A stretch of DNA of 64,000 nt. It comes from Candidatus Abyssobacteria bacterium SURF_17 (lineage in GTDB: Bacteria; Abyssobacteria; SURF-5). Made by a program: the position numbers and the translations under genes. This document shows positions 1 through 64,000 of this stretch, piece by piece. The DNA lies in assembly GCA_003598055.1 (NCBI GenBank), contig QZKI01000026.1, positions 2,569-66,568 of the forward strand. The letters run 5' to 3'. The notes beneath the pieces are model-generated. The model was not told the origin of the DNA. It worked only from the letters and a program-made list of their open reading frames with translations, and searched no databases. The stretch's first letter is position 1, and every line of letters starts with the position of its first letter.

Positions 1-1316
1 TCATCGGCATACCTATTGATAGCAGGCCTGGTTGCTTTTGCGCCCAAGTTCCATCGCCAGGCGCGTCTGATTCCCCATGTCAGAAGCTCCACAGCGGCAG
101 ACTCCTTCCACGAGCGTCGCTTACCCTTGTAGATTTCATCGCCCTCCACGTCTTTGGCGCGGTATGAGAGAAACATCTTCGGATGATCGATTCCGCTGGG
201 GCAGATCTCCTTGCATTTTCCGCAGAGCGTACAGGCTCGATACAAATCCTGAGTCTTGTCCAGACCCAGCAGGAGCGGATTCAAAACCTGCCCCATCGGA
301 CCGGAGTAGGCCCAGCCATAGGGATATCCCCCAATCTTCATGTAGACAGGACAACCGTACATGCATGCCCCGCAGCGAATGCAGCGTAGCGCTTCCCGTG
401 CCTGAATGTCGCCATAAAAACGTGAGCGACCGTTATCTATGACGATTATAAATAGCTCCTCAGGCCCGTCAATCTCATCGGCTTTCTTAGGACCGCTGTC
501 CATCGACACATATGCGGATATCTTCTGCGCAGTGCAGTTCCGGCAGAGCAGGCGCAATAGATGCATGGCGTCGTTCATCGTGGGAACGACCTTTTCAAGG
601 GTCATGAGCGAAACTTGGGTGCGGGGCGATGACTTCGCGAAACGGATGTTGCCCTCATTCTCAACGTTGATAATCGTGCCCGTCTCAGCGACGGCCATAT
701 TGACACCGGTTATGCCCATCTGAAGATGATGGAACTTGTCCCTCAAGAACGCTCTAGCCGCCGCGCCCAGTGCGACTGGGTCCGTCGTCGGCTCTCTCAT
801 GATGCCTCTCTCGAGGAATATTTTACAGATTTCGTCCACGGGTATGTTGATTGCCGGACCCACGATGTGAAACGGGGGACGCTCGAGCAGTTGCGCGATG
901 AATTCACCGAGGTCGGCCTCGAACACCTCGATTCCGTTTGCCTTGAGAACGTCATTGAGGCCGATCTCCTCGGTCACCATGGATTTCCCCTTCGTCACAT
1001 ACCGGATTCCGCGCTCCTTCGCGAGTCTCAAAACGATGTCGTTCGCTTCCTTCGAATCACGAGCCCAAAGAACAACGGCTCCATGAGCGGCCGCCTTCTT
1101 TTCGAATTCTTCGAGAAGTTCCGGCATCCGCATAATTGCTTCGGCTCGAATTGCTCTGCCGTAAGCCAGCGCAGCCGCCGGGTCTGAAAATGAACTCATC
1201 GCTTCTTCGCGTCTCGCGTCGATGATGGAAGAGATGTAATCGAGCAGGGCTCGTGTGCGAACGTTCTTCAGTTCTTGCTCGGCAACGTGAGTAAATTGCT
1301 CAGTCTTGACCTTCAT
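1..1316 (-). CDS. lutB: Lactate utilization protein B (LutB/YkgF, LUD domain plus 2x[4Fe-4S]); runs off the left edge
   Basis: Not in the ORF track; manual minus-strand translation from ATG at 1316 (overlaps the lutA stop, ATGA) gives MKVKTEQF...KGKSMVTEEIGLN...ADLGEFIAQL...AETGT...NEGN...CIRCGACMYGCP...CTLCGKCKEICP, the LutB signature. Confidence 0.9.
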   Translation of the reverse strand, partial: MKVKTEQFTHVAEQELKNVRTRALLDYISSIIDARREEAMSSFSDPAAALAYGRAIRAEAIMRMPELLEEFEKKAAAHGAVVLWARDSKEANDIVLRLAKERGIRYVTKGKSMVTEEIGLNDVLKANGIEVFEADLGEFIAQLLERPPFHIVGPAINIPVDEICKIFLERGIMREPTTDPVALGAAARAFLRDKFHHLQMGITGVNMAVAETGTIINVENEGNIRFAKSSPRTQVSLMTLEKVVPTMNDAMHLLRLLCRNCTAQKISAYVSMDSGPKKADEIDGPEELFIIVIDNGRSRFYGDIQAREALRCIRCGACMYGCPVYMKIGGYPYGWAYSGPMGQVLNPLLLGLDKTQDLYRACTLCGKCKEICPSGIDHPKMFLSYRAKDVEGDEIYKGKRRSWKESAAVELLTWGIRRAWRWNLGAKATRPAINRYAD

Positions 1317-2053
1317 GCTTCACCGTTCCTCAGTGCATTTGCGAGGAATGTGGCAAGATGTACAATCTTTTTTTCGGGATGATGCCGGCTCAGGTAGCCG
1401 CCGATATTCAAGAGACAGCCCGGGTCGCATGTCACCAGAATGTCGGCGCCGCTTGCAATGTAATGCTTGACCTTCTGCTTGACCATAGCTTCGGAGATTT
1501 CCGGGTAATCATTTGCGAACTCGCCTCCGAACCCGCAACACGCTGTCTCTCTCTCCATAGGAACGAGCTCTGTCCCTTTGACGGCTCTGATGAGCTTTCT
1601 CGGTTGGTCGGAAATACCGAGACCACGCAGGAGCTGGCACGACGGGTGATAGGCGACTCTGCTCTCCGAGACGGCGCCGACATTTTCCATTCCAAGGATA
1701 TCAACGAGATATTGTGAGAGCTCATATGTACGGGAAGCGAGCTGTTCCGCCCGACTCAGCCAGGATGGTTCGTCTTGCAGAAGCTCCGGATACCGATGTC
1801 GAACGGTATGAACGCACGAGCCGGAGGGGCTCACTATCGTATCGTCATTCTCGAAGACCTCAATGAAATGCTTTGCAGCTTTCTTGGCCTGCTTGACATA
1901 GCCGCTGTTGATTGCCGGTTGGCCGCAACAGGTCTGTTCTTTGTGGTACAGAGGTTGTAGCCCGATGTGACGAAGCAGCAGGAATGCTGCTTCTCCCACT
2001 TCGGGCAAGAAGAGGTCCACCAGACAGGGAATAAACACCGAGACTCTGCTCAT
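1313..2053 (-). CDS. lutA: Lactate utilization protein A (LutA/YkgE, cysteine-rich CCG-domain Fe-S protein)
   Basis: FIPCLVD, QTCCGQP, SGSC, YHPSC, CCGFGG, DPGCL motifs; coupled to lutB. Confidence 0.9.
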   Translation of the reverse strand: MSRVSVFIPCLVDLFLPEVGEAAFLLLRHIGLQPLYHKEQTCCGQPAINSGYVKQAKKAAKHFIEVFENDDTIVSPSGSCVHTVRHRYPELLQDEPSWLSRAEQLASRTYELSQYLVDILGMENVGAVSESRVAYHPSCQLLRGLGISDQPRKLIRAVKGTELVPMERETACCGFGGEFANDYPEISEAMVKQKVKHYIASGADILVTCDPGCLLNIGGYLSRHHPEKKIVHLATFLANALRNGEA

Positions 2054-2172
2054 GGCGCTTATCTTCTACCTCAGATATGAGACGCACAATCCTGGAGTAT
2101 GAGTGTTCCCGGGAATGAATTACAGGCTGTGCGAGCACTGAGAACAGGCCGTCGTCGAATATCGGTACTCTG

Positions 2173-2811
2173 TTACGCAATTCCCAAAAGCTGACGTGCC
2201 TTATCGACGCCCGACGCCGCATCAGGCGCGTAACCGTCTGCCCCGATCTCGTCCGCATATCGCTGTGTGATGGGCGCGCCGCCGACCATAATTTTGACCT
2301 TGCTCGTCAGACCGGCCTGATGAAGCGCTTCTATGACCATTTTGAGATGGGGCATCGTGGTTGACAGAAGCGCAGACATGCCTACAATCTGAACGCCTTC
2401 TTGTTTGGCCGCCTCAACAAACTTCTCCGTGGACACATCTATACCGAGGTCCAAGACTTCGAAGCCGGCTCCCCGAAGCATCATTCCCACAAGGTTCTTT
2501 CCGATATCGTGCAGGTCACCCTTTACGGTGCCGATCGCGATTTTTCCAACCGGCTTCGCGCCTGTCTCGACAAGCTTTGGCTGTAAGATGCTCAATCCCG
2601 CGTGCATCGCCCGGGCGGCAATCAACACCTCAGGAATGTACATCTCATTCTTCTTGAACTTCTCGCCAACGATGTCCATGCCCGCAATCAACCCGTCTGA
2701 GAGAATCCGGGCCGGCGAGAGTCCTTCATTCAACGCATCGCTGGTGAGCTTCTTGACCGTCTCCATGTCGCCTTTTTGCAAAGCTTCGGAAAGTTGCCTC
2801 AAGTCTGCCAT
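2173..2811 (-). CDS. Corrinoid (B12-binding) methyl-carrier protein, MtbC/MtaC/MetH-cap-like
   Basis: GTVKGDLHDIGKNLV (DxHxxG), SALL, VGGAP, GADGYA; start MADLRQ at 2811 behind AGGAGG RBS. Confidence 0.92.
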   Translation of the reverse strand: MADLRQLSEALQKGDMETVKKLTSDALNEGLSPARILSDGLIAGMDIVGEKFKKNEMYIPEVLIAARAMHAGLSILQPKLVETGAKPVGKIAIGTVKGDLHDIGKNLVGMMLRGAGFEVLDLGIDVSTEKFVEAAKQEGVQIVGMSALLSTTMPHLKMVIEALHQAGLTSKVKIMVGGAPITQRYADEIGADGYAPDAASGVDKARQLLGIA

Positions 2812-2880
2812 CTCTTTGTTCCTCCTGAAAAGCTTAGCCCAACATTTGTCGCCCTCATGGACGGTCCCCAACGAGTGCTT

Positions 2881-2907
2881 GGGGCGGAGCATGCTGCGCC
2901 CCATTAC
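2881..2907. repeat. Degenerate REP-like palindrome
   Basis: GGGGCGGAGCATGCTGCGCCCC-attac, near-identical to the element at 58978. Confidence 0.6.
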
Positions 2908-2984
2908 AGAAGCGTGCGTCAAAGCTCACGAACATATCTGTGACGATGCGCCAGTGCTTATTTGCAGAGTTTCGCGACATACCT

Positions 2985-3046
2985 GTAGGTGCGAATTTAT
3001 TTGCATTGGCCGTTTCATGCCTCCAGCCGAATGAATTCGGCCCTAC
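2985..3046. repeat. Inverted REP doublet (REPIN/BIME-like)
   Basis: GTAGGTGCGAATTTATTTGCA on + (2985-3005) and GTAGGGCCGAATTCATTCGGC on - (3046-3026), 20 nt apart. Confidence 0.7.
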
Positions 3047-3084
3047 AATATGGCGAAAATCTCCGCAACCATGCGCTGGAAATG

Positions 3085-3882
3085 TCATTGTTCCAGTTTG
3101 TGAGCCCGGAAAGCAGCCAGGTACTGAGAACAATATTCGTCTCTTCCCAAGACCGTTTTTGCCGCAATGAGGCTTGCCATCATCTGCTTGTCAAGCGGGT
3201 CGAGAATAACGGCGTCGAGCCCTGCACTCATTGCTGCAACGAGAAAGATGCGATTGAGCAATCTCCGTTCAGGCAGGCCGAACGAGATGTTGCTGAGGCC
3301 GCACACAGCGTGAACGCCCGGGTACCTGTTCCGCACCTCTTGAATCATCCGCAGGGCAACCACTCCTCCATCCTGGGCGGTGCTCACGGCCATGATAAGC
3401 GGGTCTATATAAATGTCATCCGCGGCGATTCCGTCACGAAGCAGTGTCTCCACCAGCTCGCAGCCTATTTCGAGCTTATTCTCGAATTCCGTTGGGATGC
3501 CGCCGTCGCCCATGCAGAGGGCAACAACCTTGCATTCATGTTCTTTGATGAGCGGAAGTACTGCTGCATAGGTATCCTTCTCGGCGCTGATGGAATTAAC
3601 CATCATTCCCTTGCCGCAGATTCGGAGGGCCTCCCGTATGACAACGGGGTCGGAACTGTCTATACAGAGAGGCGCATCAACCTCTGCCCGCAAAGTCTTT
3701 GCCATCCAAAGAAGGTATTCCATTTCCCTTTCGGCAAACGTGCCAGCATTGACATCGAGGAAATGCGCACCCGCCTGAAGCTGCGCCTCAGCCTCTGCCT
3801 TTATGAAGGTTGCGGCGAATTTTTCGGCAGCCTCCGCAGCTTGCTTACGACTTGTGTTGAGACGTTCTCCGATGATGAGCAT
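3085..3882 (-). CDS. Methyltetrahydrofolate:corrinoid methyltransferase (AcsE/MtvA-like pterin-binding TIM barrel)
   Basis: MLIIGERLN, LDVNAG, PLCIDS, NSIS, YIDPL, GLSNISFGLP, AGLDAVILDP; adjacent to the corrinoid protein gene. Confidence 0.9.
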   Translation of the reverse strand: MLIIGERLNTSRKQAAEAAEKFAATFIKAEAEAQLQAGAHFLDVNAGTFAEREMEYLLWMAKTLRAEVDAPLCIDSSDPVVIREALRICGKGMMVNSISAEKDTYAAVLPLIKEHECKVVALCMGDGGIPTEFENKLEIGCELVETLLRDGIAADDIYIDPLIMAVSTAQDGGVVALRMIQEVRNRYPGVHAVCGLSNISFGLPERRLLNRIFLVAAMSAGLDAVILDPLDKQMMASLIAAKTVLGRDEYCSQYLAAFRAHKLEQ

Positions 3883-3907
3883 AAGTCTTCTCCGCGATTG
3901 TTAGTAG

Positions 3908-3990
3908 ACATTAGCATATAGGCCGTCTCTTGTCAAGAAAAATCCGGCTGAAGAATTGTCTTGACACAAAAAATCGGGAAATGGTAGAAT
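3908..3990. promoter_or_regulatory. Back-to-back sigma70 promoters
   Basis: + strand TTGACA(3961)-18-TGG-TAGAAT(3985); - strand TTGACA(3936)-17-TAATGT with extended TG. Confidence 0.6.
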
Positions 3991-4043
3991 CCAGGGCACA
4001 CGAGAGGACTATAAATTAGCATTTACTAGTAAAGAGGTGGCGT

Positions 4044-4673
4044 ATGGCTTGCTCTGCACATGCCTCGAACAGCGAGAAAAAAGTCCCGAGAATGAAATCG
4101 GAAGAGCGAAGGGAACAGATTCTCGAGGCGGCCCTTCATGTGTTCGCTCGGGAAAACTACCACGGCGCAACCACCGCAAAGATAGCCGAGGCGGCAGGCA
4201 TTACGGAGCCCGTAATCTACCAGCATTTCAAGAGCAAACGAGACCTTTTCCTGGAGGTTCTGAAGAGGAGCCGAAAGGATATGATCGAGTGGAATACGAA
4301 GGTGCTTGCGAAGCATGACGACCCAATCGAGCGTTACCAGGGTTTCACGGATATGTTCAAGTATTATACCACACAGTTCAACCGTGATTCAGCGATGATG
4401 TGGGCGGTCGCCGCGACGGTCAACGACTCTGACATCAAGGCGGAAATACGTGACACCGACGACGCGGTTCTGGAGCAACTTACCAATAACATCAGGAATT
4501 CGATGGAAGAGGGCAAGATCAGCTCGCGCCACGCCCCCCAGGTGTTGGCGAGAATCATTCACGGCATCAACTCGCACCTGTCCTGGCTGATACTCGTCGG
4601 AGAGAGCCGTACGCAGGATTGGGTTTATGAGGACCTCAAGCGGTTCATTGCAGATGTGATGAGAAAGGACTAG
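4044..4673 (+). CDS. TetR/AcrR family transcriptional regulator
   Basis: N-terminal HTH ILEAALHVF...YHGATTAKIAEAAGITEPVIYQHFKSK; GAGGTG RBS. Confidence 0.92.
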   Translation: MACSAHASNSEKKVPRMKSEERREQILEAALHVFARENYHGATTAKIAEAAGITEPVIYQHFKSKRDLFLEVLKRSRKDMIEWNTKVLAKHDDPIERYQGFTDMFKYYTTQFNRDSAMMWAVAATVNDSDIKAEIRDTDDAVLEQLTNNIRNSMEEGKISSRHAPQVLARIIHGINSHLSWLILVGESRTQDWVYEDLKRFIADVMRKD

Positions 4674-4778
4674 CGAGTCTTTCTTCTGGCCGAAGGGAAT
4701 TGAGGCCTGGAAATATGCCCCCTGTCACGCGCATGTCGAACCAGTCCTTGCGGATATGAGAGAAAGGAATTCGATGAA

Positions 4779-6257
4779 ATGGCAAGAATAAAGGTTGACA
4801 TCGACCGAAGAATCGGAATCATCAACCCAAGCATCTACGGCGGATTCATCGAGCATCTGGGAAGATGCATTTACGGCGGAATTTATGACGAAAGCTCTCC
4901 TCTGTCCGACGAGCGCGGTTTCCGAAAGGACGTGTTAGGAGCACTCAAGGCTTTGCGGCTCCCAAACCTGCGATACCCGGGCGGAAACTTCGTTTCCGGG
5001 TATCACTGGCAGGACGGCGTCGGCCCAAAAGAAAAACGCCCGCGCAAGATGGAATTCGCCTGGCATACTGTGGAGTCAAATCGGTTTGGCACCGACGAAT
5101 TCATCGAGTATTGTAGATCGCTCGAGACGGAACCTTTTCTCTGTGTCAACTTGGGCAGCGGCACTCCGGAGGAGGCCGCGGCCTGGGTCGAGTACTGTAA
5201 CGGAACCGAAGATTCTCATTATGCCAACATGCGCAAAGCCAACGGATATCCCGAACCCCACAACGTCAAATACTGGGGCCTTGGAAACGAAATGGGGGGA
5301 TACTGGCAGATTTGCGCGAAGAACGCCGGGGACTATGCCAAAATCGCCGTCGAAGCCGCCAAGATGATGCGATGGGTGGACCCCACCATAAAGCTGATTG
5401 GATGTGGCTTCCTTGAACAAGTTGATCCCCCATCATGGAATCTCGAAGTCGTTGATAAGCTCGCCGGTTTCATGGACTACATTTCTCTCCATATTTACAC
5501 CGGAAACTCTGATTATTACACCAATGTAGCCGGCCCCGTGCGCGCGCAACGACTGATAGACGTCTTCAATGCAACCATTACCATCGCAATGGCGGGGAAA
5601 AAAGCGCCGCGGCCGGAAATCGCGATGGACGAATGGAACGTTTGGTACAAGACCTTCGGCAGCGAGTTGGAGGAGCAGTACGACTTGTCGGATGCGCTTA
5701 CCGTTGCCGGGTTTCTCAATGTGATGCATCGCAATTGCACAACGGTGACGCTGTCAAATCTGGCACAGATGGTGAATGTGATCGCGCCTATTTTTACAAG
5801 TCCGGAGGGGCTATTCCTTCAAACCATCTACCATCCATTCAAAGTGTACCGGGACCACTGCCACAGAATCGCACTCGACGCGTTCGTGGACTCGTCGAGC
5901 TATGAAACAAGGGTTGTGCACGAATGGAGCGGCGCCGGAAATGAATCTCCGATTGAGACAGTGCCTTATCTTGATGTCTCGGCCACACTAAATGAGCATG
6001 CCACGGAGCTGAGCCTGGCAGTGATAAACCGACACAAGGATGAACCCATCGAGACAGAAATACACCTTGGCGATTTTCAACCGAAACGAACGGCCCTTGT
6101 CTATGAGATAAACGGGTCACGGGTGGATGTCCAGAATTCGTTCTCGGAGCCCGATAATGTGACCACAACAGAAAAACGGTTCGAAAAAGCAGCAGGTGCG
6201 TTCAAATATCAATTCCCCGCCCATTCCATCACCCTTTTGAAGCTTGCGAGAGCTTGA
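4779..6257 (+). CDS. abfA: Alpha-L-arabinofuranosidase, GH51
   Basis: GGFIEHLGRCIYGG, RYPGGNF, LGNEM (acid/base), DEWNVW (nucleophile); no signal peptide. Confidence 0.92.
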   Translation: MARIKVDIDRRIGIINPSIYGGFIEHLGRCIYGGIYDESSPLSDERGFRKDVLGALKALRLPNLRYPGGNFVSGYHWQDGVGPKEKRPRKMEFAWHTVESNRFGTDEFIEYCRSLETEPFLCVNLGSGTPEEAAAWVEYCNGTEDSHYANMRKANGYPEPHNVKYWGLGNEMGGYWQICAKNAGDYAKIAVEAAKMMRWVDPTIKLIGCGFLEQVDPPSWNLEVVDKLAGFMDYISLHIYTGNSDYYTNVAGPVRAQRLIDVFNATITIAMAGKKAPRPEIAMDEWNVWYKTFGSELEEQYDLSDALTVAGFLNVMHRNCTTVTLSNLAQMVNVIAPIFTSPEGLFLQTIYHPFKVYRDHCHRIALDAFVDSSSYETRVVHEWSGAGNESPIETVPYLDVSATLNEHATELSLAVINRHKDEPIETEIHLGDFQPKRTALVYEINGSRVDVQNSFSEPDNVTTTEKRFEKAAGAFKYQFPAHSITLLKLARA

Positions 6258-6269
6258 GAACTCAAGAGA

Positions 6270-7265
6270 ATGGCGCCAGAGCGTCACATTGTAGTCATCG
6301 GCGGAATGAACATGGATTTGGTGTGCAAGGCCGCAGTTGCGCCACGCCCCGGTGAGACAGTTGTTGGTGAAAGCTTTTACAAAGGCCTCGGCGGCAAGGG
6401 AGCGAATCAGGCGATTATGGCGGCCCGCCTCGGTGCGCCTGTCAGTTTTGTCGGGCGGGTTGGCGACGATGAATTTGGGCGGGAAATGTTGGCCGCCATG
6501 CGGGCGAACGGCGTCAGCACAGACTACATGAGAGTGGTTGACGGCTGCTCAAGCGGGATTGCGCTTATCATTGTGGATGCTAAAGCGCAGAATCAGATCG
6601 TTGTCATTCCCGGAGCCAATGATAGATTGGAGCCAAAGGATATAACGGACGCCGAGGAACTCATCGCCAAATCGTCTCTGATGGTTACGCAGTTCGAGTC
6701 GCCTTTGGAAACGGTAGAGACCGCTATCAACGTTGCGGCAGAGCACGGCGTCCCGGTTATTCTCAATCCGGCGCCAGTCATAACGCAGAAAATTAGCCCG
6801 TCAACATTAAAGAAAGTACAGATGCTTGTGCCGAATGAAACGGAGGCCGAGGCGCTAACCGGAGTAAAGCAAGATGTCCCGGATTTTGCGATGGCCGCCG
6901 CGGGATCTCTCCGCGAAATCGGTGTCGAGAGAGTGATTGTCACGCTTGGAGACGTCGGAAGCGTAATTGCCGACCCGCAAACGTTGAAGCGAATACCGGC
7001 ATACAAGGTCACTCCGATAGACACAACTGCAGCGGGCGACGCCTTCGTAGGAGCGCTTGCGGCTGGATACTTCCTTTTCGATGAATTGGAAATGCTTGCG
7101 AGATTCGCATCCGCCGCGGGTGCGCTTGCCGTTACAAAAAAAGGCTCACAAGTATCACTGCCGTCTCGGCAGGACTTAGAAAGGTTTCTGTCCCAGCATG
7201 ATTCGGCATTGCTGTCCCATTTTCAACATAAGCCCTCCGACAACAACCACGACTACTCGCCGTGA
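6270..7265 (+). CDS. rbsK: Ribokinase / PfkB family sugar kinase
   Basis: GGKGANQA, NPAP, PNETEA, DTTAAGDAF. Confidence 0.85.
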   Translation: MAPERHIVVIGGMNMDLVCKAAVAPRPGETVVGESFYKGLGGKGANQAIMAARLGAPVSFVGRVGDDEFGREMLAAMRANGVSTDYMRVVDGCSSGIALIIVDAKAQNQIVVIPGANDRLEPKDITDAEELIAKSSLMVTQFESPLETVETAINVAAEHGVPVILNPAPVITQKISPSTLKKVQMLVPNETEAEALTGVKQDVPDFAMAAAGSLREIGVERVIVTLGDVGSVIADPQTLKRIPAYKVTPIDTTAAGDAFVGALAAGYFLFDELEMLARFASAAGALAVTKKGSQVSLPSRQDLERFLSQHDSALLSHFQHKPSDNNHDYSP

Positions 7266-7292
7266 GCGGCAATTAATGGGAGCGGTTTTCTT

Positions 7293-9122
7293 ATGAGTAA
7301 TTGGAAACCTGTTCCGGGACACATCATGACCAGATGGGCGACGAGGGTCGATCCGTCTGCTCCGTTGGCCGAGTATCCTAGGCCGCAGATGGTGCGTCCC
7401 GAGTGGAAGAATCTAAACGGTCTCTGGGAATATGCAGTCACGCCGAAAGAAGCGGCACTGCCGGAAACGTTCGAAGGCAGTATTCTGGTTCCATTTGCCA
7501 TTGAAACGGCATTGTCTGGCGTCAAACGGTCCCTGCAGCCGCATGAGAGATTGTGGTACCACCGCTCCTTTACGATTCCGCCCGGCTGGTCGAGCAAACG
7601 AATCTTGCTGCATTTTGAAGCTGTGGATTGGCATTGCATCTGCTCCGTGAATAGTAAAGAAATCGGGGAGCACACCGGAGGATATGTCCCCTTCTCTTTT
7701 GATATCACCAAATATCTGACAACGGGTGAGAACGAACTTGTAGTAGCTGTATGGGACCCCACTGATACGCACTGGCAGCAAAGAGGCAAACAAGTCCTCA
7801 ACCCGAAAGCTACTTATTACACGGCCACGAGTGGCATATGGCAGACAGTGTGGCTGGAACCAGTGCCCTTCGAGAATCATATCGAGTATCTGCGTCTCCA
7901 GCCCGACATTGACTCTGAATCCCTGCGGGCAACCATTTACGCGGTATCCGCCGGCAGAGCAAGAGTGACCGTTTATGCTGCAGAAAAACAGGTCAGCCGC
8001 ATAGAGGGTGATGTAGGTCAAGAGCTGCGCCCGCCGATACCTGCTCCCAGATTATGGTGTCCGCAGGATCCCTTCCTTTACGATTTGAAAGTCGAACTTT
8101 TGAAAGGGGAACAGGTCATAGACTCGGTCAAGAGTTATTTCGGCATGCGCAAGATATCCGTCGATACGGATGCATCCGGCCACAGGCGAGTTTTTCTCAA
8201 CAATAAGCCCATCTTCCTGCACGGTCCTCTTGACCAGGGTTATTGGCCCGATGGCGGGCTGACTCCGCCTTCAGACGAAGCCTTGATTTTTGATATAGAG
8301 AAGACCTTGCAGTTAGGATTCAACATGACCCGCAAGCATGTCAAAGTGGAGCCAAGGCGATGGTACTATCACGCTGACCGTCTGGGCCTGATTGTAATCC
8401 AGGACATGGTCTCCGGCGGAAAGGATAAGCAGAGCGAGAAAGAAAACGTTCTTACCGTACTATTCGACATACAACGGAAGGATACGGGCAAGAAGGCTCT
8501 CCGTAAGGCGTGGCGCGAAACCCCTGAATCACGCCAAGATTTCGAGCGGGAACTGGTCGAGATTATCAATCATCTGTATAATGCTCCCAGCATAGTTGCC
8601 TGGGTTCCGTTCAACGAATCCTGGGGCCAATACGAAGCCGCTCGAATGGCGAATCTTGTCAGGGCGCACGATCCCTTCCGACTGGTGGACCACGCCTCAG
8701 GCTGGCAGGACCAGAGGGCGGGCGACTTCTGCAGCCGGCACACATATGTCATCAAACTGAAGCCGCCTCCCAGGAAAGATGAGAGAATCTATTTCATTTC
8801 TGAGTATGGAGGGTACAACTGCCAGGAGCCGGGGCATCTGTGGAATAAGGAGAGCAAGTTCGGATACAGGATGTTCAAGGACAGGAGGACACTCGCCGAA
8901 GCCTTTGCCAAGCTGATACGCGCCCAGTTGATCCCCCTGATCCCCAAAGGACTGGGCGCCGCAGTCTATACGCAATTCAGTGACGTTGAGATTGAATCGA
9001 ACGGTTTTTTCACCTTTGACAGGGAAATTCTGAAGATTGACAAGGAGCAGACTGCTGCCCTCAACAAGGAGATATACACAGCCTTTGAGACAGTGGAGAA
9101 GCAGCATACGAACGGCACCTAG
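7293..9122 (+). CDS. Glycoside hydrolase family 2
   Basis: LLHFEAVDW, HTGGY, LDQGYWPDG, RKHVKVE, WVPFNESWGQ, SEYGG; no signal peptide. Confidence 0.88.
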   Translation: MSNWKPVPGHIMTRWATRVDPSAPLAEYPRPQMVRPEWKNLNGLWEYAVTPKEAALPETFEGSILVPFAIETALSGVKRSLQPHERLWYHRSFTIPPGWSSKRILLHFEAVDWHCICSVNSKEIGEHTGGYVPFSFDITKYLTTGENELVVAVWDPTDTHWQQRGKQVLNPKATYYTATSGIWQTVWLEPVPFENHIEYLRLQPDIDSESLRATIYAVSAGRARVTVYAAEKQVSRIEGDVGQELRPPIPAPRLWCPQDPFLYDLKVELLKGEQVIDSVKSYFGMRKISVDTDASGHRRVFLNNKPIFLHGPLDQGYWPDGGLTPPSDEALIFDIEKTLQLGFNMTRKHVKVEPRRWYYHADRLGLIVIQDMVSGGKDKQSEKENVLTVLFDIQRKDTGKKALRKAWRETPESRQDFERELVEIINHLYNAPSIVAWVPFNESWGQYEAARMANLVRAHDPFRLVDHASGWQDQRAGDFCSRHTYVIKLKPPPRKDERIYFISEYGGYNCQEPGHLWNKESKFGYRMFKDRRTLAEAFAKLIRAQLIPLIPKGLGAAVYTQFSDVEIESNGFFTFDREILKIDKEQTAALNKEIYTAFETVEKQHTNGT

Positions 9123-9161
9123 AGGATTCCCATCGGTGAATCCGGGAGAAGGAAGGAACCC

Positions 9162-10184
9162 ATGAGCACACTCACCCCAAGAGAACGAGTGATCGCCGCG
9201 CTTAGGTACGAAGAAACCGACATTATTCCATACGATATCATGATAGAACCCGAGGTCGAAGACCGCTTGAATGAACATTACGGCGGGAGAACATGGGAAA
9301 GCATGATAGAGAAGCATGTGGTTTTCGTGGGTTTTCCCGTCATGGCACGGCCGGAACCGGTAGACGAAAAGCATGTAAGGGACGAATACGGCTGCATATG
9401 GGATTTCTCGGCTCGTCCGATACACGCCGTGCAGTTCCCCATTCAAGAGCCAAGTGTTGAAGGATACAATTTCGATGCGGTGTTGCAGGTGGTTCTCGAT
9501 TCCTTTGATAAGAACAGCGCCGATTTAATCATTGGCGAGAGCACAGACAAGTTTGTCTTGGGACAGCTCAACTTCGGCCTGTTCGAACGCTCGTGGACGC
9601 TCCGTGGCTTCGAGAATGTTCTGGTTGACAGTATTCTGAATACTGCCTTCTATGAGGAGTTACTCGACCGTATTCTTGAAATGCAGCTTGCGATGATAGA
9701 CAAACTCTGCGAGTTTCCCATAGACGGCGTCTTTCTCGGAGACGACTGGGGTGACCAGCGTGGCGTCATGCTTGGTCCGGATAGATGGCGTCGGCTCCTC
9801 AAGCCACGCACACAAAAGCTGTACGAGCGTATTCACAAAGCGGGCAAACCGGTCTTCACTCACTGCTGCGGCAATATTTTCGAGATTATTCCCGATGTGA
9901 TTGAGATGGGATTGGACGTTCTCGAATCGCTTCAACCGGAGGCAATGGACGTATATGAGATAAAACGACGCTTCGGCAAGAATCTGAGGCTGTGGGGCGG
10001 GTTGGGGACGCAACAGGTCCTCCCTTTTGGCACAGCAGACGAAGTGCGTACCGAAATTCGCCGGCTGATCAAGGAAATGGGCCGGGGCGGCGGTTATATA
10101 CTTGCTCCGGCCAAACCACTCCTGCCGGAAGTGCCGACGGAAAACGCAGTCGCTGTCATCGAGGAATTTGCACAAAGAGGATGA
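9162..10184 (+). CDS. URO-D/MtaA-CmuA superfamily protein (putative methylcobamide methyltransferase) 1
   Basis: GDDWG, HCCG, LQPE, LWGGLGTQ, GGGYILAP. Confidence 0.85.
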   Translation: MSTLTPRERVIAALRYEETDIIPYDIMIEPEVEDRLNEHYGGRTWESMIEKHVVFVGFPVMARPEPVDEKHVRDEYGCIWDFSARPIHAVQFPIQEPSVEGYNFDAVLQVVLDSFDKNSADLIIGESTDKFVLGQLNFGLFERSWTLRGFENVLVDSILNTAFYEELLDRILEMQLAMIDKLCEFPIDGVFLGDDWGDQRGVMLGPDRWRRLLKPRTQKLYERIHKAGKPVFTHCCGNIFEIIPDVIEMGLDVLESLQPEAMDVYEIKRRFGKNLRLWGGLGTQQVLPFGTADEVRTEIRRLIKEMGRGGGYILAPAKPLLPEVPTENAVAVIEEFAQRG

Positions 10185-10242
10185 GCACCATGCGGCTCAC
10201 GCGTTTGTGCGAGCACCGTTCTCAGAGGAGGAGAAGAGAAGC

Positions 10243-11340
10243 ATGAATGTCGAATTGCAGCAGTTGCTCGACCTGTACCTGCAACCGACGCCGGTTCCAG
10301 CGGACATGACGAGCCGAGACATCGTTTGCAAGGCCGTTGAGTTCGACAACCCTCCGCGCATCCCCTACAGCTTTGTTACCCCGGTTGCGAGCGATTTCTT
10401 CGAGGTTGCCGCGGTGCCCAAGTTTATTGCGCTTGTTGACTCTCAGAGTGAAGTCGCAAACGTGTGGGTTGCCGAACAGAATAAAGAGCGGAGAAATCGC
10501 GGCGAAAAATACTACGATGAATGGGGCGTCGGTTGGGAAGTGACCGGCAGGCTGTGGGATCACTCTTTTGATCATCCGCTGCGTGATTTGCGAAAGCTCG
10601 ATAGCTATCAGTTCCCTAATGTAGTTGCTCCCGAGAAGTTTGATGTGCTCAGGCCGTATGTCACGCAAGCGCGCGATGCCGGGAAGTATGTCGTGGGGTT
10701 CGACCCAATTCTCTTGTTTGAGAGAATGCGGGCACTTCTCGGTTTTGAAGAACTCATGGTCGCGCACTACACCCAATCCGATGGCTTGGAGGCACTGCTA
10801 GACCGATTGGCCGACCTGGAAGTGGCCGTGGTAGGGGAGTGGGCGCGGATAGAGGGCGTTGATGCATACATGACGTGGGACGATTGGGGACTCCAAACGT
10901 CGCTCCAGATGAGTCCTGAGGCCTTCCGGAAATATTACAAGCCACGATATGCGAAAATCGTCGAGGCCGCACATTGGCAGGGTATGCACTATATTTGGCA
11001 CAACTGCGGACAAATATTCGATATCATTCCGGACATGATAGAAATCGGCGTGGATGTCATTCAACTCGATCAGCCTCGCCTGATGGGATATGACGAATTA
11101 GCAGGCGCATTTGGTGGGAAGATTTGTTTCTGGAACACGCTTGACATACAGTGGTCAACCATAGAGAACCCGACCGAGGATGAGGTGCGGGCCGAGGTGT
11201 CAAGAATGGTGAGGGCCTTCAATTGCTTCCATGGAGGATTTATGGCCCGCCAATATCCGGATGTGCTTGACATTGAAATGCCTTATGAGCGCCACCTGGC
11301 GATTTATGAGGCTTTCCTCGCGAATGGATGCGCGTTGTAA
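10243..11340 (+). CDS. URO-D/MtaA-CmuA superfamily protein 2
   Basis: YYDEWGVGW, WDDWG, HNCG, QLDQP; start chosen at MNVELQ behind a GAGGAG RBS. Confidence 0.82.
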   Translation: MNVELQQLLDLYLQPTPVPADMTSRDIVCKAVEFDNPPRIPYSFVTPVASDFFEVAAVPKFIALVDSQSEVANVWVAEQNKERRNRGEKYYDEWGVGWEVTGRLWDHSFDHPLRDLRKLDSYQFPNVVAPEKFDVLRPYVTQARDAGKYVVGFDPILLFERMRALLGFEELMVAHYTQSDGLEALLDRLADLEVAVVGEWARIEGVDAYMTWDDWGLQTSLQMSPEAFRKYYKPRYAKIVEAAHWQGMHYIWHNCGQIFDIIPDMIEIGVDVIQLDQPRLMGYDELAGAFGGKICFWNTLDIQWSTIENPTEDEVRAEVSRMVRAFNCFHGGFMARQYPDVLDIEMPYERHLAIYEAFLANGCAL

Positions 11341-11505
11341 CAACAGTTGACATCGGGAACTCTGCGGTATGTCTCATCGGGCAGCATTCGCATTCTTCTC
11401 CCCCCATTCGGTGCAATTCGTTGAGGAAGAAAGACTGAATCTGAAGAGAAGTATAATACGGGGGCCTAATCAGATTTTCGCAAACCCGGAAAGGAAACAC
11501 AGACA

Positions 11506-12615
11506 ATGAAAAAGCAACTACGAGTGGGATTCGTCGGATGCGGCGAAGCCACGCAAGCGCTTCACACACCGGCGCTGAACAGCCTGGCCTCACTCTATCG
11601 CATTGCCGCTTGCACCGACGCAAGCGCGGAGGTCATGGCGCAGGTGGCATCCCGCACGGGCGCAAGGCCGATAGAGCGGCCACTTGACCTCATCAATGAC
11701 CCTGACGTTGACGTTGTTCTCATAGCCACGCCCGACATGTATCATAGTGATTATGCGCTTGCCGCATGCACGGCGAAGAAAAAGGCCGTGCTCGTGGAGA
11801 AGCCCATGACGCTCAATCCGCGCATGGCGCGGGAAATTGCGCGCGCATCCGACGAAACCGGAGTTCCCGTCCTCGTGGGCTACGTGCATGTTTACGACCC
11901 GGCGGTCCGGAGGGCGGCGGAGCTTTGGGGCGAAACAGGATTTTTCAATTACGGCCAGTTTCGGTGCTTCCTCGGGCCAAATGAAAAGTATACTGCGGAC
12001 GATATTCTCCAGACTATACGACCCGCCATGGCCGACCGCTGGCCGGGCCTGATCAACCAGCTTAGCCTGGCCGCAGTCTCAACTGAACTTCTCGGTACGG
12101 GCGTCGAGGTAAAGTATGTGGTGGGCCACGCGCTTCTTCGAGGGCTTGTCATCCACGATATTCCGGTTATGCGCCGGCTGCTCGGCGAGCCGGTGAAGGT
12201 GGATTACGCCTCCATACGGGCTATGGGCCCGCCGATGAGCGAGGTTGGGATGGCCATTGACGTCATGTTCGATTACGGCCAAGGAAGGGTTCTTCTCCAG
12301 GCCGAATTCGAGAAAATGAAAGTGACCGACTGGGGCTTTCAACTGCGCCGCGACGACCTGCACCTGCACGTCCAGTATCCGCCAACCTTTGCAGCGGCTG
12401 CACCTTCCACGTGCAAAGCTATATATGAAAAAAACGGAATGACAGTCGAGGAAATTCACGGCGGTCGCTACGAGACCGGTTTCCGATGCGAATGGAAGCA
12501 TATTTACGACGTGGTAACAGCGGGAGTTGCGCCGATTGCCAGCGCACAGGATGCTGTGAAAGACCTTGAGCTTGTCGACGAAATCATAACGGTTGCAGTA
12601 AAGAGTGGCAATTAG
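11506..12615 (+). CDS. Gfo/Idh/MocA family NAD(P)-dependent oxidoreductase
   Basis: VGFVGCG Rossmann start, ATPD..H, VEKP, IHD. Confidence 0.88.
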   Translation: MKKQLRVGFVGCGEATQALHTPALNSLASLYRIAACTDASAEVMAQVASRTGARPIERPLDLINDPDVDVVLIATPDMYHSDYALAACTAKKKAVLVEKPMTLNPRMAREIARASDETGVPVLVGYVHVYDPAVRRAAELWGETGFFNYGQFRCFLGPNEKYTADDILQTIRPAMADRWPGLINQLSLAAVSTELLGTGVEVKYVVGHALLRGLVIHDIPVMRRLLGEPVKVDYASIRAMGPPMSEVGMAIDVMFDYGQGRVLLQAEFEKMKVTDWGFQLRRDDLHLHVQYPPTFAAAAPSTCKAIYEKNGMTVEEIHGGRYETGFRCEWKHIYDVVTAGVAPIASAQDAVKDLELVDEIITVAVKSGN

Positions 12616-12625
12616 GGGGTGCTGA

Positions 12626-13699
12626 ATGAATACGCCATCGGGAGTTGCATTCGTAGGAGCCGGTTTCATTTCCTATCTGCATCTGTTTGCCATACGCAGC
12701 AATCCAAATGTAAGACTTGTTGCGCTCGCATCCCGTTCGAGGGACATCGCCGAAAACAGGGGCAGAATATTCAATGCCGACCCGTATACGTTCGACAACA
12801 TGGGCACAATGCTCGGCCGAAAAGATATAGATATCGTATGTGTGCTGAGCCCCAACTCACTCCACGCCGAACACGCGCTTGCCGCAATCAAGGCGGGTAA
12901 GCACATCGTCATCGAAAAGCCCATGACGGTGACCTTGGCCGATGCCGACGCCATCGTCAAGGCCGCTGAATCAGCAGGCGTAGGAATCGGATACGCCGAA
13001 AATCAAGTGTTCGCGCCTGTCTTAATGAAAGGACGCGAGCTGGTCGAGCAGGGAGCGATAGGCAAGGTGAAGAGCGTCGTTGGCTTCTGCGGACACGGCG
13101 GCCCGTCCAAAGCCGGTTGGTTCTGGAAACCACAATTCTCCGGCGGCGGCGCGAACATAGACCTCGGGCCGCATACACTCGAAAGCGCGCTCTATTTAGC
13201 GGGCAAACCAGCGATAAAGAGGGTAAAATCGAGCCAAATCACCGAGGCGCCCGAAGGAGGAATCGACGTCAAAGCCGAATTCGTGCTCGAATCCGACAAC
13301 GGAATCGAATTCACCATAACCAGCTCTTGGCTTGAGGAGGATGACAATTTCTATTATGAGGTCTTCGGCGAAAAGGGGAGTATTAAATGCGTGTTTGCGC
13401 CCGTCCCCCAGTTCGTAACGCTCTTTCCTGAGCAGGGCGAGCCGGAAGACATAGAGTTTCCAGGCCGATTCGACATGCACCTTGACAAGTATGTTGCCAG
13501 TATGGGCTATGTCGGCCAGCTCGAACACTTCGAAAAATGCTTCAGGACCGGTGCGATTCCGTCTGAATCGGGAACCGATGGCAGAACCGTGCTCCGGATT
13601 TTGGGCGCCGCATACCTGTCGGCCGCGAAGCAAGCGCCCGTGGAGTTGTCGTCAATCCCTTCAGACAAGACGCCGATACAACTCTGGCTTGGAAACTAA
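12626..13699 (+). CDS. Gfo/Idh/MocA family oxidoreductase
   Basis: VAFVGAG, PNSLH, IEKP, GGGANIDLGPH. Confidence 0.9.
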   Translation: MNTPSGVAFVGAGFISYLHLFAIRSNPNVRLVALASRSRDIAENRGRIFNADPYTFDNMGTMLGRKDIDIVCVLSPNSLHAEHALAAIKAGKHIVIEKPMTVTLADADAIVKAAESAGVGIGYAENQVFAPVLMKGRELVEQGAIGKVKSVVGFCGHGGPSKAGWFWKPQFSGGGANIDLGPHTLESALYLAGKPAIKRVKSSQITEAPEGGIDVKAEFVLESDNGIEFTITSSWLEEDDNFYYEVFGEKGSIKCVFAPVPQFVTLFPEQGEPEDIEFPGRFDMHLDKYVASMGYVGQLEHFEKCFRTGAIPSESGTDGRTVLRILGAAYLSAAKQAPVELSSIPSDKTPIQLWLGN

Positions 13700-13741
13700 G
13701 CGCTGAATATCACAAATCGCGAGAGATATTCTCGCGCCTCC

Positions 13742-13822
13742 GTAGGGGCCGTTCGCGAACGGCCCGTACGAAGCATTGACCACAAATTCCTTCGTAGCGG
13801 CGACCCGGTGGGTCGCCCTTAC
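13742..13822. repeat. Tandem pair of GTAG REP-like palindromes
   Basis: GTAGGGGCCGTTCGCGAACGGCCCGTAC (13742-13769) and GTAGCGGCGACCCGGTGGGTCGCCCTTAC (13794-13822). Confidence 0.7.
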
Positions 13823-13880
13823 AAGAGATGAGAGAATATGCCACCATATTCATGAGAAACACCACTAGGAGCGCGACATA

Positions 13881-14963
13881 ATGAGCATCAATCTGCATTT
13901 CACCGACGATGACTGGCAACGAATCGAGCGCGACTGGACCGCCTGGTGGGCGGGCGGACTCGACCGTCCCCTAGTCATCATCGAAAATCCCACTTCGCTA
14001 TTACCTTTGTCAATGGAAATGACGCATGAGTTCCTTCTCGAGAAACCCATTGATGAGGTACTCGACCATCATCAGATGCTCCTCGAGGCCCGAGAATTCT
14101 ATGGCGATGCGTATCCCAGATGGTGGCCCAACTTCGGCCCCGGCATTATGGCCGGTTTTCTCGGCGCCAAGGTCAACTGTGACCCTGAGATGGCCACGGT
14201 ATGGTTCGAGCCGAATGAGAAGCCAGCCATCGACGAGTTACGATTCACGTACGACGCTGAGAATCCCTGGTGGAAGCGTATAAACGACCTCACGCGAAGG
14301 GCGGTCGAACGATGGGGAAATAAAGTCTGCATCGCACATACCGACCTTGGCGGAAACCTTGACATCCTCGCCTCTTTTCGAACAACGCAGCAGCTCATCT
14401 ATGACTTGTTTGACGCTCCCGGAGAAGTGGTTCGGCTCTGTGGAGAGATAACGAAACTGTGGGTGCGATATTACGATGAACTCGATGCGATCATCAAGAA
14501 AGCAGGCCGCGGGACAACGCCATGGGCGCCGGTCTGGTCACCTAAGCGCTGTTACATGTTACAAAGTGATTTCTCGTACATGATATCGCCCGAGATGTTC
14601 CAGAAATTCGTTATGCCCGACCTCGAGGCATGCTGTTCGACTCTCGACCATCCCTTCTACCATCTCGACGGCCATGGACAAATCCGCCATCTCGACGCGC
14701 TTCTCTCAATCGGGAAACTTGCGGGCATCCAATGGATTCCGGGCGACGGGCAGCCGCCGGAGGAGGAATGGCTCGAGCTCCTCAAACGCATCAGGGACGG
14801 CGGGAAACTCTGTCAGCTTTTCGTAACGGCGGAAGGTGCGCGCACTATTGTCAAGGAACTCGGCGGCCGAGGGTTCGTATTTTATATCATGTCGTTCATA
14901 TCCTCTCGCGAAGAAGCCGACGATTTTCTCCGCGTTCTCGCTGCTGAAGATTCATCTCGATGA
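13881..14963 (+). CDS. URO-D/MtaA-like superfamily protein 3 (HLDG subtype)
   Basis: WWPNFGPG..AGFLG, DLGGNLD, QSDFSYMISP.MF..F..P, YHLDG, IQWIPG. Confidence 0.7.
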   Translation: MSINLHFTDDDWQRIERDWTAWWAGGLDRPLVIIENPTSLLPLSMEMTHEFLLEKPIDEVLDHHQMLLEAREFYGDAYPRWWPNFGPGIMAGFLGAKVNCDPEMATVWFEPNEKPAIDELRFTYDAENPWWKRINDLTRRAVERWGNKVCIAHTDLGGNLDILASFRTTQQLIYDLFDAPGEVVRLCGEITKLWVRYYDELDAIIKKAGRGTTPWAPVWSPKRCYMLQSDFSYMISPEMFQKFVMPDLEACCSTLDHPFYHLDGHGQIRHLDALLSIGKLAGIQWIPGDGQPPEEEWLELLKRIRDGGKLCQLFVTAEGARTIVKELGGRGFVFYIMSFISSREEADDFLRVLAAEDSSR

Positions 14964-15013
14964 GCTGTTTTTTTGAACCATGCGGGGCAACGCATGCAGT
15001 CTGTTGCCAGAAC

Positions 15014-16030
15014 TCATAGCCCTGGGATAATTCGCCGGGCGTTTTCGTAATAAATTTTCCGAAGGATATCATCAGGCAAGTTGATGCCTCGGATGTTCCA
15101 GTTTCTCAGGCGAGGTTCACTCGGCGGAATCGCTTCGTCCTCGGTCTCGTAGAATCTGAAAATTGTGGAATTGTAACGCCCCATTTCTTCGGTCCACTGT
15201 TCCACTTCCGACGTCTTATCCAACGCACTCATGACGATAATGTCGGTGCCGTGCATTATTCGGTCAGCACATTTCACGAACAGTTCTCGCGTTTTCTCGG
15301 GATGCCTGCCGGCTTCATCAACAACCGCGGAGGCATCCACAAAGAAATTCGGGAATTCGTCGAGGTTTGCGGCCACGTGAGCCACTTCCATATCCCATGC
15401 ATCGCTGCCGAGATGCGCGCCGATGAATGTCGTGTTCGGGTGCTTTCGTATAACGTTGTTCCGTCGCCGCATCAACTCCTCGAAGCTCGGGAAATTCTCA
15501 CGGCCGTAATAGACCCATGCGGGAATTTCCTCCAATAAGAGACGCCATGGATTGTACTCATCAACCGGTCTCCAATATGCCGGTGGGTCGCCGATGTGAA
15601 TCAATACAGGCATCCCAAGCTCACTGGCCTTATCCCAGACCGGGTCAAGCCGTGGGTCGTCCGGAGCGATGAGAATTCCTGACCGCTCTCGTGCAACCAG
15701 CCCCAACTCTTTCGAAACTTTGATGCCCACCGCGCCGACTTCCTTGCTCCGCGCGAGATGCTCTCTTTGTTTCCTCGCATAGTCTGGCTCATCTATGGTG
15801 GTAAGGTCGAATGTGACCATCACGGCAAGGCGGTCGGGATGGGCGCGCGTATGTTTGAAACAAATGGATTCGTTGTATTTCATGACCTCCTGATTATCCA
15901 TCCCCATCGCGAGCAGAATCGATTTCTCGACGCCGTGAGTATCCATCAAATGAAGCATGCAGTCGGTATCAGCGAAGAGGTGGGTGTGAACATCAATCTT
16001 ATGTGCGATGCGGCTCTTGTAGTTCTCCAC
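15014..16030 (-). CDS. Amidohydrolase_2 family metallohydrolase
   Basis: IDVHTH, LIHIGDP, AHLG, HGTD; GTG start behind AGGAG. Confidence 0.87.
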   Translation of the reverse strand: MENYKSRIAHKIDVHTHLFADTDCMLHLMDTHGVEKSILLAMGMDNQEVMKYNESICFKHTRAHPDRLAVMVTFDLTTIDEPDYARKQREHLARSKEVGAVGIKVSKELGLVARERSGILIAPDDPRLDPVWDKASELGMPVLIHIGDPPAYWRPVDEYNPWRLLLEEIPAWVYYGRENFPSFEELMRRRNNVIRKHPNTTFIGAHLGSDAWDMEVAHVAANLDEFPNFFVDASAVVDEAGRHPEKTRELFVKCADRIMHGTDIIVMSALDKTSEVEQWTEEMGRYNSTIFRFYETEDEAIPPSEPRLRNWNIRGINLPDDILRKIYYENARRIIPGL

Positions 16031-16122
16031 GGTCGGCTTCTCCTGCCTGAGAATCTTCCAACGGCCATCTCACAAACTTCCGAGAATTGGCATGGGTTCA
16101 TGTTCATACCCGGCCTTTTTGA

Positions 16123-16151
16123 TTGACACCATCAGGCCGGTGCGGTAGAAT
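16123..16151 (+). promoter_or_regulatory. Sigma70 promoter with overlapping inverted repeat
   Basis: TTGACA-17-TAGAAT; CCGGCCT...AGGCCGG (about 16110-16140) straddles the -35. Confidence 0.6.
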
Positions 16152-16210
16152 CGGTCGCGAATTTCGCGTAACAACGGTATGGATTGTGTCAGGCATGAAG
16201 TCTAGCGAAT

Positions 16211-18364
16211 ATGAATGCTGATGTCAAAAATGACCTTCACCTGTTCTGGGTGAGTGTAGTGCTGCTGTTCCTCGAGCTGCTCATCATCAGGTGGCTGTCG
16301 GCTGAGCTGCGCATATTTGCATACTTCAACAACCTCGTGCTCATAATCTGCTTTCTCGGCATCGGACTGGGGTGTGCCAGCCCGAAGAAAACGGTGAGCT
16401 TTCTGCCCTCACTCGCAATACTCTCTCTGCTCGTATTCTTTGTGTATTGTCCCATAAATCTGGGCATCTTTTCCGTTGAAAAAATCACGGCGTACCTGTC
16501 GAATCTCAAAGATTTCGTTATATGGTATCAGACAATCTCACACGGTACAAAGCGGGTATGGGAAATCCTGCTGGGTGCTATGATGCTGGGGCTGTTGACC
16601 CTTGGTGTGGTGTATCTGTTCATCCCCTTCGGCCAATCGTTAGGCCAATTGCTCAATAGCGCGGCGCGACCGCTCAGGGCCTATACGATAAATATCCTGG
16701 GTAGCATCGCAGGCATCCTGCTGTTCACGGCGCTCTCCTTTATCTCATCACCTCCGCTGGTGTGGTTCGGAATCCTCTTTGTCTCGGTACTTGTTCTGTT
16801 TGTGTTCGAGGAGAAGAGGAGATTGTTTCTTCCCTCGCTCGCATTCATGGGCGTTACCGTGGCGCTTATTTGGTGGGACGGTACTGGCCGCGAGCCAGGA
16901 ACGGAAGAGCTTTGGTCACCGTATCAGAAGCTGGAAGTGGTTCCGCTCGAGGTTCGAGGCGGCGACATCGCCACGAGATTAGGCTACGTAATAAACGTCA
17001 ACAACGTGCCGTACCAGCAGGCTGTGAACCTCTCATATGATTTTGTCAGCTCAAACCCCCAGATATACGGATTCAAAGACCCGAACGTCTTGAAATTCGA
17101 CCACTATAATCTGCCATATCTGTTTGCAAACAATCTCGAGGATGTTCTGATAGTAGGAGCTGGTGCGGGCAACGACGCCGCCGGCGCCTTGAGAAACGGC
17201 GCTCAGAGCGTGGACGCCGTCGAGATAGACCCGCTCATCATCAAGATAGGCAGGAAATTGCATCCGGAACGACCATACGACTCGGAGCGAGTAAATCTGA
17301 TAAACGACGACGCTCGCTCATTCTTTCATCGTGCCAGGAAGCGTTATGACCTTGTTGTCTTTGGATTGCTCGACTCGCATACTCTCTCTTCAAATCTCTC
17401 CAACGTCAGGCTCGATAATTTCGTCTACACGCTCCAGAGCATTCAAGAGGCGAAGAGCCTCCTCAAACCCAGTGGGGTGATTGTGCTCATCTTTGATGTC
17501 AGGGACAAGTTCATCGGCCAAAGCCTATTTGAGATAATGTCGCAGATATTCGGCAGACAGCCGATGTGCTTCAACTTGGCGGACAGCATCCGAGGTTGGG
17601 GAGGCAGCGTGTTTGTGGGGGGCGACGCCGCAACTATTTCGGGAACTATGACACGGTATCCGTTCCTGAACACACTCGTTGACGATTCGTTTGCGGCTGC
17701 GACGACGCCGGCACAGATTCCCACAGATGACTGGCCCTACCTGTACCTCGGAGGCAAGTTCATTCCTTCGCTCTATTACATTGTATTTGCCCTTGTGATG
17801 GCGATTACCGTGGCAATGGTACGGCGGAATTTTGGTGGGCTAAAGGGTGTCGACTGGCATTTCTTCTTCCTCGGAGCAGGGTTTCTCCTGATAGAGGTGC
17901 AAAACGTGAGCAAGCTGGCGCTCCTGTTCGGCTCAACGTGGCTTGTGAACTCCATCGTCATATTCGCAATTCTCGTAATGATTCTTCTGGCCAACTATTA
18001 CGTGGCCGCAGTAAATATCAAGTCCCGGTTGCCCTATTACGCAGGACTTGCCGCAAGCCTCACGGTCATTTACGTCTTTCCACTCGAGCTGCTTGCGCGC
18101 TTTCAACTTCTGCCGAAGGCGCTCATTTCCGGCTCACTCTTGTCGCTTCCGATTTTTTTTGCGGGAATTATTTTCGCGCATTCATTCAGCAGATCGAAGG
18201 AGTTGAACAAGGTCTTCGCATCCAATCTCATTGGAGCGATGCTGGGGGGCGCATTGCAGTGCATGTCATTTGCGGTGGGCCTTAATGCATTGATTCTCGT
18301 CGCGCTCCTGCTCTACGTCCTTTCCTACATGTCGCTGGGACGGCTGCTGGGCGAGGGGGGCTGA
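16211..18364 (+). CDS. Polytopic membrane protein with central spermidine-synthase-like SAM/dcSAM-binding domain
   Basis: About 7 N-terminal and 6 C-terminal hydrophobic helices flanking WSPYQK, VGAGAGND, VEIDP, DDAR, DLVVFG, PTDDWP. Confidence 0.8.
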   Translation: MNADVKNDLHLFWVSVVLLFLELLIIRWLSAELRIFAYFNNLVLIICFLGIGLGCASPKKTVSFLPSLAILSLLVFFVYCPINLGIFSVEKITAYLSNLKDFVIWYQTISHGTKRVWEILLGAMMLGLLTLGVVYLFIPFGQSLGQLLNSAARPLRAYTINILGSIAGILLFTALSFISSPPLVWFGILFVSVLVLFVFEEKRRLFLPSLAFMGVTVALIWWDGTGREPGTEELWSPYQKLEVVPLEVRGGDIATRLGYVINVNNVPYQQAVNLSYDFVSSNPQIYGFKDPNVLKFDHYNLPYLFANNLEDVLIVGAGAGNDAAGALRNGAQSVDAVEIDPLIIKIGRKLHPERPYDSERVNLINDDARSFFHRARKRYDLVVFGLLDSHTLSSNLSNVRLDNFVYTLQSIQEAKSLLKPSGVIVLIFDVRDKFIGQSLFEIMSQIFGRQPMCFNLADSIRGWGGSVFVGGDAATISGTMTRYPFLNTLVDDSFAAATTPAQIPTDDWPYLYLGGKFIPSLYYIVFALVMAITVAMVRRNFGGLKGVDWHFFFLGAGFLLIEVQNVSKLALLFGSTWLVNSIVIFAILVMILLANYYVAAVNIKSRLPYYAGLAASLTVIYVFPLELLARFQLLPKALISGSLLSLPIFFAGIIFAHSFSRSKELNKVFASNLIGAMLGGALQCMSFAVGLNALILVALLLYVLSYMSLGRLLGEGG

Positions 18365-18388
18365 ACTCCGCTGACCTCGGCCACGCAC

Positions 18389-19597
18389 CTACCTCGCGGA
18401 ATTCTTCCGTGCTCCTGTACGAGATTCGTCGAGGCGGGAAACCGTTAGTGTTATCTTTCTCGGCTCAACGGTCACAACGGACAGCGCCGAAGGACGGCGA
18501 ACCAAATCCTCTGACAAAACCACCTCCTGCCTCCCTTCTTTCATCGTCGACATATCCACGGTTATCTTGAGAGTTCGAGGGTCGAGCAGGTCGAATGCCG
18601 CCGCCCTGCCCAGCAGGGTGACGGTGGCTTCCTTGGATTTCGGTTCCTCGATGGTCCAATCGGACGCGACGGTACGATATTCGATGGGAACGACGAAGTC
18701 ACGGCGAACAGTCCCCGTCTGATACACGAACACGAACCAGAGCGCGCACGCAAGAAACACTGCTGTTGCCTTTTCGCGCGGATTCTCCCGCAGCCAATGA
18801 CGCCACGTCTTGGGCCTTCGAGGCGGGAATATATCCTGATAGAACCGTTGCAGTGCCTTCCTCAATTCGGAGATATCATGCAGTTCGTCGATTCTCTCTT
18901 CACGAGCAAGGGAGATTGTGCCTCGCTCCTCGGAAACGACGATGCAGAGCGCGTCGGAACGTTCGGCCAGGCCGAGCGCGGCGCTATGACGAGTGCCGAG
19001 GCGACCTTGCGTCCTGACTCGGGTGGATAACGGGAAGTAACACCCGAACTTGGTTACACGTCCCTGTTCAATGATGACTGCCCCATCATGCCCCAACGAA
19101 TGCGGGTCGAAGATGCTCTCGAGCAATGGCTCGCTGAGACGTCCGTCAAGCTCAAACCCGCCTTGAAGGTGCCGAGCAAGCGGCTCTTCTCCACGGATTG
19201 CCACCAGCGCCCCGATTCTTCTCTGCGCCAGGTTCGACAGCGCGCGGATGAGGACCTCGATCTCCGGATATTCGGAAAAGAGATAGGAATGTCGTCGAAT
19301 GGCTCCCGAAATGCTTATGCGCTCGAAAAACCGCCTGAGTTCCTCTTGGAAAATGACGACGAGAGCGATAAGAAGGATTGCGAAAAACGCCTGCAATACA
19401 ACAGCCGACAAGTACATGTGGAAGACGAGCGCGGCGATATAGACGACCCCAAGCACCATGATTCCGCTGAGGACGAACCTCGACGCTGTCGCCTTAAACC
19501 ATATCAGCATCACATATATCAACACCGAGATGATGGCGATATCAACGAAGTCGGCCACCCTGAACGTTTGAAATAGTTGAGTGAAGAATTGCATCAT
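18389..19597 (-). CDS. dacA: Diadenylate cyclase (DacA/CdaA) with fused C-terminal YbbR/CdaR-like domain
   Basis: 3 TM helices, FQEELR, HDGAVII, GTRHSAA, VSEERG, then a fourth TM and VPIEY...KEATVTL.G YbbR-like beta domain. Confidence 0.85.
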   Translation of the reverse strand: MMQFFTQLFQTFRVADFVDIAIISVLIYVMLIWFKATASRFVLSGIMVLGVVYIAALVFHMYLSAVVLQAFFAILLIALVVIFQEELRRFFERISISGAIRRHSYLFSEYPEIEVLIRALSNLAQRRIGALVAIRGEEPLARHLQGGFELDGRLSEPLLESIFDPHSLGHDGAVIIEQGRVTKFGCYFPLSTRVRTQGRLGTRHSAALGLAERSDALCIVVSEERGTISLAREERIDELHDISELRKALQRFYQDIFPPRRPKTWRHWLRENPREKATAVFLACALWFVFVYQTGTVRRDFVVPIEYRTVASDWTIEEPKSKEATVTLLGRAAAFDLLDPRTLKITVDMSTMKEGRQEVVLSEDLVRRPSALSVVTVEPRKITLTVSRLDESRTGARKNSAR

Positions 19598-19809
19598 GGC
19601 GAGTTAAATCTCCACGGCGGAGTTCCGAAAAGTAATGTTAAAAGAAGCGCTTATAGGCAAAACTTCTTCTCTATGGACAGGAATACCACCTTGCCATTAT
19701 GTTTCCGGAATAGCCAACTGCTTCACAAATGCCTTTACCACAAGGATACCACAAAATCCTCCATAAATACAGGCGTCTTGCCGAAATATACAGCGCGGGA
19801 CGACTTTGA

Positions 19810-19838
19810 TTGATTTCAGACTATCGGAATGGTAGAAT
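19810..19838 (+). promoter_or_regulatory. Sigma70 promoter for the OYE gene
   Basis: TTGATT-17-TAGAAT with extended TG. Confidence 0.5.
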
Positions 19839-19920
19839 CTCTGTCGCTACCGGGCAGCCGACAGAGCTTGGCTGCCAACCGCTCATATCTCGCTTGTTTG
19901 GAGAAAGGTGCGAATGAATC

Positions 19921-21009
19921 ATGGCATACAAATTTCTGACAAGACCGCTCACGGTACGGAACACAACGTTTCCGAATAGAGTTGTTTTTCCGCCCGTACA
20001 AACGAACTATGCCTCCGAGACCGGCGAAGCAACCGACCGACTCATACGATTCCATGAGACGATTGCGCGGAACAACGTCGGACTATCCATCGTGGGCGCC
20101 ACTGGCATTTCGCCGCATTCACGTCTCGGTCCACAGAGCCTCTGCCTGTATGATGACCGGCACATCGCACCGGCGCGTCGGCTGTTCGATGCGATACGAA
20201 AGGCCGGCTCTGTCCCCGCGGTCCAGCTCAACCACGGCGGACGCGTCATGTCCCCTGAGCTCGCCGGTGGCACTGTCGTGGGGCCGTCGGCCTTAGCGTC
20301 ACCAGCAGCAGGCATCGTCCCGCACGCGCTTTCGCTTGAGGAAGTCGAGCAAATCATCGGCCAGTTCGTTCACGCGGCAGAGGCGGCGAAAACCGCGGGT
20401 GCAGCCATGGTCGAGTTCCACGGCGCGCACAGTTTCCTGCTGAACCAATTCATGTCGCCCGCATCCAACACGAGAAATGACAAATATGGCGGCAGCACCG
20501 AAAATCGGGCGCGGATAGTGAGGGAAATTCTCGAGAGGACACGGCCCCGTGTGGGAAACGATTTCGTACTTGGCCTGAGAATGAGCGTGGACGAGTACGT
20601 GGACGGCGGGCTAACCGTCGAGGAAAGCCGAAAGATGGTTAACCTGTTCATCGAAAGCGGTCTTGACATCATCCACGTTTCCGGCGGCGGAATAGACACC
20701 GGCCCGCGCATGATTCAGGAGGCCGCAGAAGGAAATATTGTGAAACTCGCGGGCGAAATCAAGAAATTCGTAAACATTCCTGTAATAGCGGTTGGAGGCA
20801 TCCTCCGGCTCGAGCAGGCTGAAAGCGCGCTGAAAGACGGACTCGCCGACATGGTGGCCCTCGCCCGCGCGCTCATCGCGGACCCGAAACTTGTCACCAA
20901 ATCGCTCGACGGAAAGCCTGAAACCGTGCTCGAATGCACTGGCTGTCTTCAGTGCTTCATGGAGGGTGAACGACCCGGCATGACCTGTTCAGTCAATGAA
21001 AACCTTTGA
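19921..21009 (+). CDS. NADH:flavin oxidoreductase / old yellow enzyme family
   Basis: NRVVFPP, QLNHGG, EFHGAHSF, N.R.DKYGGS.ENR.R, C-terminal CTGCLQC...C. Confidence 0.9.
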   Translation: MAYKFLTRPLTVRNTTFPNRVVFPPVQTNYASETGEATDRLIRFHETIARNNVGLSIVGATGISPHSRLGPQSLCLYDDRHIAPARRLFDAIRKAGSVPAVQLNHGGRVMSPELAGGTVVGPSALASPAAGIVPHALSLEEVEQIIGQFVHAAEAAKTAGAAMVEFHGAHSFLLNQFMSPASNTRNDKYGGSTENRARIVREILERTRPRVGNDFVLGLRMSVDEYVDGGLTVEESRKMVNLFIESGLDIIHVSGGGIDTGPRMIQEAAEGNIVKLAGEIKKFVNIPVIAVGGILRLEQAESALKDGLADMVALARALIADPKLVTKSLDGKPETVLECTGCLQCFMEGERPGMTCSVNENL

Positions 21010-21073
21010 TGCCGGCATCGCCACTCAGGAATTCTGTGACATAGTTAAATATCTTATTGTGTCGGATTTTCTG

Positions 21074-21106
21074 TTGTAGGGGCGACTCAGTGAGTCGCCC
21101 CTACAA
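21074..21106. repeat. Perfect REP-like palindrome
   Basis: TTGTAGGGGCGACTCA-G-TGAGTCGCCCCTACAA, 16-bp arms. Confidence 0.75.
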
Positions 21107-21170
21107 TAACTCGACACGCCATCAACCGTGTGAAGCTACGCACATATACCGAGAGGAAGGGAGCGAACCT

Positions 21171-21743
21171 GTGGCCAGAATACCGTATGCAGAAATCGAA
21201 AATGCGCCGGAGAAAATTCGTGATTTCTTCGTGAAGATGGGTGCGAACGATGTTGAGATTCTGAATATCTTCCGGATGATCGCGCACAGCGACATCTCAG
21301 TTCGCGAATTCATCCGGCTTGGGAGCAGGCTTCTCGTCAAACCGCATCTGGACCCCCGATTCCGCGAACTTGCCATTCTGAGGATCGCCCAGATGAACCA
21401 AGCACGCTATGAATGGACACACCACATTCCCATCGCCGTGGGAGTCGGTATTACGCCGGAGCAGATAAAGCAGCTTAAGAACTGGCAGGAATCACCGCTC
21501 TTCACCGACCGGGACAAGACAGTGTTGGGATTCACCGAGGAACTTGTGCGCGACGGCCATCCCACGGACGAAACGTTCGCAGCCGCTGCCGCGTTCCTCG
21601 AGCCCGCAAGCCTCGTCGAGTTGACGCTCTCAATCGGCTACTGGTCTATGGTGGCGAAATTCCTCAATACGTTTCAAGTGGACATTGAGGAAGATTTCAA
21701 ACAAAAACACGCCAAGATTCTTGCTGACATCGGTTCGCTCTAA
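21171..21743 (+). CDS. Carboxymuconolactone decarboxylase (CMD/AhpD-like) family protein
   Basis: LDPRFRELAILR, YEWTHH, ELTLSIGYW; GTG start behind GGAAGGGAG; no CxxC. Confidence 0.8.
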   Translation: MARIPYAEIENAPEKIRDFFVKMGANDVEILNIFRMIAHSDISVREFIRLGSRLLVKPHLDPRFRELAILRIAQMNQARYEWTHHIPIAVGVGITPEQIKQLKNWQESPLFTDRDKTVLGFTEELVRDGHPTDETFAAAAAFLEPASLVELTLSIGYWSMVAKFLNTFQVDIEEDFKQKHAKILADIGSL

Positions 21744-21830
21744 GAATCAGCAGCGGCATTCAGCTTTCGTTATGTAAGCGCATTCGGGATTCCGAGGTGC
21801 TCCGTGCGTTCTCTCGCGGATATTCATACA

Positions 21831-22289
21831 TCAAGGGGCCGGGGTCGGCTTAACCCACATTGGGAAGCCATTCTTCTCCCGCAACTTGATGACCTCATCC
21901 CCTTTTCGGATTTCGGCGGCGAGGATTACCGGCTCATCTCTCAGGGTTACTCGCGAGCCCGTGACCGTTATCTTGTCGCCCTTCTTAATCGTGGTCTCCT
22001 GCTTCTTCAAGAACCAGGGTGGCCCGAGTTGGACGGGAATGTTTTCGGTTTCTGTATGGAGTCGCAAGTAAATACCCCGCTCAGCGCGCCTCTGCGTGGT
22101 GAAGGTTTCAATCTTGAGGATTGTGCCGCTAACTGTCTCGACCGTCTTGGGATCGTAGGCGGTGCTATATTGGGAATAGCGGGTCGAGCCGGTCGTCTCT
22201 CCCGTCTCTTCCGCCGCCAGCACCAAAATGGGGGCACTCAACATGATTACAGCAATACACACGAGAATCACACATAAGAACTTTTTCAT
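21831..22289 (-). CDS. Exported small OB-fold-like hypothetical protein (MamS/MamX-like domain family)
   Basis: Signal peptide MKKFL...VLA; YDPKTVETVSG, VQLGPPWF, GDKITVTGS, LREKNGFPMW; GAAGGAGG RBS. Confidence 0.7.
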   Translation of the reverse strand: MKKFLCVILVCIAVIMLSAPILVLAAEETGETTGSTRYSQYSTAYDPKTVETVSGTILKIETFTTQRRAERGIYLRLHTETENIPVQLGPPWFLKKQETTIKKGDKITVTGSRVTLRDEPVILAAEIRKGDEVIKLREKNGFPMWVKPTPAP

Positions 22290-22429
22290 GTCCTTTCCTC
22301 CTTCTGCAGAGAATTTCTGTCCACATCTCACCCTACGGCCAACATCAATACAATTATAGCGCAGTTACGCCCCATATTCCAGCTCGGAATATGCGCCGTC
22401 ACAGTTGTTCCCCTCCCGCTGGCAACCGG

Positions 22430-22458
22430 TTGCTACGGTTCTAGTCTGATGCTATAAT
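22430..22458 (+). promoter_or_regulatory. Sigma70 promoter for the DUF2339 operon
   Basis: TTGCTA-17-TATAAT with extended TG. Confidence 0.55.
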
Positions 22459-22543
22459 GACGAACAAAGTTGTCTCATTATTCAATGGCCGAACGCGGGT
22501 CGCACAAGTCGGGCCGGTTTACCGGAGGAACGGGGGGGAAAGA

Positions 22544-24427
22544 ATGGCTTCCGGCTTCATACTGATGTCCCTCATTTGGCTGCTGCTGCTCATCTTGGTG
22601 CCGATCCTCCTGGCACAAGTGTTAAACCTCTCACGCAATGTCAAAGACCTGAAGAGAAGGCTCGAACAACTGGAAGGCCTAAGCCTCGGCCCCGTGCATC
22701 TCCCTTCTCCCGGGGAGCCGCCTCCGAAACCACCTCCGCAACCTGTTCAGGCAACGGCTCCTATTCCAGCGCCCTCACAACCTGAACCGGTAAAAACCGT
22801 TGCCGCCTTGGCGAAGCCGAAGGCTGACCTGGAAGCGATCATCGGCGGCAGCCTGCTCAATCGGGTTGGCGTGGTTGCCTTCGTGTTTGGCGTCGCGTTC
22901 TTCCTCAAATATGCGTTCGACAACCGGTGGATTGGGGAAACTGGCCGCGTCATCCTTGGATTGTTCGCGGGACTCGTTTTCCTCGGGCTGGGGGAGCGCT
23001 ATCAAAGGAAGGATTACCCTCGGTTTTCACAGGGGCTGACGGGCGGAGGCATCGCGCTGCTCTATCTGTCCATTTATGCCGCCTTCGGGTTCTATCATCT
23101 TATCCCGCAGGTGCCTGCGTTCGGGTTCATGATTTGCGTCACCGCAGCAAGCGTCGTCCTGGCTGTCCGATACCGCGCCCTTCCCATAGCAATACTTGCG
23201 ACGCTCGGCGGCTTTCTGACACCGTTTCTTCTGAGCACCGGCGTCGATAACCAGAGGGTTCTCTTCAGCTACATTTTCCTCTTGAATCTCGGCGTGCTCG
23301 GCCTTGCTTACTTCAAGAACTGGCAATTGCTGAATTATCAAAGCTTCATCCTCACGGCAATTACGTTCATCGCATGGATGGTAAGGTTCTATGTGCCCGA
23401 AAAGCTGTGGACGACCGTTTTCTTCCTGACATTGTTTTTCCTCGTGTTCGCTTTCCTGGCAATCCTGTACAACATAATCCATTCGCGAAGTGCTACTGCG
23501 CCGGAACTCATTCTTGCCTTCCTCAACGCAGGTCTTTACTTCGGAGCGATGTACCTGCTGCTTGAAGACAAGTATCATGATTACCTCGGCCTGTTCTCCC
23601 TCGCGATGGCAGGGATATATATTGGACTCTCCTACTTCACGCACGCGCGACACGAAAAAGGCCGTTTTCTCATCTGGATGTTCCTTGGCCTTGCGGCGAC
23701 GTTTGTGACGCTCGCGATCCCTATCCAACTCAAGCAGAACTGGGTGACCATAGGATGGGCGGTCGAGGGAGCAATCCTGAGCTACATCGCCTTCAGGTAT
23801 CGGAGCTGGAATGTATTCCTCGCCGCATTCGCTATTCTCGCGCTTGTCTTTTTCCGACTGATTTTCTTCGACGTCCAGTTGTCCCGCCAGTTCGTGCAAG
23901 AGGAATATGTGCTGCTTGTCAACAAACGGGGTCTGTCTTTTATCGTCGGTATTGCGGCGATGCTCCTCGCCGGATATTGGTCCGCAAAAGCATCCCTGAA
24001 AAGTTCCACCGAAGCCCGGGCCGCGGCGGGATGCTTGCTCATCATAGCCAATGTGTTGGCTATCATCCTGCTGAGCGTGGAGGCATACGATTTTCTGGAA
24101 TACCTGCGGTATCAGAACCGCATTCCCCATGCGGTCTCGCGGCATGCGCAGCAGCTCTCGCTGTCGATCATATGGGCGCTCTATGCTGCTTTTCTGATTG
24201 TCGCAGGCATCTGGAAAGGATACAAACCGATTCGTTACATGGCGCTGCTGCTATTCAGCCTGACGATTCTCAAGGTCTTCTTCCTCGACCTCTCCGGCCT
24301 CGAACGTTTCTACCGGATCATCTCATTCATCGCGTTGGGAATAATCCTCATCGCCGTATCGTTCCTGTACCAGAAATACAAACACGTTCTTATCGGCCCG
24401 ACTGCCACGGGAGGGGAATCAGAGTGA
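22544..24427 (+). CDS. DUF2339 family predicted membrane protein
   Basis: Short TM plus coiled coil plus Pro-rich linker, LE..IG..LLNRVG, FFLKYAF, about 18 TMs, C-terminal K.FF.DL..L..FYRIISF..LG. Confidence 0.85.
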   Translation: MASGFILMSLIWLLLLILVPILLAQVLNLSRNVKDLKRRLEQLEGLSLGPVHLPSPGEPPPKPPPQPVQATAPIPAPSQPEPVKTVAALAKPKADLEAIIGGSLLNRVGVVAFVFGVAFFLKYAFDNRWIGETGRVILGLFAGLVFLGLGERYQRKDYPRFSQGLTGGGIALLYLSIYAAFGFYHLIPQVPAFGFMICVTAASVVLAVRYRALPIAILATLGGFLTPFLLSTGVDNQRVLFSYIFLLNLGVLGLAYFKNWQLLNYQSFILTAITFIAWMVRFYVPEKLWTTVFFLTLFFLVFAFLAILYNIIHSRSATAPELILAFLNAGLYFGAMYLLLEDKYHDYLGLFSLAMAGIYIGLSYFTHARHEKGRFLIWMFLGLAATFVTLAIPIQLKQNWVTIGWAVEGAILSYIAFRYRSWNVFLAAFAILALVFFRLIFFDVQLSRQFVQEEYVLLVNKRGLSFIVGIAAMLLAGYWSAKASLKSSTEARAAAGCLLIIANVLAIILLSVEAYDFLEYLRYQNRIPHAVSRHAQQLSLSIIWALYAAFLIVAGIWKGYKPIRYMALLLFSLTILKVFFLDLSGLERFYRIISFIALGIILIAVSFLYQKYKHVLIGPTATGGESE

Positions 24428-25707
24428 AACGCATACTCAGCGCATTGTCGATCTTCGCGATGATATGTCTCTTGGCTCCCATATCGGCGCGCGCGGACTT
24501 TACAGCGTCCGACTGGGAATCCATAAAGGCAGTCCAGGTTCCTGCACCTGCTGATTCCGGATATGCGTTTTTCGCAGTTGATGCCGAGATATATGACGGG
24601 AGTGCGGACGGACTGAAAAGTCTCCGCATCATCGATGCCGCATCACATGAGGTGCCGTATCAAATTCGAACGCAAGCGGAAAGTGAATCCAGAGAGGAAT
24701 TCTCTCCGAAATTTCTCAACAACTCGTACGTTCAAGATAAATTCAACTCATTCGGTCTCGACCTGGGAGACCAACCGCCGAGTGTAAACCGGATCGACAT
24801 CCTGACCACCAGTGAGAACTTCACACGGCGCGCATCGGTGGAGGGGAGCAGCGACCAGACCGAATGGCACATGCTGACAGACGAAGCATACATTTTCAAT
24901 TTTACTCGGCATACTCGGTCTGAATATCTGCATCTGGAATTCCCGCTCTCGAATTTCCGCTACCTTCGGGTGAAAATATTCGACGATGGTACCGGACCAT
25001 TGAAAATCAGCGGGGCAAAGACCTTCAAAGTGCAGAAGATAGAAGCGGAAACGGAAACGTGGCCGCTCACGATCATAGAGAAAACCGAAAATGAGGACAA
25101 GAAAACTACCGAAATAAGTCTCGATGCGCAATACCGCGCTCTCCCCATTCGCGAGATGGAGCTCAATGTGGCCAGCCACAATTATCACCGCACTGTCGCC
25201 GTGCACTCAACCGATGACCGCGAAGAGTGGATTTCTCTGGGGAGTGGCATCATTTTCAATTATGACCTCCCGCAGTTCAAGAAGACAAACAATCGGGTCG
25301 CATTTCGCGAGAATAGCAATGACCGATATTTCAAGCTTGTCATCCATAACTATGATGATGAGCCGCTCGATGTCCGCGGGGCGACGGGCATCGGCCTCGT
25401 GCGCGGAGTTATCTTTCCGTTAAACGATAAACTGCCCTATACTGTTTTCTTCGGCAACCAGAGCGCGCAGGCGCCCCAATACGACCTTGCCCATCGCATT
25501 CCTTACATCGAATCCGACCGACTCCCGCGCTGCACGCTCGGGCCGCGTGTGCCCAATCCTTCATACGTGGAGAAGAAGCCCGTCCGCCCCTGGAGCGAAG
25601 AACACGCCTGGCTGCTCTGGGCAATCATGGCAGCCGTCATTCTCTTCCTCGCATATCTCATCTTCAACCTCACCCAGAAGACACGGCCCGAAAACCACAC
25701 CGGCTGA
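24424..25707 (+). CDS. DUF3999-like exported protein with C-terminal membrane anchor
   Basis: GTG start overlaps the DUF2339 stop (GTGA); signal peptide, LRIIDAA..EVPY, VEGSSD...W, RYLRV, N.DDEPL, APQYDL, C-terminal TM. Confidence 0.7.
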   Translation: MKRILSALSIFAMICLLAPISARADFTASDWESIKAVQVPAPADSGYAFFAVDAEIYDGSADGLKSLRIIDAASHEVPYQIRTQAESESREEFSPKFLNNSYVQDKFNSFGLDLGDQPPSVNRIDILTTSENFTRRASVEGSSDQTEWHMLTDEAYIFNFTRHTRSEYLHLEFPLSNFRYLRVKIFDDGTGPLKISGAKTFKVQKIEAETETWPLTIIEKTENEDKKTTEISLDAQYRALPIREMELNVASHNYHRTVAVHSTDDREEWISLGSGIIFNYDLPQFKKTNNRVAFRENSNDRYFKLVIHNYDDEPLDVRGATGIGLVRGVIFPLNDKLPYTVFFGNQSAQAPQYDLAHRIPYIESDRLPRCTLGPRVPNPSYVEKKPVRPWSEEHAWLLWAIMAAVILFLAYLIFNLTQKTRPENHTG

Positions 25708-25757
25708 GAATCCTTTCAACAGGGACCGCTCCTGACCCATGAATCCATGATTTTCGC

Positions 25758-25812
25758 TTGACAAACGAGATGTCGCGTATTAATATCTAATATAGATATC
25801 GGTTTTAGATAT
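25758..25812 (+). promoter_or_regulatory. Promoter with tandem palindromic operator (probable PadR site)
   Basis: TTGACA-17-TAATAT followed by ATATCTAATATAGATAT and ATATCGGTTTTAGATAT (ATATC-N7-GATAT twice, overlapping). Confidence 0.6.
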
Positions 25813-25835
25813 TATATCAGGAGACGCTTTATCCG

Positions 25836-26138
25836 ATGATACGGGAATTCCTCCGAGGGTCCATACGTGTTCACGTGCTGTACCATGCCTCGAAAGAGCC
25901 CATCTTTGGAGTCGCCATCCTGAAGGAACTCCGCAGACACGGATACCGACTCAGCCCGGGCACGCTCTATCCGCTGCTGCACCGAATGGAGAAGGAAGGA
26001 TTGCTTGTGTCTGAGTCCAGAGTCGTAAAAGGTAAGGTCAGGAAATACTACACCGCAACAAGAAGGGGCGTGCGCGCGCTTGAACACGCTCGAGAAAAAA
26101 TAGCTGAATTGGTCAAGGAAGTGCTCGAGGAAGAATAG
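25836..26138 (+). CDS. PadR family transcriptional regulator
   Basis: VHVLYHA.KEPIFG, LSPGTLYPLLHRMEKEG, RKYYTAT..G; AGGAG RBS. Confidence 0.9.
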   Translation: MIREFLRGSIRVHVLYHASKEPIFGVAILKELRRHGYRLSPGTLYPLLHRMEKEGLLVSESRVVKGKVRKYYTATRRGVRALEHAREKIAELVKEVLEEE

Positions 26139-26243
26139 TCACGATTCTGTTCCGAAGCGGACACCTGTCCTGAATTTCTCACGGACGGTCAGGCGAAACG
26201 GTCAATGTGCGGATGTAGACTTGCATAGTTCAGGAGGAGAGCG

Positions 26244-26891
26244 ATGTCGCAGAAATACTACAGCACGGTTTTGGACAATTTCAGGAAATGGGCGCCATTC
26301 TATGATGCCTTCTCCGCCCCGTTTCATGGCGCACGGCGAGCCATTGTGGAGGCGGTTGCCCCGCGAAATGACGAGAAGATTCTTGATATATGCACGGGAA
26401 CCGGCGCGGTGGCTCTGGCGCTTGCAAAGGCTGGCGCATCCGTCACTGGCATCGACCTCTCTGATGCCATGCTCGGCCGCGCTCGACGTAAGCGTGGGTC
26501 GGAAAGCGTTCGACTCCTCCGAATGAACGCGGTGGAATTGCTGTTTCGGCCAGACGAGTTTGAGACGGCGACCATTTCATTCGGATTGCACGAAATGCCG
26601 GTTGAAATCATTCGACGCGTGCTTCGGGAAACACATCGCGTCGCCACCCACCGTCTGATAGTGATTGATTACCGTCTCCCGCGACCAAAGCTGCTCGCTG
26701 CTCTCTACCGGTTGATAGTAGGGTCATACGAGGGGCCTTTCTGCATGGCGTTCTTGAAACTCGACCTCGCCGCTTTGGCACGAGAAGAAGGATTCAATCT
26801 TGAAAGACAGCAGACCGCCCTGTGGGGATTATGCCATGTGCTCACGTTTCGTAAGACCAGCCAGCCAACAGGTTCTCCTCTTACCGCGTGA
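26244..26891 (+). CDS. Class I SAM-dependent methyltransferase (UbiE-like)
   Basis: ILDICTGTG, GIDLS..ML, SFGLHEM; AGGAGG RBS. Confidence 0.88.
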   Translation: MSQKYYSTVLDNFRKWAPFYDAFSAPFHGARRAIVEAVAPRNDEKILDICTGTGAVALALAKAGASVTGIDLSDAMLGRARRKRGSESVRLLRMNAVELLFRPDEFETATISFGLHEMPVEIIRRVLRETHRVATHRLIVIDYRLPRPKLLAALYRLIVGSYEGPFCMAFLKLDLAALAREEGFNLERQQTALWGLCHVLTFRKTSQPTGSPLTA

Positions 26892-26921
26892 ACAAACCTC
26901 TGCTATGGGCGCCAGCGACCA

Positions 26922-27644
26922 ATGGAAACTCTGATAATCGTTATCGTGACATTGCCCGTGGCCGTGGTCACGCTTCTCACAGGCTTCGGCCTTGGGACCG
27001 TGCTCACGCCGGTGTTCACCATTTTCTATGACGTCAAGCTCGCCGTTCTCATGGTGGCAATCGTGCATCTGATGAATAACTTGTTCAAGCTATACTTGTT
27101 CCGGGCACACGTGGACCTTTCCATAATCAAGAGATTCGGCCTTCTCAGTATCGCAGGCGCGTTCATCGGCGCCGTGCTCCAGTTCTATATCTACAGCGAC
27201 CAGCTCAAGATTTTTCTCGGCATCGTGCTCATCATTCTCGGCGGCATCGAGATAATTCCCGCTCAGAGGAAAGTGAAGATTCCGCCCAAGGTGGACTTCA
27301 TTGGCGGATTCTTCTCGGGATTGCTCGGCGGACTGATCGGGAATCAAGGGGCGGTTCGGAGCGCATATTTGCTGAACTATCAGATAACGAAAGAGGCATT
27401 CATCGCGACTGCCACCGTGATTGCGAGCGTGATAGACCTGACCCGCATTCCCATCTACCTGACTTCGTATCGCAGCCAATTAGCCGCGCAGTGGGCAAAC
27501 ATACTTGCTGTTGTCGCAGTAGCCTATTGCGGAACACTCGTCGGGAAGAGGCTGCTTAAAAGGATTGACCTTGGCACGTTCAAGAAAGTCGTCGCGGGAT
27601 TTGTCGTGCTTCTGGGCGCCGGACTCGCCATCGGGCTTATATGA
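26922..27644 (+). CDS. TauE/SafE (TSUP) family membrane transporter
   Basis: GFGLG, GGFFSGLLGGLIG..G, about 8 TMs with internal repeat. Confidence 0.85.
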   Translation: METLIIVIVTLPVAVVTLLTGFGLGTVLTPVFTIFYDVKLAVLMVAIVHLMNNLFKLYLFRAHVDLSIIKRFGLLSIAGAFIGAVLQFYIYSDQLKIFLGIVLIILGGIEIIPAQRKVKIPPKVDFIGGFFSGLLGGLIGNQGAVRSAYLLNYQITKEAFIATATVIASVIDLTRIPIYLTSYRSQLAAQWANILAVVAVAYCGTLVGKRLLKRIDLGTFKKVVAGFVVLLGAGLAIGLI

Positions 27645-27708
27645 CCCGTGCTGGGATGCGGGAAAGGAAGGACATTATCTCCTCACCGTCCACGGAGAGA
27701 ACATATCC

Positions 27709-27754
27709 AAAAAGCGCAAGGGCGTACGAGACAAGTATCTCGCACGCCCTTTGC
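27709..27754 (-). terminator. Intrinsic terminator between convergent TauE and OmpA genes
   Basis: Long hairpin GCAAGGGCGT.CGAGA...TCTCG.ACGCCCTTTGC followed on - by a T run. Confidence 0.6.
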
Positions 27755-27792
27755 CCAACGTCGGCATTTAACCGAAAAACCGTCTTCGCCTA

Positions 27793-28962
27793 CTAGTATT
27801 TCACCTCGAACTCCACGCGCCGATTGAGCGCCATGCCCAATGCCGTATCGTTCGATGCAATGGGCTGACTCTCTCCATAACCCACCGATTCGAGCATTGC
27901 TGCAGGAACACCTTTTTCAATGAGTCTGCTCTTCACGGTGTTCGCCCGCTTCTCCGAAAGCTTCTGATTGTATTCGTCAGAGCCGCGCCAATCGCAATGG
28001 CCCTCGACAGTGACCTTGTTGATGCGGTCCATGCTCTTGACGACTTCAGCAGCCTTGTCCGTCCTGGTTAAGCCAGCGGGTGTGAGCTCCGCCTTGTCAT
28101 ATTCAAAGTTGATGCCCGCGAATATGACGTGGTCGGTAATGACCAGTTCCGGCACAGCTACTTCCTTCTCAACTATTTTCTCGACAATCTTGATATTTGG
28201 TCCGCCCTGGGGCGCAGGCGGCTGGACGAGCGTCTCAGCCTCAAGACTTGCGCCTCGCGGAAGAATGGTAAATGTTACTCTCCGATTGAGCGCCCGACCG
28301 AGCTCGGTGTCTGACTTTGCCAGCGGATTCGATGCGCCGTAATCCTTAACGACAAGGACATTTGCGTCGATGCCCATCCCTACGAGGGCATTCTTGACTA
28401 CCTGCGCGCGTTTCTGGCCAAGGTCCGCATACTTTGCCTTTTCTGCCGAATCGATGTTGCCTTCCACAAAGACAGTGTCGCAGCCGGCCTTCTTTATGAT
28501 TTCTGCCGCTGATTCGATTTGTGAACCTACCGATTCGAATTCACCTTTGCTCGCATCAAATGCCGCTTCCTTAGGCGGAAGTTCGGCGCTTCCCTCGTTG
28601 AACGTAATAGTAGGGAAGATGTACCGGTCAGCACGCACTTCCCGCTTCACCGGTATGGGCTTGTAAACGATCTTTTCAACCACCTTTATTTCGGGTGGCT
28701 TGGACGGTTCTGGTGGAGGGGTTATTTCCCCGGCATAGAAAATGACTCCCCCGTTGCCATATTCCGACAAATCAACATCAGCAGGGCCAATTTTCGATGG
28801 CATCCACCAATGCCCGCTCGCATATCTCCCCTCACCTGCGTATGCTCCAGGAGGCGGATATTCCGGCCACGGGTCACTCTTGGCCCATTTCCCCGTAGCA
28901 CAACCGAACTGCGTGAACATCAGAACTGCTGCCAGAACTGCTACTGCTCGTCTCAACGTCAT
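27793..28962 (-). CDS. Lipoprotein with two tandem OmpA_C-like peptidoglycan-binding domains
   Basis: Lipobox TQFG-C; domain 1 VEGNID...LGQKRA...NRRVTF; domain 2 VEGHCD...LSEKRA...GYGESQP...NRRVEF; AGGAGG RBS. Confidence 0.85.
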   Translation of the reverse strand: MTLRRAVAVLAAVLMFTQFGCATGKWAKSDPWPEYPPPGAYAGEGRYASGHWWMPSKIGPADVDLSEYGNGGVIFYAGEITPPPEPSKPPEIKVVEKIVYKPIPVKREVRADRYIFPTITFNEGSAELPPKEAAFDASKGEFESVGSQIESAAEIIKKAGCDTVFVEGNIDSAEKAKYADLGQKRAQVVKNALVGMGIDANVLVVKDYGASNPLAKSDTELGRALNRRVTFTILPRGASLEAETLVQPPAPQGGPNIKIVEKIVEKEVAVPELVITDHVIFAGINFEYDKAELTPAGLTRTDKAAEVVKSMDRINKVTVEGHCDWRGSDEYNQKLSEKRANTVKSRLIEKGVPAAMLESVGYGESQPIASNDTALGMALNRRVEFEVKY

Positions 28963-29205
28963 GGAACTACCTCCTCTCTCCGGTAACTCGCTGGGGTGGA
29001 TGGTTACTACTACATTTCTCACCCCGCTGACACGCACCGACCCAATTTCCGAAATGATGCGCTCGTGCGGTCGGGCGATAAGTGAAATTTGGCATAATTA
29101 TATCACCCGCAAATAGAAGAGGCAAGCCCGACCGGCCTCTCATGCCCTGCCTGGCGCTCTTCAAGTGCCGAATCGGGCCAAAGCTGGTAACGCTTGCAGC
29201 AGCCC

Positions 29206-29234
29206 TTGTTAAAGGCGAGCATATTTGGTATAAT
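29206..29234 (+). promoter_or_regulatory. Sigma70 promoter for the xseA operon
   Basis: TTGTTA-17-TATAAT with extended TG. Confidence 0.5.
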
Positions 29235-29264
29235 TTACGCGAAATCAGCAACTTGAGAGACTTT

Positions 29265-30626
29265 ATGAACCATTTCTCTGATTCGGACTATGTTTATACG
29301 GTTACCGAACTCACCCGCACGGTCAAGGCGACGCTGGAGGAGGCTTTCGGGTACGTCTGGGTGTGCGGCGAGGTCTCAAACTGCAGGCTTCATGGATCCG
29401 GCCATCTTTATTGTACGCTAAAGGATGAGCAGAGCCAGCTGAATGTGGTGTTTTTCAGGAATGATGTCGCCCGCCTCCGATTCAAGCTTGAGGACGGACT
29501 TCAGGTAAACCTTCGCGGACGCATCAGCGTATATGAAAAACGCGGCAGCTATCAGCTTATTGCGGCTACAGCGGAGCCCGTCGGCTATGGCGCACTCCAG
29601 CTCGCATTCGAGCAGCTCAAGAAGCGTCTCGCCGAAGAAGGACTCTTCAAAGAGGAGCACAAGAAGCCCATTCCACGGTTCCCGCAGCGCATCGGAATCG
29701 TTACCTCGCCCACGGGCGCTGCAATCCGGGACATCCTTCATGTCTTAGACCGGCGCTTCTCGACCGTCGAGGTCGTTTTGTATCCCTCGCTCGTGCAGGG
29801 AGAAGGGGCTGCGGAGCAGATAGCGGCTGGCATAAGGACGCTCGATGAAGAAGGAAATGTCGACGTCATTATTGTGGGCAGAGGCGGCGGGTCGCTCGAA
29901 GACCTGTGGGCCTTCAACGAGGAAATTGTCGCCCGGGCGATATATCAATGTGAGACACCGGTCGTTTCCGCCGTCGGCCACGAAATAGATTTCACGATTT
30001 CCGACTTCGTTGCGGACTTGAGGGCGCCCACTCCGAGCGCTGCCGCGGAACTCGTTGTGGCGGAACGGGAAACTGTCCTCTCGGAGATTGCCCGGCTGCG
30101 GGAAAGCCTCGCAGGCCTTGCCGCCGAGTACATCACGCAGTTCGAGCATCGTCTCGAGCTTGCGCGGTCGAGTTATGGATTCCGCCGTGCTCCCGACCTG
30201 CTGCTTCAGTGCGAGCAACAAGTGGATGACCTCCATGAACGCATGCTGGAACTGCAACAACGACGATATGAAGATTTGCGTAATAAGGCTATTACCGCTG
30301 CGAAACGACTCTTCACCGTGCGGCCCGACCGGGCGATCACAGCATGGCACGACAGGCTAAAGGTTGCTCATCGGATGCTCCAAGAACGCATCCGCAATGC
30401 GCTCGCCTTCCGGAAAGCCGCCATGGCGGAGCTGGCTGCGAAGCTTGATTCCTTGAGCCCGCTCTCGGTACTCGCGCGAGGTTATAGCATTACGTATCAT
30501 CTGCCGACGGGCAGAATACTCGTGGATAGTTCTCTGGCGAACGCGGGCGACCGGGTGCGAGTGAGGCTCAGCCAGGGTTTTCTTGCTTGCATGGTGGAGA
30601 CAGTGGAGGACAATGGCAGTGGCTGA
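29265..30626 (+). CDS. xseA: Exodeoxyribonuclease VII large subunit
   Basis: GEVSN...SGHLY, RIGIVTSPTGAAIRD, GRGGGSLEDLWAFN, SAVGHEID, APTPSAAAE, LARGYS. Confidence 0.96.
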   Translation: MNHFSDSDYVYTVTELTRTVKATLEEAFGYVWVCGEVSNCRLHGSGHLYCTLKDEQSQLNVVFFRNDVARLRFKLEDGLQVNLRGRISVYEKRGSYQLIAATAEPVGYGALQLAFEQLKKRLAEEGLFKEEHKKPIPRFPQRIGIVTSPTGAAIRDILHVLDRRFSTVEVVLYPSLVQGEGAAEQIAAGIRTLDEEGNVDVIIVGRGGGSLEDLWAFNEEIVARAIYQCETPVVSAVGHEIDFTISDFVADLRAPTPSAAAELVVAERETVLSEIARLRESLAGLAAEYITQFEHRLELARSSYGFRRAPDLLLQCEQQVDDLHERMLELQQRRYEDLRNKAITAAKRLFTVRPDRAITAWHDRLKVAHRMLQERIRNALAFRKAAMAELAAKLDSLSPLSVLARGYSITYHLPTGRILVDSSLANAGDRVRVRLSQGFLACMVETVEDNGSG

Positions 30627-30900
30627 ACCCAGCTTTGAAGAGGCGTTGAGCAGTCTCGAGAAGATCGTGGAACAACTGGAGGAAGGCAACCTCTCGCTCG
30701 AAGAGACTCTGAAGAAATTTGAGGAAGGCATCAAGCTGTCACGTCTGTGTGACAAGAAACTCAAGCAGGCGCAAAAGAGGGTCACAATGCTCACCCGCGA
30801 CGAGCAAGGAGATTTGAAGGAAGTCCCGTTCACCGAGCCGGACGAACCGGAAAAGCCGGAAAATCGGGACACAGACACCAAGTCACTATTCGATGAATAA
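30613..30900 (+). CDS. xseB: Exodeoxyribonuclease VII small subunit
   Basis: SFEEAL..LEKIV..LE.G.LSLEE....FEEG. Confidence 0.95.
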   Translation: MAVAEPSFEEALSSLEKIVEQLEEGNLSLEETLKKFEEGIKLSRLCDKKLKQAQKRVTMLTRDEQGDLKEVPFTEPDEPEKPENRDTDTKSLFDE

Positions 30901-31768
30901 GCTCAAGCAATATCTGGAAGATAGCAGGCAGATGGTCGATAAGGAGCTCGACCGGCTTCTCCCGAAGCCCGTTGGACTCGAGGAATCCGTGTGCGATGCA
31001 ATGCGATACAGCGTCTTTGCAGGCGGGAAGAGGATCAGGCCGATTCTGTTGCTCGCGGCCAACAAGTTGTGCGAAGGCGACTCGAAGCAGGCGCTGCCGG
31101 CGGCATGTGCGCTGGAAATGGTTCACACCTATTCGCTGATTCATGACGACCTTCCCGCCATAGACAACGGGCAACTCCGAAGAGGGAAGCCAACGACACA
31201 CAAAAAGTTCAATGAGGCGGTGGCAATTCTGGCGGGAGACGCCCTGCTAACGTTGGCCTTTGAGACACTTGCGCGCTGTCCCGAGGCTTTTGTCGCTCAA
31301 CTCGTATATGAGCTTGCCACCGCCGCAGGCACGACGGGAATGATAGGCGGCCAGGTTGCGGACATCGAGTGGACCGGCAGGGGAATGGAATATCCCACGC
31401 TCGAGTTCATCCACTCGCACAAGACCGGCGCCCTTATTACCGCTGCCATAAGAATGGGAGCGATTCTCGCTAAGGCAGATGAGACTGCATTGAAGAGCCT
31501 GACCGGATACGGCCGTTGTCTCGGCCTGGCATTCCAGATCGCAGATGATATTCTCGACGTGGAATCTTCTTCAGCGTTGACAGGAAAGGATTCCGGCGCC
31601 GATGCGGCGTTGGGGAAGGCAACCTATCCACGGCTTTTTGGAGTCTCGGAATCGCGGCAACGGTGCCTTGGGTTGATTGATCAGGCGAAGAAACATCTGG
31701 CCGACTTCGGGGCCCGAGCCGACCTGCTAGAAGGAATAGCCGATATGGTCGGCAACCGCACAGCATGA
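30893..31768 (+). CDS. ispA: Farnesyl/geranylgeranyl diphosphate synthase
   Basis: GGKRIRP, SLIHDDLPAID, RRGKPT, GGQ..D, KTGAL, FQIADD. Confidence 0.95.
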   Translation: MNKLKQYLEDSRQMVDKELDRLLPKPVGLEESVCDAMRYSVFAGGKRIRPILLLAANKLCEGDSKQALPAACALEMVHTYSLIHDDLPAIDNGQLRRGKPTTHKKFNEAVAILAGDALLTLAFETLARCPEAFVAQLVYELATAAGTTGMIGGQVADIEWTGRGMEYPTLEFIHSHKTGALITAAIRMGAILAKADETALKSLTGYGRCLGLAFQIADDILDVESSSALTGKDSGADAALGKATYPRLFGVSESRQRCLGLIDQAKKHLADFGARADLLEGIADMVGNRTA

Positions 31769-31793
31769 TCTTGCTGTAAAGGACAATCACATT

Positions 31794-33710
31794 ATGCAAC
31801 GGCTTCTTGACAGAATAAACAGCCCAAAGGACCTCAAGGCACTCTCAGTGGAGCAGCTTCGGCAACTTGCGCAAGAGGTCAGACAGGAAATCATTGCGAC
31901 GACGTCGCATCATGGTGGCCACCTCGCCTCCAGTCTGGGGGCAGTCGAGATCATCCTGGCTATTCATTATGTCTTCAACACCCCGCGCGACAAAATCATC
32001 TTTGATGTCGGGCACCAGACGTACGCTCACAAACTCATCACGGGAAGGCGCGAAAGCTTCAAGACGCTCAGAAACTTGGGTGGCCTATCAGGATTTCCAA
32101 ACCGCGAAGAGAGCGAGTACGACTGCTTCACCACAGGCCATGCGAGCACGAGCATCTCCGCAATTGCCGGAATCGCCTGCGCACGCGACCTTGCAGGCGA
32201 GAAATTCAAGACCGTCGCCGTCATCGGTGACGGCTCGATGACGGGAGGGCTCGCGTTCGAGGCTCTTAACCACGTCGGGCACATAAAGAAAGACCTGATT
32301 GTTGTGCTGAACGACAATGAGATGGCGATATCGCCGAGCGTCGGAGCGCTCTCACTCTACTTGAGCCGCCTGATCACCGCCTCTTCCTACAACCGGTTCA
32401 AGGGCGACGTGGAATACGTGCTGAAACGGATTCCCGCAATCGGTTCCACGCTGTTTGAAACCGCGAAACGCATACAGAAAAGCGCTGCCAGTTTGTTGAA
32501 ACCGGGTTCCCTCTTTGAGGAGTTGGGATTCAAGTATGTGGGACCCGTTGACGGCCATGACCTGGATGTGCTCATCGAAACGCTTCGCAAGATAACGGCG
32601 TTCCAGATTCCCATTCTCTTTCACGTGTTGACGAAGAAGGGAAAAGGCTACGAATACGCCGAGGCGCAGCCCAGCAGTTTCCATGGAATTCGCGCGTTTG
32701 ACATAGAGACGGGTGAGCCATTGCCGCCTCCGGCAGACTCGCCGAACGGCCCTTCATATTCCGACATCTTCGGCAAGCACATGGTACAACTGGCCGAGCA
32801 CAATCCGAAGCTCGTGGCCATCACGGCGGCGATGGCCGAGGGTACGGGACTTATCGAGTTCGCGAAGAAGTTCCCGGACCGACTGTTCGATGTGGGAATT
32901 GCCGAGCAGCACGCAGTGACCTTCGCCGCCGGGCTTGCCAGTCAGGGACTCCACCCGGTCGTCGCCGTCTACTCGACATTCCTCCAGCGAGCATATGACC
33001 AAATATGCCATGACGTATGCTTGCAGAACCTGCCGGTCGTGTTTGCAATCGACCGGGCCGGCATCGTTGGCCGAGACGGTCCGACGCACCACGGCGTGTT
33101 CGACCTCTCTTACCTGCGAGGTCTTCCCAACGTCGCTATTCTTTCGCCCACCAGCGGACCGGAGCTGCGAGCTATGCTGGAATGGGCGGTCAAACAATCT
33201 CGCCCGGTCGCCATCAGATATCCGCGGGGTTCGCCGTCAAGCGCGACATCGAACCTGCAGATGACTCCGATTACGCTCGGTCTGCCTGAAATGCTGCGGG
33301 AGGGTGATGATATCGCAGTCGTCGCACTCGGAAGCATGGTTGACGTCGCGCTCGAAGCGGCCGAAGAGCTTGCACATGAAGGCATAAGCGTGGCAGTGGT
33401 CAATGCCCGATTTGCAAAACCACTCGATGAAAGATTCTATTGCCATCTCACCGAGAGAGTGAAAGGAATCGTGAGCATAGAAGACGGGGTGGCCGCGGGC
33501 GGATTCGGCAGCGGTCTTCTGGAACTCATATTGAAGATTAAGCCCGAAAAAGGCGTCGGCTTCAAAATTCTCGGTTTCCCGGATAAATTCATTGAACACG
33601 GCCCACGGCCGGTGCTCTTACGGAAATACGGCTTGGATGTGGCGGGCGTTGCTGACGCTGCTAGAAAACTCCTCGGTGCAAGAGCCGAAACGCATTCGCA
33701 CGAAACGTAG
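31794..33710 (+). CDS. dxs: 1-deoxy-D-xylulose-5-phosphate synthase
   Basis: GGHLASSLG, DVGHQ.Y.HK, GDGSM.GG, NDNEM, IAEQHA, DGPTHHG. Confidence 0.97.
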   Translation: MQRLLDRINSPKDLKALSVEQLRQLAQEVRQEIIATTSHHGGHLASSLGAVEIILAIHYVFNTPRDKIIFDVGHQTYAHKLITGRRESFKTLRNLGGLSGFPNREESEYDCFTTGHASTSISAIAGIACARDLAGEKFKTVAVIGDGSMTGGLAFEALNHVGHIKKDLIVVLNDNEMAISPSVGALSLYLSRLITASSYNRFKGDVEYVLKRIPAIGSTLFETAKRIQKSAASLLKPGSLFEELGFKYVGPVDGHDLDVLIETLRKITAFQIPILFHVLTKKGKGYEYAEAQPSSFHGIRAFDIETGEPLPPPADSPNGPSYSDIFGKHMVQLAEHNPKLVAITAAMAEGTGLIEFAKKFPDRLFDVGIAEQHAVTFAAGLASQGLHPVVAVYSTFLQRAYDQICHDVCLQNLPVVFAIDRAGIVGRDGPTHHGVFDLSYLRGLPNVAILSPTSGPELRAMLEWAVKQSRPVAIRYPRGSPSSATSNLQMTPITLGLPEMLREGDDIAVVALGSMVDVALEAAEELAHEGISVAVVNARFAKPLDERFYCHLTERVKGIVSIEDGVAAGGFGSGLLELILKIKPEKGVGFKILGFPDKFIEHGPRPVLLRKYGLDVAGVADAARKLLGARAETHSHET

Positions 33711-33867
33711 TGCAGTGATACAATGACAGGAGGATAGGCAAGGTCAACTTCCCTGCCGCCTCCAAAAGGATAAAGAAAACATTTCCCTGTGCCGCCCTTC
33801 CGCCCCCCCCTTTCAGGGAGGCGGCGGGGTAGTGGTGTTTGTGCTGACGGGGATTAGACGAAAGAGA

Positions 33868-36800
33868 ATGCTGAGAAGACTGCGAAAGCTTGTGGCGTTT
33901 GCAAATGCCGCTGAAGCGCTTCGGTCCGACATGTCGCGCGCATGGATACACGGGCTGTCAGGCGCTTCGGGTCGGATACTTGCAGCCGAGTTGGCGGATG
34001 AGCTCGGATGCGCACTCTTGCTGGTCACGCCAACCCTTGAGACGGCCGAAACGGCTCTGGGCGACCTCGAAAGCTTCCTCGAGCCAGGCCGCCCGTTCCT
34101 GTTGCCACCGCGCGAATACCTGCCGCCGTCTGACGTTCTTCCCGCCGACCAGAGTGTCTCGGAGCGTCTCCTTGCTCTGCGAACCCTACTCCTCGATGAT
34201 GCGAACGGGTCCTCACCGGTCATCGTCGCTCCACTCAGGGCTGTCCTGCAGAAGTTGCCCAACCCGGACCTTCTGCCTTCGACACTTTTGCAGTTGAGGG
34301 TGGGCGACACATGGCCACTGGAGAAATTGAGCGCGGCGCTGGTAGAACGCGGGTACCGCAGAACCAGCATGGTTGACGCCCGGGGTGAATTCAGCATCAG
34401 AGGCGGGATTGTCGATATCTTTCCCATGTGTGCGGATGACCCTCTGCGAATCGAATTCTTCGGCGATGATATTGAATCTATTCGCGTGTTCGATGTCGTG
34501 ACCCAGCGTTCATTCGAGAGAGTCGAACACGCGGTGATGATGCCGCGAAATCGTTGGGTGGACATGCCCGGGATATCGGAATCGGGTGTGACAATTCTGG
34601 ATTACCTGCCGGAACATGCGCTGGTCGCCTGGGATGAGCCCTTGGTAATCGAGGGAGAAGCCGGCGCGGAACATGTCGCACCCATGTACGACATTGGGCG
34701 TGAGAGAATCGCCTCACTCGAGGAGCTGCTCAGTAACCCCCGCGTCCGTATGCTCTGTCTCAGCCGGTTCGACCAGAGCTCGGACAGCTTCACAGGTTTT
34801 AAGTATTTCCATATCGATTCCCACTCGTTGGAACCCCTGGCCGGTGACCTGCAAGCCTTCTTGGAGAAGCTCGACGAGTGGCTGCAGAAGGATTTTCAGG
34901 CGATTCTCATTTGTAACAATGAAGGCGAGAGCAGGCGTCTCATGGAATTGCTGCAAGATGCGGGGATGAAGCCGCATTTCAGCCCACGGTATGAATCGAG
35001 CCATCCGTTGCTCATCACGTTGGGCAGATTGAGGAATGGATTCGCCATCGAGGAAGCCGGTCTCGTTGTTGCGAGCGACCAGGAGATCTTCCGGCGTTAC
35101 TCGCACCGCCGCCCGCGGAAGAAGTTCAAGGGAGGCGCGCCGATCGCCCATTTCACCGACCTGCGCGTCGGTGACTATGTCGTCCACGTTGACCATGGCA
35201 TCGGCATATACCGTGGCCTTTCCTACTTGCCCGAACAGAAGAGCGAATTCCTCATGATAGAGTATCTCGGCGGCGACAAACTGTACGTCCCCGTCAACAT
35301 GATGAACCTCGTCCAGAAGTACATAGGCTCGGACGACGCCCCCCCAAAACTCTACAAGCTCGGCGGAACTGCCTGGTTCCGGGTACAGGAACGAGTGCGC
35401 CGCTCCATCCGCGATATGGCCGGAGAGCTCCTGGCCCTGTACGCATCCCGACAAGTGCTGCCCGGGGTCACGTTTTCGCCGGATTCGCACTGGCAGACGG
35501 AGTTTGAACAGGCCTTCATATATCGGGAAACCGAAGACCAGTTGTCCGCAATCGAGGACGTCAAGCGCGACATGGAGCGCGCTTGCCCCATGGACCGTCT
35601 CATCTGCGGCGACGTGGGCTACGGAAAGACGGAGGTTGCCCTGCGCGCGGCTTTCAAATGTGTCACGGATTCGCGCCAGGTGGCCGTTCTGGTGCCCACT
35701 ACCATTCTTGCGCAGCAGCACTACACCACATTTCGGGAACGGCTGGCGGATTACCCCGTTCGCGTGGAAATGCTCAGCCGCTTCAAGTCGCATGCGGAGC
35801 AGAGGAAAATCGTCGCCGACCTCGCCGAGGGCAAAGTGGACATTGTCATCGGCACCCATCGGTTGATCCAGAACGACATCACCTTCAAGAACCTCGGCCT
35901 TGTCGTTATTGACGAGGAGCAGCGGTTCGGAGTCGCACATAAAGAACGCCTGAAGAAGTTGCGCACGCAGGTGGATGTTCTCACCCTAACGGCAACTCCT
36001 ATACCGCGCACGCTCCATATGGCATTGATGGGCGCCCGCGACATGAGCGTAATAAATACGCCGCCGGAGGACCGGCTTTCCGTCATTACCATGGTCACCG
36101 AGCTTAACGAAAAACTCACTCGCGAAGCGATCCTGAGAGAGATGGCGCGTGAGGGACAGGTGTTCTTCGTGCATAATCGCGTCGAGACCATCAAGAGGAT
36201 GGCAGGCTACATCCAGCGGCTTGTGCCTGAGGCTCGCATCGAAATCGCACACGGTCAGATGCCCGAACACGAGCTTCAATCGGCGATGGAGCGGTTCCTC
36301 GAACGGCAAATAGATGTGCTCGTGTGCACCACCATCATCGAATCCGGATTGGATATCCCCAACGTCAACACGATGCTCATCAACCGAGCAGACAACTTCG
36401 GCCTCGCCGACCTGTATCAACTCCGCGGACGTGTCGGCCGCTATAAGCATCGGGCCTATGCCTACCTATTGATCCCCGGCCGGAAGGCGCTGACCGAAGT
36501 AGCCCAGAAACGGCTCAAGGCAATAGAGGAATTCTCCGAGCTGGGCTCCGGCTTCAAGATCGCGCTGCGCGACCTCGAAATCCGAGGCGCGGGCAATGTG
36601 CTGGGGGCGGAGCAGCACGGCGACATCGTTGCCGTCGGCTTTGAGATGTACTGCCGCCTCCTCGAAGAAGCAATTGCCGAACTCAAGGGCGAAAAAAAGG
36701 AGAAACTTCTGTTGCCGACAGCCGAATTCGATGTGGATTGCTTTATTCCGGATGATTATGTCGCATCGCCCGCGCAGAAACTGACACTGTACAAGAGGGT

Positions 36801-37197
36801 CGGTCTCGCAACAAACGAGGAAGACCTCGGCAATATCGAAGAAGAATTGAAAGACCGCTACGGTCCCGTCCCGGAGGAAACGGACAACCTTCTGAAAATC
36901 GCCCGAATCCGTGTGTTGGGCGCGTTGGCAGGACTCGAGTTCATTGGGAAAACCGGCAAAAGCATTCTGTTCCGGCCAGCCCCTGAAAGAGGATTCGACT
37001 CGTCGGAACTCGCAAACCTATCAGGCGCCTTTGGCAACAAGCTCCGACTCGAGACTGAAAATGGATTTAAGTTGCTCATGCCCCTTGCTCGAACTATGCC
37101 ACAACAACTATTGGACGACTGTCTCAGAGTTGTTCGACACCTCGTCGGCCTAAGAAAAAAAGGCAAGCGCGCTACTGCTCGTCTGGCAGCCCGTTGA
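33868..37197 (+). CDS. mfd: Transcription-repair coupling factor
   Basis: RGEFSIRGGIVDIF, GDYVVHVDHGIG, CGDVGYGKTE, DEEQRFG, QLRGRVGR, TRCF C-terminus; exact start uncertain (33832 or 33868). Confidence 0.96.
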   Translation: MLRRLRKLVAFANAAEALRSDMSRAWIHGLSGASGRILAAELADELGCALLLVTPTLETAETALGDLESFLEPGRPFLLPPREYLPPSDVLPADQSVSERLLALRTLLLDDANGSSPVIVAPLRAVLQKLPNPDLLPSTLLQLRVGDTWPLEKLSAALVERGYRRTSMVDARGEFSIRGGIVDIFPMCADDPLRIEFFGDDIESIRVFDVVTQRSFERVEHAVMMPRNRWVDMPGISESGVTILDYLPEHALVAWDEPLVIEGEAGAEHVAPMYDIGRERIASLEELLSNPRVRMLCLSRFDQSSDSFTGFKYFHIDSHSLEPLAGDLQAFLEKLDEWLQKDFQAILICNNEGESRRLMELLQDAGMKPHFSPRYESSHPLLITLGRLRNGFAIEEAGLVVASDQEIFRRYSHRRPRKKFKGGAPIAHFTDLRVGDYVVHVDHGIGIYRGLSYLPEQKSEFLMIEYLGGDKLYVPVNMMNLVQKYIGSDDAPPKLYKLGGTAWFRVQERVRRSIRDMAGELLALYASRQVLPGVTFSPDSHWQTEFEQAFIYRETEDQLSAIEDVKRDMERACPMDRLICGDVGYGKTEVALRAAFKCVTDSRQVAVLVPTTILAQQHYTTFRERLADYPVRVEMLSRFKSHAEQRKIVADLAEGKVDIVIGTHRLIQNDITFKNLGLVVIDEEQRFGVAHKERLKKLRTQVDVLTLTATPIPRTLHMALMGARDMSVINTPPEDRLSVITMVTELNEKLTREAILREMAREGQVFFVHNRVETIKRMAGYIQRLVPEARIEIAHGQMPEHELQSAMERFLERQIDVLVCTTIIESGLDIPNVNTMLINRADNFGLADLYQLRGRVGRYKHRAYAYLLIPGRKALTEVAQKRLKAIEEFSELGSGFKIALRDLEIRGAGNVLGAEQHGDIVAVGFEMYCRLLEEAIAELKGEKKEKLLLPTAEFDVDCFIPDDYVASPAQKLTLYKRVGLATNEEDLGNIEEELKDRYGPVPEETDNLLKIARIRVLGALAGLEFIGKTGKSILFRPAPERGFDSSELANLSGAFGNKLRLETENGFKLLMPLARTMPQQLLDDCLRVVRHLVGLRKKGKRATARLAAR

Positions 37198-37210
37198 ACG
37201 CACTTGTGTC

Positions 37211-37239
37211 GTAGGGGCGACCCGCCGGGCCGCCCGTAT
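37211..37239. repeat. GTAG REP-like palindrome
   Basis: GTAGGGGCGACCCGCCGGGCCGCCCGTAT just after the mfd stop. Confidence 0.65.
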
Positions 37240-37293
37240 AAGACGCTTCCGCCTGAAACACGTTCTCTATGGCCCTTATATCTCATCCGGGGT

Positions 37294-37322
37294 TTGAAAG
37301 ACGATGGAGGGCATGCTATAAT
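37294..37322 (+). promoter_or_regulatory. Sigma70 promoter for the ArsA-like operon
   Basis: TTGAAA-17-TATAAT with extended TG. Confidence 0.6.
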
Positions 37323-37401
37323 GAGCCGCTTTCTGGAACAGGATGCATCCAGCAAGAACTGATCCACGCTTCTTGACGCAGCAAATAATCAAGGACATAT
37401 T

Positions 37402-38565
37402 ATGCGAATCATTCTCTATACTGGCAAAGGCGGTGTCGGCAAGACGACGATATCCGCTGCCACCGCCGTTCGCTGCGCCGAATTGGGCCATAACACCATC
37501 GTGATGAGCACGGACCCGGCCCATAGCCTGGCCGACTCGCTCGACTGCAAGGTGGGGGGGCGCCCCAAGAAGATTGCCGAAAACCTCTCCGCCGAAGAAA
37601 TAGATGTGAACGAGGAACTCAAGCGCAACTGGGGGCGGATACAAAAGTACGTGACAAAATTCCTCAAGAGCCGGGGCTTCGAGGAGCTCATCGCGGAGGA
37701 GTTTGCGGTTTTCCCCGGGATGGAAGAGCTTTTCAGCTTGCTGAAGCTCAAGGATTATTATGAGAAGCAGGCTTATGATGTCGCGATTATCGACTGCGCC
37801 CCGACCGCGAGCACCGTACGCATGCTCAGCATGCCGGACGTCATACGATGGTACATGGACCGTTTCTTCGACATTGAGCGCCGGATTGTCAAGACCGTGA
37901 GGCCGATAGCGGAAAGAATCACGAAAGTTCCCTTTCCCACGGACGACGTTTATGATTCCGTGGAAGACTTGTTTCATAAAGTGGAAGGCATGAAGGAAAT
38001 CCTGACTAACCCCGCAAATGCGTCCATCAGGCTGGTATTCTATCCGGAGAAAATGGTCATCAAAGAATCCCAGAGAGCATACAGCTACCTCAACCTTTTC
38101 GGCTTCACGGTCGACGCCGTCGTAGCCAACCGCATTTATCCGGAAGAGATTGACGATGCGTACTTTGACCGATGGCGCGCAGTTCAGTCAAAATATCTGG
38201 CGGAGGCCCGGACAATCTTTGACCCGCTCCCGATGTTCGTGGGCAAGCTGTTTGACCGCGAGATGGTAGGTCTGAAGCTGCTGCACTCGCTTGCGGCCAA
38301 TATCTTCGGCGACACCGACCCCGCGACGGTCTTCTACAAGGAACCGCCCATAAAGACGAAACGGTCCGACGGGCGGCACACGATGTCCATCCATCTGCCG
38401 GGGACGCACAAAAAGGACCTCAACGTCTGGGTGGCGGGGGAGGAGCTTATCATAGAAGTCGGCAACTACCGTCGCAATATTCTGCTTCCGCGCAGCCTCG
38501 CAAAGACGGACATCGTCGAAGCCAAATTTGAAGGCGATACGCTCAACATCACGTTCGGAAAGTGA
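37402..38565 (+). CDS. ArsA/Get3 family ATPase with C-terminal HSP20-like domain
   Basis: GKGGVGKTT, STDPAHSL, PGMEE, DCAPT; C-terminal LPG..K.DL....GEELIIEVGNYRRNILLP..L......AKF. Confidence 0.9.
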   Translation: MRIILYTGKGGVGKTTISAATAVRCAELGHNTIVMSTDPAHSLADSLDCKVGGRPKKIAENLSAEEIDVNEELKRNWGRIQKYVTKFLKSRGFEELIAEEFAVFPGMEELFSLLKLKDYYEKQAYDVAIIDCAPTASTVRMLSMPDVIRWYMDRFFDIERRIVKTVRPIAERITKVPFPTDDVYDSVEDLFHKVEGMKEILTNPANASIRLVFYPEKMVIKESQRAYSYLNLFGFTVDAVVANRIYPEEIDDAYFDRWRAVQSKYLAEARTIFDPLPMFVGKLFDREMVGLKLLHSLAANIFGDTDPATVFYKEPPIKTKRSDGRHTMSIHLPGTHKKDLNVWVAGEELIIEVGNYRRNILLPRSLAKTDIVEAKFEGDTLNITFGK

Positions 38566-38569
38566 CCAC

Positions 38570-38920
38570 ATGACCGCAAAAAGGCCAGCCGTGGGAGACG
38601 GATTCATCCAGGAGCTTGTGCCGCTTATCAAGAACGGATTCGTCATCCTCCGATCAATCCTCGATATCCTCATCGAGAAGCTTGAGGAAGCTGAAAAGGG
38701 CAGGCAAGTTGATATCCGGAAGGATACGTACGCGTCAATCGTGAATGCGCTCGAGGCCGAAGTCAAAAACGTGCGCCAGAAGGAAGCAGGCACCCCCATC
38801 GGTGAAACGAAAATACAAGTGCTTGAAGCTGTTATCTCGGTGCTTCTCGAACAAATGGAAGAACTGGAGACGAAAACGCGAAAGAAAGGAAAACGCCCGC
38901 AAAAGGTGAAGATAGAGTAA
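38570..38920 (+). CDS. Hypothetical helical protein coupled to the ArsA-like ATPase
   Basis: 116 aa, amphipathic helices, ends RPQKVKIE; 4 nt after the ATPase stop. Confidence 0.75.
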   Translation: MTAKRPAVGDGFIQELVPLIKNGFVILRSILDILIEKLEEAEKGRQVDIRKDTYASIVNALEAEVKNVRQKEAGTPIGETKIQVLEAVISVLLEQMEELETKTRKKGKRPQKVKIE

Positions 38921-38967
38921 CTCTTAGAGAAACGCTCTTACTTTGTCTTCCGTCGTTCGAGCATCTC

Positions 38968-40242
38968 TTATCCAAACCACACTGATTCGCGCTTCTCAAG
39001 CATCTGGTTGATCATTTCTTGTATCGAATCCCGGACGCCTTCTTTGACCTTGTTGACAAGGATCTCGTCGTCCGTTGCTTCCTTTCCATACTTATCAAAT
39101 CGAATCGGCCGTCCGAACCTGATGTGCCACTTGCTTGGCAGCGGAACCAGCCCGAAGAGGCCGAGCAGAGGCCACGTGGGGGTTACCGGGAAATAGGGGA
39201 GCCCGACCAATTTCCCGAGCCTCTCGGACAGCGCAACCATCGGATATATCTCCTCTGCGCCAACGACCGCCACGGGCACGAGCGGTGTCTTGGTCCGCAT
39301 GCATAATCTGACAAATCCGCCGCGGCCGAACCGCTGAAGCTGATAGCGTTGCCTGAAATGCTTGCCCGTACCTTTTACGCCCTCCGGGAACACGCACACG
39401 AGCTCTCCCTCATGGAGCAGCCGTTCCGCATTTTCCTGGCACGCCCGCGCGCCGCCGATGCGTGCGAGAAACGGGGAAAGAAAAGGAAGCGCGCTGAACA
39501 TATCCTCGACGAGAAAACGGACGTCGCGCCCGCTTCGGCTCTCCCGATGCACCGCTTGACTAATCATGATTCCGTCGAACGGAAGCATCCCGGAATGGTT
39601 CGCAACCAGGAGCGCTCTCCCCTTTTCCGGAACATTCTTGATGCCTTCAACCTCGACGCGCCAGTACTTCTCGTAAAGCCACGTGAATAGCGGCTCTATC
39701 CGCTCCGAATAGATAGGATCCTTCCCAAAGTCGTCAACTTCCTCGGAGCGCTCTCGCAGTCGTAGCGCCCCAAGCAGCTTTCTCATCCTACGGGGGGATG
39801 CGATATCAAACAATCTGTTGAACAAGCTGTGCTCGCCGTCTCCGTTTGACGAAAGACCCTCGTCGCTCTGCGTGCTCACGCCCTCTTCGGACGTCGCCGA
39901 TTCGGTTGAAGCGGTTTCACTCGGCGTGCGCCTTCCGCGCGTTCCGGACGTCTTCTCCCCTGTTTTGGACTTTTGTCCCTTGGCAGGCTGCTTCCGTGTC
40001 TTGCGAACGACTGTTCGAGCTTTCTTCTTCGACATATCAGCATCCCGCTGCTCGACAGTGCCTTCAGAGCCCGGCCTTGAGGGCTCGAGCAGCTTGGCGC
40101 GAGTCAACCCAGCCATTCGATTATCTCCCGTGGAGACTCCTTCTGCTGCTTCCTCAGCTTGAGCCGCTCTTTTCTGCGCCGCCGCCTTCTTTCGAGAACC
40201 AGAACGTGCGAATGGGTCACTGCCGAGCACTCTCTTAGGCAT
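38968..40242 (-). CDS. Lysophospholipid/glycerolipid acyltransferase (PlsC/LPLAT superfamily) with about 135-aa disordered N-terminal extension
   Basis: VDDFGKDP, LLVANHSGMLPFD, FPEG, VPVAVVGAEE, PLPSKW; start MPKRVLGSDPF behind GAGGAGG, overlapping the ParA stop. Confidence 0.88.
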   Translation of the reverse strand: MPKRVLGSDPFARSGSRKKAAAQKRAAQAEEAAEGVSTGDNRMAGLTRAKLLEPSRPGSEGTVEQRDADMSKKKARTVVRKTRKQPAKGQKSKTGEKTSGTRGRRTPSETASTESATSEEGVSTQSDEGLSSNGDGEHSLFNRLFDIASPRRMRKLLGALRLRERSEEVDDFGKDPIYSERIEPLFTWLYEKYWRVEVEGIKNVPEKGRALLVANHSGMLPFDGIMISQAVHRESRSGRDVRFLVEDMFSALPFLSPFLARIGGARACQENAERLLHEGELVCVFPEGVKGTGKHFRQRYQLQRFGRGGFVRLCMRTKTPLVPVAVVGAEEIYPMVALSERLGKLVGLPYFPVTPTWPLLGLFGLVPLPSKWHIRFGRPIRFDKYGKEATDDEILVNKVKEGVRDSIQEMINQMLEKRESVWFG

Positions 40243-40999
40243 TGAGCAAAACCTCCTCAGCCAGGTCTCGCAGCATCTCAGCACCCGTGCTGCGAGGATC
40301 ATATTCCCAGATGGTCAGCCCATGGCTCTGGGCTTCATCTATCCTCACATTGAACCTGATGATGGTCTGTGCCAATCGGTCGGGGAAATACTCCTGGAGT
40401 TTTCCGAGAATCTCATTTGCGAGATTCGTGTTGCGATATAACGTCGGGACCACCATGGCCACGCGGAGCTCGCGGCGTCCATAATTCTCCTTGACCGACC
40501 GAACCGTTTCCATGATTTCGGCGCATCCGTCAAGCGCGAAGTAGGTGAGCGACACGGGGATGATTATCTCATTGGCCGCGAGCATAATGTTAATGGTAAC
40601 CAGCCCGAGCGAGGGAGGCGAGTCGAATATCACGTAATCATATCCCCGAAGGCCGTCGAATCTCTGCTTGAGTTTCCATTCGCGGTCGGCGTCGTTCGCG
40701 GCCGACAGAGGAAAATCCGTGAGCGACTTATTCGCTATGATGACATCGAGACCTTGTATTCGCGTGCGACAGACAACGTCGTGAGGGCGGAGGTCGGGAT
40801 TCGATAGCAGGAACGAGACGGTGTGCTCGGCGTTGTGGACATCGAGCCCGAGCGACTTTCCAACCTGCCCCTGAGCGTCCATGTCCACGAGCAAGACCCG
40901 GAGGCTTTTCTCAAGCGCGAAATATGCGCCGATGTTCACCGCAAGCGTTGTCTTGCAACTTCCTCCCTTTTCATTTACGAATGCAATCTTTCTCATCAC
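40235..40999 (-). CDS. Orphan ParA/Soj family ATPase
   Basis: NEKGGSCKTT deviant Walker A, LLVDMDAQG, DSPPSLG, EAQSHG..I..Y; no parB in the window. Confidence 0.9.
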   Translation of the reverse strand: MMRKIAFVNEKGGSCKTTLAVNIGAYFALEKSLRVLLVDMDAQGQVGKSLGLDVHNAEHTVSFLLSNPDLRPHDVVCRTRIQGLDVIIANKSLTDFPLSAANDADREWKLKQRFDGLRGYDYVIFDSPPSLGLVTINIMLAANEIIIPVSLTYFALDGCAEIMETVRSVKENYGRRELRVAMVVPTLYRNTNLANEILGKLQEYFPDRLAQTIIRFNVRIDEAQSHGLTIWEYDPRSTGAEMLRDLAEEVLLNA

Positions 41000-42021
41000 A
41001 TCTCAGATGCCGTGGAAAGATGGATTCTCCGTAGACGCTTGGCGCCTGCAAATGCCAGGGCCGCCTCGCGGGTGGTGTAGCGTGGTTCGAATCCAAGTTC
41101 GCCCTCTGCCTTCGTCCCGTCGGCCACCCACAAATAGCGCAGGTAGTCAAGATGTTGGCTGGGCGCATCAGCCGCGTTGAAAAATCGCAGTGCTGAAATC
41201 ATGGGGTGCGCAATACCGTAGACCATGGGAATGGAAATCTTTCCCATCACACTCACGACCGTGCGCAGAGGCAAGACGCCCTTTCCGACGATGTTGTATG
41301 CGCCCGAGCAGTCTTTCCTGATTGCGGCCACCAGCGCCCGCACGCCATCATCCTCATGCAGCAACTGCACGAGCGGGTCATACCCCAACAGTGTCGGAAC
41401 AAAAGGGCGTCGGAAATAATCTGTTGCAAGATTCCGAACGGTAGGCCCGAGAATTGTCGCGAATCGGAGCACGGTCACAATCGTACCGGGATGCGATTCG
41501 CGGAACCGCTTCGCGAGATTTTCAACCTCGATACGGTCACGGATGTACCGATAGTTCTTGTTCCCTTCAAGCGGATGGTCCTCAGTAAGGAAATTCGGGT
41601 TTTTCGGAGAAGCGCCGTACACCGCTGTGGCGCTTGCAATAATGATTTTCCGTATGCCCGCCGCAGCGCAAGCAGTGAGCACATGCATTGTGCCGATTAC
41701 TTCCAGTTCATGGGCGTATGATTCGTCTTTCACGGGTCGGCTGAAAAAAGCGAGGTGAGCGACCGTATCCACCCTCTGGGCTCGGAGCACCTCTGCAACT
41801 TCTGAATCCGCAGTGGGCTTTGTGAGGTCTATCTGATGAAAATCCGCGGACTCCCGAAACACGCCGGGTCTTCGGATGTCCATGGTCACTATGCGCTTCG
41901 CGAAATGACGGTCCTCCCTTAGGGAGTCGGCCAGATGACTCCCCAAGAAGCTTGAGGCGCCCGTAACCGCGAGACCCGCAGAGGTGGGGATAGTCCGTCT
42001 CTTACCCTGCTTTTTCACCAA
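40996..42021 (-). CDS. NAD-dependent epimerase/dehydratase (extended SDR)
   Basis: VTGASSFLG, VAHLAF, YGA, Y.RDR, DP..QLLHEDD; stop overlaps the ParA start. Confidence 0.88.
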   Translation of the reverse strand: MVKKQGKRRTIPTSAGLAVTGASSFLGSHLADSLREDRHFAKRIVTMDIRRPGVFRESADFHQIDLTKPTADSEVAEVLRAQRVDTVAHLAFFSRPVKDESYAHELEVIGTMHVLTACAAAGIRKIIIASATAVYGASPKNPNFLTEDHPLEGNKNYRYIRDRIEVENLAKRFRESHPGTIVTVLRFATILGPTVRNLATDYFRRPFVPTLLGYDPLVQLLHEDDGVRALVAAIRKDCSGAYNIVGKGVLPLRTVVSVMGKISIPMVYGIAHPMISALRFFNAADAPSQHLDYLRYLWVADGTKAEGELGFEPRYTTREAALAFAGAKRLRRIHLSTASEM

Positions 42022-42088
42022 CGGTGGAGCCCCCTTTCACAGGGAGACGTGCAAGCACACACGAGGGTTCATCAGTGATGATATCCCT

Positions 42089-42117
42089 AATCTAGCACCC
42101 CGTATCGGGATTGTCAA
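42089..42117 (-). promoter_or_regulatory. Sigma70 promoter for the SDR-ParA-acyltransferase operon
   Basis: Minus strand TTGACA-17-TAGATT with extended TG. Confidence 0.55.
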
Positions 42118-42573
42118 GGAACTCCGAGGTGAAACGCTGTCCCGCATTTCAAATGGGTTCTGCATGAGTGCAGCGCGCTGTCTTGACACTACTGATGAAA
42201 CCGAAACAATCTAAGACGGTGAAGACTGGAAAACGGAATCTTCACCCTCTTGGAGCAATACTTGAACGATCGCATGGCCGGAAGTTGCACCTTTGGAGAA
42301 TTGAGAAAAGTCAAGGTTGGAAAAATTACCCTTAGATATTTTTCCGTTTGCTTATGGTGCTGAGTGAGTATTGGCTCACGGGAAATGGAGCGGATGGTTC
42401 GAGGTTTCCCGCTTTGCCACGAATCGAAGCGCTTTCACGAAGCTCTTGGTAATGTGATACCCGATGATGTATACTTCGGAAGGAGCGAGGAGATCCTTCA
42501 AGCAGGCAGCTGAGGAATCCATGCGCAGCAAAGAAAATCAAGGCAATGTGTTCGATAGAGCAAAGGGAGACAC

Positions 42574-43482
42574 ATGTCTCGTCCCGGAATACCCGCTCTA
42601 GCGAGACTCTTTCTTGTTGTATCCCTCACGGCTGCGGTAGCCGCTGACAAACCTCCACGTTCCCAGACAATTGTCTACGGCCAGCCCAGACAACTTGGAG
42701 TACTTGCTGACCGGAAAATAAGGGAGAGCAGCGGACTCGCCCGCTCCCTTCTCGACTCGGACGCATTCTGGACTCACAACGACTCAGGCGACATCCCACG
42801 CTTGTTTTTGATCGACCGCAGCGGGCAAACTCTGGCAAGTCTCGTGATTGAGGGAGCGCAGGCAGTAGACTGGGAGGACATTGCCTCTTTCAAACACGGA
42901 ACACACAATTATCTGCTGATTGGCGACGTTGGCGACAATGCCGCTAAGCGTCAGCTGTGCACGCTCTACGTTGTCCAGGAACCAAGAATTGACCGCGAGG
43001 CCCAACCACGCGTGGGCAACCTCCTGCCCTTTATTACTATTCCATTCACGTACGAAGACGGTCCGCATGACTGTGAGTCGGTTGCCGTGGATGCCACAAG
43101 TGGAACGATCTACCTGGTAAGTAAGGGGAAGGGCGACGAGTGCAAGGTGTATGAGCTATTCCTGCCCGTGGAAGAAGTCACCAAACAGTTGGTTGCCCGT
43201 ATGATCGCAAAGCTCGATGTTTCCAAAGCAACTGCAATGGACATTTCACCCGATGGACTGCGCGCGGTGGTGCTCACATATGGCGACGCGTACGAATACA
43301 CTCGCGGCAAGGCCGAGACATGGACCGACGCCTTCGCCCGCCAAGGGCGCGTTCTAACCATGCCACGACGAGTCACTGGTGAATCTATCTGTTATGGAGC
43401 CGACGGCAAGACGCTTTACCTTACAAGCGAACGCGCATTACAGCCGCTGTGGGAGGTTCCGGCCGTTTCCGACACCGAATAG
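42574..43482 (+). CDS. Exported hypothetical protein, probable beta-propeller (HNDSG family)
   Basis: Signal peptide; ESSGL, WTHNDSG, DWEDIA, IGDVGDN, DCES, ESICY. Confidence 0.75.
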   Translation: MSRPGIPALARLFLVVSLTAAVAADKPPRSQTIVYGQPRQLGVLADRKIRESSGLARSLLDSDAFWTHNDSGDIPRLFLIDRSGQTLASLVIEGAQAVDWEDIASFKHGTHNYLLIGDVGDNAAKRQLCTLYVVQEPRIDREAQPRVGNLLPFITIPFTYEDGPHDCESVAVDATSGTIYLVSKGKGDECKVYELFLPVEEVTKQLVARMIAKLDVSKATAMDISPDGLRAVVLTYGDAYEYTRGKAETWTDAFARQGRVLTMPRRVTGESICYGADGKTLYLTSERALQPLWEVPAVSDTE

Positions 43483-43589
43483 CCACAGCGCTAAAGCAGC
43501 CCTCACCAGTATGGGAACCTACGACCAGTTCCGGCTCGCGATTCACGACAGTGAAGGACAATCCGAGAAGTGAGGCCCTTCTTAACAAA

Positions 43590-44132
43590 TCAGGGTTGCA
43601 TCGGTTTGATGTGAAGCTCAACCCGGCGATTCTGCTGACGACCTTCCGAGGTTCGATTTGTCGTGAGCGGGCGGGATTCGCCGTATCCGACAACTTGAAT
43701 TCGGGTGGGATCCAAACCTGCGCCAACAAAGACATCCGCAACGATACGCGATCTTCTTTCAGACAGCCATTGATTGTAGCTCTCTTCGCCCCTGCTGTCT
43801 GTGTGACCCTCAACAATGACTATGAATTCCGGATATCTTTTCAGGACCTGCGCCACGCCTTCAAGGTTTTGCCTTGCTCCGGGCTGGAGAGAGTATTCAT
43901 CAACGCCGAAAAGTGCCACTGCAGGAAATCTGACCACGAGTTCCTGACCATTTACGGGCTCCGCCTTTGCTACCATATTTAATTCGGCATACAGCATACT
44001 AAACGGACCTTGACGAATAATCGTTTCATGCCTTTCGGAAGTGCTCGCGCAGCCTATGACAAGCAAACCAGACAAAGCAAGCGCGAGAATACACGTAACA
44101 ATGCCAGTTTTGTCCAACACAGCTTTTCTCAT
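43590..44132 (-). CDS. OmpA family lipoprotein
   Basis: Lipobox VIG-C; VEGHTD..G...YNQ.LSERR, GYGESRP, NRRVE. Confidence 0.88.
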   Translation of the reverse strand: MRKAVLDKTGIVTCILALALSGLLVIGCASTSERHETIIRQGPFSMLYAELNMVAKAEPVNGQELVVRFPAVALFGVDEYSLQPGARQNLEGVAQVLKRYPEFIVIVEGHTDSRGEESYNQWLSERRSRIVADVFVGAGLDPTRIQVVGYGESRPLTTNRTSEGRQQNRRVELHIKPMQP

Positions 44133-44172
44133 TGGCGCTTACCTATCTCCATAACTTTATCATTCGGGATCA

Positions 44173-46983
44173 TTACGCGCTTGTCTTTGTGTCCAGCACG
44201 GTTCTGACTCTGGAAAGCAGTTCCTCCAGTTGAAACGGTTTCTGAATGAATCCCATGACGCCGGTGCGCAGGATCTCGTTCACTTTTCCATTTCGGCTGT
44301 AACCCGTCGAGAGGAGGGCTTTGACTCTCGGATTAAGCTCCTTGAGTTTTAGGAAAGTCTCCCGGCCTCCCATTCTGGGCATGACCATATCGATAATAAC
44401 CAGACCTATATTGCCATTGTTCTCTCTGTATGCATCTACCGCTTCAACTCCGTCTCTAGCCACCAAGACCGTATACCCGTAGGATTCGAGGGCGTCTTTG
44501 GCAAGAGATCGCACTACTTCCTCATCATCCACGACAAGGATCAGTTCGTTTCCACCACGTGCCGCCGGCTGTTTGCTTGCGTCCCTCATTTCGGACTTTC
44601 CGCTGGCCGGGAGATAGATTTTAAATTTCGACCCCTTGCCGCGCTTACTCGACACGCTGACATGGCCCCCATGATTTTTCACGACACCATAGACCATCGA
44701 CAAGCCGAGCCCAGTGCCTTTCCCCTTTTCTTTTGTTGTGAAGAAGGGCTCAAAAATTCTCTGCACCGTTTCTTTGTCCATTCCAACTCCGGTGTCCGTT
44801 ACCGACAGAACCACATATGAACCTGGTCTGGCCTCCGCATGCCTTTGGGCTTGTTCCACCGTAAGGGTCTCATGGTCTGTCTCAATGTTCAGTTTTCCCC
44901 CGCTCGGCATTGCGTCACGCGCGTTCAAGCACAGGTTAATCAGCACTTGTTGCACTTGCCCGGGATCGGCTTCCACTGTTGGAATCGAGTCACGCAGATG
45001 GACGTCGATTTCAATCAACTTATCGAAGGTTCTACCGATTATTTCCAGCGTTTCATCCACCACGCTGTTCAAAGAGATGATCTTTGGCTCGTATCTCCCG
45101 CCCCGGGCAAACGCCAAGAGTTGTGCGGTGAGCTCTGCGGCTCGATTGGCGCTTTTCTCGATCGTATCAGCATAGCTGAAAACCTGATGATCTTTACGAA
45201 GCTTTGCTTTCATCAAAGATGCGTAGCCCAGAATCCCACCGAGAAGGTTGTTGAAATCATGCGCAATACCACCCGCCAACGTGCCGATGCTTTCCATCTT
45301 CTGCGCCTGGAGGAGTTGCTGCTGAAGCTGAAATTTTTCTGTGATGTCGCGCGTCACACCCATGAGTCCGGCTAGAGTGCCTTTTGAATCATACAGGAAA
45401 CTGACTTTAGTCTCTGCCCAGATCGTGACTCCGTCTTTCCGGCATATCTCTGAGTCCACCGTGCGCGCCCATGATTTCTCTTTCTGTTCCTGACCCTTTG
45501 CGAATTCCTCCACGAGTGTCTTCATAGCCATTTCAAGGGAAGGAGGAGACAAGAGCTCTTGCATTGTTTGACCGATTGCTTCTTGAGGGGTGAGTCCCAG
45601 AACCCGCGTGACCGAGGGACTGATGTAGGTAAGCCGGAAATTCAAGTCTGCGATCCAGATAATGTCAAGCACATTCTCGGCAAGCAACCGGTAGTTGCTC
45701 TCGCTTTCCTCTCGAGCTTTCTCCGCCTGATTGCGCTGCTCAATCTCAAACTTCAATTTGTCATGCGAAATTCGAAGCTCCTCTGCCGATCGAGCAATAG
45801 CTTCCAGTTCGGTTTTCCGTTTCTGACTTCTGGAGTAAATTACGCCGACTGCTCCCACTATAACCATCATGAGAGCTGCGCCCAAAAAATTGTTTCTTGT
45901 ATTCCTCTTCACCGGGGCGGCAATCTCTTCATAATCGGTGGTCATGGCGATTGACCACATTTGATCACCCAGCTTGATGGGTAAGAATACAACAGCCTTC
46001 TTTACTATTTCTGTTGTCTTGTCAGTTCGCCTCATGGAATGGTATACGCCGTGGCCTTCTTCGCCATCCGTCATCCTTCGGACGATGTGCTCAAACTCGG
46101 ACCAGTCGAAATCTGCGAAAGTATCCTCCTCTGCCTTGAGGATATTCTTGCCGATGAAGTCGGGGTTTGAATGAGATAGTATGAGCCCCTTGTCGTCTAT
46201 AACCCATATGGCGCCCGTGGACCCGGCCTGAATATGGCAAATGGACCTGCCGAACGTATCCACGTTGATCAAGATGGATAACAGACCCAAGAAATTGGCC
46301 TCGTCAAAAACGGGATTGCAGATATAAAAACCTATTGCACCAGGAGAGAGTGCAAAAATCTCGCTCACATAGGGCTTATGGTTCTTCAGCACATATCCTA
46401 TTCCCGGTGCCTTGGAAAAATCCTTTCCAATAATACCGTTCCTGTGCGGAATCCTGTGCAAGACCACCCCTTTTTTATCCATTCTATAAATGGAATCAAC
46501 CCTACCTCCCACGTGTTCCAACAACGCCTCTCCGGCAGCATAGTCGTTGTAAGGTAAAGGCTGCCCTTTTTTGAATTCGCCACTGAAGGGTTTCCTGGCG
46601 AGAAGCCCCAGATAGTCCTGAATTTCCTGAATAAACTGTTCTATGTATTGAGCTTTCTCTCTGGTAATACCGAACATGTATCGATTAACCTTGGTAACAG
46701 TCTCCTCCTCAAACTTCAGAATATTCCTTCGGGTCCAGAGAACGATCCCTGCCGCAAAGAGAAAGCACGCTGCTATAAACAACGTCCTATTAATGAGATG
46801 TATTGTGCTCGGCGGCAAGGTGATGACCCTGATCACGAGCATCTTCCTGAGCCAATTTAGTATTTCCGTGGCTCGCCCTCTAAATATAGTCCAAGGTCTT
46901 CTCAGGCCGCCCAATTTGGTAACCTCTTCCTGCCCTTGGGATTCCTCGAGTGTGACATGTTTCTGAAATTTGAACTTCATCAC
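44173..46983 (-). CDS. Hybrid sensor histidine kinase (TM-Cache-TM-PAS-HisKA-HATPase-REC)
   Basis: GGIAHDFNNLL, NLCLNARDA, DTGVGM, FFTTK, GTGLGL, VVDDE, IDMVMP. Confidence 0.93.
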   Translation of the reverse strand: MMKFKFQKHVTLEESQGQEEVTKLGGLRRPWTIFRGRATEILNWLRKMLVIRVITLPPSTIHLINRTLFIAACFLFAAGIVLWTRRNILKFEEETVTKVNRYMFGITREKAQYIEQFIQEIQDYLGLLARKPFSGEFKKGQPLPYNDYAAGEALLEHVGGRVDSIYRMDKKGVVLHRIPHRNGIIGKDFSKAPGIGYVLKNHKPYVSEIFALSPGAIGFYICNPVFDEANFLGLLSILINVDTFGRSICHIQAGSTGAIWVIDDKGLILSHSNPDFIGKNILKAEEDTFADFDWSEFEHIVRRMTDGEEGHGVYHSMRRTDKTTEIVKKAVVFLPIKLGDQMWSIAMTTDYEEIAAPVKRNTRNNFLGAALMMVIVGAVGVIYSRSQKRKTELEAIARSAEELRISHDKLKFEIEQRNQAEKAREESESNYRLLAENVLDIIWIADLNFRLTYISPSVTRVLGLTPQEAIGQTMQELLSPPSLEMAMKTLVEEFAKGQEQKEKSWARTVDSEICRKDGVTIWAETKVSFLYDSKGTLAGLMGVTRDITEKFQLQQQLLQAQKMESIGTLAGGIAHDFNNLLGGILGYASLMKAKLRKDHQVFSYADTIEKSANRAAELTAQLLAFARGGRYEPKIISLNSVVDETLEIIGRTFDKLIEIDVHLRDSIPTVEADPGQVQQVLINLCLNARDAMPSGGKLNIETDHETLTVEQAQRHAEARPGSYVVLSVTDTGVGMDKETVQRIFEPFFTTKEKGKGTGLGLSMVYGVVKNHGGHVSVSSKRGKGSKFKIYLPASGKSEMRDASKQPAARGGNELILVVDDEEVVRSLAKDALESYGYTVLVARDGVEAVDAYRENNGNIGLVIIDMVMPRMGGRETFLKLKELNPRVKALLSTGYSRNGKVNEILRTGVMGFIQKPFQLEELLSRVRTVLDTKTSA

Positions 46984-47555
46984 GTTTGACCACCGGTCGT
47001 CCGACCCAAACAGACATGGCTCTGCCCTTGGCCAGCAGGCTGAATCTGCGGCTGATTACTTTCCCATCTTGTTGAAGTGAGCATTTTTTGTGCCGGTAGA
47101 AGGCGAATCAAGTGGATTGACGTAATTCCTTATCATGTAATAAGTTAAGCGTTCAGGAGTTATGACCCCTTTTCCTTGGGAAAGTGCTTCCTTGCGCAAT
47201 TGGGGACAAAATCCCTTCAGCTATGGCTTTATCACGTCGGAGCGCAAGAAGTCCCGCCCGTCGGAAAATTCCCGCTTTGCTTGTGCTACCCGGCGCCGTG
47301 TCCCTCTGCGTCTCGGGCCTGCGACCCATCCGGCGGGTTCGGAACAATCCTCAAAGAGTCGACACTGCACACCTCGAAGACATAGGAACAACTTGCGGAA
47401 TTACCTCATTGGCAGGATGTGAGCAGTTGAAACGAAATCATCGCTGTCGTGGTAAAAAAACGGCGGAGCAAGCGGCATGCAGAGAAAGAACAGCGACGCC
47501 AGAAACCTCCTTATTCTTCCTGAGAATTCAATTCTGGCGTTGCGCAGTAATTTCA

Positions 47556-48887
47556 TCAGATGAAGCGTCTCCCGAACGCTTTTTCCTTCCAACGATTTTC
47601 ATGAGGTCTCTGGCGCACGCCTTTTTCGAGGAGAAGCTCCACCCCGAGCTTCTGAATGCGCTCTGTATTCAGATGACAGACTTGTTGCCCCATTCTGGAT
47701 AATATTGAGGCCACCAGGTGCGACTGATATGGGCGGAACGCATACACGCATGCAAGGCGCACTCGAGCGGCATCCATGTATGCGGGAATACGGAGCTGTA
47801 CGTGCGGGTCGGGCTGATAGCCATCCAGAAACGCGTCGGCGGCCGCCATGGCCTCGGCTCGTGACAGGAGACTTTGGAGATGCCGCAACTCGAAATGAAC
47901 AAGCGCATTTGCTATGTCCAAAGCCGCCTCTCCCACGGCCAGGCCATCAAAGCCGAGAAACCCTATGCGCCCCTGTGTATCAACGAATATTTGCTTGTCG
48001 TATACATCTCCATGCAACAGAACAATGGCGGGCGCATCTGCAGCGAGGGGCCGAAACACGTCGGATGCAGCGGCAAGTACCTGAAGAAAGAAGTGCGGCG
48101 CGAACGACTTAATCTGTGTGATCCAGAACTTAATGGTCTCGATTTCTTCGCTGGGTCCGCGGCGCCGCGACCGAACCGAATCGGAAACTGAGTGGAGCTT
48201 TTGCAGGGCGTTGCCCGCCGCCCGTGCGGCCGGAATGAGTTGTTGAGATTTCAGCAGACTGTGAAGCGATTGACCCTCCAACGCTGAAAATACGAGAATG
48301 CCGGCTTTCAGGTCGGCCCGTATCAGTTCCGGAACTGAGAAATCGCCGCCACCCAGTTTCCGGATCGAGTGTGCAGTGGAGACGAACTCCCGAAACCGGT
48401 CGGCAGCCAAAACTTTCGCGTAAGAAAGGCCCTCCGACAATTCAAGCCTCACAACGGCGCGCTCTTCGGGCCGATGTGAAACCAGTTCAGCGTCGGGGCG
48501 TGCCACCAGTGACGCCAAGGCAGGCAAGCGACGGTCCACCCCGTCCGCCTGAAGCATGACCCCAATCGACGGCAACTCCAGTAATTTTTGCCTTTTTTGG
48601 AGAGAACTCCCGGATGTTTCTTGTAATACCATCTGCAAATGCTTGGCGCTGGCAAACCATTGCCCGGCAATGGAGGTGTTTCCGGCGGCATATTCAATCA
48701 GCAGGCAGTCATGCGAACGCGGCCATGCTCGCTGCAAGCGTAAAGGACCGAGCGGAATACCGAGTCGCTTGCTGTCGGCGGAGGATAATTCGAGGATAGA
48801 AAGCTTATTCAAAAGGGAGTTAGTCATTGCCCGCAACCGGTGGATCTCTGCCAGAACGGCGACAACATTTTGAGCGTTTTGCGCCAC
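47556..48887 (-). CDS. Aminoglycoside-phosphotransferase/choline-kinase-like fold protein
   Basis: HRPEERAVV, HGDVYDKQ (Brenner-like), LGFD, GEAALD; start uncertain. Confidence 0.7.
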   Translation of the reverse strand: MAQNAQNVVAVLAEIHRLRAMTNSLLNKLSILELSSADSKRLGIPLGPLRLQRAWPRSHDCLLIEYAAGNTSIAGQWFASAKHLQMVLQETSGSSLQKRQKLLELPSIGVMLQADGVDRRLPALASLVARPDAELVSHRPEERAVVRLELSEGLSYAKVLAADRFREFVSTAHSIRKLGGGDFSVPELIRADLKAGILVFSALEGQSLHSLLKSQQLIPAARAAGNALQKLHSVSDSVRSRRRGPSEEIETIKFWITQIKSFAPHFFLQVLAAASDVFRPLAADAPAIVLLHGDVYDKQIFVDTQGRIGFLGFDGLAVGEAALDIANALVHFELRHLQSLLSRAEAMAAADAFLDGYQPDPHVQLRIPAYMDAARVRLACVYAFRPYQSHLVASILSRMGQQVCHLNTERIQKLGVELLLEKGVRQRPHENRWKEKAFGRRFI

Positions 48888-49260
48888 GGCTCCCAGAACG
48901 ATACCCGTGAAGGGCGCCTCTTTTTGCCGGTATACACTGCACTAAGGGCAACAACTATGCCAAAGACATTATCGTTGTTCAGTGGCAATTCCTTTACCTT
49001 TTACGAGATGAAATTGCCTATCTAAGACCTTCCAGGAAAGGACTTAGGAACCTCTCGTTGACGTTTCCTGTGGAAAATATTCACAGGTCGCCTCGTTCAT
49101 AATTGCAATTTCCCGGTTTCAAAAATGAATCAACTCGATAGGGGAATTTTGCCGATTGCAGGAAATCAGGCTGAAAGAAGGAAAAGAGGGGCTTCTGAAT
49201 GGCGAGACTCTCCTTCCGGTCTGTCCCAGCAGACTCAGGAGATTGTCTGGCGCGAGCCCG

Positions 49261-49295
49261 AAAGAAAAGAGCGAGCCCAGTGTGTAGGCCCGCTC
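49261..49295 (-). terminator. Intrinsic terminator after the phasin gene
   Basis: Minus strand GAGCGGGCC...GGGCTCGCTC-TTTTCTTT. Confidence 0.6.
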
Positions 49296-49322
49296 GGGGC
49301 GAAAACAGAAATTTGTTCGTCT

Positions 49323-49712
49323 TCAGGATGTTTTCTTCGGCAGCCGGGCAACCCGCCTCTCGAGTTGAGCAATTTTCTTCGAGAGCGCATCCACGTCTTT
49401 CTTCGTGGGCAGGCGGAAGCTCTTCAATACCTTTTGGATTCTATCGTCGATGTTTTTCTCAAAGTCCTTGCGATTTCTTCGGGTGCGTTTGCGGAAGTCA
49501 CTCACGATCTTCTTGCCCTCTTTCTCCGAAGCTTCGCCCCGCTCGACGAGGTCGCGCACAAACTTCTCGATTCCTTCTTCCGCAATAGAGAACGCCCCGA
49601 CGGATGCCAGGATCGGAGTTCGGAGCACATCAATCCACGTCCATTTCTCTTGCTTTCCCTTCGGCTTCGGTGCTGCCTTCTTCGTACGTTTTCCTGATTT
49701 TGTGGCAACCAT
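49323..49712 (-). CDS. Phasin-like granule-associated protein (PhaF/PhaI type)
   Basis: LASVGAF, LVERGE, LPTKKDVDALSKKIAQL, Lys-rich termini. Confidence 0.82.
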   Translation of the reverse strand: MVATKSGKRTKKAAPKPKGKQEKWTWIDVLRTPILASVGAFSIAEEGIEKFVRDLVERGEASEKEGKKIVSDFRKRTRRNRKDFEKNIDDRIQKVLKSFRLPTKKDVDALSKKIAQLERRVARLPKKTS

Positions 49713-49724
49713 TGCGTTACCCTC

Positions 49725-50318
49725 CTATTCTCTTTTTCGCGACCGCGTTCTCCGTGGCCGCGAGGCCGCGAGATGAGCGTCTAACCTCTTGATAATTGAA
49801 TCCACTCTCTTCGAAATCGCTTCGAGCTCGGCGCGGCTCGGCAGATGCATCGCCTCTACGAAAGCTTCCACCCGCTCCTCGATTTCGCTTTCGAGAGAAC
49901 GCCGTCGTCTGGTAACCGAACGAGACAGAAGCTTGAGGTAGTTCTTGGCCTCGTCTTCGCTCATCTCTCCATAATCGACGAGTCTCCGATAATACTTCGA
50001 TGCGCTTTCCTCCGCCATTTGCATGGCGCCCTTGCTGGCCAACCTCGACTTGCGCATGATCTCATTGAGAGATTCGCTGCCACGCTTTATCAAATCCTTA
50101 AGGGCGTCGAGCGGGAGCACGCTGCCCTTCGCTTTCTCTTCCTCCGCCATTGCCTGCGCGAGCACGACGCTCGTCAGGTCCTCTCCCGTGCGGCTGTCAG
50201 AGACTTCCACATCCTCGCCCGCCCTCACAAGCTTCAGTATGTCATGCAGGCTCACATAGTGGCTTTCTTTTGTGTCATACAGTTTCCGGTTTGCATAGCG
50301 CTTTATGGTGCGGGTCAT
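49725..50318 (-). CDS. PhaR-type DNA-binding domain (PHB_acc_N) fused to a phasin-like domain
   Basis: IKRYANRKLYDT..S.YVSL, TGEDLT..VLAQ; C-terminal LVDYGEMS...LPSRAEL. Confidence 0.85.
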   Translation of the reverse strand: MTRTIKRYANRKLYDTKESHYVSLHDILKLVRAGEDVEVSDSRTGEDLTSVVLAQAMAEEEKAKGSVLPLDALKDLIKRGSESLNEIMRKSRLASKGAMQMAEESASKYYRRLVDYGEMSEDEAKNYLKLLSRSVTRRRRSLESEIEERVEAFVEAMHLPSRAELEAISKRVDSIIKRLDAHLAASRPRRTRSRKRE

Positions 50319-50367
50319 AGCAAGCTCCTGCTGTCGTTGTTTTCATCCCGGCCTTGCTGCAAAAAGA

Positions 50368-50396
50368 AGTATAACACAGTGCGTCAAAACTGTCAA
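50368..50396 (-). promoter_or_regulatory. Sigma70 promoter for phaR-like plus phasin
   Basis: Minus strand TTGACA-17-TATACT. Confidence 0.6.
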
Positions 50397-50503
50397 TCGC
50401 ATGCGCGACAAGGTAGTCTGTAGAATCATGAAGATGCATTAGCGCCTGCAGGCGAGGCCATGCCAAACCGTGCGATTAAGGGATAGATTCTTCAGTGCAT
50501 ATG

Positions 50504-51937
50504 TCAATGATATAATACATTCAAATACTCGCCCAGCAGGCGCTCGCGGAGTGGGGGAGAGAGCGCGTCGAGCATCTCGTTAATCCTTGCCCAACGGTCG
50601 GGCAGTTCCGCCCCCTCGACTCCCGCCATGGTCAAAAGCTCGACGAAGTGTTCCATGCCGAATTCAGAGGGATTTAGACGAGAATATTTCTCTTTGACTT
50701 CCGCCGCCACCTCGCCGAACTTCACTCCCTTCACCTTCTCGACGCACGCGCGCAGGTCCGACAAGAACCCATCAACCCCCCTGCAGTTGGCCGGATTGAT
50801 AGACATGTGCAGATGTTCCCGCGCGCTCCCCATACTAAACTGGGCCTGCACATGCCAGCCGCAGTCGATGAGCTCGTCCCATAGATGGAAAACGCTCACT
50901 GTGTCCGACGTGAAGGCGATCATATTGGAATCGGTGCGGCCCAAGAGTCTGAGGTCGGGCAGGTCATCTATGGTGTCGCATATTTTGCGAGTGGCCTCGA
51001 GCACACTGCGAAACCTCTCGAGATAACCGTCATCTCCGATGAAATTCACTACCGCCCATGCCGCCGCAAGCGGTCCGGCCGATTTTGTGCTTTGAATCGT
51101 TGTGTTCAGGTGCGTGTAGCCGGTCCATTCCGCACACATGAAGAACTGGTGATATCGGATATCTTTGTTCCGATAAAGAATCAACGATGCGCCCTTCGCG
51201 GCAAAAGCGTACTTGTGCAGGTCCATAGAAATGGATGTCACTCCCGGCACGCTGAAATCGAAATCCGGCACGGGCGCTCCCAGCCTCCTGAAATACGGGA
51301 GCATGAAACCGCCGACGCACGCATCCACATGAAACAGGAGACCGTGCTCGAGCGCAACTTGTCCGATTTCACGCATGGGGTCCACCACTCCATGCGCGAA
51401 CGAAGGCGCGGAGGCGACCAACAGGATGGTGTTCGGCGTGATGGCTCGTCGAACCGCGTCCACATCCGCTTTGAAACTCACCGGGTCCACAGGCACGAGC
51501 ACTTTCTTCACGCAGAAATATTCCGCCGCCTTGTGGAACGAGCCGTGCGCGGTGACAGGAAGAATCATCTCCGGCTCTTTGATTTCGGGTTTTCTTGCGC
51601 GGAAATAATCGCGCGCAGTCTTGACCGCGAGCAGAACGCTCTCCGTGCCGCCGCTCGTGAAGCTGCCCACCACGTCGGCATCTCCCCGGAGATGTTCGGC
51701 TCCCATAGCAACCAGCTCGTTCTCAAACCGTATCACGCTTGGATACACGTTCGCGTAGAGGCAGTTCTCGGAGAGAAACTTCATGTACGTTTCTTTAATT
51801 ACCTCCAAAGCCTCTTCGCCGGGGTCGTAAACATATGCGAACGAACGCCCCGTACGCCAGTCGAAATCGCCCGAGCGATATTCCTCCAGTTTTCTAAACA
51901 ACTCATCCCTCGAAAGCCCCTGCTGAGGAATCTTCAT
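50504..51937 (-). CDS. Group II PLP-dependent enzyme, sphingosine-1-phosphate-lyase-like
   Basis: DWRTGRSFAYVY, TSGGTES, H.SF.KA, HVDACVGG, SMDLHKY (PLP Lys). Confidence 0.85.
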   Translation of the reverse strand: MKIPQQGLSRDELFRKLEEYRSGDFDWRTGRSFAYVYDPGEEALEVIKETYMKFLSENCLYANVYPSVIRFENELVAMGAEHLRGDADVVGSFTSGGTESVLLAVKTARDYFRARKPEIKEPEMILPVTAHGSFHKAAEYFCVKKVLVPVDPVSFKADVDAVRRAITPNTILLVASAPSFAHGVVDPMREIGQVALEHGLLFHVDACVGGFMLPYFRRLGAPVPDFDFSVPGVTSISMDLHKYAFAAKGASLILYRNKDIRYHQFFMCAEWTGYTHLNTTIQSTKSAGPLAAAWAVVNFIGDDGYLERFRSVLEATRKICDTIDDLPDLRLLGRTDSNMIAFTSDTVSVFHLWDELIDCGWHVQAQFSMGSAREHLHMSINPANCRGVDGFLSDLRACVEKVKGVKFGEVAAEVKEKYSRLNPSEFGMEHFVELLTMAGVEGAELPDRWARINEMLDALSPPLRERLLGEYLNVLYH

Positions 51938-52006
51938 GCCGCAAACCTCTCAATCAGAAATAACCTATCCCTCTGCCAAACGCGTGCGGTTTTGGCAAAC
52001 ATGACA

Positions 52007-53410
52007 TCAAACCGCATCGAGCAGTCTGTTATACGCTTCCACTGTGTCCTTTATCTCGCGCTCTCCGTGAGCGCTCGTGACGAATCCTTTGCCCATGAGT
52101 GTCATCAGTCCCTCGTTCCGCAGGAAGGTCTGATGATTGGTGACCGCAGTCTTCCTGTCGAAAATACGAGCGAGGCCGTCCTCGCTCGTGAGGTCTATAT
52201 GAAGAGCTCCCGTCGTCTCAACGTGCAGGATCGAGCCGTAATTGTATGCAAAGAACGGGCAATTTCTATCCTCGAATAATACGTTGAGCTCATTGACCAG
52301 TCGGTCCGTCGTGGCCGCTGCCTTCTCGATTGCATTCGTTCGCTCTATCTCGCAAATCGTGAAGTACGTGGCCGCGCACGAGAACAGATTTGCGGCCAAA
52401 GTCCCTGCCACAAAGCACGAAGGTCCGCCCGACATGATGCCGGAATTCAGGATATCCATGAGTTCGGCCTTTCCGCCCAGCGCGCCACTTGAGGGGAAGC
52501 ACCCGCCCATGATTTTGCCGAGCACCGTAAGCTCGGGGTCGATGCCGAAAAGCTCCTGTGCTCCGCCCAGCGCGACTCGGAAGCCCGTGACTACCTCATC
52601 GAAAATGAGAACAATGTTGTTCTCGCGCGTTATCTTCCTCAGCTCCTTGTGAAATCCCTCTTCGAGCGGTTGCGTGCCCGACTCGCCTCCAAGCGGTTCC
52701 ACGAGCACGGCAGCAGTTCCGCCATCCTTCTCGTTCTCCTCGATTGCTCGCCTGAGGGCATCGAGGTCATTCTGCGGCACAATGACGGTGTCCCCGGTGA
52801 CCGATTCCGGTATCCCGTTTGCCATGAACCTGCCGCTGTGAGGCACCCACAGGTCCACCACAAGTTGGTCGGACCATCCGTGATACGTCCCGCAGAATTT
52901 GATTATCTTTTTCTTTTCAGTATACGCGCGGGCCAGCCGAATTGCAGCCATGTCCGCCTCGGTGCCCGATTGCAGGAAACGAACCTTTTCGACGGCAGGC
53001 ATGTGCTGAACAATTTTCTCGGCGGCAAGCGTCTCGTACTCATCACAGAGCCCGTGAAACGAACCCTTCTTCTTGAGTACTTCCGTCATTCTTTCGATGA
53101 GAGCCGGCGGGTTGTGGCCGAGCAGCACCGGCCCGCCGCCATTCAGATAATCGATGTATCGGTTCCCATCCACGTCGATGAGAAAGGGCCCCTCTCCTCG
53201 GTCAATGAAGACGGGGTGGGGGACCGTGTGCGACAGCATGTGTTCGCATCCGCCGGGGATAACCTTCCGAGCAGCCTCGAACATCTTCGCCGACTTTGGT
53301 GTTTTCTTTTTAATCTCTGCAACCACACGGCCCATGACATCCTCCGGAATGTGCTTCACCGGTTGTGCCGCAAGCCTGTCCATCCTCTCCATGATTTCCC
53401 GGTACTTCAT
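52007..53410 (-). CDS. Class III aminotransferase, glutamate-1-semialdehyde-aminomutase-like
   Basis: DVDGNRYID, LGH, SGTEA, YHG, FDEVVTGFR, LGKIMGG; start could be 53458. Confidence 0.87.
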   Translation of the reverse strand: MKYREIMERMDRLAAQPVKHIPEDVMGRVVAEIKKKTPKSAKMFEAARKVIPGGCEHMLSHTVPHPVFIDRGEGPFLIDVDGNRYIDYLNGGGPVLLGHNPPALIERMTEVLKKKGSFHGLCDEYETLAAEKIVQHMPAVEKVRFLQSGTEADMAAIRLARAYTEKKKIIKFCGTYHGWSDQLVVDLWVPHSGRFMANGIPESVTGDTVIVPQNDLDALRRAIEENEKDGGTAAVLVEPLGGESGTQPLEEGFHKELRKITRENNIVLIFDEVVTGFRVALGGAQELFGIDPELTVLGKIMGGCFPSSGALGGKAELMDILNSGIMSGGPSCFVAGTLAANLFSCAATYFTICEIERTNAIEKAAATTDRLVNELNVLFEDRNCPFFAYNYGSILHVETTGALHIDLTSEDGLARIFDRKTAVTNHQTFLRNEGLMTLMGKGFVTSAHGEREIKDTVEAYNRLLDAV

Positions 53411-53557
53411 CTTCAACACCCCCAATCCGAGTATCCCAATCCGTATTTCGGGTTCCACTCACCCATGAGGTTTCTCTGGTTTCAATCCAAAATCCAAAAT
53501 GGAAACACCCGAACGTTTCGGCATTCGCTCACTCCCAATTCTTTGGCTAATTCATCG

Positions 53558-55249
53558 CTACATCATGAGCTTGAAATGAGCCTCCTGGCTCGTTACCACG
53601 TCTACCACGGCAGGCCTATCACTGCTGATGGCCGCCTTGAGCGCGGGCTTGAGCTCGGCCGGTTTCTCTATGCGGAGCCCCTTGCAGCCGGCCTCACGCG
53701 CTATGGCGGCGAAGTCGGTCTCAGGATACGTCGTAGCAATTCTGCGGTCGGGCGCCTGGAAATCCATGACATTCCCCAGGCACGAATTATTCATCACGAC
53801 ATAGGTGAGCGGCAGTTCGTTATCCTTTGCCATCACGAGGGCATAAAGCATCATGCCCATTCCGCCGTCCCCGCAGACACATACAACCCGCTTGTCCCGA
53901 AGGACGAGCTGAGCGGCAAGCGAGGCAGGCACGCTCCAGCCCACGCCGGCTGCGCCTCCCGGCGCAATCACCTGCCCGGCCCTCTTCGACCGGAAATGCT
54001 TTGCACACCACATCCGGTTATTCCCGCCGTCGAGCACGAGCAGGTCATCGGGTCCAACGGTCTCGTTCAAATCATTCACGATTCGCTCAGGCGATATAGG
54101 GATCTCGTCTGAGCCGTATCCATCACTCGTGAAAAAATCGTTTTCTGCCTTGAGCTTCTTAAGTTCTTCGATTCGCTTTTTCACATCCATTCGCGGAGAC
54201 ATGCGCTTTATCGATTCAATAATTGCTCTCAGTGCAAGCCTGGCATCGGAGGTGACTCCCATAGTTACCGGGAATGTCCACCCGACATTGAGCGGTTCGA
54301 TATCGATATGGATTATCTTCTGGCGCGTAGGGTCAATATAATCGGGTGAAAGCATCCGCGTGTTTTCGGGAGAGAGACACGTGCCGACGGCGAGGAGAAC
54401 GTCGGCAGCGCTGATTTTCTCGTTCGCTGTGCGTTGCCCGATGTTGCCCATGGTCCCGAGTGCAAGGTCATGCGTCTCGGCAATCCCGCTCTTTCCCATA
54501 TAGCTTGTGGCGACAGGCATACCAATGAGTTCGGCCAGTTCCTGAACCTCAGCGTAAGCCCGCGAGCTGTGAATGCCCCTGCCGGTTATCATGACCGGGT
54601 CTTTCGCGTCGAGGACAAGCCCTGCCACGCGGTCGGCGTCCTCTTGCGAGATACACGCTGGTGAAATACGAAGATGTCCGGCGAGAGGATATACCCGTGG
54701 ATGAGCGGCGTCCGGCTCGATCTCACCCATCGCCACGTCCCATCTCACCAGCACGCATGCCGGGCCGGGCCGACCGGTCGTCGCATGTTTGATAGCAAGC
54801 TGTATCCCGTGAGCCAATTCAGCCGGTGAATTGGCAACGGTGGTATACTTCGTCATCGAGCGCATAATGTTAGGCAGATTGATGGAGCCGTATTCTCCGC
54901 CCGTGCATTGGTATGGCCCATGCTGAATGAGGCCCGCATAGTCGGATACATCGCCGATAACCAGCATGGGGGAGCCCGCCAGATATGCCTCCATTATTCC
55001 GAACGCCGCATTCGAGCCCATCCACGCACCCTGCCCGATGACGACGCCCGGCTTGCCCGTCAGCCGGCCATACATATCGGCCATGCATGCCGCGCCACCC
55101 TCATGCCGAGCGAGCACCGTTCGAATCTTATCCCGCTTGTCGAACAAAGCGTCGTAAATGAAAACCGTTGCTCCGCCAGGCATGCCGAATACATGATCGA
55201 TACCCGCCTCCACCAGAATATCTGTCACAACTTCCGTAGCCTTTGGCAT
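53558..55249 (-). CDS. Thiamine-diphosphate-binding enzyme (acetolactate synthase/decarboxylase superfamily)
   Basis: FGMPGG, RHEGGA..MA, GRPGP, GDGG..M...NN motif. Confidence 0.88.
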   Translation of the reverse strand: MPKATEVVTDILVEAGIDHVFGMPGGATVFIYDALFDKRDKIRTVLARHEGGAACMADMYGRLTGKPGVVIGQGAWMGSNAAFGIMEAYLAGSPMLVIGDVSDYAGLIQHGPYQCTGGEYGSINLPNIMRSMTKYTTVANSPAELAHGIQLAIKHATTGRPGPACVLVRWDVAMGEIEPDAAHPRVYPLAGHLRISPACISQEDADRVAGLVLDAKDPVMITGRGIHSSRAYAEVQELAELIGMPVATSYMGKSGIAETHDLALGTMGNIGQRTANEKISAADVLLAVGTCLSPENTRMLSPDYIDPTRQKIIHIDIEPLNVGWTFPVTMGVTSDARLALRAIIESIKRMSPRMDVKKRIEELKKLKAENDFFTSDGYGSDEIPISPERIVNDLNETVGPDDLLVLDGGNNRMWCAKHFRSKRAGQVIAPGGAAGVGWSVPASLAAQLVLRDKRVVCVCGDGGMGMMLYALVMAKDNELPLTYVVMNNSCLGNVMDFQAPDRRIATTYPETDFAAIAREAGCKGLRIEKPAELKPALKAAISSDRPAVVDVVTSQEAHFKLMM

Positions 55250-55283
55250 AACTGCTCCTCCGATTGAATATCTTAGTAGTTTC

Positions 55284-56492
55284 CTATCCGGATGAGGCTC
55301 CGGCTAGCTCAATGGCCGTGAATGCATACAGCTTGGCCGCCTGTATCACCGCCTTCACCGGCACGTGCTCATCCGGCGTATGCGCGAGTTCGGCGGTTCC
55401 TGGCCCCAACAGAATTGTCGGAATTCCCCGGTCGGCAAAAAAGCGGCCGTCACTCACCTGCTGGTAGCCGACGGGTTTGGGATCAAGTCCCATCAGGTTG
55501 CACACGTGAGCGATCGACCTTACGAGGGGATGCTCTGGAGAAGTCTCGAAGGCATTGGCACGGTACAGCACAGAGTAATCCGCCTCAAATGTCGGGTCGA
55601 CCTCGCTCAGGCGTTCGATGAGCTCGGCAACTTCGCGTTGCGCCGCTTCAAGCGATTCTCCGGGCACCGTCCTGCAATCCAGCGTGACCCGGCATTCATC
55701 CGGCACGACATTGATCGCCACTCCGCCCTCGATGAGCCCGAAATTATATGAAGGCGGCGGGGTGAGGGGGTGTCGCTTGCTCCTGAAAGACGTATCGAGC
55801 ATTTGTTCTAATTCGCGAATCAGCAAGGCCATCTTGCTGATTGCACTGATGCCTTCCCGCGGCGTGCTCGCATGGGCGGTGCGGCCGCGGGTGGTCAGCG
55901 CAAACACGAGCATCCCCTTCTCCGCGATTGCGATGCGGTTAGATGTAATCTCGCCGATGACCGCAAGGTCCGGCCCAAGAACTCCCGAGTCGAGGAGATA
56001 CTGCGTGCCCATTGAGCCGCCGGTTTCTTCGTCACTCACGATGGCCACATCCAGTCCGCCGAGAAGCTCGATGCCGCCTCTTTCCAAAATCAGCGCCGCC
56101 ATAAGCATCGCGGCAGCACATCCTTTGGCGTCGGCGCTTCCACGGCCATAGAGATTGCCTGCGACTATCTCTCCCCCGAACGGGTCATGGCTCCATTTCG
56201 CCGCATCACCGACAGGAACGGTGTCCATGTGAGAATTGAAACAAACCGATTTGCCTTTGCGTTTTCCCAGCCGAACAATGATGTTAGACTTATCATCGTC
56301 GAACGAATGCACCTCGTATGGGCTGTCGAATTCCTTCAACTTTTCTTTGATTACTGCAGCAGCGGCGGTCGTGTCTCCGGGCGGATTCACAGATTTCGCC
56401 CCCACGAGCTGCACGAGAAACTGCGTTATTTCATTCTCCATTCCATGTACTGTTTCATGGATGCGTTTAGCGAGCGCCTCTGAAATAGCCAT
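55284..56492 (-). CDS. M20 family metallo-amidohydrolase (ArgE/DapE-like deacylase)
   Basis: NSHMDTVP, GRGSADAKG, DEE.GG, GE, AH..DE. Confidence 0.9.
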   Translation of the reverse strand: MAISEALAKRIHETVHGMENEITQFLVQLVGAKSVNPPGDTTAAAAVIKEKLKEFDSPYEVHSFDDDKSNIIVRLGKRKGKSVCFNSHMDTVPVGDAAKWSHDPFGGEIVAGNLYGRGSADAKGCAAAMLMAALILERGGIELLGGLDVAIVSDEETGGSMGTQYLLDSGVLGPDLAVIGEITSNRIAIAEKGMLVFALTTRGRTAHASTPREGISAISKMALLIRELEQMLDTSFRSKRHPLTPPPSYNFGLIEGGVAINVVPDECRVTLDCRTVPGESLEAAQREVAELIERLSEVDPTFEADYSVLYRANAFETSPEHPLVRSIAHVCNLMGLDPKPVGYQQVSDGRFFADRGIPTILLGPGTAELAHTPDEHVPVKAVIQAAKLYAFTAIELAGASSG

Positions 56493-56635
56493 GCCTGCTC
56501 TCCGCTACAGATCCTCTCTCAAGATGCCTCTGTCAGAAACGCCGCGTTTCATGCTCGGCTGATTCGACCGCCGAGGACATCGCGCGCACGGGAAACAAGA
56601 GGGGCATGATGAGCGCCACTCGCATGGGGGCGAAC

Positions 56636-57334
56636 CTATCTCCCGTTGCTCCTGAAAAGGGTCATCGCGAGCAGCTTGCGATAGATGAGGAATGAGTCGC
56701 GAATCACGTTGAAGTGAGAGCTCCTGTTGCCTTCCTCATAGATCGTCTGTATCGGCACCGAGACCGTCTTGAATCCGCCTTTGACGGCACGGGCCAAAAT
56801 CTCCATCTCCGTCTCATACCGACCGCCGCGGACCCTCATGAGTATATCTTCCACGAATCGGCGCGAATGTACGCGAAATCCGGACTGGGTGTCCGGCAGG
56901 TATTGTCCCAACAAGAGTCTGGCCAACGAAATCGTGAGAACGTTGCCAAACCGGCTTCTCCAGGGCACCTCGCCTTCTTCAAAGACCCGCGACCCAATGA
57001 CCAAGTCCGCGTCTTCATTCTGCATGGCCGTCCACAGTCGTTGTATCTCCTTCGGGTCGTGTTGACCGTCTCCGTCAACGGTCACAACGCCGGAAATACC
57101 TTCTGTTCTCAGCGCCTCCCGAAATCCCTCCAGAAGCGCGTGGCCTTTCCCCCGATTTTCAGGGAAGGAAATAAGGTGTAAAGGCAGACCTTCCAATGTT
57201 TTCTTCAAACCGTCGGTGCTGCCGTCGTCAACAACGATCACGTGGTTTAGCAAACCGAGAAGCTGCTTGAGGATGGGCATAGCCCTGCCGCCGATGTTAT
57301 AACAAGGAACAACCGCGGCAACGCTGTCGCGCAT
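56636..57334 (-). CDS. Glycosyltransferase family 2 (DPM1-like)
   Basis: VVPCYN, VDDGSTD, NRGKG, TVDGDGQH, DTQSGFR. Confidence 0.9.
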   Translation of the reverse strand: MRDSVAAVVPCYNIGGRAMPILKQLLGLLNHVIVVDDGSTDGLKKTLEGLPLHLISFPENRGKGHALLEGFREALRTEGISGVVTVDGDGQHDPKEIQRLWTAMQNEDADLVIGSRVFEEGEVPWRSRFGNVLTISLARLLLGQYLPDTQSGFRVHSRRFVEDILMRVRGGRYETEMEILARAVKGGFKTVSVPIQTIYEEGNRSSHFNVIRDSFLIYRKLLAMTLFRSNGR

Positions 57335-57726
57335 CTCCTTTTCCTCTGAACCCGTTCCTTGCGCCATCGCAGCACTCTCAATCTATGACCGCGTCAAAAG
57401 AACCACACAGAATGCATGCCGGGAACTCGACATCTTCAGGTGCGACAGTCTCCGCCGCATGCAATTCGTCAATCAACTTCTTCCCTCCACAGAGCGACGG
57501 ACTTGCCAAGGAGAGCGTTTCTGCTCGGGGAAATGCACCGGCGTGCACATGCTCCCTGGAACGGAATGCCACGAAAGCGTTGCCATACCGGGAGAGGATT
57601 TGCTTCTCGTGTGAGGCCAGAGGCATTCATCCGATGGGGTGATGACAGTGGTTCGGAAAATCGCAACAATCATGCCCCGCAATCTTCTGAACCCTTTTCT
57701 TGATTGCGCTCGTCGTGGCCGGTCCG

Positions 57727-58176
57727 CTATCTCCCCTGAACCTCCCATCGGTACCCAAAAGAATCCGGAGGAACCCTGACCTCATCAGGCTTCTGTCGGT
57801 TATAGACTTCGCTCGCCGTGCTAATCATCTGGGTGTCGTCTTCCAGAGACATCCACCCGTGGAAAACTCCCGGCGGCACCACAAGGAGGGCGGGATTGCG
57901 TTGCGTGATGACATGCGTCTCCATCTGTCCATACGTCGGGCTTTCCGGCCGGTCATCCTTCAGCGCGAATTTCGCTGAACCGTGGCTTATAAAGAACCAG
58001 TCCCAAAGCGCTTCATGCTTGTGAAACGCTCGTATAGTACCCCTCGCCATGTTTCCAACAAGGTAAACCTGGCCGAATTTTGTGAAGTGATCATCCGTTG
58101 CGCGGAGGATTTCTATCAGATAACCACGGTCATCCACATGAGCTACCAGGTTGATGAGTCTGACGCCTTGAATCAT
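57727..58176 (-). CDS. RmlC-like cupin (dTDP-4-dehydrorhamnose 3,5-epimerase family)
   Basis: DDRGYL.E, RAFHKH, D.RPESPTYG, VPPGVFHG. Confidence 0.85.
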   Translation of the reverse strand: MIQGVRLINLVAHVDDRGYLIEILRATDDHFTKFGQVYLVGNMARGTIRAFHKHEALWDWFFISHGSAKFALKDDRPESPTYGQMETHVITQRNPALLVVPPGVFHGWMSLEDDTQMISTASEVYNRQKPDEVRVPPDSFGYRWEVQGR

Positions 58177-58450
58177 CGCATTCCGCTCTTTCTCGGTGTG
58201 CACTCGCCAAACGCCTCTGTTTGATACTATCTATCATATCCTCCGCCCAAAAGTCAATTGTATCCAACGGGACAAATCATGTCTCGGCAAACCCTTGGCA
58301 AGTTTGAACCGTAAAGGCCTTAGGCGGATACGGAAAACAGTCTCCGGGGTGTTGCGTATGCAGGAAATGTGCGCCACTTGACATGCTGGGGGAGAGGCAG
58401 TTATATTTATTTCATCAAGCCAATGACCACCCGGCACGCGGGAGGACGTT

Positions 58451-58633
58451 GTGAGCGTTCCGTCGCTTGCATGGAGAGTGTTCCATTATTTCTCTTGGGC
58501 TTCGCGGGATGGTGCCCGCACGGCCAAATGCGGACAGCCGCCTCTCTGCACGGCTACCCATCGGAGAGCGAATGCCGGTATTGTTCGTAGAGCGGTGACA
58601 ATCACATTACTTGTGGAAGTCACAAACAAATGA
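58451..58633 (+). CDS. Possible small protein (60 aa), unknown
   Basis: GGAGGA RBS then GTG; stop overlaps the next ATG (ATGA); upstream TTGACA-18-TATATT at 58378. Confidence 0.3.
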   Translation: MSVPSLAWRVFHYFSWASRDGARTAKCGQPPLCTATHRRANAGIVRRAVTITLLVEVTNK

Positions 58634-58827
58634 AACGTTTCTATTACTCGGCACTGCACGACGGAAAGGAATGCGAAGGCGTCATCAGGGCGGATTCGAT
58701 TGATGAGGCAAAGAACAAGCTTCTGCTCGAAGGCTATGAAGAAATCACCTTGAGCATCCTCAGTTCGCTTGCCGGGGATTCCGAGGGGCAACTTCCTGAT
58801 GACTTTGCGCAACCACGCCGCTCCTAG
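58630..58827 (+). CDS. Small protein resembling the N-terminal domain of GspF/PilC
   Basis: FYYSALHDGKECEGVIRADSIDEAKNKLLLEGY pattern. Confidence 0.55.
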   Translation: MKRFYYSALHDGKECEGVIRADSIDEAKNKLLLEGYEEITLSILSSLAGDSEGQLPDDFAQPRRS

Positions 58828-58977
58828 CCGCCTTGCGCATGCATGCCGGAAAGCAACTGTTCACAATCCCTTGAGAGCCTTTCCCGCCGGCACGGCTGCC
58901 CTTCCACGTGACGAGCTAAACGCCGATTCCCCTTGAAATCCGGCTAGTAGCTTTGTCAACCTTGTTTTTCGGTTCCT

Positions 58978-59005
58978 GTAGGAGCGCAGCATGCAGCGCC
59001 CCTAC
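58978..59005. repeat. GTAG REP-like palindrome
   Basis: GTAGGAGCGCAGCATGCAGCGCCCCTAC. Confidence 0.7.
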
Positions 59006-59112
59006 TACAAAGGCGTGACGAATGCATCTGCGAAGCTGCACCATGTGGCAGGCTTCTTTTTGGCACAAGACAGGGGATTCCCTTCCGACTTTCGGCAATG
59101 GTCGAGAGAAAA

Positions 59113-61263
59113 TCACAGTTCCGACATCGCTGGCCTGTCCGCCTTACGTACGGAACATGGAATCGCGTTGTAAACGGGCATGCCCGTGAATGTGTCAAGC
59201 GTGCCCGTGTCGGTCAACAGGTTTACGTTTGTTCCTTGTATTCCATCAGGGCTTCCGGATTCCGGCTCGATAATCTTTCTGCCCCAGCCATGCCCGATGG
59301 AAATCACTCCTTGTCTTATGTCATCGGTCACCCTCGCTCGAACCCTGACAGTCCCGCGTTGAGTCGAAATCTCCAGTATCTCACCGTCTTGTACCGCGAG
59401 GGCCGCCGCATCCTCGGAGTTGATCCTCGCAAAATTGCCCGATTGCCTTGTGGTGAGACTCTTGAGGCCGCGCAAATTGGTATTCTTCGTGTAAGGCGAC
59501 CGTTCGCCACTGATGAGCAGATATGGAAACTCGGGTGTGGTTGATACGGCACACGCCCTGTCAAGCCTTTCGATAAACTCGCGAGGGGCAACCTCTATCC
59601 TGCGCGACCGCGTGCTCAGCCTGCGCAAGGTCGAGCCCCACGTTATGTCTCCTGCCTTTAGGCCGTGAGGATTCTCCATGAGCTCTTGAAACTTCACCTT
59701 GCCCAGTAATCCCAGAAGCATTTTGTAATAGTTCCTCGGGTTGAACGAATACCCTGCCCGCTTGCCTATCAGTCGCCCAACGTGTTCACTCATGCGGAAG
59801 AGAAAGTCAAGCATTCGTTGGTTCAATATCGGTATTCGCATCCTTCGGGACAGGTCGCGAAAGATTTCCCATTCGGCTCTGGCTTCGTCGGGCGGTTCCA
59901 TGACCTTGTGACTCCACTGGGCAAAGGGGTAGGGGAAATGGTCGGGAAACGTTACGTAGAGGTCATCTTTCTCGAGGAAGTTTGCCGCGGGCAATGCGAA
60001 GTGCGCTCGCTGTGCAGTCTCATTCATGCATACATCAATACTGACGAGGATGTCGAGCCGTGCGAGTGCCTCATCCAGTCTTTTTGAATCGGGAAAAACC
60101 AGCGAGGGATCGCCCGCATCGACAATCAACGCGCGAATCCTATCCGGCGAATCCGTCAGAATCTCATCCGCCAGCACCGACGCTGGATACGAGCCCGTTA
60201 TATAGGGGTAGGCCCCGACCCTTGACCTTCGCTTCTTACGACCCACGGCCATTCTTGAAAGCATGTCAAGATCAAGCACGCCCGGATTGAACAGCAGGCC
60301 ACCGGGCCTGTCAACATTGCCGGTTATCGCGTTCAATGCTTCAACCAGCCAGTATGTGAGCGTGCCGTGGTGCGAGGTGTTAATGCCGAGTTTGCAGACC
60401 GCGCACGCAGTCTTTGCTCCGGCAAATGTCTCCGCCACCCTGACAATCGTTTCTGCCGCCACTCCACAGATTGATTCGGCTGCTGCTGGAGTCATCGGCT
60501 TCCAACGTAGAAAAAACTCACCTCCGTCACAGTGCGCCTGCAAGAAGTCGGCATCGCACATTTTGTTCTCGATAATGTGCGAATATATGCCTTGCAGCAA
60601 AAAGAGGTCCGTGCCCGGCGTTACCTGAACATGAAGGTCGGCCATACGTGCCGTCTCAGTCCTCCGCGGGTCAACGACGATAAGTTTTCCACCACGCTTC
60701 TTGAGATGCTTGAGCGATGCGATGATGCCCGGATGGTCAAGCGAGACCATCGGATTGCTGCCGAACATCAGCAGGCATTCGGTGTGCTCGAGGTCCGGCT
60801 GACTCACGCAGAACTGCCTCCCATACATCTTTTCCATAACATAATACCGATTGGTAAACTCAAGCGTAAGAACGTTGTACATACGATCCGAGCCGAGTGC
60901 CCGGAGGAAACCGTCCGCCATCATATAGTTGATGGAAGAGGTCGGATTGCCGGCGCCATAGTACAGGCCCACCGCATGAGACCCATGACGCGAGATAATC
61001 TCATCGAGTCGCGTCGCAATTTTCTCAAGTGCGTCTGCCCACGTGATTCGATGCCATGTATCGCCCACCCGCTCGCGCGGAAAGCGAAGTCGAAGCGGGT
61101 CAGTTGGCATCTCCACACAGGCTAAACCCTTCGCACAGAGGAACCCTTGCGTGAGTGGATGCTCGGCATCGCCCTGAAACGCCACAATGCGATTATCCTC
61201 GATATCGACCGCCATGCCGCATGCGGCGAGACAAATCCCACAGTGCGTGTATCGCCTGACCAT
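59113..61263 (-). CDS. Molybdopterin (bis-MGD) oxidoreductase catalytic subunit with N-terminal [4Fe-4S]
   Basis: HCGICLAAC...LCAKG, GSNP, VVDPRRTETA, PGTD, GNVDRPGG, LPAANFLE, INSEDA, GHGWG, N.N.LT. Confidence 0.9.
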   Translation of the reverse strand: MVRRYTHCGICLAACGMAVDIEDNRIVAFQGDAEHPLTQGFLCAKGLACVEMPTDPLRLRFPRERVGDTWHRITWADALEKIATRLDEIISRHGSHAVGLYYGAGNPTSSINYMMADGFLRALGSDRMYNVLTLEFTNRYYVMEKMYGRQFCVSQPDLEHTECLLMFGSNPMVSLDHPGIIASLKHLKKRGGKLIVVDPRRTETARMADLHVQVTPGTDLFLLQGIYSHIIENKMCDADFLQAHCDGGEFFLRWKPMTPAAAESICGVAAETIVRVAETFAGAKTACAVCKLGINTSHHGTLTYWLVEALNAITGNVDRPGGLLFNPGVLDLDMLSRMAVGRKKRRSRVGAYPYITGSYPASVLADEILTDSPDRIRALIVDAGDPSLVFPDSKRLDEALARLDILVSIDVCMNETAQRAHFALPAANFLEKDDLYVTFPDHFPYPFAQWSHKVMEPPDEARAEWEIFRDLSRRMRIPILNQRMLDFLFRMSEHVGRLIGKRAGYSFNPRNYYKMLLGLLGKVKFQELMENPHGLKAGDITWGSTLRRLSTRSRRIEVAPREFIERLDRACAVSTTPEFPYLLISGERSPYTKNTNLRGLKSLTTRQSGNFARINSEDAAALAVQDGEILEISTQRGTVRVRARVTDDIRQGVISIGHGWGRKIIEPESGSPDGIQGTNVNLLTDTGTLDTFTGMPVYNAIPCSVRKADRPAMSEL

Positions 61264-62142
61264 CTATGCGTTCCTCCCTTTCTTCCTGGATTGTGGAATG
61301 TGCAGCCCCTTGGGAAGCTCCAAAAGATAAGAGTAAGCATCCTTGCGCTCAGGACCATGAATCATGTGGTAGTATTCGTGAATCAAATCCTGCACCTCGA
61401 GCCCCAGCCAACCTTTCGGCAAAAGCTCTTGCGGCAGGCACGGATCCTGGCCGATCAGTTCCGCAGCCTCACTGAAGAGCACAAAGACTTCAAGGAATGC
61501 CTCGCGAGAATCAGGAACCAAGCCGGCCCCGAGACGCTTGCGCAGTGTATGGATGCGCGATTTCATCCGCGTGCGCATCGTTGCGTATTTCCGGTTGAGT
61601 TTCGCAAGGGGCCAGATTTTCTGAACGGAACGGGCAAGCGGAGCCTCCCCCAATATCACGTTCTTCGTGAGCGCGATAATAACCATGCGGGCAATCAGTA
61701 GAGAAGCAGCAAGCGCGGATGCGGCCCGGGACGCGTCCCGGGGGACGACCCACAATCCTCCGGTCAACTGGCCAAAACCCATTTGCCGAAGCGCCTCGCG
61801 AAAGTCATCGCGCCGCTTGCGCATCCGCTCCGGGATATCGAAACTCACGAGTGTCCATGTGCCATCCCATGACTCGCGCGCCTCCACAATCGCATGTATG
61901 CGCATGAACCGCGCAGTGACATCCTCGGCTAGCGTCCTGCCAATAGGGCTGAGACAGTAGGCAACCCCTCTCCCACCCGTATGCTCGCGGACAAGTAAAC
62001 CAGCGCGTGCAAGTCTCGTGATGCACGCTCTGACGGAATTCCCGGATTTACCAAGAAGCTGCCCGAACTCGACCGCTTCTGCGAGCGGCATTCTCTCGGC
62101 TTGCGCGAACAGGAACAGGACGAATCTCTTTGTTGACTGCAT
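61264..62142 (-). CDS. PaaX family transcriptional regulator
   Basis: N-terminal wHTH (VRACITRL...GLL), WDG.W.LV.FDIPE..R..RD.FR..L...GFG, DPCLP.ELLP..W. Confidence 0.85.
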   Translation of the reverse strand: MQSTKRFVLFLFAQAERMPLAEAVEFGQLLGKSGNSVRACITRLARAGLLVREHTGGRGVAYCLSPIGRTLAEDVTARFMRIHAIVEARESWDGTWTLVSFDIPERMRKRRDDFREALRQMGFGQLTGGLWVVPRDASRAASALAASLLIARMVIIALTKNVILGEAPLARSVQKIWPLAKLNRKYATMRTRMKSRIHTLRKRLGAGLVPDSREAFLEVFVLFSEAAELIGQDPCLPQELLPKGWLGLEVQDLIHEYYHMIHGPERKDAYSYLLELPKGLHIPQSRKKGRNA

Positions 62143-62163
62143 GTCAGGTAGACTCGTTAATCA

Positions 62164-62223
62164 TTATGGTCGTTTTCAATACGACCGTAACAAAAATGTA
62201 TCATATCTCCGGCAATGTGTCAA
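62164..62223 (-). promoter_or_regulatory. Promoter for paaX-like operon with downstream inverted repeat
   Basis: Minus strand TTGACA(62223)-17-TACATT; TTATGGTCGT-N7-ACGACCGTAA at 62164-62190. Confidence 0.55.
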
Positions 62224-62406
62224 GACGAAACCACCATCCGCCTGCCGGCTCTATCGCCATGTGGTGCGCGAACCGCACTTTTTTGACCGTGAGCCGCTTG
62301 CTTTTTCACTCAAAACTGTGGTAGATTCATACCGCTGTTACCACGGATACGAAGTGCGCAAGACCCAACCCCACCTCCATGAGGACACACGAGGAGAGGC
62401 ATTGGC

Positions 62407-63786
62407 ATGCTGAAGCAGGAAGTCCTGATTGTCGAAGATGAAGATATACAGCGGCGTCAACTGGCTCGTGCGCTTCACCGCGACGACCGCAGCATCATCG
62501 AAGCCGGCTCGGGCGAGGAGGCGCTCAAACTGATTGCTGCACAGCGGTTCGACCTCGTCATCTCAGACCTCAAGATGCCCGGCATATCCGGCCTCGAATT
62601 GGTGAAGAGAATCAAGAACGCCTGCCCGCACACCTCACTCCTGCTCATCACCGCGCACGGCACGGTCGACTCGGCGATCGAAGCAATGAAGATAGGGGTG
62701 GAGGACTATCTCACCAAACCGTTCGGAAGCGAAGAGTTGAACCTCGTGGTCGACCGAATCTTTGAGAAGCGTGACCTGCTGGCAGAAAACATTCTGTTGA
62801 GGGAGCAGCTCGAATCGCAGTTCAGCTTCTCCAACATCATCAGCAAGAATCATGAGATGAAGAGGATTTTCAGGACAATCACGTCGATTGCGCCCACTGA
62901 CAGCACAATCCTGATTCAGGGGGAAACCGGCACCGGAAAAGAACTCATAGCCAAGGCGATCCACTTCAACAGCCCCCGGAGTGATAAACGGTTTGTCGCC
63001 GTCGATTGCGGCGCGCTTCCCGACACGTTACTCGAGACTGAATTGTTCGGTCATGAAAAGGGCGCCTTCACTAGCGCGGTTGTCCGAAGGATCGGAAAGC
63101 TGGAGTACGCCGACAGCGGCACGCTCTTTCTCGACGAGGTCAGCAACATGTCGGCCGCGACACAAGTGAAGCTGCTGCGAGCACTCGAAGAACGGCAAAT
63201 TTACCGCGTCGGCAAGAACGAACCCATTCGGGTGGACATCCGCCTCATCGCCGCCACGAACGCTGACCTCCGCAAACTCGTTAGCGAAGGAAAATTCAGG
63301 GATGACCTTTACTACCGTCTCGGGGTCATACCGATCACCATCCCACCGCTTCGCGACCGCCTCGAAGATGTTCCTCTGCTCGCCCGCCACTTTCTGAAAA
63401 TCTACCGGGACAGAACCGGAAAAGCTGTGAATGACATCACTCATGCGGCCATACGAAAACTCATGACCTACCTGTGGCCAGGCAACGTACGCGAACTCGA
63501 GAATGTCATCGAACGAGCCGTAGCTACTGTTGCCGGAAACTGCATAGACGCCGATGACCTCCTCGGAATCGGTAAGGCCGACACCCCGGCAAGTTCATCG
63601 ACCGAATTCCAGTCAGACGTATCGCTCTCGGAGAAACTCGCCGGGACTGAGAAAGATTACCTCGCAGACCTCCTCAAGCGGTTCGGTGGGAGAACCGACC
63701 TCGTCGCCGAGAAATCCGGGCTCAGCCTGAGAACCCTCCAGAGAAAGTTGAGAACACATCGCCTGAAATCTGACGATTTTAGGTAA
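62407..63786 (+). CDS. Sigma54-dependent response regulator (NtrC/AtoC family, REC-AAA+-HTH)
   Basis: VEDE, SDLKMPG, GETGTGKE, ELFGHEKGAFTSA, FLDE, WPGNVRELEN, Fis-type HTH; AGGAG RBS. Confidence 0.93.
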   Translation: MLKQEVLIVEDEDIQRRQLARALHRDDRSIIEAGSGEEALKLIAAQRFDLVISDLKMPGISGLELVKRIKNACPHTSLLLITAHGTVDSAIEAMKIGVEDYLTKPFGSEELNLVVDRIFEKRDLLAENILLREQLESQFSFSNIISKNHEMKRIFRTITSIAPTDSTILIQGETGTGKELIAKAIHFNSPRSDKRFVAVDCGALPDTLLETELFGHEKGAFTSAVVRRIGKLEYADSGTLFLDEVSNMSAATQVKLLRALEERQIYRVGKNEPIRVDIRLIAATNADLRKLVSEGKFRDDLYYRLGVIPITIPPLRDRLEDVPLLARHFLKIYRDRTGKAVNDITHAAIRKLMTYLWPGNVRELENVIERAVATVAGNCIDADDLLGIGKADTPASSSTEFQSDVSLSEKLAGTEKDYLADLLKRFGGRTDLVAEKSGLSLRTLQRKLRTHRLKSDDFR

Positions 63787-64000
63787 CATGAATCCGCAGT
63801 GAACTCACCGGATATCATCGACGCCATTTCTGTCGTCATCACCGCAACTGGAGTCCTTCCTAACTGATTTAGTAGCAGTGTCTTAAAGCAAATCAGGCCT
63901 ATTTTGACGCCATTTCTGTCGTAGAAATCTCCTCTGGATTTCAGCCTGACCAATCATCCACGCGACGTTGTATCCATTTACAAAGTATAGACTTATGACT

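Follow-up and report, generated by a model that had tools for sequence, protein, structure and literature searches.

Can methyl groups be removed from sugars without O2? The question is raised by an island of genes at one end of a 64,000-nucleotide stretch of contig QZKI01000026.1 from Candidatus Abyssobacteria bacterium SURF_17 (hereafter the window), in which an earlier note had seen a candidate B12-dependent O-demethylation pathway for methylated sugars. Open reading frames, Pfam, and NCBIfam place every gene listed in that note where it had been reported, and the gene content proved larger (Table 1). All functional assignments given here are based on sequence and gene context. On these grounds, and with slightly better than even confidence, we read the island as coupling corrinoid-dependent methyl transfer to the breakdown of sugars in the cytoplasm, most likely for the O2-free O-demethylation of methylated sugars.

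Table 1. Features of the island, with positions in the window.
Feature	Position	Strand	Domains and remarks
LutB-like iron-sulfur protein, LUD domain and 4Fe-4S dicluster	3..1316	-	PF02589, PF13183
LutA-like, CCG (cysteine-rich) domains	1313..2053	-	PF02754, two copies
CP, corrinoid (B12) carrier	2173..2811	-	PF02607 and PF02310; ORF extends to 2922
MT2, AcsE-like pterin-binding methyl-corrinoid:tetrahydrofolate methyltransferase	3085..3882	-	PF00809
Shared control region, two back-to-back promoter-like sites	3883..4043		Inverted repeat I2
TetR-family regulator, kept with the island	4044..4673	+	PF00440
GH51 alpha-L-arabinofuranosidase-type glycosidase	4779..6257	+	PF06964
Ribokinase, PfkB family	6270..7265	+	PF00294
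GH2 glycosidase, beta-D-galactofuranosidase-like subgroup	7293..9122	+	GH2 domains
UROD1, URO-D/MtaA fold, candidate sugar-specific MT1	9162..10184	+	PF01208, 82 bits
UROD2, second URO-D-fold paralog, candidate MT1	10243..11340	+	PF01208, 50.6 bits; H-N-C motif
Gfo/Idh/MocA oxidoreductase A	11506..12615	+	PF01408
Gfo/Idh/MocA oxidoreductase B	12626..13699	+	PF01408, PF22725, PF02894
X360, Pfam-less, URO-D/MtaA fold, candidate MT1	13881..14963	+	Predicted fold
Amidohydrolase_2 protein	15014..16030	-	PF04909; opposite strand to the sugar genes

The minus strand reads MT2, CP, LutA, and LutB and continues past the window edge, on the same contig, into a LutC-like gene and two URO-D genes, URODm1 and URODm2; the LutB-like gene, whose 3′ end lies outside the window, spans G000:C14:2406-3887 in full. 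LutABC is part of an operon with CP, URODm1, and URODm2. The LutB-like protein scored 372.6 bits against TIGR00273, under the cut-off of 444.8. CP carries the DxHxxG motif as DLHDIG and probably starts at M38 (position 2811): alignments with its relatives begin only at about residue 29-38, and stop codons lie upstream. MT2 scored 314.8 bits against the NCBIfam model NF005719 (cut-off 259) and shares 32% identity with its counterpart in the Wood-Ljungdahl cluster (C1) of the same genome.

In NCBIfam, CP scored 203 bits against TIGR02370, and its best named model is that of the glycine-betaine carrier MtgC, under whose cut-off it falls. Moreover, CP and MT2 homologs at 60-75% identity in sibling genomes adjoin MttB-family genes and a BetI-type TetR gene. 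Both observations would suit another small methyl donor (a methylated amine or thiol, or methanol released from methyl esters), with ecology rather than mechanism explaining why the sugar genes share a regulator. We regard this as very unlikely. Glycine-betaine and quaternary-amine systems pair MtgC and MtgA with an MT1 of the MtgB/MttB family, whereas no MttB or MtaB gene occurs in the island or in the corresponding loci of two sibling genera (L016 and L018), where the neighbors of CP are of the URO-D type and co-transcribed with Gfo and glycosidase genes. The H-x-C...C triad of MtaA-like thiol enzymes is likewise absent from the island proteins, whose MT1 candidates have the URO-D fold. Because the closest homologs of CP and MT2 adjoin MttB-family genes, the carrier module is generic, a point against the methyl-sugar reading.

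The substrate-specific methyltransferases (MT1) had been sought in three URO-D/MtaA-like proteins of the island. Two of them, UROD1 and UROD2 (true ATG at 10243), match PF01208, whereas the third, X360, is URO-D/MtaA-like solely at the level of its predicted fold. X360 matched nothing in Pfam, NCBIfam, or PDB sequences, and BLAST detected no resemblance to the other URO-D genes; Foldseek with its AlphaFold2 model (pLDDT 88.9) returned MtaA (4ay8/4ay7) and UroD as the best hits (probability 1.00, TM 0.46-0.62). Its family comprises 2181 representative clusters, with H261-x-D263-G and C311 invariant. The contig thus holds five URO-D-fold genes, and the list of MT1 candidates is extended to URODm1 and URODm2, the ones co-transcribed with CP, which lie outside the window.

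Among solved structures, Methanosarcina mazei MtaA (PDB 4ay7/4ay8), one of the MtaA/MtbA methylcobamide:coenzyme M methyltransferases, is closest to UROD1 in sequence (E 1e-10) and to X360 in fold. In the alignment to 4ay7, the H-x-C-G motif of MtaA falls on H234-x-C236 of UROD1, but the third zinc ligand is replaced by an invariant lysine (K318) in UROD1 and by other residues in the other paralogs, leaving the zinc triad incomplete in every one of them. Scores against the MtaA and CmuA NCBIfam models (36-63 bits) were far under the cut-offs (235-400), and coenzyme M chemistry is not expected in a bacterial host. To our knowledge, no URO-D-type MT1 has been characterized that acts on anything but aryl methyl ethers, thiols, or halides, and on general chemical grounds the alkoxide of a sugar leaves less readily than a phenolate. 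These points, like the incomplete zinc triad and the low model scores, speak against the methyl-sugar reading. The invariant residues include many Trp, Asp, Glu, Gln, Arg, and Asn, and such a combination of tryptophan with polar and charged residues seems more typical of sugar sites, although this is weak evidence.

Could UROD1, UROD2, and X360 instead catalyze another cofactor-independent or metal-dependent sugar step (decarboxylation, elimination, or isomerization), leaving CP and MT2 to serve only URODm1/URODm2 or an MT1 encoded elsewhere? The altered zinc triad, the lack of sequence-level similarity between X360 and any methyltransferase, and UroD itself, a cofactor-free decarboxylase of the same fold, would agree with this, as would the scarcity of carriers at most family loci: a corrinoid protein lies near the UROD1-family gene in 6 of 80 loci, and none is found within 10 kb in the other 74. 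We nevertheless judge it improbable. CP and a UROD1 relative overlap by 4 bp in L075 (URO-D, CP, UROD1-like, then GH31) and are linked in L029 (UROD1-like, URO-D, CP), L032, L060, and L063, and in L016 TetR, UROD2, and UROD1 face MT2 and CP. Furthermore, a paralog with a non-canonical H-x-D motif similar to that of X360 sits in a textbook CP-URO-D-MT2 operon (C119) of the same genome, and both the UROD1 and X360 clades co-occur strongly with RACo, the corrinoid activase.

That co-occurrence was seen in two samplings. Among sampled Planctomycetota, a RamA-type activase was present in 22 of 23 carriers of the UROD1 clade and in 80 of 278 other genomes (29%; Fisher p 1.5e-10), and among sampled Anaerolineae, 79% of which have RACo, it was present in all 61 X360 carriers and in 137 of 190 others (p 4.7e-8); these statistics take no account of phylogeny, genome completeness, or anaerobic lifestyle. 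A stand-alone CP together with RACo was found in five of the five distant carrier genomes checked. The contig does lack a RamA activator, as reported, but four RACo/RamA genes lie elsewhere in the genome, along with the Wood-Ljungdahl cluster, AcsB, and MTHFR. The window also holds no CUT1 sugar ABC transporter, in line with the earlier note, which had seen no sugar transporter. That the island itself has neither transporter nor activase counts against the methyl-sugar reading.

The earlier note had named in advance the link of URO-D genes to glycosidases and corrinoid genes as the point on which its proposal could fail; both links were found, in siblings as well as in distant phyla. The two sibling genera keep the island with its order shuffled, and genomes of the same family combine CP and MT2 with orthologs of UROD1, UROD2, URODm1, URODm2, both Gfo proteins, GH2, and TetR. 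In L018, one strand carries an operon of MT2, CP, IU_nuc_hydro, URODm2, URODm1, GfoA (67% identity), GfoB (64%), GH4, GH2 (68%), and an RraA-like gene, separated by no more than about 185 bp, and the facing strand carries TetR, UROD2, a GH29 fucosidase, and another URO-D gene. In L016, TetR, UROD2, UROD1, RhaD, RhaB, and RhaA face MT2, CP, IU_nuc_hydro, URODm2, a sulfatase maturase, and a sulfatase. The TetR orthologs (63% and 68% identity in L016 and L018) hold the equivalent position, directly followed by the UROD2 orthologs (66-71%). Ca. Abyssubacteria SURF_5 (L001) has RhaD, RhaB, RhaA, GH51 (80%), and UROD1, the last two immediately adjacent. An X360 ortholog comes after UROD1 in L002; in L008, another lies ahead of LutABC, whose LutA- and LutB-like proteins are 67% and 73% identical to ours.

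Farther away, in Chloroflexota, UROD1 relatives are immediate neighbors of corrinoid proteins, of sugar ABC importers, and, in Chloroflexia, of paired Gfo genes. Among the loci from distant phyla, which include L075 and L029, L063 reads SBP, two permeases, UROD1-like, IclR, two Gfo, a xylose-isomerase-like barrel, LacI, CP, and URO-D. In distant phyla, UROD1 relatives adjoin sugar ABC permeases, GH31, GH95, sulfatases, and Gfo genes, and the commonest operonic neighbors in our tally were sugar-type ABC permeases, URO-D, Gfo, GH31, sulfatases, and GH95.

The sugar genes of the island itself point to furanoses. GH51 scored 452 bits against the ArfA model, under its cut-off of 625; the PfkB kinase and GH2 of the earlier note can be refined to a ribokinase (337.5 bits against TIGR02152, cut-off 299.65) and a galactofuranosidase-type enzyme, with PDB 7sf2 (E 2e-157) and the beta-D-galactofuranosidase 9j6n (E 3.7e-150) as the best solved relatives. 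Neither glycosidase has an N-terminal hydrophobic leader (N-termini judged by eye), in agreement with the claim that they lack signal peptides. The amidohydrolase, which had been counted as part of the island, probably does not belong to it, as no ortholog was found in the islands of relatives; its sole PDB relative is a gamma-resorcylate decarboxylase (E 3.8e-4).

This weak match to an aromatic acid decarboxylase is one of several points in favor of a classical aryl methyl ether O-demethylase, in which the glycosidases would deglycosylate methoxylated phenolics (flavonoid or lignan rhamnosides, arabinosides, and similar compounds), the URO-D proteins would demethylate the aglycone, and the sugar genes would only use the freed sugar. 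We compared the island with MtvABC of Moorella thermoacetica, OdmABCD/Vdm of Acetobacterium dehalogenans, the Desulfitobacterium systems, and MtoABCD of Methermicoccus. They share a substrate-specific MT1 (candidates here), a DxHxxG B12 carrier, a pterin-methylating MT2, an ATP-dependent RamA/RACo activase, and several MT1 paralogs beside one carrier, and the characterized bacterial and archaeal MT1s of such architecture all use phenyl methyl ethers (PMC8630106). Acetogen-type use of the methyl group alone would require no aromatic catabolic genes. However, the island differs in that its activase is encoded elsewhere, its MT1 candidates appear to form new and divergent clades of the URO-D fold, one without a Pfam model, and these share transcripts with genes for glycosidases, sugar kinases, isomerases, and Gfo dehydrogenases. 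UROD1 relatives share operons with sugar-type ABC importers, GH31, GH95, GH29, sulfatases, and complete RhaD/RhaB/RhaA sets; the islands have no conserved aromatic transporter or aromatic-ring enzyme; and the carriers (Planctomycetota, Kiritimatiellia, Victivallales, and Anaerolineae) are polysaccharide-degrading lineages, some planctomycete genomes having up to 82 URO-D-like first-look candidates. With the amidohydrolase not kept and the invariant residues looking somewhat sugar-site-like, we hold a phenolic donor to be unlikely and infer a sugar as the source of the methyl group.

Under the methyl-sugar reading, the leaderless exo-glycosidases (GH51 and the galactofuranosidase-like GH2 here; in relatives an IU-type nucleoside hydrolase and members of GH29, GH4, and GH1) would trim imported oligosaccharides or glycosides. 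UROD1, UROD2, X360, URODm1, and URODm2 would each act as a substrate-specific MT1, transferring the methyl ether CH3 to Co(I) of the corrinoid protein, and MT2 would pass it to tetrahydrofolate, with methyl-THF entering the Wood-Ljungdahl pathway of the genome, either to build acetyl-CoA or to be oxidized. Co(II) would be re-reduced by one of the four activases. The freed sugar would be phosphorylated by the ribokinase (in relatives, handled by RhaA/RhaB/RhaD) or oxidized by the Gfo/Idh/MocA pair, and 6-deoxyhexose breakdown would yield lactaldehyde and then lactate, which LutABC would oxidize; the rhamnose regulons of other bacteria include LutABC (lldEFG) genes (PMC3870299). Both divergent operons would be controlled by TetR. 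The control region contains a promoter-like TTGACA-18-TAGAAT at 3961-3990, an inverted repeat at 3931-3966 made up of the two -35 boxes, and, adjoining the MT2 start, a TAGTAGACATTAGCATAT box that recurs as TAGTAGATACTAGCATAT in L018; this box or the repeat may be the operator.

The proposed role, removing a methyl ether that would otherwise keep the sugar from being broken down, is that of the cytochrome P450 6-O-methyl-D-galactose demethylase. In marine aerobes, the gene for this enzyme is reportedly found among glycan-degrading genes, and the reaction is said to depend on O2 and to release formaldehyde. By contrast, the island system, whose proteins are unrelated, would be O2-independent, use a cob(I)amide nucleophile, and keep the methyl group as methyl-THF. 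We found no publication on such anaerobic B12-dependent demethylation of methylated sugars. The conserved linkage and the RACo co-occurrence thus lend the original proposal partial support, with the sugar donor and the enzyme activities predicted from sequence and gene context. Rather than to one named sugar, the context points broadly to furanoses (arabinose, galactofuranose, or ribose) for this genome and, for its relatives, to methyl-rhamnose or methyl-fucose. A B12 methyl carrier and five MtaA-like proteins beside sugar genes, a link kept in relatives, point to a previously undescribed, O2-free route of sugar demethylation.

The carrier, the tetrahydrofolate (THF)-side methyltransferase, the regulator, five candidate substrate methyltransferases (MT1s) and the sugar enzymes lie together in the island, and an ORF listing coupled to profile searches recovered every gene that the earlier note had named. 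The AcsE-like pterin-binding methyltransferase (MT2) is assigned as the THF methyltransferase that would take the methyl group from the corrinoid carrier protein (CP). The probable start of CP is M38, at 2811, because its relatives align only from there, with stop codons upstream. The CP operon continues through LutA, LutB and, beyond the left edge of the window, LutC, which together resemble a lactate-oxidizing complex and are encoded in that order (LutB, at 372.6 bits, lies below the TIGR00273 cut-off of 444.8), to two further URO-D/MtaA-fold candidates, URODm1 and URODm2, and may run past the contig end. These two MT1 candidates share the operon of the carrier, an arrangement kept in two relatives' loci (L016 and L018), and the carrier-co-transcribed MT1 candidates therefore fall outside the window.

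Features of the island and of the carrier operon to its left. Positions are those of the window, or of contig C14 (QZKI01000026.1) where so marked.
Feature	Position	Strand	Remarks
URODm2	C14:2-502		cut by contig end; continues CP operon
URODm1, 365 aa	C14:561-1658		left of window; D-T-D motif; continues CP operon
LutC-like	C14:1729-2415		left of window, same contig; continues CP operon
LutB-like	3-1316	minus	continues corrinoid operon
LutA-like	1313-2053	minus	continues corrinoid operon
CP	ORF 2173-2922	minus	PF02607 and PF02310; DxHxxG motif is DLHDIG
MT2, pterin-binding methyltransferase	3085-3882	minus	PF00809; NF005719 314.8 bits (cut-off 259)
TetR	4044-4673	plus	
GH51	4779-6257	plus	
PfkB kinase	6270-7265	plus	above ribokinase equivalog cut-off
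GH2	7293-9122	plus	nearest solved relatives are 7sf2 and beta-D-galactofuranosidases
UROD1	9162-10184	plus	PF01208
UROD2	10243 (true start)-11340	plus	PF01208
Gfo/Idh/MocA pair (GfoA, GfoB)		plus	
X360, 360 residues	13881-14963	plus	
Amidohydro_2 gene			convergent to plus-strand genes

No riboswitch or other RNA element turned up when the whole window was scanned against Rfam. An inverted repeat at 3931-3966 was considered as a TetR operator, and two divergent -35 boxes are the better reading of it. The amidohydrolase, counted as an island member in the earlier note, is without an orthologue in the islands of relatives; it was considered as a sugar lactonase of the pathway and, on that ground, rejected as a conserved part. 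Beyond the island, whose end lies near 16030, the stretch 16211-19597 of the window encodes a spermidine-synthase-like domain within a 717-aa protein and then the c-di-AMP cyclase CdaA (DAC), with a YbbR domain; both appear unrelated to the island.

We compared the active sites of the URO-D-fold proteins with that of MtaA. Members of the UROD1 family share H234-x-C236-G237, which matches the H-x-C of MtaA in the alignment, and have an invariant lysine, K318, at the position of the third zinc ligand (the third Cys). UROD2 carries H-N-C, URODm1 D-T-D and URODm2 H-S-C followed by GN, while the invariant residues of X360 are H261-x-D263-G and C311; the MtaA-type zinc triad H-x-C...C is incomplete in all island paralogues examined (HNC, DTD, HSC..GN, HLD, and K318 in UROD1). 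Based on these non-canonical motifs, we place the island proteins outside the MtaA/MtbA/CmuA methyltransferases, including the thiol-methylating MtaA/MtbA family, in agreement with TIGR01463, where scores of 61.5 and 35.5 bits fall short of the 235.4-bit cut-off. An assignment to the uroporphyrinogen decarboxylase HemE failed likewise (TIGR01464, 20.2 and 17.3 bits against 302.95). Elsewhere in the genome, where PF01208 paralogues reach 220 bits, those on contigs C16 and C29 have the full H-x-C...G-C triad, and the one on C119, inside a canonical CP-URO-D-MT2 operon, has an H-T-D motif. A corrinoid MT1 role remains compatible with non-canonical motifs in this genome.

X360 had no match in Pfam (E 10), in NCBIfam or in a phmmer search of the PDB, and BLAST showed no similarity between it and the URO-D paralogues. 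The first fold matches of its AlphaFold2 model, built with 27 homologues as input (pLDDT 88.9), were MtaA (4ay8/4ay7) and UroD, with a probability of 1.00 and TM scores of 0.46-0.62. Its description in the earlier note as a third URO-D protein therefore holds at the level of fold only, and fails at the level of sequence. The X360 family comprises >2000 representative clusters.

The closest UROD1 homologue among organism-named matches was 71% identical and came from Candidatus Abyssubacteria SURF_5, and genomes of the same family keep the island with its order shuffled. In L018 (G260), a tightly spaced minus-strand operon encodes MT2 (64%), CP (70%), an IU_nuc_hydro protein, URODm2 (63%), URODm1 (81%), GfoA (67%), GfoB (64%), GH4, GH2 (68%) and an RraA-like aldolase, with TetR (68%), UROD2 (71%), a GH29 fucosidase and another URO-D gene on the opposite strand. 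In L016 (G262), one strand carries TetR (63%), UROD2 (66%), UROD1 (73%), a class II aldolase, an FGGY kinase and RhaA, and the other MT2 (63%), CP (77%), IU_nuc_hydro, URODm2 (65%), an anaerobic sulfatase maturase and a sulfatase. At L001, SURF_5 itself has RhaD, RhaB, RhaA, GH51 (80%) and UROD1 (71%). In a further locus, L002, the gene for an X360 orthologue (74%) comes directly after those for a UROD1 orthologue and a GH1 protein. The earlier note had named the lack of a conserved link between URO-D genes and glycosidases or corrinoid genes as the finding that would count against it; both links were found. An association that outlasts gene rearrangement is a classical sign of functional coupling, and here it links the CP/MT2 module to the five URO-D-fold proteins, to TetR and the Gfo pair, and to the glycosidases and LutABC. 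The CP/MT2 module is nevertheless generic, since sibling genomes place its 60-75% homologues with genes of the MttB family. These nearest homologues, at L017:3103-7042 (G259) and L014:8791-11810 (G001), are MT2-CP modules beside MttB-family methyltransferases, and the BetI-type TetR over the G259 module suggests a quaternary-amine system on the same carrier module.

X360 is also linked to the Lut proteins at L008 (G004), where its orthologue (74%) lies directly before those of LutA, LutB and LutC (58-73%; 10001-14130) and corrinoid genes are absent within 10 kb; a glycyl-radical enzyme and its activase are encoded just upstream. We considered LutABC as a new corrinoid reductase that replaces the reductive activase RamA, and set this aside in view of four RACo/RamA-type activase genes in the SURF_17 genome, an IU-type hydrolase at that position in relatives, and the precedent of lldEFG genes, which occur in rhamnose regulons (PMC3870299). 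Elsewhere in the genome, a paralogue 70% identical to URODm1 is separated by about 3 kb from a gene resembling the lactate racemase family LarA (C26:33248-39010; by eye), the second lactate-related neighbour of the URODm1 type after the LutABC genes beside URODm1.

A genome profile search found no PF14574 activase on the island's own contig and four such genes elsewhere, on C92, C1, C16 and C45; the statement in the earlier note that the window lacks RamA thus holds for the whole contig, and the genome does encode activases. The Wood-Ljungdahl cluster on C1 holds MTHFR, AcsB, a RACo and an MT2. Together, the four activases and this cluster remove the objection of a missing activator and give methyl-THF a destination. 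PF01208 is matched 21 times in the genome, and C119 carries a second, textbook CP-URO-D-MT2 operon. Several other loci drew our attention. At C28:33137-39873, a fused B12-binding and URO-D protein of ~620 aa, with a canonical H-C-C...G-C triad and a B12 motif that has no His (DGPWTIG), is encoded immediately ahead of, and in the same orientation as, an apparent SBP, a pair of CUT1-type permeases and an ABC ATPase; a PfkB gene comes after them (C28:41174-42097). Only one other CUT1-type permease pair was detected in this genome. At C102:11204-14724, a UROD2-like paralogue (32% identity) adjoins genes that resemble, by eye, the activation domain of MetH and a homocysteine S-methyltransferase domain; this may be a methyl-acceptor branch that is split and forms methionine. 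At C7:69639-74837, a second gene resembling IU-type nucleoside hydrolases adjoins a 140 aa B12-binding-domain ORF, with a MetE-like gene (by eye) nearby.

A pattern scan yielded 245 UROD1 relatives, of which 80 loci were kept. Their hosts include Anaerolineae, Chloroflexia, Planctomycetota, Kiritimatiellia, Armatimonadota, Lentisphaeria and Victivallales (with Victivallis vadensis MAGs among them, one of which holds L044, L078 and L099) and others. A corrinoid protein 51-77% identical to CP was encoded within 10 kb at 6 of the 80 loci and no carrier within that distance at the other 74; should the model hold, most of these relatives would have their carrier encoded elsewhere. Examples verified with Pfam are L075 (URO-D, CP, a UROD1-like gene with a 4-bp overlap, a regulator and GH31), L029 (UROD1-like, URO-D and CP) and L063, which runs from an SBP, two permeases, UROD1-like, IclR, two Gfo genes and a xylose-isomerase-like barrel to LacI, CP and URO-D and has a homocysteine S-methyltransferase gene next to it. 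Among 107 same-strand neighbours at 47 loci, in a Pfam tally that is approximate because it used crude longest-ORF calls, the most frequent were sugar-type ABC permeases (9), URO-D (6) and Gfo/Idh/MocA (4), followed by GH31, sulfatases and IclR (3 each) and GH95 (2).

Five distant carrier genomes could be searched, and each encodes a stand-alone CP together with 1-4 RACo genes. Stand-alone CP is a weak marker, and RACo was therefore used instead: the only CP of a Kiritimatiellia genome adjoins AhcY-like and PurB-like genes (N-termini, by eye) and may belong to methionine synthesis. Among 301 sampled Planctomycetota genomes, RACo was present in 22 of the 23 with the UROD1 clade (E <= 1e-60) and in 80 of 278 others (Fisher p 1.5e-10), and among 251 Anaerolineae, whose RACo base rate is high, in 61 of 61 with the X360 family and 137 of 190 others (p 4.7e-8), both comparisons being uncorrected for phylogeny, completeness and lifestyle. 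UROD1-positive planctomycetes mostly had 11-82 URO-D-like first-look candidates (one genome only 2), and the non-carriers listed mostly 0-10 (two with 20 and 26), an expansion in carriers that we read as the kind expected of substrate-specific MT1 families. Many second-class RACo matches in Planctomycetota (about 200-270 bits) hold one in-frame TAG, TGA or TAA.

From the gene identities, operon structure, conservation and co-occurrence observed here, we infer a substrate class, a direction and an activity. In the reading with the best support, imported glycans or glycosides would be trimmed by the cytoplasmic GHs, URO-D-fold MT1 enzymes would pass sugar O-methyl groups to Co(I)-CP, MT2 would form methyl-THF, and Co(II) would be repaired by RACo encoded elsewhere. 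The demethylated sugars would then be phosphorylated or oxidized, and lactate from deoxyhexose breakdown would be converted to pyruvate by LutABC. For SURF_17, its GH51, Galf-ase-like GH2 and ribokinase, along with the IU-type hydrolase that relatives encode between CP and URODm2, suggest furanoses as substrates; for the relatives, RhaA/RhaB/RhaD and GH29 suggest methyl-rhamnose or methyl-fucose. The main rival to sugar demethylation, possible though less likely, is that aromatic methyl ethers, released from phenolic glycosides, would be the real substrates. A bolder reading, held tentatively and with a little less than even confidence, is that UROD1, UROD2, URODm1, URODm2 and X360 are the MT1s of a widespread and hitherto undescribed O2-independent B12 pathway that removes sugar methyl ethers in anaerobic glycan degraders and feeds the methyl groups into C1 metabolism. 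Its sugars would include methyl-rhamnose, methyl-fucose, methylated furanoses and possibly 2-O-methylribose from 2'-O-methyl nucleosides, and its users Chloroflexota, Planctomycetota, Kiritimatiellia, Lentisphaerota and relatives.

Porphyran contains 6-O-methylgalactose, pectin RG-II both 2-O-methylfucose and 2-O-methylxylose, algal and bacterial glycans methyl-rhamnoses, and RNA 2'-O-methylribose; the methyl ethers of such sugars block ordinary glycolytic processing. To our knowledge, only one demethylase acts on methylated sugars, an O2-dependent P450. Full-text searches on methyl-sugar, sugar-locus URO-D and non-aryl corrinoid demethylation gave no report of corrinoid-dependent sugar demethylation; the known sugar demethylase is that O2-dependent P450 (PMC6292453). 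The island has the same architecture as the anaerobic O-demethylases, namely MT1, CP, MT2 and an activase (PMC8630106), here with the activase encoded off-contig; its candidate MT1 clades and sugar context are new.

The question addressed is how anaerobes of sediments, the subsurface and guts handle methylated sugars, for which the island is a good experimental entry point and its relatives supply specific substrate guesses. If the pathway is real, polysaccharide methyl groups would supply methyl-THF to acetogenesis, methionine synthesis or oxidation, aliphatic ethers would come within reach of corrinoid methyltransferases, and very large unannotated protein families such as X360 would gain a function.

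Follow-up and report, generated by a model that had tools for sequence, protein, structure and literature searches.

A cluster of genes in the window, the 64,000-nucleotide stretch of DNA that we analyzed, probably encodes a single conserved system of three transcription units, which a 7.3-kb insertion splits. Our best reading of the system, to which we give a probability of roughly 0.5, is a hydrophobic body other than PHA, or a site of lipid synthesis, that is coated by phasin and positioned by ParA. We infer the body, its chemistry, and all interactions among its proteins from gene content, absences, conserved neighborhoods, and motifs. All of the genes named in the initial annotation were found in the window (Table 1).

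Table 1. Genes and candidate signals of the cluster, in window coordinates
Feature	Position	Strand	Details
Get3-HSP20 gene	37402-38565	+	387 aa; PF02374 319.7 bits, PF17886 69.7 bits
Small helical partner	38570-38920	+	116 aa; no family match
PlsC-type acyltransferase	38968-40242	-	424 aa; PF01553 72 bits; partial PF03982 26 bits
ParA	40235-40999	-	AAA_31 144.6 bits
Extended-SDR-like gene	40996-42021	-	341 aa; PF01370 93.7 bits
Phasin	49323-49712	-	129 aa; PF05597 49.3 bits
PhaR-phasin fusion	49725-50318	-	197 aa; PF07879 (PHB_acc_N) 87.7 bits, PF05597 35.5 bits
S1P-lyase-like PLP enzyme	50504-51937	-	323 bits versus Symbiobacterium S1P lyase 3mad
Sigma-70-like promoter, Get3-HSP20	37294..37322	+	TTGAAA-17-TATAAT, upstream TG, 11/12; consensus match only
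Sigma-70-like promoter, SDR-ParA-acyltransferase	42089..42117	-	TTGACA-17-TAGATT, 10/12; consensus match only
Sigma-70-like promoter, PhaR-phasin unit	50368..50396	-	TTGACA-17-TATACT with TG, 11/12
Intrinsic-terminator-like hairpin ending PhaR-phasin unit	49269..49295	-	11-bp stem, 7 GC pairs, T tail
Inserted block	42574..48887		4 genes; lineage-specific, outside the system

The initial annotation described these genes as a scattered toolkit. They do belong together, but the cluster looks scattered only because a local insertion splits it. By family matches, the inserted genes encode a secreted protein of 302 amino acids, an OmpA lipoprotein, a hybrid histidine kinase, and an APH-fold kinase. 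The block is missing from this position in four relatives (G003, G004, G007, and G008), where the gap between the SDR and phasin genes is just 0.2 kb or so. In these four genomes and in G002, the cluster is compact: the PhaR-phasin fusion, the phasin, the SDR, ParA, and the acyltransferase follow one another in that order, with the phasin directly upstream of the SDR-ParA-acyltransferase operon, and converge on Get3-HSP20 and its partner, all within 6 kb. (All of the genomes are metagenome bins.) In the window, the terminator-like hairpin lies 28 nt 3' of the phasin stop codon. The S1P-lyase-like gene, which had been listed as part of the toolkit, drops out: it is not a conserved neighbor in the relatives, and it lies outside the PhaR transcription unit.

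In the operon that begins with the SDR, stops and starts overlap, and ParA is translationally coupled to the genes on both sides. The open reading frame of the acyltransferase extends to 40302. Its product has an N-terminal peptide (MPKRVLGSDPFARSG), then a basic disordered region (~135-165 aa), and then the catalytic domain with its NHSGMLPFD and FPEG motifs. In the AF2 model, residues 1 to 136 are disordered and the catalytic domain has a pLDDT of 85 to 97; the best fold match is TmPlsC (5kym; E = 7.6e-8). The NH and FPEG motifs are invariant across 43 homologs. Motif I is NHSGxLPFD, so the spacing between His and Asp exceeds that of the classical HX4D. The DAGAT family (PF03982) also matches above its cutoff of 22 bits, over profile positions 109 to 264 only, and is overlapped by the stronger PF01553 match. 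The acyltransferase has a PlsC/GPAT fold with intact catalytic motifs. The same genome encodes four further PF01553 enzymes.

The ATPase ParA, an orphan of the Soj type, carries a deviant Walker A motif (KGGSCKTT). Its nearest PDB chains are ParA 8ray and Soj 1wcv, and no ParB families were found among the genes adjoining it. Within the phylum, all seven acyltransferases that are linked to ParA carry an N-terminal K-x-VLG-x-DPF peptide, which also occurs in 7 other genomes but is missing from seven acyltransferase copies without ParA. As for the SDR, 20 orthologs conserve TGxxGxxG, the position of the catalytic Tyr varies (Y, F, W, or S), and the Lys is K or R; without a conserved catalytic Tyr, the SDR is unlikely to be a fatty-acyl reductase.

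The PhaR-phasin fusion, which is found in 9 of the 10 genomes of the order, combines a PHB_acc_N DNA-binding domain (residues 4 to 62; the PF07879 cutoff is 25 bits) with a C-terminal half that resembles phasins, and it has a basic tail. Its score for the PhaR equivalog (TIGR01848) is 84.4 bits, under the cutoff of 109.45. No enrichment of the known PhaR operator motif was found. Both the fusion and the 129-aa phasin exceed the PF05597 cutoff of 28.8 bits, and the phasin scores 60 bits against TIGR01837, below that model's cutoff of 94.7. The phasin gene lies on the minus strand; a plus-strand open reading frame that overlaps it (49125-49697) has no family match.

Get3-HSP20 joins an ArsA/Get3 ATPase to a C-terminal alpha-crystallin domain (ArsA_HSP20) and scores 273 bits for TIGR00345, above the cutoff of 135. 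Its orthologs are 81 to 85% identical within the order and 61% identical in the sister order. The partner has an N-terminal hydrophobic or amphipathic helix (LVPLIKNGFVILRSILDILI), an acidic coiled coil, and a basic tail ending in KVKIE. It shows no homology to phasins. A small open reading frame directly 3' of Get3-HSP20 is seen repeatedly across phyla, and the C-terminal [IV]-x-[IV] of these partners, which resembles the I-x-I motif of small heat shock proteins, is nearly invariant.

These genes might be functionally linked without any storage body, which we think unlikely but worth weighing. In that case, the acyltransferase and the SDR would form a membrane-lipid enzyme complex, and ParA would distribute it along the membrane or the nucleoid. 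The phasin-like coiled-coil proteins would be no more than adaptors, and the PhaR-like protein would be a general regulator of lipids or carbon. The acyltransferase, with its ordinary PlsC/GPAT fold and intact catalytic motifs, could make membrane phospholipid. The SDR-acyltransferase pair is widespread also without ParA, phasin, or Get3, and it looks like housekeeping: it is around 60% identical across phyla and adjoins truB in Myxococcota. None of the cluster proteins has a transmembrane segment, and most of the phasin-like genes beside ParA fall under the PF05597 cutoff of Pfam and are similar to coiled coils of the BMFP/UbiK type as well. However, in the window itself, both the phasin and the PhaR fusion are above the Pfam cutoffs, and PhaF-like histone tails and a PhaR domain are characteristic of systems associated with inclusions. 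Also, a patatin lipase adjoins PhaR in other genomes (in G077, which has no PhaC, it lies between PhaR and ParA), and WS/DGAT is present in all five of the ParA-cluster genomes that we examined outside the phylum.

Within the order, adjacency is weak evidence by itself, because synteny also spans unrelated genes: mfd, moaA (Moco), and 5-FTHF cyclo-ligase. Nor is the arrangement universal. In four genomes from three genera of the order, ParA is absent and the SDR-acyltransferase pair lies elsewhere. In G010, from the sister order, the genes for Get3, the partner, the acyltransferase, ParA, and the SDR are contiguous, and PhaR-phasin is 29 kb from them. The place of Get3-HSP20 in the system, which the initial annotation had assumed, holds in part: it adjoins the other genes in this phylum and in two other lineages, but beyond these, no phasin or PhaR neighbors of Get3-HSP20 genes were found, and most Get3-HSP20 genes outside the phylum have none of these cluster neighbors.

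The genes also recur in distant genomes. The ParA subfamily is present in 24 of 401 sampled genomes, including 17 of the 390 outside the phylum. PhaR, which has at most one copy per genome, is within 3.4 kb of ParA in 9 of these 17, in differing gene orders. Of 18 genome loci outside the phylum, 13 have a phasin-like or PhaR-phasin gene next to ParA, as do all four metagenome contigs, and many of these phasin-like proteins have AKP- or Lys-rich tails. An ArsA-family ATPase adjoins 6 of the 22 ParA loci there; in G148, G303, G216, and G367, tandem, translationally coupled, single-domain ArsA-like genes adjoin the ParA-PhaR module. The recurring combination (a phasin-like gene, SDR, ParA, acyltransferase, PhaR, and an ArsA/Get3-family ATPase) is found in rearranged orders in at least six other families and in metagenome contigs, and the full set appears again in at least two other lineages (G059/G226 and contig L140). 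Among the first 110 genomes outside the phylum, PhaR was present in all four ParA-positive genomes, versus 16 of 110 overall (raw counts that ignore kinship). That ParA, phasin, PhaR, and the acyltransferase are neighbors through descent only is largely refuted.

The conserved peptide also had predictive value: the acyltransferase of P0019 carries it, and ParA and the whole cluster were then found adjoining, as predicted. This result, the rearranged recurrence, and the proximity to ParA of PhaR, a gene with at most one copy per genome, make it quite improbable that Get3 with its partner, SDR-ParA-acyltransferase, and PhaR with phasin are independent modules that share descent but no function, even though the order-wide synteny, the usual location of Get3-HSP20 elsewhere in other phyla, and the distance in G010 would fit such a history.

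The initial annotation had reported no phaC in the window, and its absence extends to the genome, the order, and the phylum. In the window's genome, which is 92% complete, nothing matched PF07167, and the best score for TIGR01836 was 22 bits. The 10 genomes of the order and the 11 of the phylum, most of which are 92 to 98% complete, all lack matches to PhaC_N and to class III/IV PhaC; the same model picked out PhaC-like genes in other sampled genomes. Since these profile searches give no canonical PHA synthase that would explain the phasin and PhaR, and since the other genes do co-occur, contiguously in relatives and in the same combination in unrelated lineages, the initial annotation's grouping of these genes survives on both counts. 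That ParA, phasin, and PhaR position ordinary PHA granules, with a synthase that is unassembled in this incomplete genome or of an unrecognized type, is hardly credible: although phasin and PhaR are typical of PHA granules, and 5 to 7 of the 17 ParA carriers outside the phylum have a class-III-like PhaC (and might therefore have PHA as the cargo), the synthase is absent across the phylum, from 10 of those 17 carriers, and from 10 or 11 of the 16 PhaR-bearing genomes in a broad sample.

The initial annotation had favored a TAG- or wax-type inclusion over PHA. The lack of PhaC agrees with the second part of this claim, but TAG or wax is unsupported: there is no WS/DGAT. The acyltransferase has a PlsC/GPAT fold. 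WS/DGAT (PF03007) was not found in the window's genome (G000) or in four relatives from the order (G001, G003, G004, and G009); the same search gave 1 to 7 copies in five other genomes, and G010 has two. In a lineage without PHA synthase and WS/DGAT, the product would most likely be an ester lipid of the PlsC-fold acyltransferase, not PHA.

If there is a ParA-positioned, phasin-coated body, it might work as follows. The PhaR-phasin fusion and the tailed phasin would both bind its hydrophobic surface. The fusion would be a DNA-binding sensor that quits its operator once such a surface appears, and the phasin, with its histone-like basic tail, would tether the body to the nucleoid, like PhaF. 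ParA would space and segregate the acyltransferase and its body across the nucleoid, much as McdA, together with McdB, positions carboxysomes; its link to this cargo may be the acyltransferase's N-terminal K-x-VLG-x-DPF peptide, the phasin-like protein encoded upstream, or both. The partner may dock via its C-terminal I-x-I in the alpha-crystallin domain of Get3-HSP20, and the two may chaperone hydrophobic or amphipathic helices or target them to the body.

A more specific version is possible, and we put it forward tentatively: a lipid-body organelle in which the acyltransferase is the synthase and has its own ParA-activating peptide, PhaF-like phasins coat and tether, PhaR-phasin senses the surface, and Get3-alpha-crystallin, which is loaded through its I-x-I partner, is the targeting chaperone. 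Because the synthase itself would bear the ParA-activating peptide, an ATP-driven gradient of ParA would actively keep sites of synthesis spaced out along the nucleoid. If this is true, then the acyltransferase would represent a new type of synthase for storage lipid (or for an ester polymer), and if it makes storage lipid, then bacteria would have a route to neutral lipids that needs no WS/DGAT.

Reviews of the positioning of bacterial organelles (PMC13052382, PMC11407121) describe no ParA that acts on PHB granules or on lipid bodies; for storage granules, no positioning ATPase is known, and energy dependence is given as "unknown" (PMC13052382). In many lineages, genetic linkage joins one specific ParA subfamily to phasin and PhaR genes, which makes the positioning of storage granules testable. 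PhaR and phasin are common in genomes without PhaC, and the conserved acyltransferase and patatin neighbors point to lipid. More broadly, the recurrence in distant bacteria points to machinery, so far undescribed, that builds fat-like bodies and spaces them.

Several known systems resemble parts of this one. First, BagA/BagB of mycobacteria (Rv3679/Rv3680) can be likened to the tandem ArsA-like genes beside ParA-PhaR, but the window's Get3-HSP20 scores 40 and 61 bits for the two equivalogs, far under their cutoffs of 400 and 521. It resembles Get3d of cyanobacteria, green bacteria, and chloroplasts (3igf, 8egk, and 8elf), which is also a single ArsA/Get3 ATPase with ArsA_HSP20. However, its ATPase domain is nearer to archaeal Get3 (3zq6/3ug6, its nearest PDB chains, at 163 bits) than to Nostoc Get3d (3igf, 100 bits), and it scores 183.6 bits for the NosAFP equivalog (NF050088), below the cutoff of 325. 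Its organism also has no type-II reaction-centre gene: PF00124 had no match in the genome, and a positive control in Synechococcus worked. Structures of Get3d show lipid-like density, and neither its partner nor the role of its alpha-crystallin domain is known (PMC10248533); here, there is a conserved small partner with an I-x-I tail, which gives a concrete docking hypothesis for that domain.

Second, lipid droplets in Rhodococcus, with WS/DGAT (AtfA) and TadA/MLDS-MLDSR, share the idea of a coat protein and a DNA-binding regulator on the droplet. Cyanobacterial lipid droplets bear an LPLAT/DGAT2-like enzyme, slr2103, which is a precedent for an acyltransferase of the LPLAT clan as the synthase (PMC12223511). 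Unlike these lipid bodies, the putative system described here has no WS/DGAT but a PlsC-like acyltransferase with a partial DAGAT match.

Third, the PhaR-PhaP circuit and PhaF, from Cupriavidus necator, Paracoccus denitrificans, and Pseudomonas putida, share the PHB_acc_N and PF05597 domains. In that circuit, as here, a small unit made up of the regulator and the phasin is served by a promoter of its own. PhaF likewise combines a phasin with a histone-H1-like tail rich in Lys, Ala, and Pro, although the tail is at the opposite, N-terminal end in the window's phylum. In contrast to known PhaR, the C-terminal half of the window's regulator is a phasin domain that fits PF05597, with no match to PF05233 (PHB_acc). 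Also, the whole phylum is without PHA synthase, and the unit is genetically coupled to three genes that known pha loci do not include: those for ParA, the PlsC-fold acyltransferase, and the Get3-family ATPase.

Finally, McdA-McdB, PomXYZ, and ParA-ParB are matched here by an orphan Soj-type ParA that has a deviant Walker A motif and no ParB. The partners of ParA/MinD ATPases mostly act via an N-terminal region (PMC11407121), and the product of the neighboring gene in the window has a conserved basic N-terminal peptide and a disordered basic linker. Unlike in those systems, the putative cargo or adaptor would be an acyltransferase enzyme, a phasin-like protein, or both.

The initial annotation proposed a toolkit for a neutral-lipid body without a PHA synthase, and the ORF listing and family searches recovered all of the genes that it named (table). 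The genome of the window is a 4.64-Mb bin that is 92% complete. The annotation had noted the absence of phaC from the window, and this holds more widely: the genome had no match to PhaC_N, its best match to the class III/IV PhaC model was just 22 bits, and none of the 11 genomes of the phylum contains PhaC. WS/DGAT, which the annotation had suggested searching for along with phaC, was not found in this genome or in four relatives of 97-98% completeness. Since WS/DGAT did turn up elsewhere in the same search, with 1 to 7 copies in each of five other genomes and with 2 copies in the sister order, we consider this negative result to be valid. A search of the window's genome for a type-II reaction-centre gene also gave no match.

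Genes and features of the window considered here
Feature	Position	Strand	Evidence or content
ArsA/Get3 ATPase with ArsA_HSP20 domain (Get3-HSP20)	37402-38565	+	family matches
Partner, helical, 116 aa	starts 5 nt 3' of Get3-HSP20	+	no family match
SDR-like protein, then ParA, then PlsC-type acyltransferase (AcylT)	42021-38968	-	operon with translational coupling
Inserted block, between the SDR and phasin genes	42574-48887		secreted 302-aa protein (no family), OmpA lipoprotein, dCache-PAS hybrid histidine kinase, APH-fold kinase
Phasin	49323-49712	-	PF05597, 49.3 bits
PhaR-phasin fusion	49725-50318	-	PHB_acc_N, 87.7 bits; PF05597, 35.5 bits
PLP enzyme, S1P-lyase-like	50504-51937	-	S1P lyases as nearest solved relatives, 323 bits

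PhaR is present in 9 of the 10 genomes of the GTDB order (8 genera) and in G010, from the sister order, which completes the phylum's 11 genomes; relatives are labelled "Candidatus Abyssubacteria" or "Candidatus Poribacteria" by NCBI. A search for contigs encoding the window's PhaR found none. PF05597 also matched proteins from three control genomes (Synechococcus elongatus, Methanosarcina acetivorans, and Thermus thermophilus). None of the three is known to produce PHA, and the family is therefore not PHA-specific. The window's genome encodes a second phasin of 125 amino acids with a lysine-rich N-terminus (contig C106, locus L021, 1-4300; the gene is at 3919-4296, + strand). It is divergent from two CooC-like P-loop ATPases with GCxC motifs, and an HpnA-like SDR is nearby; no clear link emerged.

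We compared the window's proteins to 20-kb regions of related genomes with tblastn. In G003 and G004, a single contig of each carries, within about 6 kb, mfd, Get3-HSP20, and its partner, followed on the opposite strand by AcylT, ParA, SDR, phasin, and PhaR-phasin; G007, G008, and G002 have the same order up to the limits of their contigs. The block at 42.6-48.9 kb is not at the SDR-phasin position in G003, G004, G007, or G008. Because the cluster is compact in relatives, the window's 7.3-kb block is a local insertion, and the description of the toolkit as "scattered" is true of the window but not of the cluster in these relatives. In G010, Get3, partner, AcylT, ParA, and SDR are contiguous and PhaR-phasin is 29 kb away. 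In G001 and G009, PhaR followed by phasin directly abuts the Get3 unit, and no partner ORF was seen between phasin and Get3 in G009. The cluster's ParA was not found in G001, G009, G005, or G006, which have an SDR-AcylT pair (40-50% identical) located elsewhere. In genus g6 (G006, L017, 11093-14466; G005, L046, 3126-5769), phasin is separated from the Get3 partner by genes for a MarR regulator, a SAM methyltransferase, and an alpha/beta hydrolase of 454-476 amino acids, the last with a sub-threshold match to Esterase_PHB (E = 3e-4). As the order-wide synteny also takes in mfd, moaA, and 5-FTHF cyclo-ligase, adjacency within the order is by itself weak evidence. A search among genome contigs for loci related to Get3-HSP20 returned close relatives only.

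The decisive result came from the neighbourhoods of ParA outside the phylum. Orthologues of this orphan Soj-type ATPase (42-63% identical) are present in 17 of 390 outside genomes, from about 12 families. Greedy ORF maps were unreliable for the high-GC loci, due to shadow ORFs, so we relied on tblastn and HMM matches. The order SDR, ParA, AcylT was found in 8 outside genomes, and ParA followed by AcylT in another 4. PhaR lies within 3.4 kb of ParA, in differing orientations, in 9 of the 17 (G148, G303, G216, G226, G323, G170, G367, G059, and G077). A small phasin-like gene is directly 5' of ParA, or of SDR and ParA, in G139, G113, G294, G059, G271, G216, and G367, and also immediately upstream in each of three metagenome contigs that were picked for ParA alone. 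Overall, a phasin-like or PhaR-phasin gene adjoins ParA on 4 of 4 metagenome contigs and at 13 of 18 genome loci; among the five loci without one, two are contigs only about 4 kb long. Tandem ArsA-like genes adjoin ParA in G148, G303, G216, and G367. The full set is present in G059 (L135): phasin-like, SDR, ParA, and AcylT, then on the opposite strand PhaR-phasin, partner, and Get3-HSP20. In G077, whose genome lacks PhaC, a patatin-like lipase (PF01734, 106 bits; L136, 8579-9823) lies 3' of PhaR, between PhaR and a cluster-type ParA with which it is convergent. In G080, from a different family, an ORF assigned by its homology to this patatin is also 3' of PhaR (L114, 4776-5993).

Some of these modules also occur separately. 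The SDR-AcylT pair is very widespread, with at least 7,940 homologues that are about 60% identical; in an example from Polyangiaceae, SDR and AcylT are followed by truB, without ParA, phasin, or Get3. In a broad sample of 110 genomes from outside the phylum (one per family), 16 contain PhaR and 6 contain a PhaC-like gene. PhaC is missing from 10-11 of the 16 genomes with PhaR, so PhaR without PhaC is common. Get3-HSP20 fusions, which were filtered by ORF length because the PF17886 model also matches ordinary small heat-shock proteins, are present in 12 of the 110, and they do not adjoin PhaR or phasin there. PhaC-like domains (98-126 bits to TIGR01836) were found in G148 (C239, 6397-7341) and G303 (C25, 44638-45606), within open frames of about 1,030-1,085 amino acids that may encode a fused or unusual synthase-like protein.

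The acyltransferase itself carries a ParA-type peptide. In all seven phylum genomes with ParA, the AcylT encoded after it begins with [KR]-x-VLG-x-DP[FL] (MPKRVLGSDPFARSG in the window), as does AcylT of G148, G303, G323, G170, G055, G318, and G164; seven AcylT copies without ParA lack the peptide. A loose form of the pattern has only 4 six-frame matches across the 4.6-Mb genome. The motif occurs in 18 of the 120 closest AcylT homologues, and one of these, P0019, was predicted to sit behind ParA. This was borne out on the 120-kb contig L140, which has phasin-like, SDR, ParA, and AcylT and, 2 kb on, in the opposite direction, PhaR-phasin, partner (ending in KVVIE), Get3-HSP20, and YjbQ. At this locus (11237-13263), YjbQ precedes Get3-HSP20 and the partner weakly matches a new Pfam family, PF27253 (AF_1253). 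Two tandem AcylT paralogues follow ParA in G318 (L125, 5110-7613) and G164 (L123, 1-1994), with the VLGxDPL peptide on the second only. In the AF2 model, the basic stretch after the peptide is disordered to residue 136, and the catalytic domain is modelled confidently, with Thermotoga PlsC, GPATs, and PatA as its nearest matches. In partners of ParA/MinD ATPases, the N-terminal region is typically the acting part (PMC11407121).

A small ORF directly 3' of Get3-HSP20 is kept across phyla. A shared feature of these partner proteins is an amphipathic helix, "LRSILDxxIE," and another is a C-terminal [IV]-x-[IV] that hardly varies (KVKIE, KVEIK, KITIQE, KIEIE, or KVVIE). The reading of the partner as a phasin was rejected (hhalign probability of 0.4%). 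The alpha-crystallin domain of small heat-shock proteins has a beta4-beta8 groove in which their C-terminal I-x-I/V motif docks, and the partner's C-terminus appears to resemble this motif. Get3d is reported to have lipid-like density in its chamber, with no known partner or role for its alpha-crystallin domain (PMC10248533).

Strong promoter-like sites precede Get3 (11/12 matches), the SDR operon (10/12), and PhaR (11/12), and a strong terminator-like site lies 3' of phasin. By this placement, the PhaR unit includes neither the S1P-lyase-like gene nor the APH-fold kinase. The initial annotation had counted the S1P-lyase-like gene as part of the toolkit, but it is absent beside PhaR in relatives and PhaR's own promoter intervenes, so we removed it. 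The kinase, which is not kept in relatives and is behind the terminator, was rejected as a member as well. The S1P-lyase-like gene is the first in a string of genes (50504-56492) that also encodes a class-III aminotransferase and a TPP enzyme; its product aligns to solved S1P lyases from chain residue 70 and lacks the N-terminal membrane segment, and a paralogue (43% identical) is on contig C23 of the same genome (6967-8190). The PhaR operator CTGCN3GCAG has 35 matches, versus 32.6 expected, and none in the Get3, SDR, or PhaR promoter regions. The only sequence common to the Get3 and PhaR upstream regions is an 8-mer, TTGACGCA, and we do not take this as a sign of a regulon.

We conclude that ParA, phasin/PhaR, and the acyltransferase are very probably functionally linked (probability of roughly 0.8), which is well supported; the link of the Get3-family ATPase to this system has moderate support. 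A non-PHA hydrophobic body is a plausible, if unproven, cargo, given that PhaC is absent, that PhaR and phasins bind hydrophobic surfaces, that other carriers have patatin and WS/DGAT, and that there is a precedent in the LPLAT-clan enzyme on cyanobacterial lipid droplets (PMC12223511). The SDR is unlikely to be a fatty-acyl reductase: its matches to NAD_binding_4 and thioester reductases are sub-threshold and the catalytic tyrosine is not conserved. Among the ParA proteins listed in reviews from 2024 and 2025, none serves PHB granules or lipid bodies (PMC11407121, PMC13052382), and our literature search did not find one either. Many of the phasin-like proteins near ParA end in AKP- or lysine-rich, histone-H1-like tails, which is the architecture of PhaF.

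Follow-up and report, generated by a model that had tools for sequence, protein, structure and literature searches.

The 64-kb window analysed here, i.e. the whole stretch of DNA from Candidatus Abyssobacteria bacterium SURF_17, contains a minus-strand operon in which the genes for an SDR, an orphan ParA and an acyltransferase overlap stop-to-start. Judging from gene content and conservation, we see an even chance that this operon serves the ParA-driven positioning of a phasin-coated storage inclusion, with the atypical SDR and the acyltransferase working as a pair on or at the inclusion. ATP-bound ParA dimers would cover the nucleoid, and the N-terminal peptide of the acyltransferase, MPKRVLGSDPF, presented on a tether, would touch the ParA dimer as the peptides of ParB, McdB or PomX do and stimulate ATP hydrolysis. 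By such stimulated hydrolysis on nucleoid-bound ParA, enzyme-bearing inclusions would travel along ParA gradients and be evenly spaced and inherited. Basic phasin tails and the basic tether would probably add direct anchoring to the nucleoid. Because this ParA belongs to a large, unstudied subfamily linked to granule genes, it may be the missing ATP-driven spacer of storage inclusions. No published account of such a system, in which a ParA serves a storage inclusion with a phasin coat, was found in the literature.

Operon layout, acyltransferase and SDR

The SDR gene is first in the operon (40996-42021, minus strand; TTG start, 341 amino acids; 93.7 bits to PF01370). It is followed on the same strand by the ParA gene, which extends from 40235 to 40996 with an ATG or to 40999 with a GTG start (253 or 254 amino acids), and by the acyltransferase gene (38968-40242, minus strand; 424 amino acids). 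The SDR stop overlaps the ParA start in ATGTGATGA, and the ParA stop overlaps the acyltransferase start by 8 nt in ATGCCTAA. Just 5' of the SDR is a promoter-like site, TTGACA-17-TAGATT (42089-42117, minus strand), which is a consensus match only, with 10 of 12 positions and a TG before the -10. A second promoter-like site was not found on the minus strand inside the operon. The acyltransferase gene occupies the slot that parB holds in parAB operons. ParB was absent from the 64-kb window; in the whole genome ParB_N matches were restricted to contigs C17 and C30, and the canonical parA-parB pair is located on C17, not on the contig of the window. The gene overlaps and the lack of parB had been pointed out in the initial annotation and were confirmed on the sequence, as were a Walker A KGGSCKT in the ParA and a low-complexity linker, first basic, then acidic and Ser-rich, ahead of the catalytic domain.

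It had further been claimed that MPKRVLGSDPF is the true N-terminus of the acyltransferase, a claim that would fall if the start were located downstream. The ATG at 40242 is preceded at a distance of 9 nt by a Shine-Dalgarno sequence, GAGGAGG (40252-40258, minus strand), read from the sequence within the ParA coding region. The longest ORF opens at 40302, which is not the real start; in orthologs a stop codon is situated 1-2 codons 5' of the start Met. The peptide (codons 1-11; 40210-40242, minus strand) conforms to the logo M-[PA]-[KR]-x-V-L-G-x-[DN]-P-F-[AE] in 29 distinct sequences and is always at the extreme N-terminus. Third codon positions vary freely and the residues V-L-G-x-D-P-F are retained, which indicates that the peptide is translated and under purifying selection. 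The peptide is at the true N-terminus, as claimed.

The peptide is followed by a tether comprising residues 12 to about 135 (39838-40209, minus strand). It is basic and Lys/Arg/Ala-rich, then acidic and Ser-rich, and of low complexity throughout. AlphaFold2 predicted residues 1-133 to be disordered (pLDDT 37-54). The tether sequence does not align between orthologs, whereas peptide and catalytic core do. The remainder of the gene (38968-39837, minus strand) encodes two short helices (residues 139-159), a catalytic domain with a PlsC/GPAT fold according to Pfam and AlphaFold2 (residues 176-417; pLDDT of the catalytic region about 90) and the stop. VDDFGKDP corresponds to residues 169-176, and PF01553 matched residues 195-326 with 72.1 bits. 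The best Foldseek match was Thermotoga maritima PlsC 5KYM (E 6e-9), next came GPATs and PatA. N215, H216, S217, G218, P221 and D223 are invariant. The motif N-H216-S-G-M-L-P-F-D223 is HX6D, not the canonical HX4D, and the score against TIGR00530 was 35.6 bits, below the cut-off of 102.95; to class the enzyme as a genuine PlsC would be wrong. A weak match to PF03982 (DAGAT, DGAT2/MGAT; 26.2 bits, cut-off 22) covered residues 251-394 only and was present in some orthologs, not in others.

The SDR gene lies directly 5' of the acyltransferase gene in 77 of 80 loci from Myxococcota, Acidobacteriota, Actinomycetota and Chloroflexota, and gene order shows this pairing to be ancient; often a phasin-like gene stands ahead of it. 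The SDR family has kept the Gly-rich T-G-x-x-x-F-x-G and the S-x-T-x-V-Y-G motifs. At the catalytic Tyr column Phe is found in 77 of 103 sequences and Tyr in 20; the Lys column holds Lys in only 40/103. The SDR of the window has Y159 and R163 at these two columns. By sequence the protein is an atypical extended SDR with an NAD-dependent epimerase/dehydratase fold that departs from the classical Ser...Tyr-x-x-x-Lys pattern, and it appears to be a non-catalytic partner.

The N-terminal peptide and the phasins as candidate partners of ParA

Charged, disordered N-terminal peptides are a general principle among ParA partners (PMC10241942). The acyltransferase peptide opens like that of the ParB encoded in the same genome, K-[KR]-V-L-G (ParB MVEKKVLGKGLKALIG, acyltransferase MPKRVLGSDPFARS). 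The resemblance to ParB stated in the initial annotation holds for this first half. The D-P-F half is unlike the amphipathic helix of ParB, whose N-terminal motif is L-G-R-G-L-x-x-L-I (PMC12462528), and the central basic residue of that motif is not kept, with S, N, K or T at position 8. In the 4.64-Mb genome the acyltransferase of the window is the sole protein with the motif at its N-terminus.

Does the peptide track the ParA? In the phylum of Abyssubacteria it was present in 7/7 ParA-linked acyltransferases versus 0/9 paralogs without ParA (Fisher p = 9e-5), at the level of loci it was enriched in ParA-linked acyltransferases with an odds ratio of about 16, and at the level of genomes a peptide-bearing acyltransferase was found in 13 of 15 with the ParA versus 2 of 6 without it, statistics that are inflated by common ancestry, with only about 4 independent ParA-bearing lineages sampled. 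The seven Abyssubacteria genomes that have the ParA are exactly the seven with the SDR-ParA-acyltransferase arrangement. The peptide also occurs in independent ParA-linked clades (L090/L126, L125 and L137). In a second phylum all five genomes carry the ParA, and all five carry an unlinked acyltransferase paralog with LGxDPF. The Myxococcales genome G018 has a phasin-ParA pair plus an SDR-acyltransferase pair, the latter enzyme opening with MAKAPVLGNDPF. The initial annotation had asked whether the motif is confined to acyltransferases next to ParA; it is strongly enriched in ParA-linked ones but not confined to them. It occurs without an adjacent ParA in L014, L023, L127, the L135 group and L177. 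Two of the genomes concerned are devoid of the ParA subfamily. For the genomes of L014 and L023 the best ParA matches are those of canonical parAB; around the SDR-acyltransferase pairs of L127 and the L135 group there is no ParA within 12-13 kb. Conversely, the peptide is missing from six acyltransferases whose genes adjoin ParA (L092, L152-L155 and L174), and the genomes G019 and G020 have the ParA and no LGxDPF acyltransferase. The link between peptide and ParA is strong yet not exclusive.

Two phasin genes are located 7.3 kb from the ParA in the window. One encodes a phasin of 129 amino acids with a basic N-terminal tail (49323-49712, minus strand; PF05597 49.3 bits, cut-off 28.8), the other a protein of 197 amino acids in which a PhaR-like DNA-binding domain is fused to a phasin domain (49725-50318, minus strand; PF07879 87.7 bits, PF05597 35.5 bits). 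In L086 and L087 the gene directly 5' of the SDR-ParA-acyltransferase operon encodes an ortholog of the 129-residue phasin; orthologs of the fusion protein are encoded close to the operon in L086, L090 and L126. The window phasin matched the small phasin-like family that flanks the ParA subfamily elsewhere weakly (3e-5); the small protein of L171 scored 31.3 bits with PF05597 (cut-off 28.8). Convergent with the operon is a gene for an ArsA/Get3-like ATPase with a C-terminal HSP20-like domain (37402-38565, plus strand; PF02374 319.7 bits, PF17886 69.7 bits). A gene for a small helical protein of 116 amino acids with a conserved C-terminal K-V-K-I-E tail (38570-38920, plus strand) overlaps its end. 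The small protein had no Pfam or PADLOC match. The ArsA-like gene adjoins ParA-linked acyltransferases in L086, L087, L089, L090 and L126, followed in each by an ortholog of the 116-residue protein.

What most often adjoins a ParA of this subfamily is a gene for a small phasin-like protein, not an acyltransferase gene. Of 30 Myxococcota loci, 16 have such a gene ahead of ParA, as do L171-L175; in these 16 loci and in L171, L172, L173 and L175 it is directly 5' of ParA with no acyltransferase nearby. This makes the phasin a serious rival, and the peptide is best taken, from these comparisons, as one candidate contact of ParA with the phasin as the other. Possibly, then, the phasin is the partner, the acyltransferase is no more than a granule enzyme from the same operon and LGxDPF docks elsewhere, e.g. 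on a granule or membrane protein, the housekeeping ParA, a protease or a chaperone; we hold this as a tentative alternative. The order phasin-like protein, SDR, ParA, acyltransferase in L086, L087, L090, L092, L152 and L174 would fit, as would the two genomes noted above with ParA and no LGxDPF acyltransferase and the basic, probably disordered N-terminal tail of the window phasin. Yet a ParA-specific feature was not found in the phasin-like N-termini, which are alike with and without ParA (L017, L027 and L050 versus L173-L175). The phasin genes of the window are at a distance from ParA, unlike the acyltransferase gene, which begins before the ParA gene has ended. Moreover, a phasin partner leaves the perfect correlation of peptide and ParA among the paralogs of this phylum unexplained.

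If the acyltransferase peptide is the contact, a wider reading suggests itself, which we put forward as a possibility and with reserve. The peptide, M-x-[KR]-x-V-L-G-x-D-P-F, could serve as a portable 'luggage tag' for ParA, a partial mimic of the ParB peptide on a lipid-synthesising enzyme. The dedicated ParA or, where there is none, the housekeeping chromosomal ParA would then transport the places where storage lipid is made, as nascent droplets, and space them over the nucleoid. This would be the first ParA/MinD system with an enzyme as partner and the first ATP-driven positioning of bacterial storage inclusions, extending over Abyssubacteria, Myxococcota and several candidate phyla.

As to the cargo, the lipid body or granule proposed initially gained support from the conserved phasin and PhaR-like neighbours. 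Phasin-like genes also stand ahead of SDR-acyltransferase pairs that have no ParA, namely in Acidobacteriota, Thermoleophilia and Chloroflexota. The inclusion is more likely to consist of neutral lipid than of PHA, because phasin and PhaR genes occur without a detectable PHA synthase and the acyltransferase has a weak, above-threshold match to the DGAT2 family. For PhaC, no PF07167 match was found in the genome and TIGR01836 reached only 22 bits (cut-off 365); the genome is 92% complete, so the absence of PhaC is uncertain.

The ParA subfamily

The ParA of the window scored 144.6 bits with PF13614 (cut-off 27) and 66.2 bits with PF01656 (cut-off 25.4). It is 37% identical to the chromosomal ParA of the same genome. 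In the NCBIfam family ParA_partition (NF041546) it reached 92.8 bits, below the cut-off of 180. Its Walker A, N-E-K-G-G-S-C-K-T-T, is of the deviant type with the signature lysine K10; K10 and K15 are invariant in 12/12 clade members, and the subfamily pattern is N-E-K-G-G-[ST]-C-K-T-T. Besides the signature K10 and the Walker A K15, the catalytic D40 is retained, as are L130, L132, I135 and R218. Most of the hydrophobic partner-binding cleft is kept, except at two positions, where S167 corresponds to L187 and Y172/F to L192. In a tree the ParAs linked to acyltransferases formed a single clade with 100% support, apart from the chromosomal ParAs. More than 1481 homologs were found with E < 1e-40, and the subfamily is present in 244/401 Myxococcota genomes. 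By sequence comparison it is monophyletic and widespread. Its gene is placed either between SDR and acyltransferase, as in the window, or right after a phasin-like gene, and gene order shows that a dedicated ParA subfamily has joined the SDR-acyltransferase module in several phyla.

R218 aligns with R238 of Myxococcus xanthus ParA; the mutation R238E abolishes DNA binding there (PMC12462528). The C-terminus, ...DLAEEVLLNA, does not resemble the amphipathic tail of MinD. By these sequence features the protein falls into the nucleoid-binding subgroup and not with membrane-binding MinD. This bears on another reading, according to which the ParA acts in assembly or regulation, as an ATPase like BcsQ, FlhG or MinD-type relatives that recruits or gates acyltransferase and SDR at the membrane or a pole, or switches their activity by ATP, and is not involved in distribution over the nucleoid. 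We consider this unlikely. It could draw on the position of ParA between the genes of two enzymes, to which it is tightly coupled in translation, on weak matches to BcsQ and MipZ, on the apparently non-catalytic SDR, which could make the module a complex under regulation, and on an Ala in place of R218 in two clade members (L125 and L092). However, this position is R or K in 10/12 members, a MinD-type C-terminal amphipathic helix is absent, in most Myxococcota this ParA has no enzyme gene beside it and the phasins with histone-like tails that associate with the ParA point to the nucleoid. That the adjacency is incidental, or that the ParA serves partition of mobile-element DNA or anti-phage defence and the acyltransferase peptide is unrelated, is very improbable: many defence systems have recruited ParA-like NTPases (bioRxiv 10.64898/2026.10.19.760177) and integrated elements also carry orphan ParAs, yet the arrangement is conserved over at least four lineages in two phyla in ordinary chromosomal contexts adjoining mfd and dxs, none of the five proteins tested matched PADLOC, no ParB, integrase or effector was found near the operon and 61% of the Myxococcota genomes sampled carry the ParA as a core gene in single copy.

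Comparison with known positioning systems and enzymes

The proposed inclusion positioning shares with chromosomal ParABS (M. xanthus, 8RAY; PMC12462528) the ATPase fold (37-40% identity, 136 bits to 8RAY), K10, K15 and D40, most of the hydrophobic cleft, the DNA-binding Arg and a 3' gene that opens with a basic residue plus V-L-G, compare KKVLGKGL in the ParB of this genome. It differs in that a cognate ParB with HTH or CTPase domain is absent and the gene 3' of ParA is an acyltransferase. The peptide continues with x-D-P-F, not G-L-x-A-L, and is devoid of the central Arg conserved in ParB. The cleft has changed at two positions, the NF041546 score is below cut-off and the canonical parAB is elsewhere in the genome. 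As in McdA/McdB of Synechococcus elongatus and Halothiobacillus neapolitanus, cargo genes accompany the gene of an orphan ParA-type ATPase, the N-terminus of the candidate partner is charged and disordered and the proposed cargo is a protein-coated cytoplasmic inclusion, here presumably spaced on the nucleoid (PMC10241942, PMC13052382). Unlike there, the cargo genes are those for phasins, SDR and acyltransferase with no carboxysome genes in the locus, the candidate peptide is part of an enzyme and not of a dedicated adaptor, and the ParA retains the signature Walker A lysine.

The acyltransferase has the fold, the Pfam Acyltransferase domain and the invariant His and Asp of the first motif in common with PlsC (5KYM) and the GPAT/LPLAT enzymes. 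It is 17% identical to 5KYM, with N-H-S-G-x-x-P-x-D (HX6D) instead of HX4D, and is set apart by its long disordered N-terminal extension, the obligate atypical SDR partner and the weak DGAT2-family match.

A likeness in cargo exists to PhaF, PhaM and PhaH, which tether PHB/PHA granules to the nucleoid and are likewise phasin-type proteins with histone-like basic tails (PMC13052382, PMC3556143). Phasin-type proteins with such tails are found in the modules considered here, e.g. in L092, L174, L017 and in the window, which implies attachment of granules to the nucleoid. These tether systems have no ATPase, and ATP-dependence was listed as unknown in a 2025 review; the module described here adds a ParA and an acyltransferase, in a genome in which no PHA synthase was found. 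Lastly, MLDS binds the lipid droplets of Rhodococcus to DNA (PMC5504291). The Rhodococcus system is without a ParA and the likeness is one of function; it is a precedent for neutral-lipid droplets that are held to the nucleoid by a protein of the droplet surface.

The operon and its N-terminal peptide

An SDR-fold protein (40996-42021), a ParA-type ATPase (40235-40996; Walker A NEKGGSCKTT) and an acyltransferase (38968-40242) are encoded in this order on the minus strand. The stop-to-start overlap of the three genes, noted in the initial annotation, was confirmed. A promoter-like site is located upstream of the SDR gene. The ParA stop is overlapped by the acyltransferase ATG (ATGCCTAA), and a GAGGAGG site lies 9 nt upstream of this ATG. 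The longest acyltransferase ORF begins 20 codons upstream of the chosen ATG at 40242. In the orthologs a stop codon is present 1 or 2 codons before the Met of M-P-[KR]-x-V-L-G. Therefore, the start at 40242 is secure and the peptide MPKRVLGSDPF is situated at the true N-terminus, as had been assumed. The designation of the ParA as an orphan was equally correct: a canonical parA-parB pair is present on another contig of this genome; thus, the window ParA is an extra copy without ParB. The genome contains a third ParA-like gene (contig C19, 15409-16158; 32% identity, 355-aa open frame), which is on a very long branch apart from the chromosomal and the acyltransferase-linked ParAs.

The motif M-[PA]-[KR]-x-V-L-G-x-[DN]-P-F-[AE] opens 29 distinct sequences among 120 homologs and the loci fetched from related genomes. 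Between peptide and core the peptide-bearing sequences are unalignable. In the peptide codons third positions are free to vary while the residues are fixed. On these sequence grounds we consider the peptide real and under selection. Might dual coding account for its conservation? In the related loci L086, L087 and L104 the ParA C-terminus (…AKKGSRQ) and the acyltransferase start MPRKVLGS share nucleotides in different frames, i.e. the last 26 nt of ParA overlap the peptide codons. Owing to an earlier TAA, only 8 nt overlap in the window (40235-40242), and the peptide is conserved equally well where ParA is absent altogether. This ruled out dual coding as the cause. A natural ParA-acyltransferase fusion was not found; the 596-aa open frame of locus L152 was rejected as such because it merely is open upstream.

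An ORF scan of the window's genome returned the acyltransferase as the sole protein with the N-terminal motif, i.e. no second tag-bearing client; a match on contig C121 was a junk frame. In a metagenome collection a degenerate DNA pattern scan yielded 24 matches, 8 of which were acyltransferases. The remainder (short ORFs, an enolase-type internal Met, a 754-aa protein without ParA nearby) look like chance, and a tag on other protein families was discarded. In locus L177 (Myxococcales genome G018) MAKAPVLGNDPF follows directly after the SDR stop in a frame that differs from that of the acyltransferase core. Either the frame is really shifted or, more probably, the assembly of this long-read MAG has an indel in the low-complexity linker.

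An AlphaFold2 model based on a 45-sequence alignment predicted residues 1-133 of the acyltransferase as disordered, two short helices (139-159) and, with confidence, a catalytic domain (176-417). The top structural match of the latter was T. maritima PlsC, followed by GPATs and PatA. Because TIGR00530 stayed below cut-off and the first motif is N-H-S-G-x-x-P-x-D instead of HX4D, the enzyme is not a bona fide PlsC. A match to the DGAT2 family was weak, though above threshold. In 77/80 loci (Myxococcota, Acidobacteriota, Chloroflexota and Actinomycetota including Streptomyces and mycobacteria) the acyltransferase gene comes right after that of the SDR, and no ParA lies in between. By this gene order the SDR-acyltransferase pair is ancient and ParA an insertion. 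Aligning the SDR partners of the fetched loci (103 sequences) showed that the Rossmann Gly motif and S-x-T-x-V-Y-G are kept. The canonical catalytic Tyr-x-x-x-Lys is missing in most, with Phe at the Tyr column in 77/103; in the same region D162 and E167 are invariant. Since the catalytic Tyr and Lys are mostly missing, the SDR probably is no conventional oxidoreductase, and it may be a non-catalytic nucleotide-binding subunit. For the same reason a role as acyl-DHAP reductase in an acyl-DHAP pathway pair was dropped.

The pair is present in Streptomyces and Mycobacterium. Rv0502/Rv0501, putatively its orthologs, are annotated merely as a conserved protein and an epimerase, and a functional study of the pair was not found in the literature searched. 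Many Streptomyces loci (L040-L085) are about 1-15 kb from a contig end in draft assemblies, which suggests a nearby repeat, perhaps an rRNA operon.

Co-occurrence of peptide and ParA

The acyltransferase-linked ParAs formed one clade with 100% support and a long stem, separate from the chromosomal ParAs. The subfamily comprises more than 1481 homologs at E < 1e-40, among others from Myxococcales, Deltaproteobacteria, Ca. Alcyoniella, Ca. Lernaella, Poribacteria and Abyssubacteria. One copy was present in 244/401 Myxococcota genomes sampled (61%). A description of this subfamily was not found in the literature.

Whether the peptide is restricted to acyltransferases adjacent to ParA had been posed as a check. 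Seven of the 11 genomes of the window's phylum have the dedicated ParA. These are exactly the genomes with the SDR-ParA-acyltransferase arrangement, and the peptide is present in 7/7. The 9 ParA-less SDR-acyltransferase paralog pairs of this phylum begin MATEKTRKRK..., and none carries the peptide. To this extent the restriction held. However, it failed in loci L014 and L023 (Myxococcota), where the peptide is present and the best ParA matches of the genomes are canonical parAB, and in L127 and a peat-metagenome group (MPKRVLGNDPFERG...), in which SDR-acyltransferase pairs have the peptide and no ParA nearby. Outside the phylum, the peptide was found on the ParA-linked acyltransferases of L089, L090/L091, L125 (here degenerate), L126 and L137. 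Genomes G019 and G020 possess the ParA and no peptide-bearing acyltransferase.

In a second small phylum (genomes G003 and G014-G017) the ParA-adjacent acyltransferase is short and without peptide; in 5/5 genomes an unlinked paralog starts with …LG-x-DPFA and continues as a long basic tail. Each of these genomes has three acyltransferase paralog types (L156-L170): the SDR-ParA-acyltransferase type with the short N-terminus, the lone type with LGxDPF and basic tail, and a third in reversed order with the SDR downstream. In the Polyangia MAG G002, an LGxDPF acyltransferase is present and the dedicated ParA subfamily is absent; the ParA-like protein encoded at locus L093 of this MAG has, at its N-terminus, a Cys-rich extension resembling a zinc ribbon (…CSHCGREF…FCTVDC…).

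Tabulation of peptide versus ParA gave 12/6 vs 12/95 at the level of loci (odds ratio 16) and 13/2 vs 2/4 at the level of genomes (p = 0.03), counts which are phylogenetically non-independent and comprise about four independent ParA-bearing lineages. In the acyltransferase tree, whose deep nodes are weakly supported, the ParA-linked members fell into three or more places. The AU test rejected one common clade, and with it a single origin, for all peptide-bearing acyltransferases (p = 0.0007); it did not reject one for the ParA-linked members (p = 0.067). The distribution is asymmetric: nearly all ParA-bearing genomes have a tagged acyltransferase, and tagged acyltransferases occur without the ParA as well. 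Such a pattern would be expected if the dedicated ParA depended on the tag and the tag could also serve something else, e.g. the housekeeping ParA; it is suggestive, not decisive.

Phasins, further neighbours and the possible cargo

Five ParA contexts were sampled from long contigs. In 4/5 a phasin-like protein of 97-110 aa is encoded immediately upstream of ParA with no SDR or acyltransferase nearby; in the fifth, the order is phasin-like protein with a histone-like tail, SDR, ParA, acyltransferase. Among the best 30 loci of Myxococcota, a phasin-like gene is directly upstream of ParA in 16 and an adjacent SDR or acyltransferase in 0. The profile of the small phasin-like family also matched directly upstream of ParA-less SDR-acyltransferase pairs (Acidobacteriota, Thermoleophilia, Chloroflexota) and upstream of the SDR in L090, L092 and L152. 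Because of these shared neighbourhoods across lineages, the phasin-like proteins, the SDR-acyltransferase pair and the ParA subfamily are mutually linked. In the closest relatives of the window, a PhaR-phasin fusion and a phasin are directly upstream of the SDR. In the window both are at 49323-50318 (PF05597 and PF07879 above cut-offs), and an insert of about 7.3 kb, which the closest relative, L086, does not have in this place, parts them from the operon. This span (42574-48887) encodes, at 42574-43482, a 302-aa protein without family match; at 43590-44132, an OmpA-like protein; at 44173-46983, a hybrid sensor kinase of 936 aa; and at 47556-48887, an APH-type phosphotransferase-like protein.

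The locus probably is part of a ParA-based system acting on a phasin-coated inclusion that bears the SDR-acyltransferase enzymes. That the acyltransferase peptide is the ParA contact is put forward tentatively, at chances somewhat short of even. In the main rival reading the phasin acts as the adaptor, and the peptide has some other role. A phasin-like gene adjoins ParA in loci devoid of the acyltransferase; a ParA-specific N-terminal feature of the phasin-like proteins was not found, their N-termini being alike with and without ParA. We rate this rival as rather unlikely. A defence system was rejected as PADLOC gave no match for any of the five proteins tested.

The span 37402-38920 encodes an ArsA/Get3-like ATPase with an HSP20-like domain and, in an overlapping gene behind it, a helical protein of 116 aa whose C-terminal K-V-K-I-E tail is conserved. 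Such a pair adjoins operons with a ParA-linked acyltransferase in five or more lineages (L086, L087, L089, L090, L126) and may insert or chaperone inclusion-surface proteins. The small protein (MTAKRPAVGDGF...) was dismissed as a second carrier of a ParB-like peptide; its N-terminus is not conserved outside the phylum.

What is the cargo? Phasin and PhaR-type genes are present in the window's genome, and in this 92% complete genome a PHA synthase was not detected (no PF07167 match; TIGR01836 at 22 bits). Thus, its phasins may coat something other than PHA. Because of this and of the weak DGAT2-like match, a neutral-lipid or other non-PHA inclusion is favoured, with low confidence. A WS/DGAT search returned nothing, in control genomes likewise.

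Comparison with known positioning systems

The window ParA was aligned to M. xanthus ParA (PDB 8RAY), and the offset was checked via the D60A substitution. The catalytic D40 is kept, as are 4/6 residues of the ParB-binding hydrophobic cleft (L97, L130, L132, I135). Two cleft positions are changed, S167 and Y172; most clade members have Phe at the latter. In the alignment the counterpart of R218 in M. xanthus ParA is R238, and the R238E variant loses non-specific DNA binding (PMC12462528). The window ParA would fit a nucleoid-binding ParA with altered partner specificity.

As a rule, the N-terminus by which partners engage ParA is charged and disordered (PMC10241942). In the ParB motif L-G-R-G-L-x-x-L-I the hydrophobic residues are essential and an Arg is central (PMC12462528). 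In the window's genome ParB starts with MVEKKVLGKGLKALIG and the acyltransferase with MPKRVLGSDPFARS. The claimed likeness stands for the first half, K-[KR]-V-L-G, which is common to both, whereas the second half differs and the central basic position is variable in the acyltransferase. The resemblance may serve as a lead only.

With this ParA subfamily, the spacing and inheritance of storage inclusions in bacteria become open to direct tests in tractable organisms. The SDR-acyltransferase pair, probably a storage-inclusion enzyme system, is now flagged as candidate enzymes of this kind, Streptomyces and Mycobacterium included as carriers. If an enzyme indeed carries its own ParA tag, this would be a minimal positioning module for synthetic biology. 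An arrangement of ParA with an acyltransferase, a phasin or a lipid droplet was not found described in the literature. Inclusions are attached to the nucleoid by PhaM, PhaF and PhaH (PMC13052382, PMC3556143) and lipid droplets by MLDS (PMC5504291), with no ParA involved. The storage-inclusion nucleoid tethers listed in a 2025 review (PhaM, PhaF, PhaH, AlgP) are all passive; there, ATP-dependence was marked unknown and a carboxysome-like system was speculated upon (PMC13052382). The present locus would belong to ParA/MinD cargo positioning; new in it would be the cargo and, possibly, a tag borne by an enzyme.
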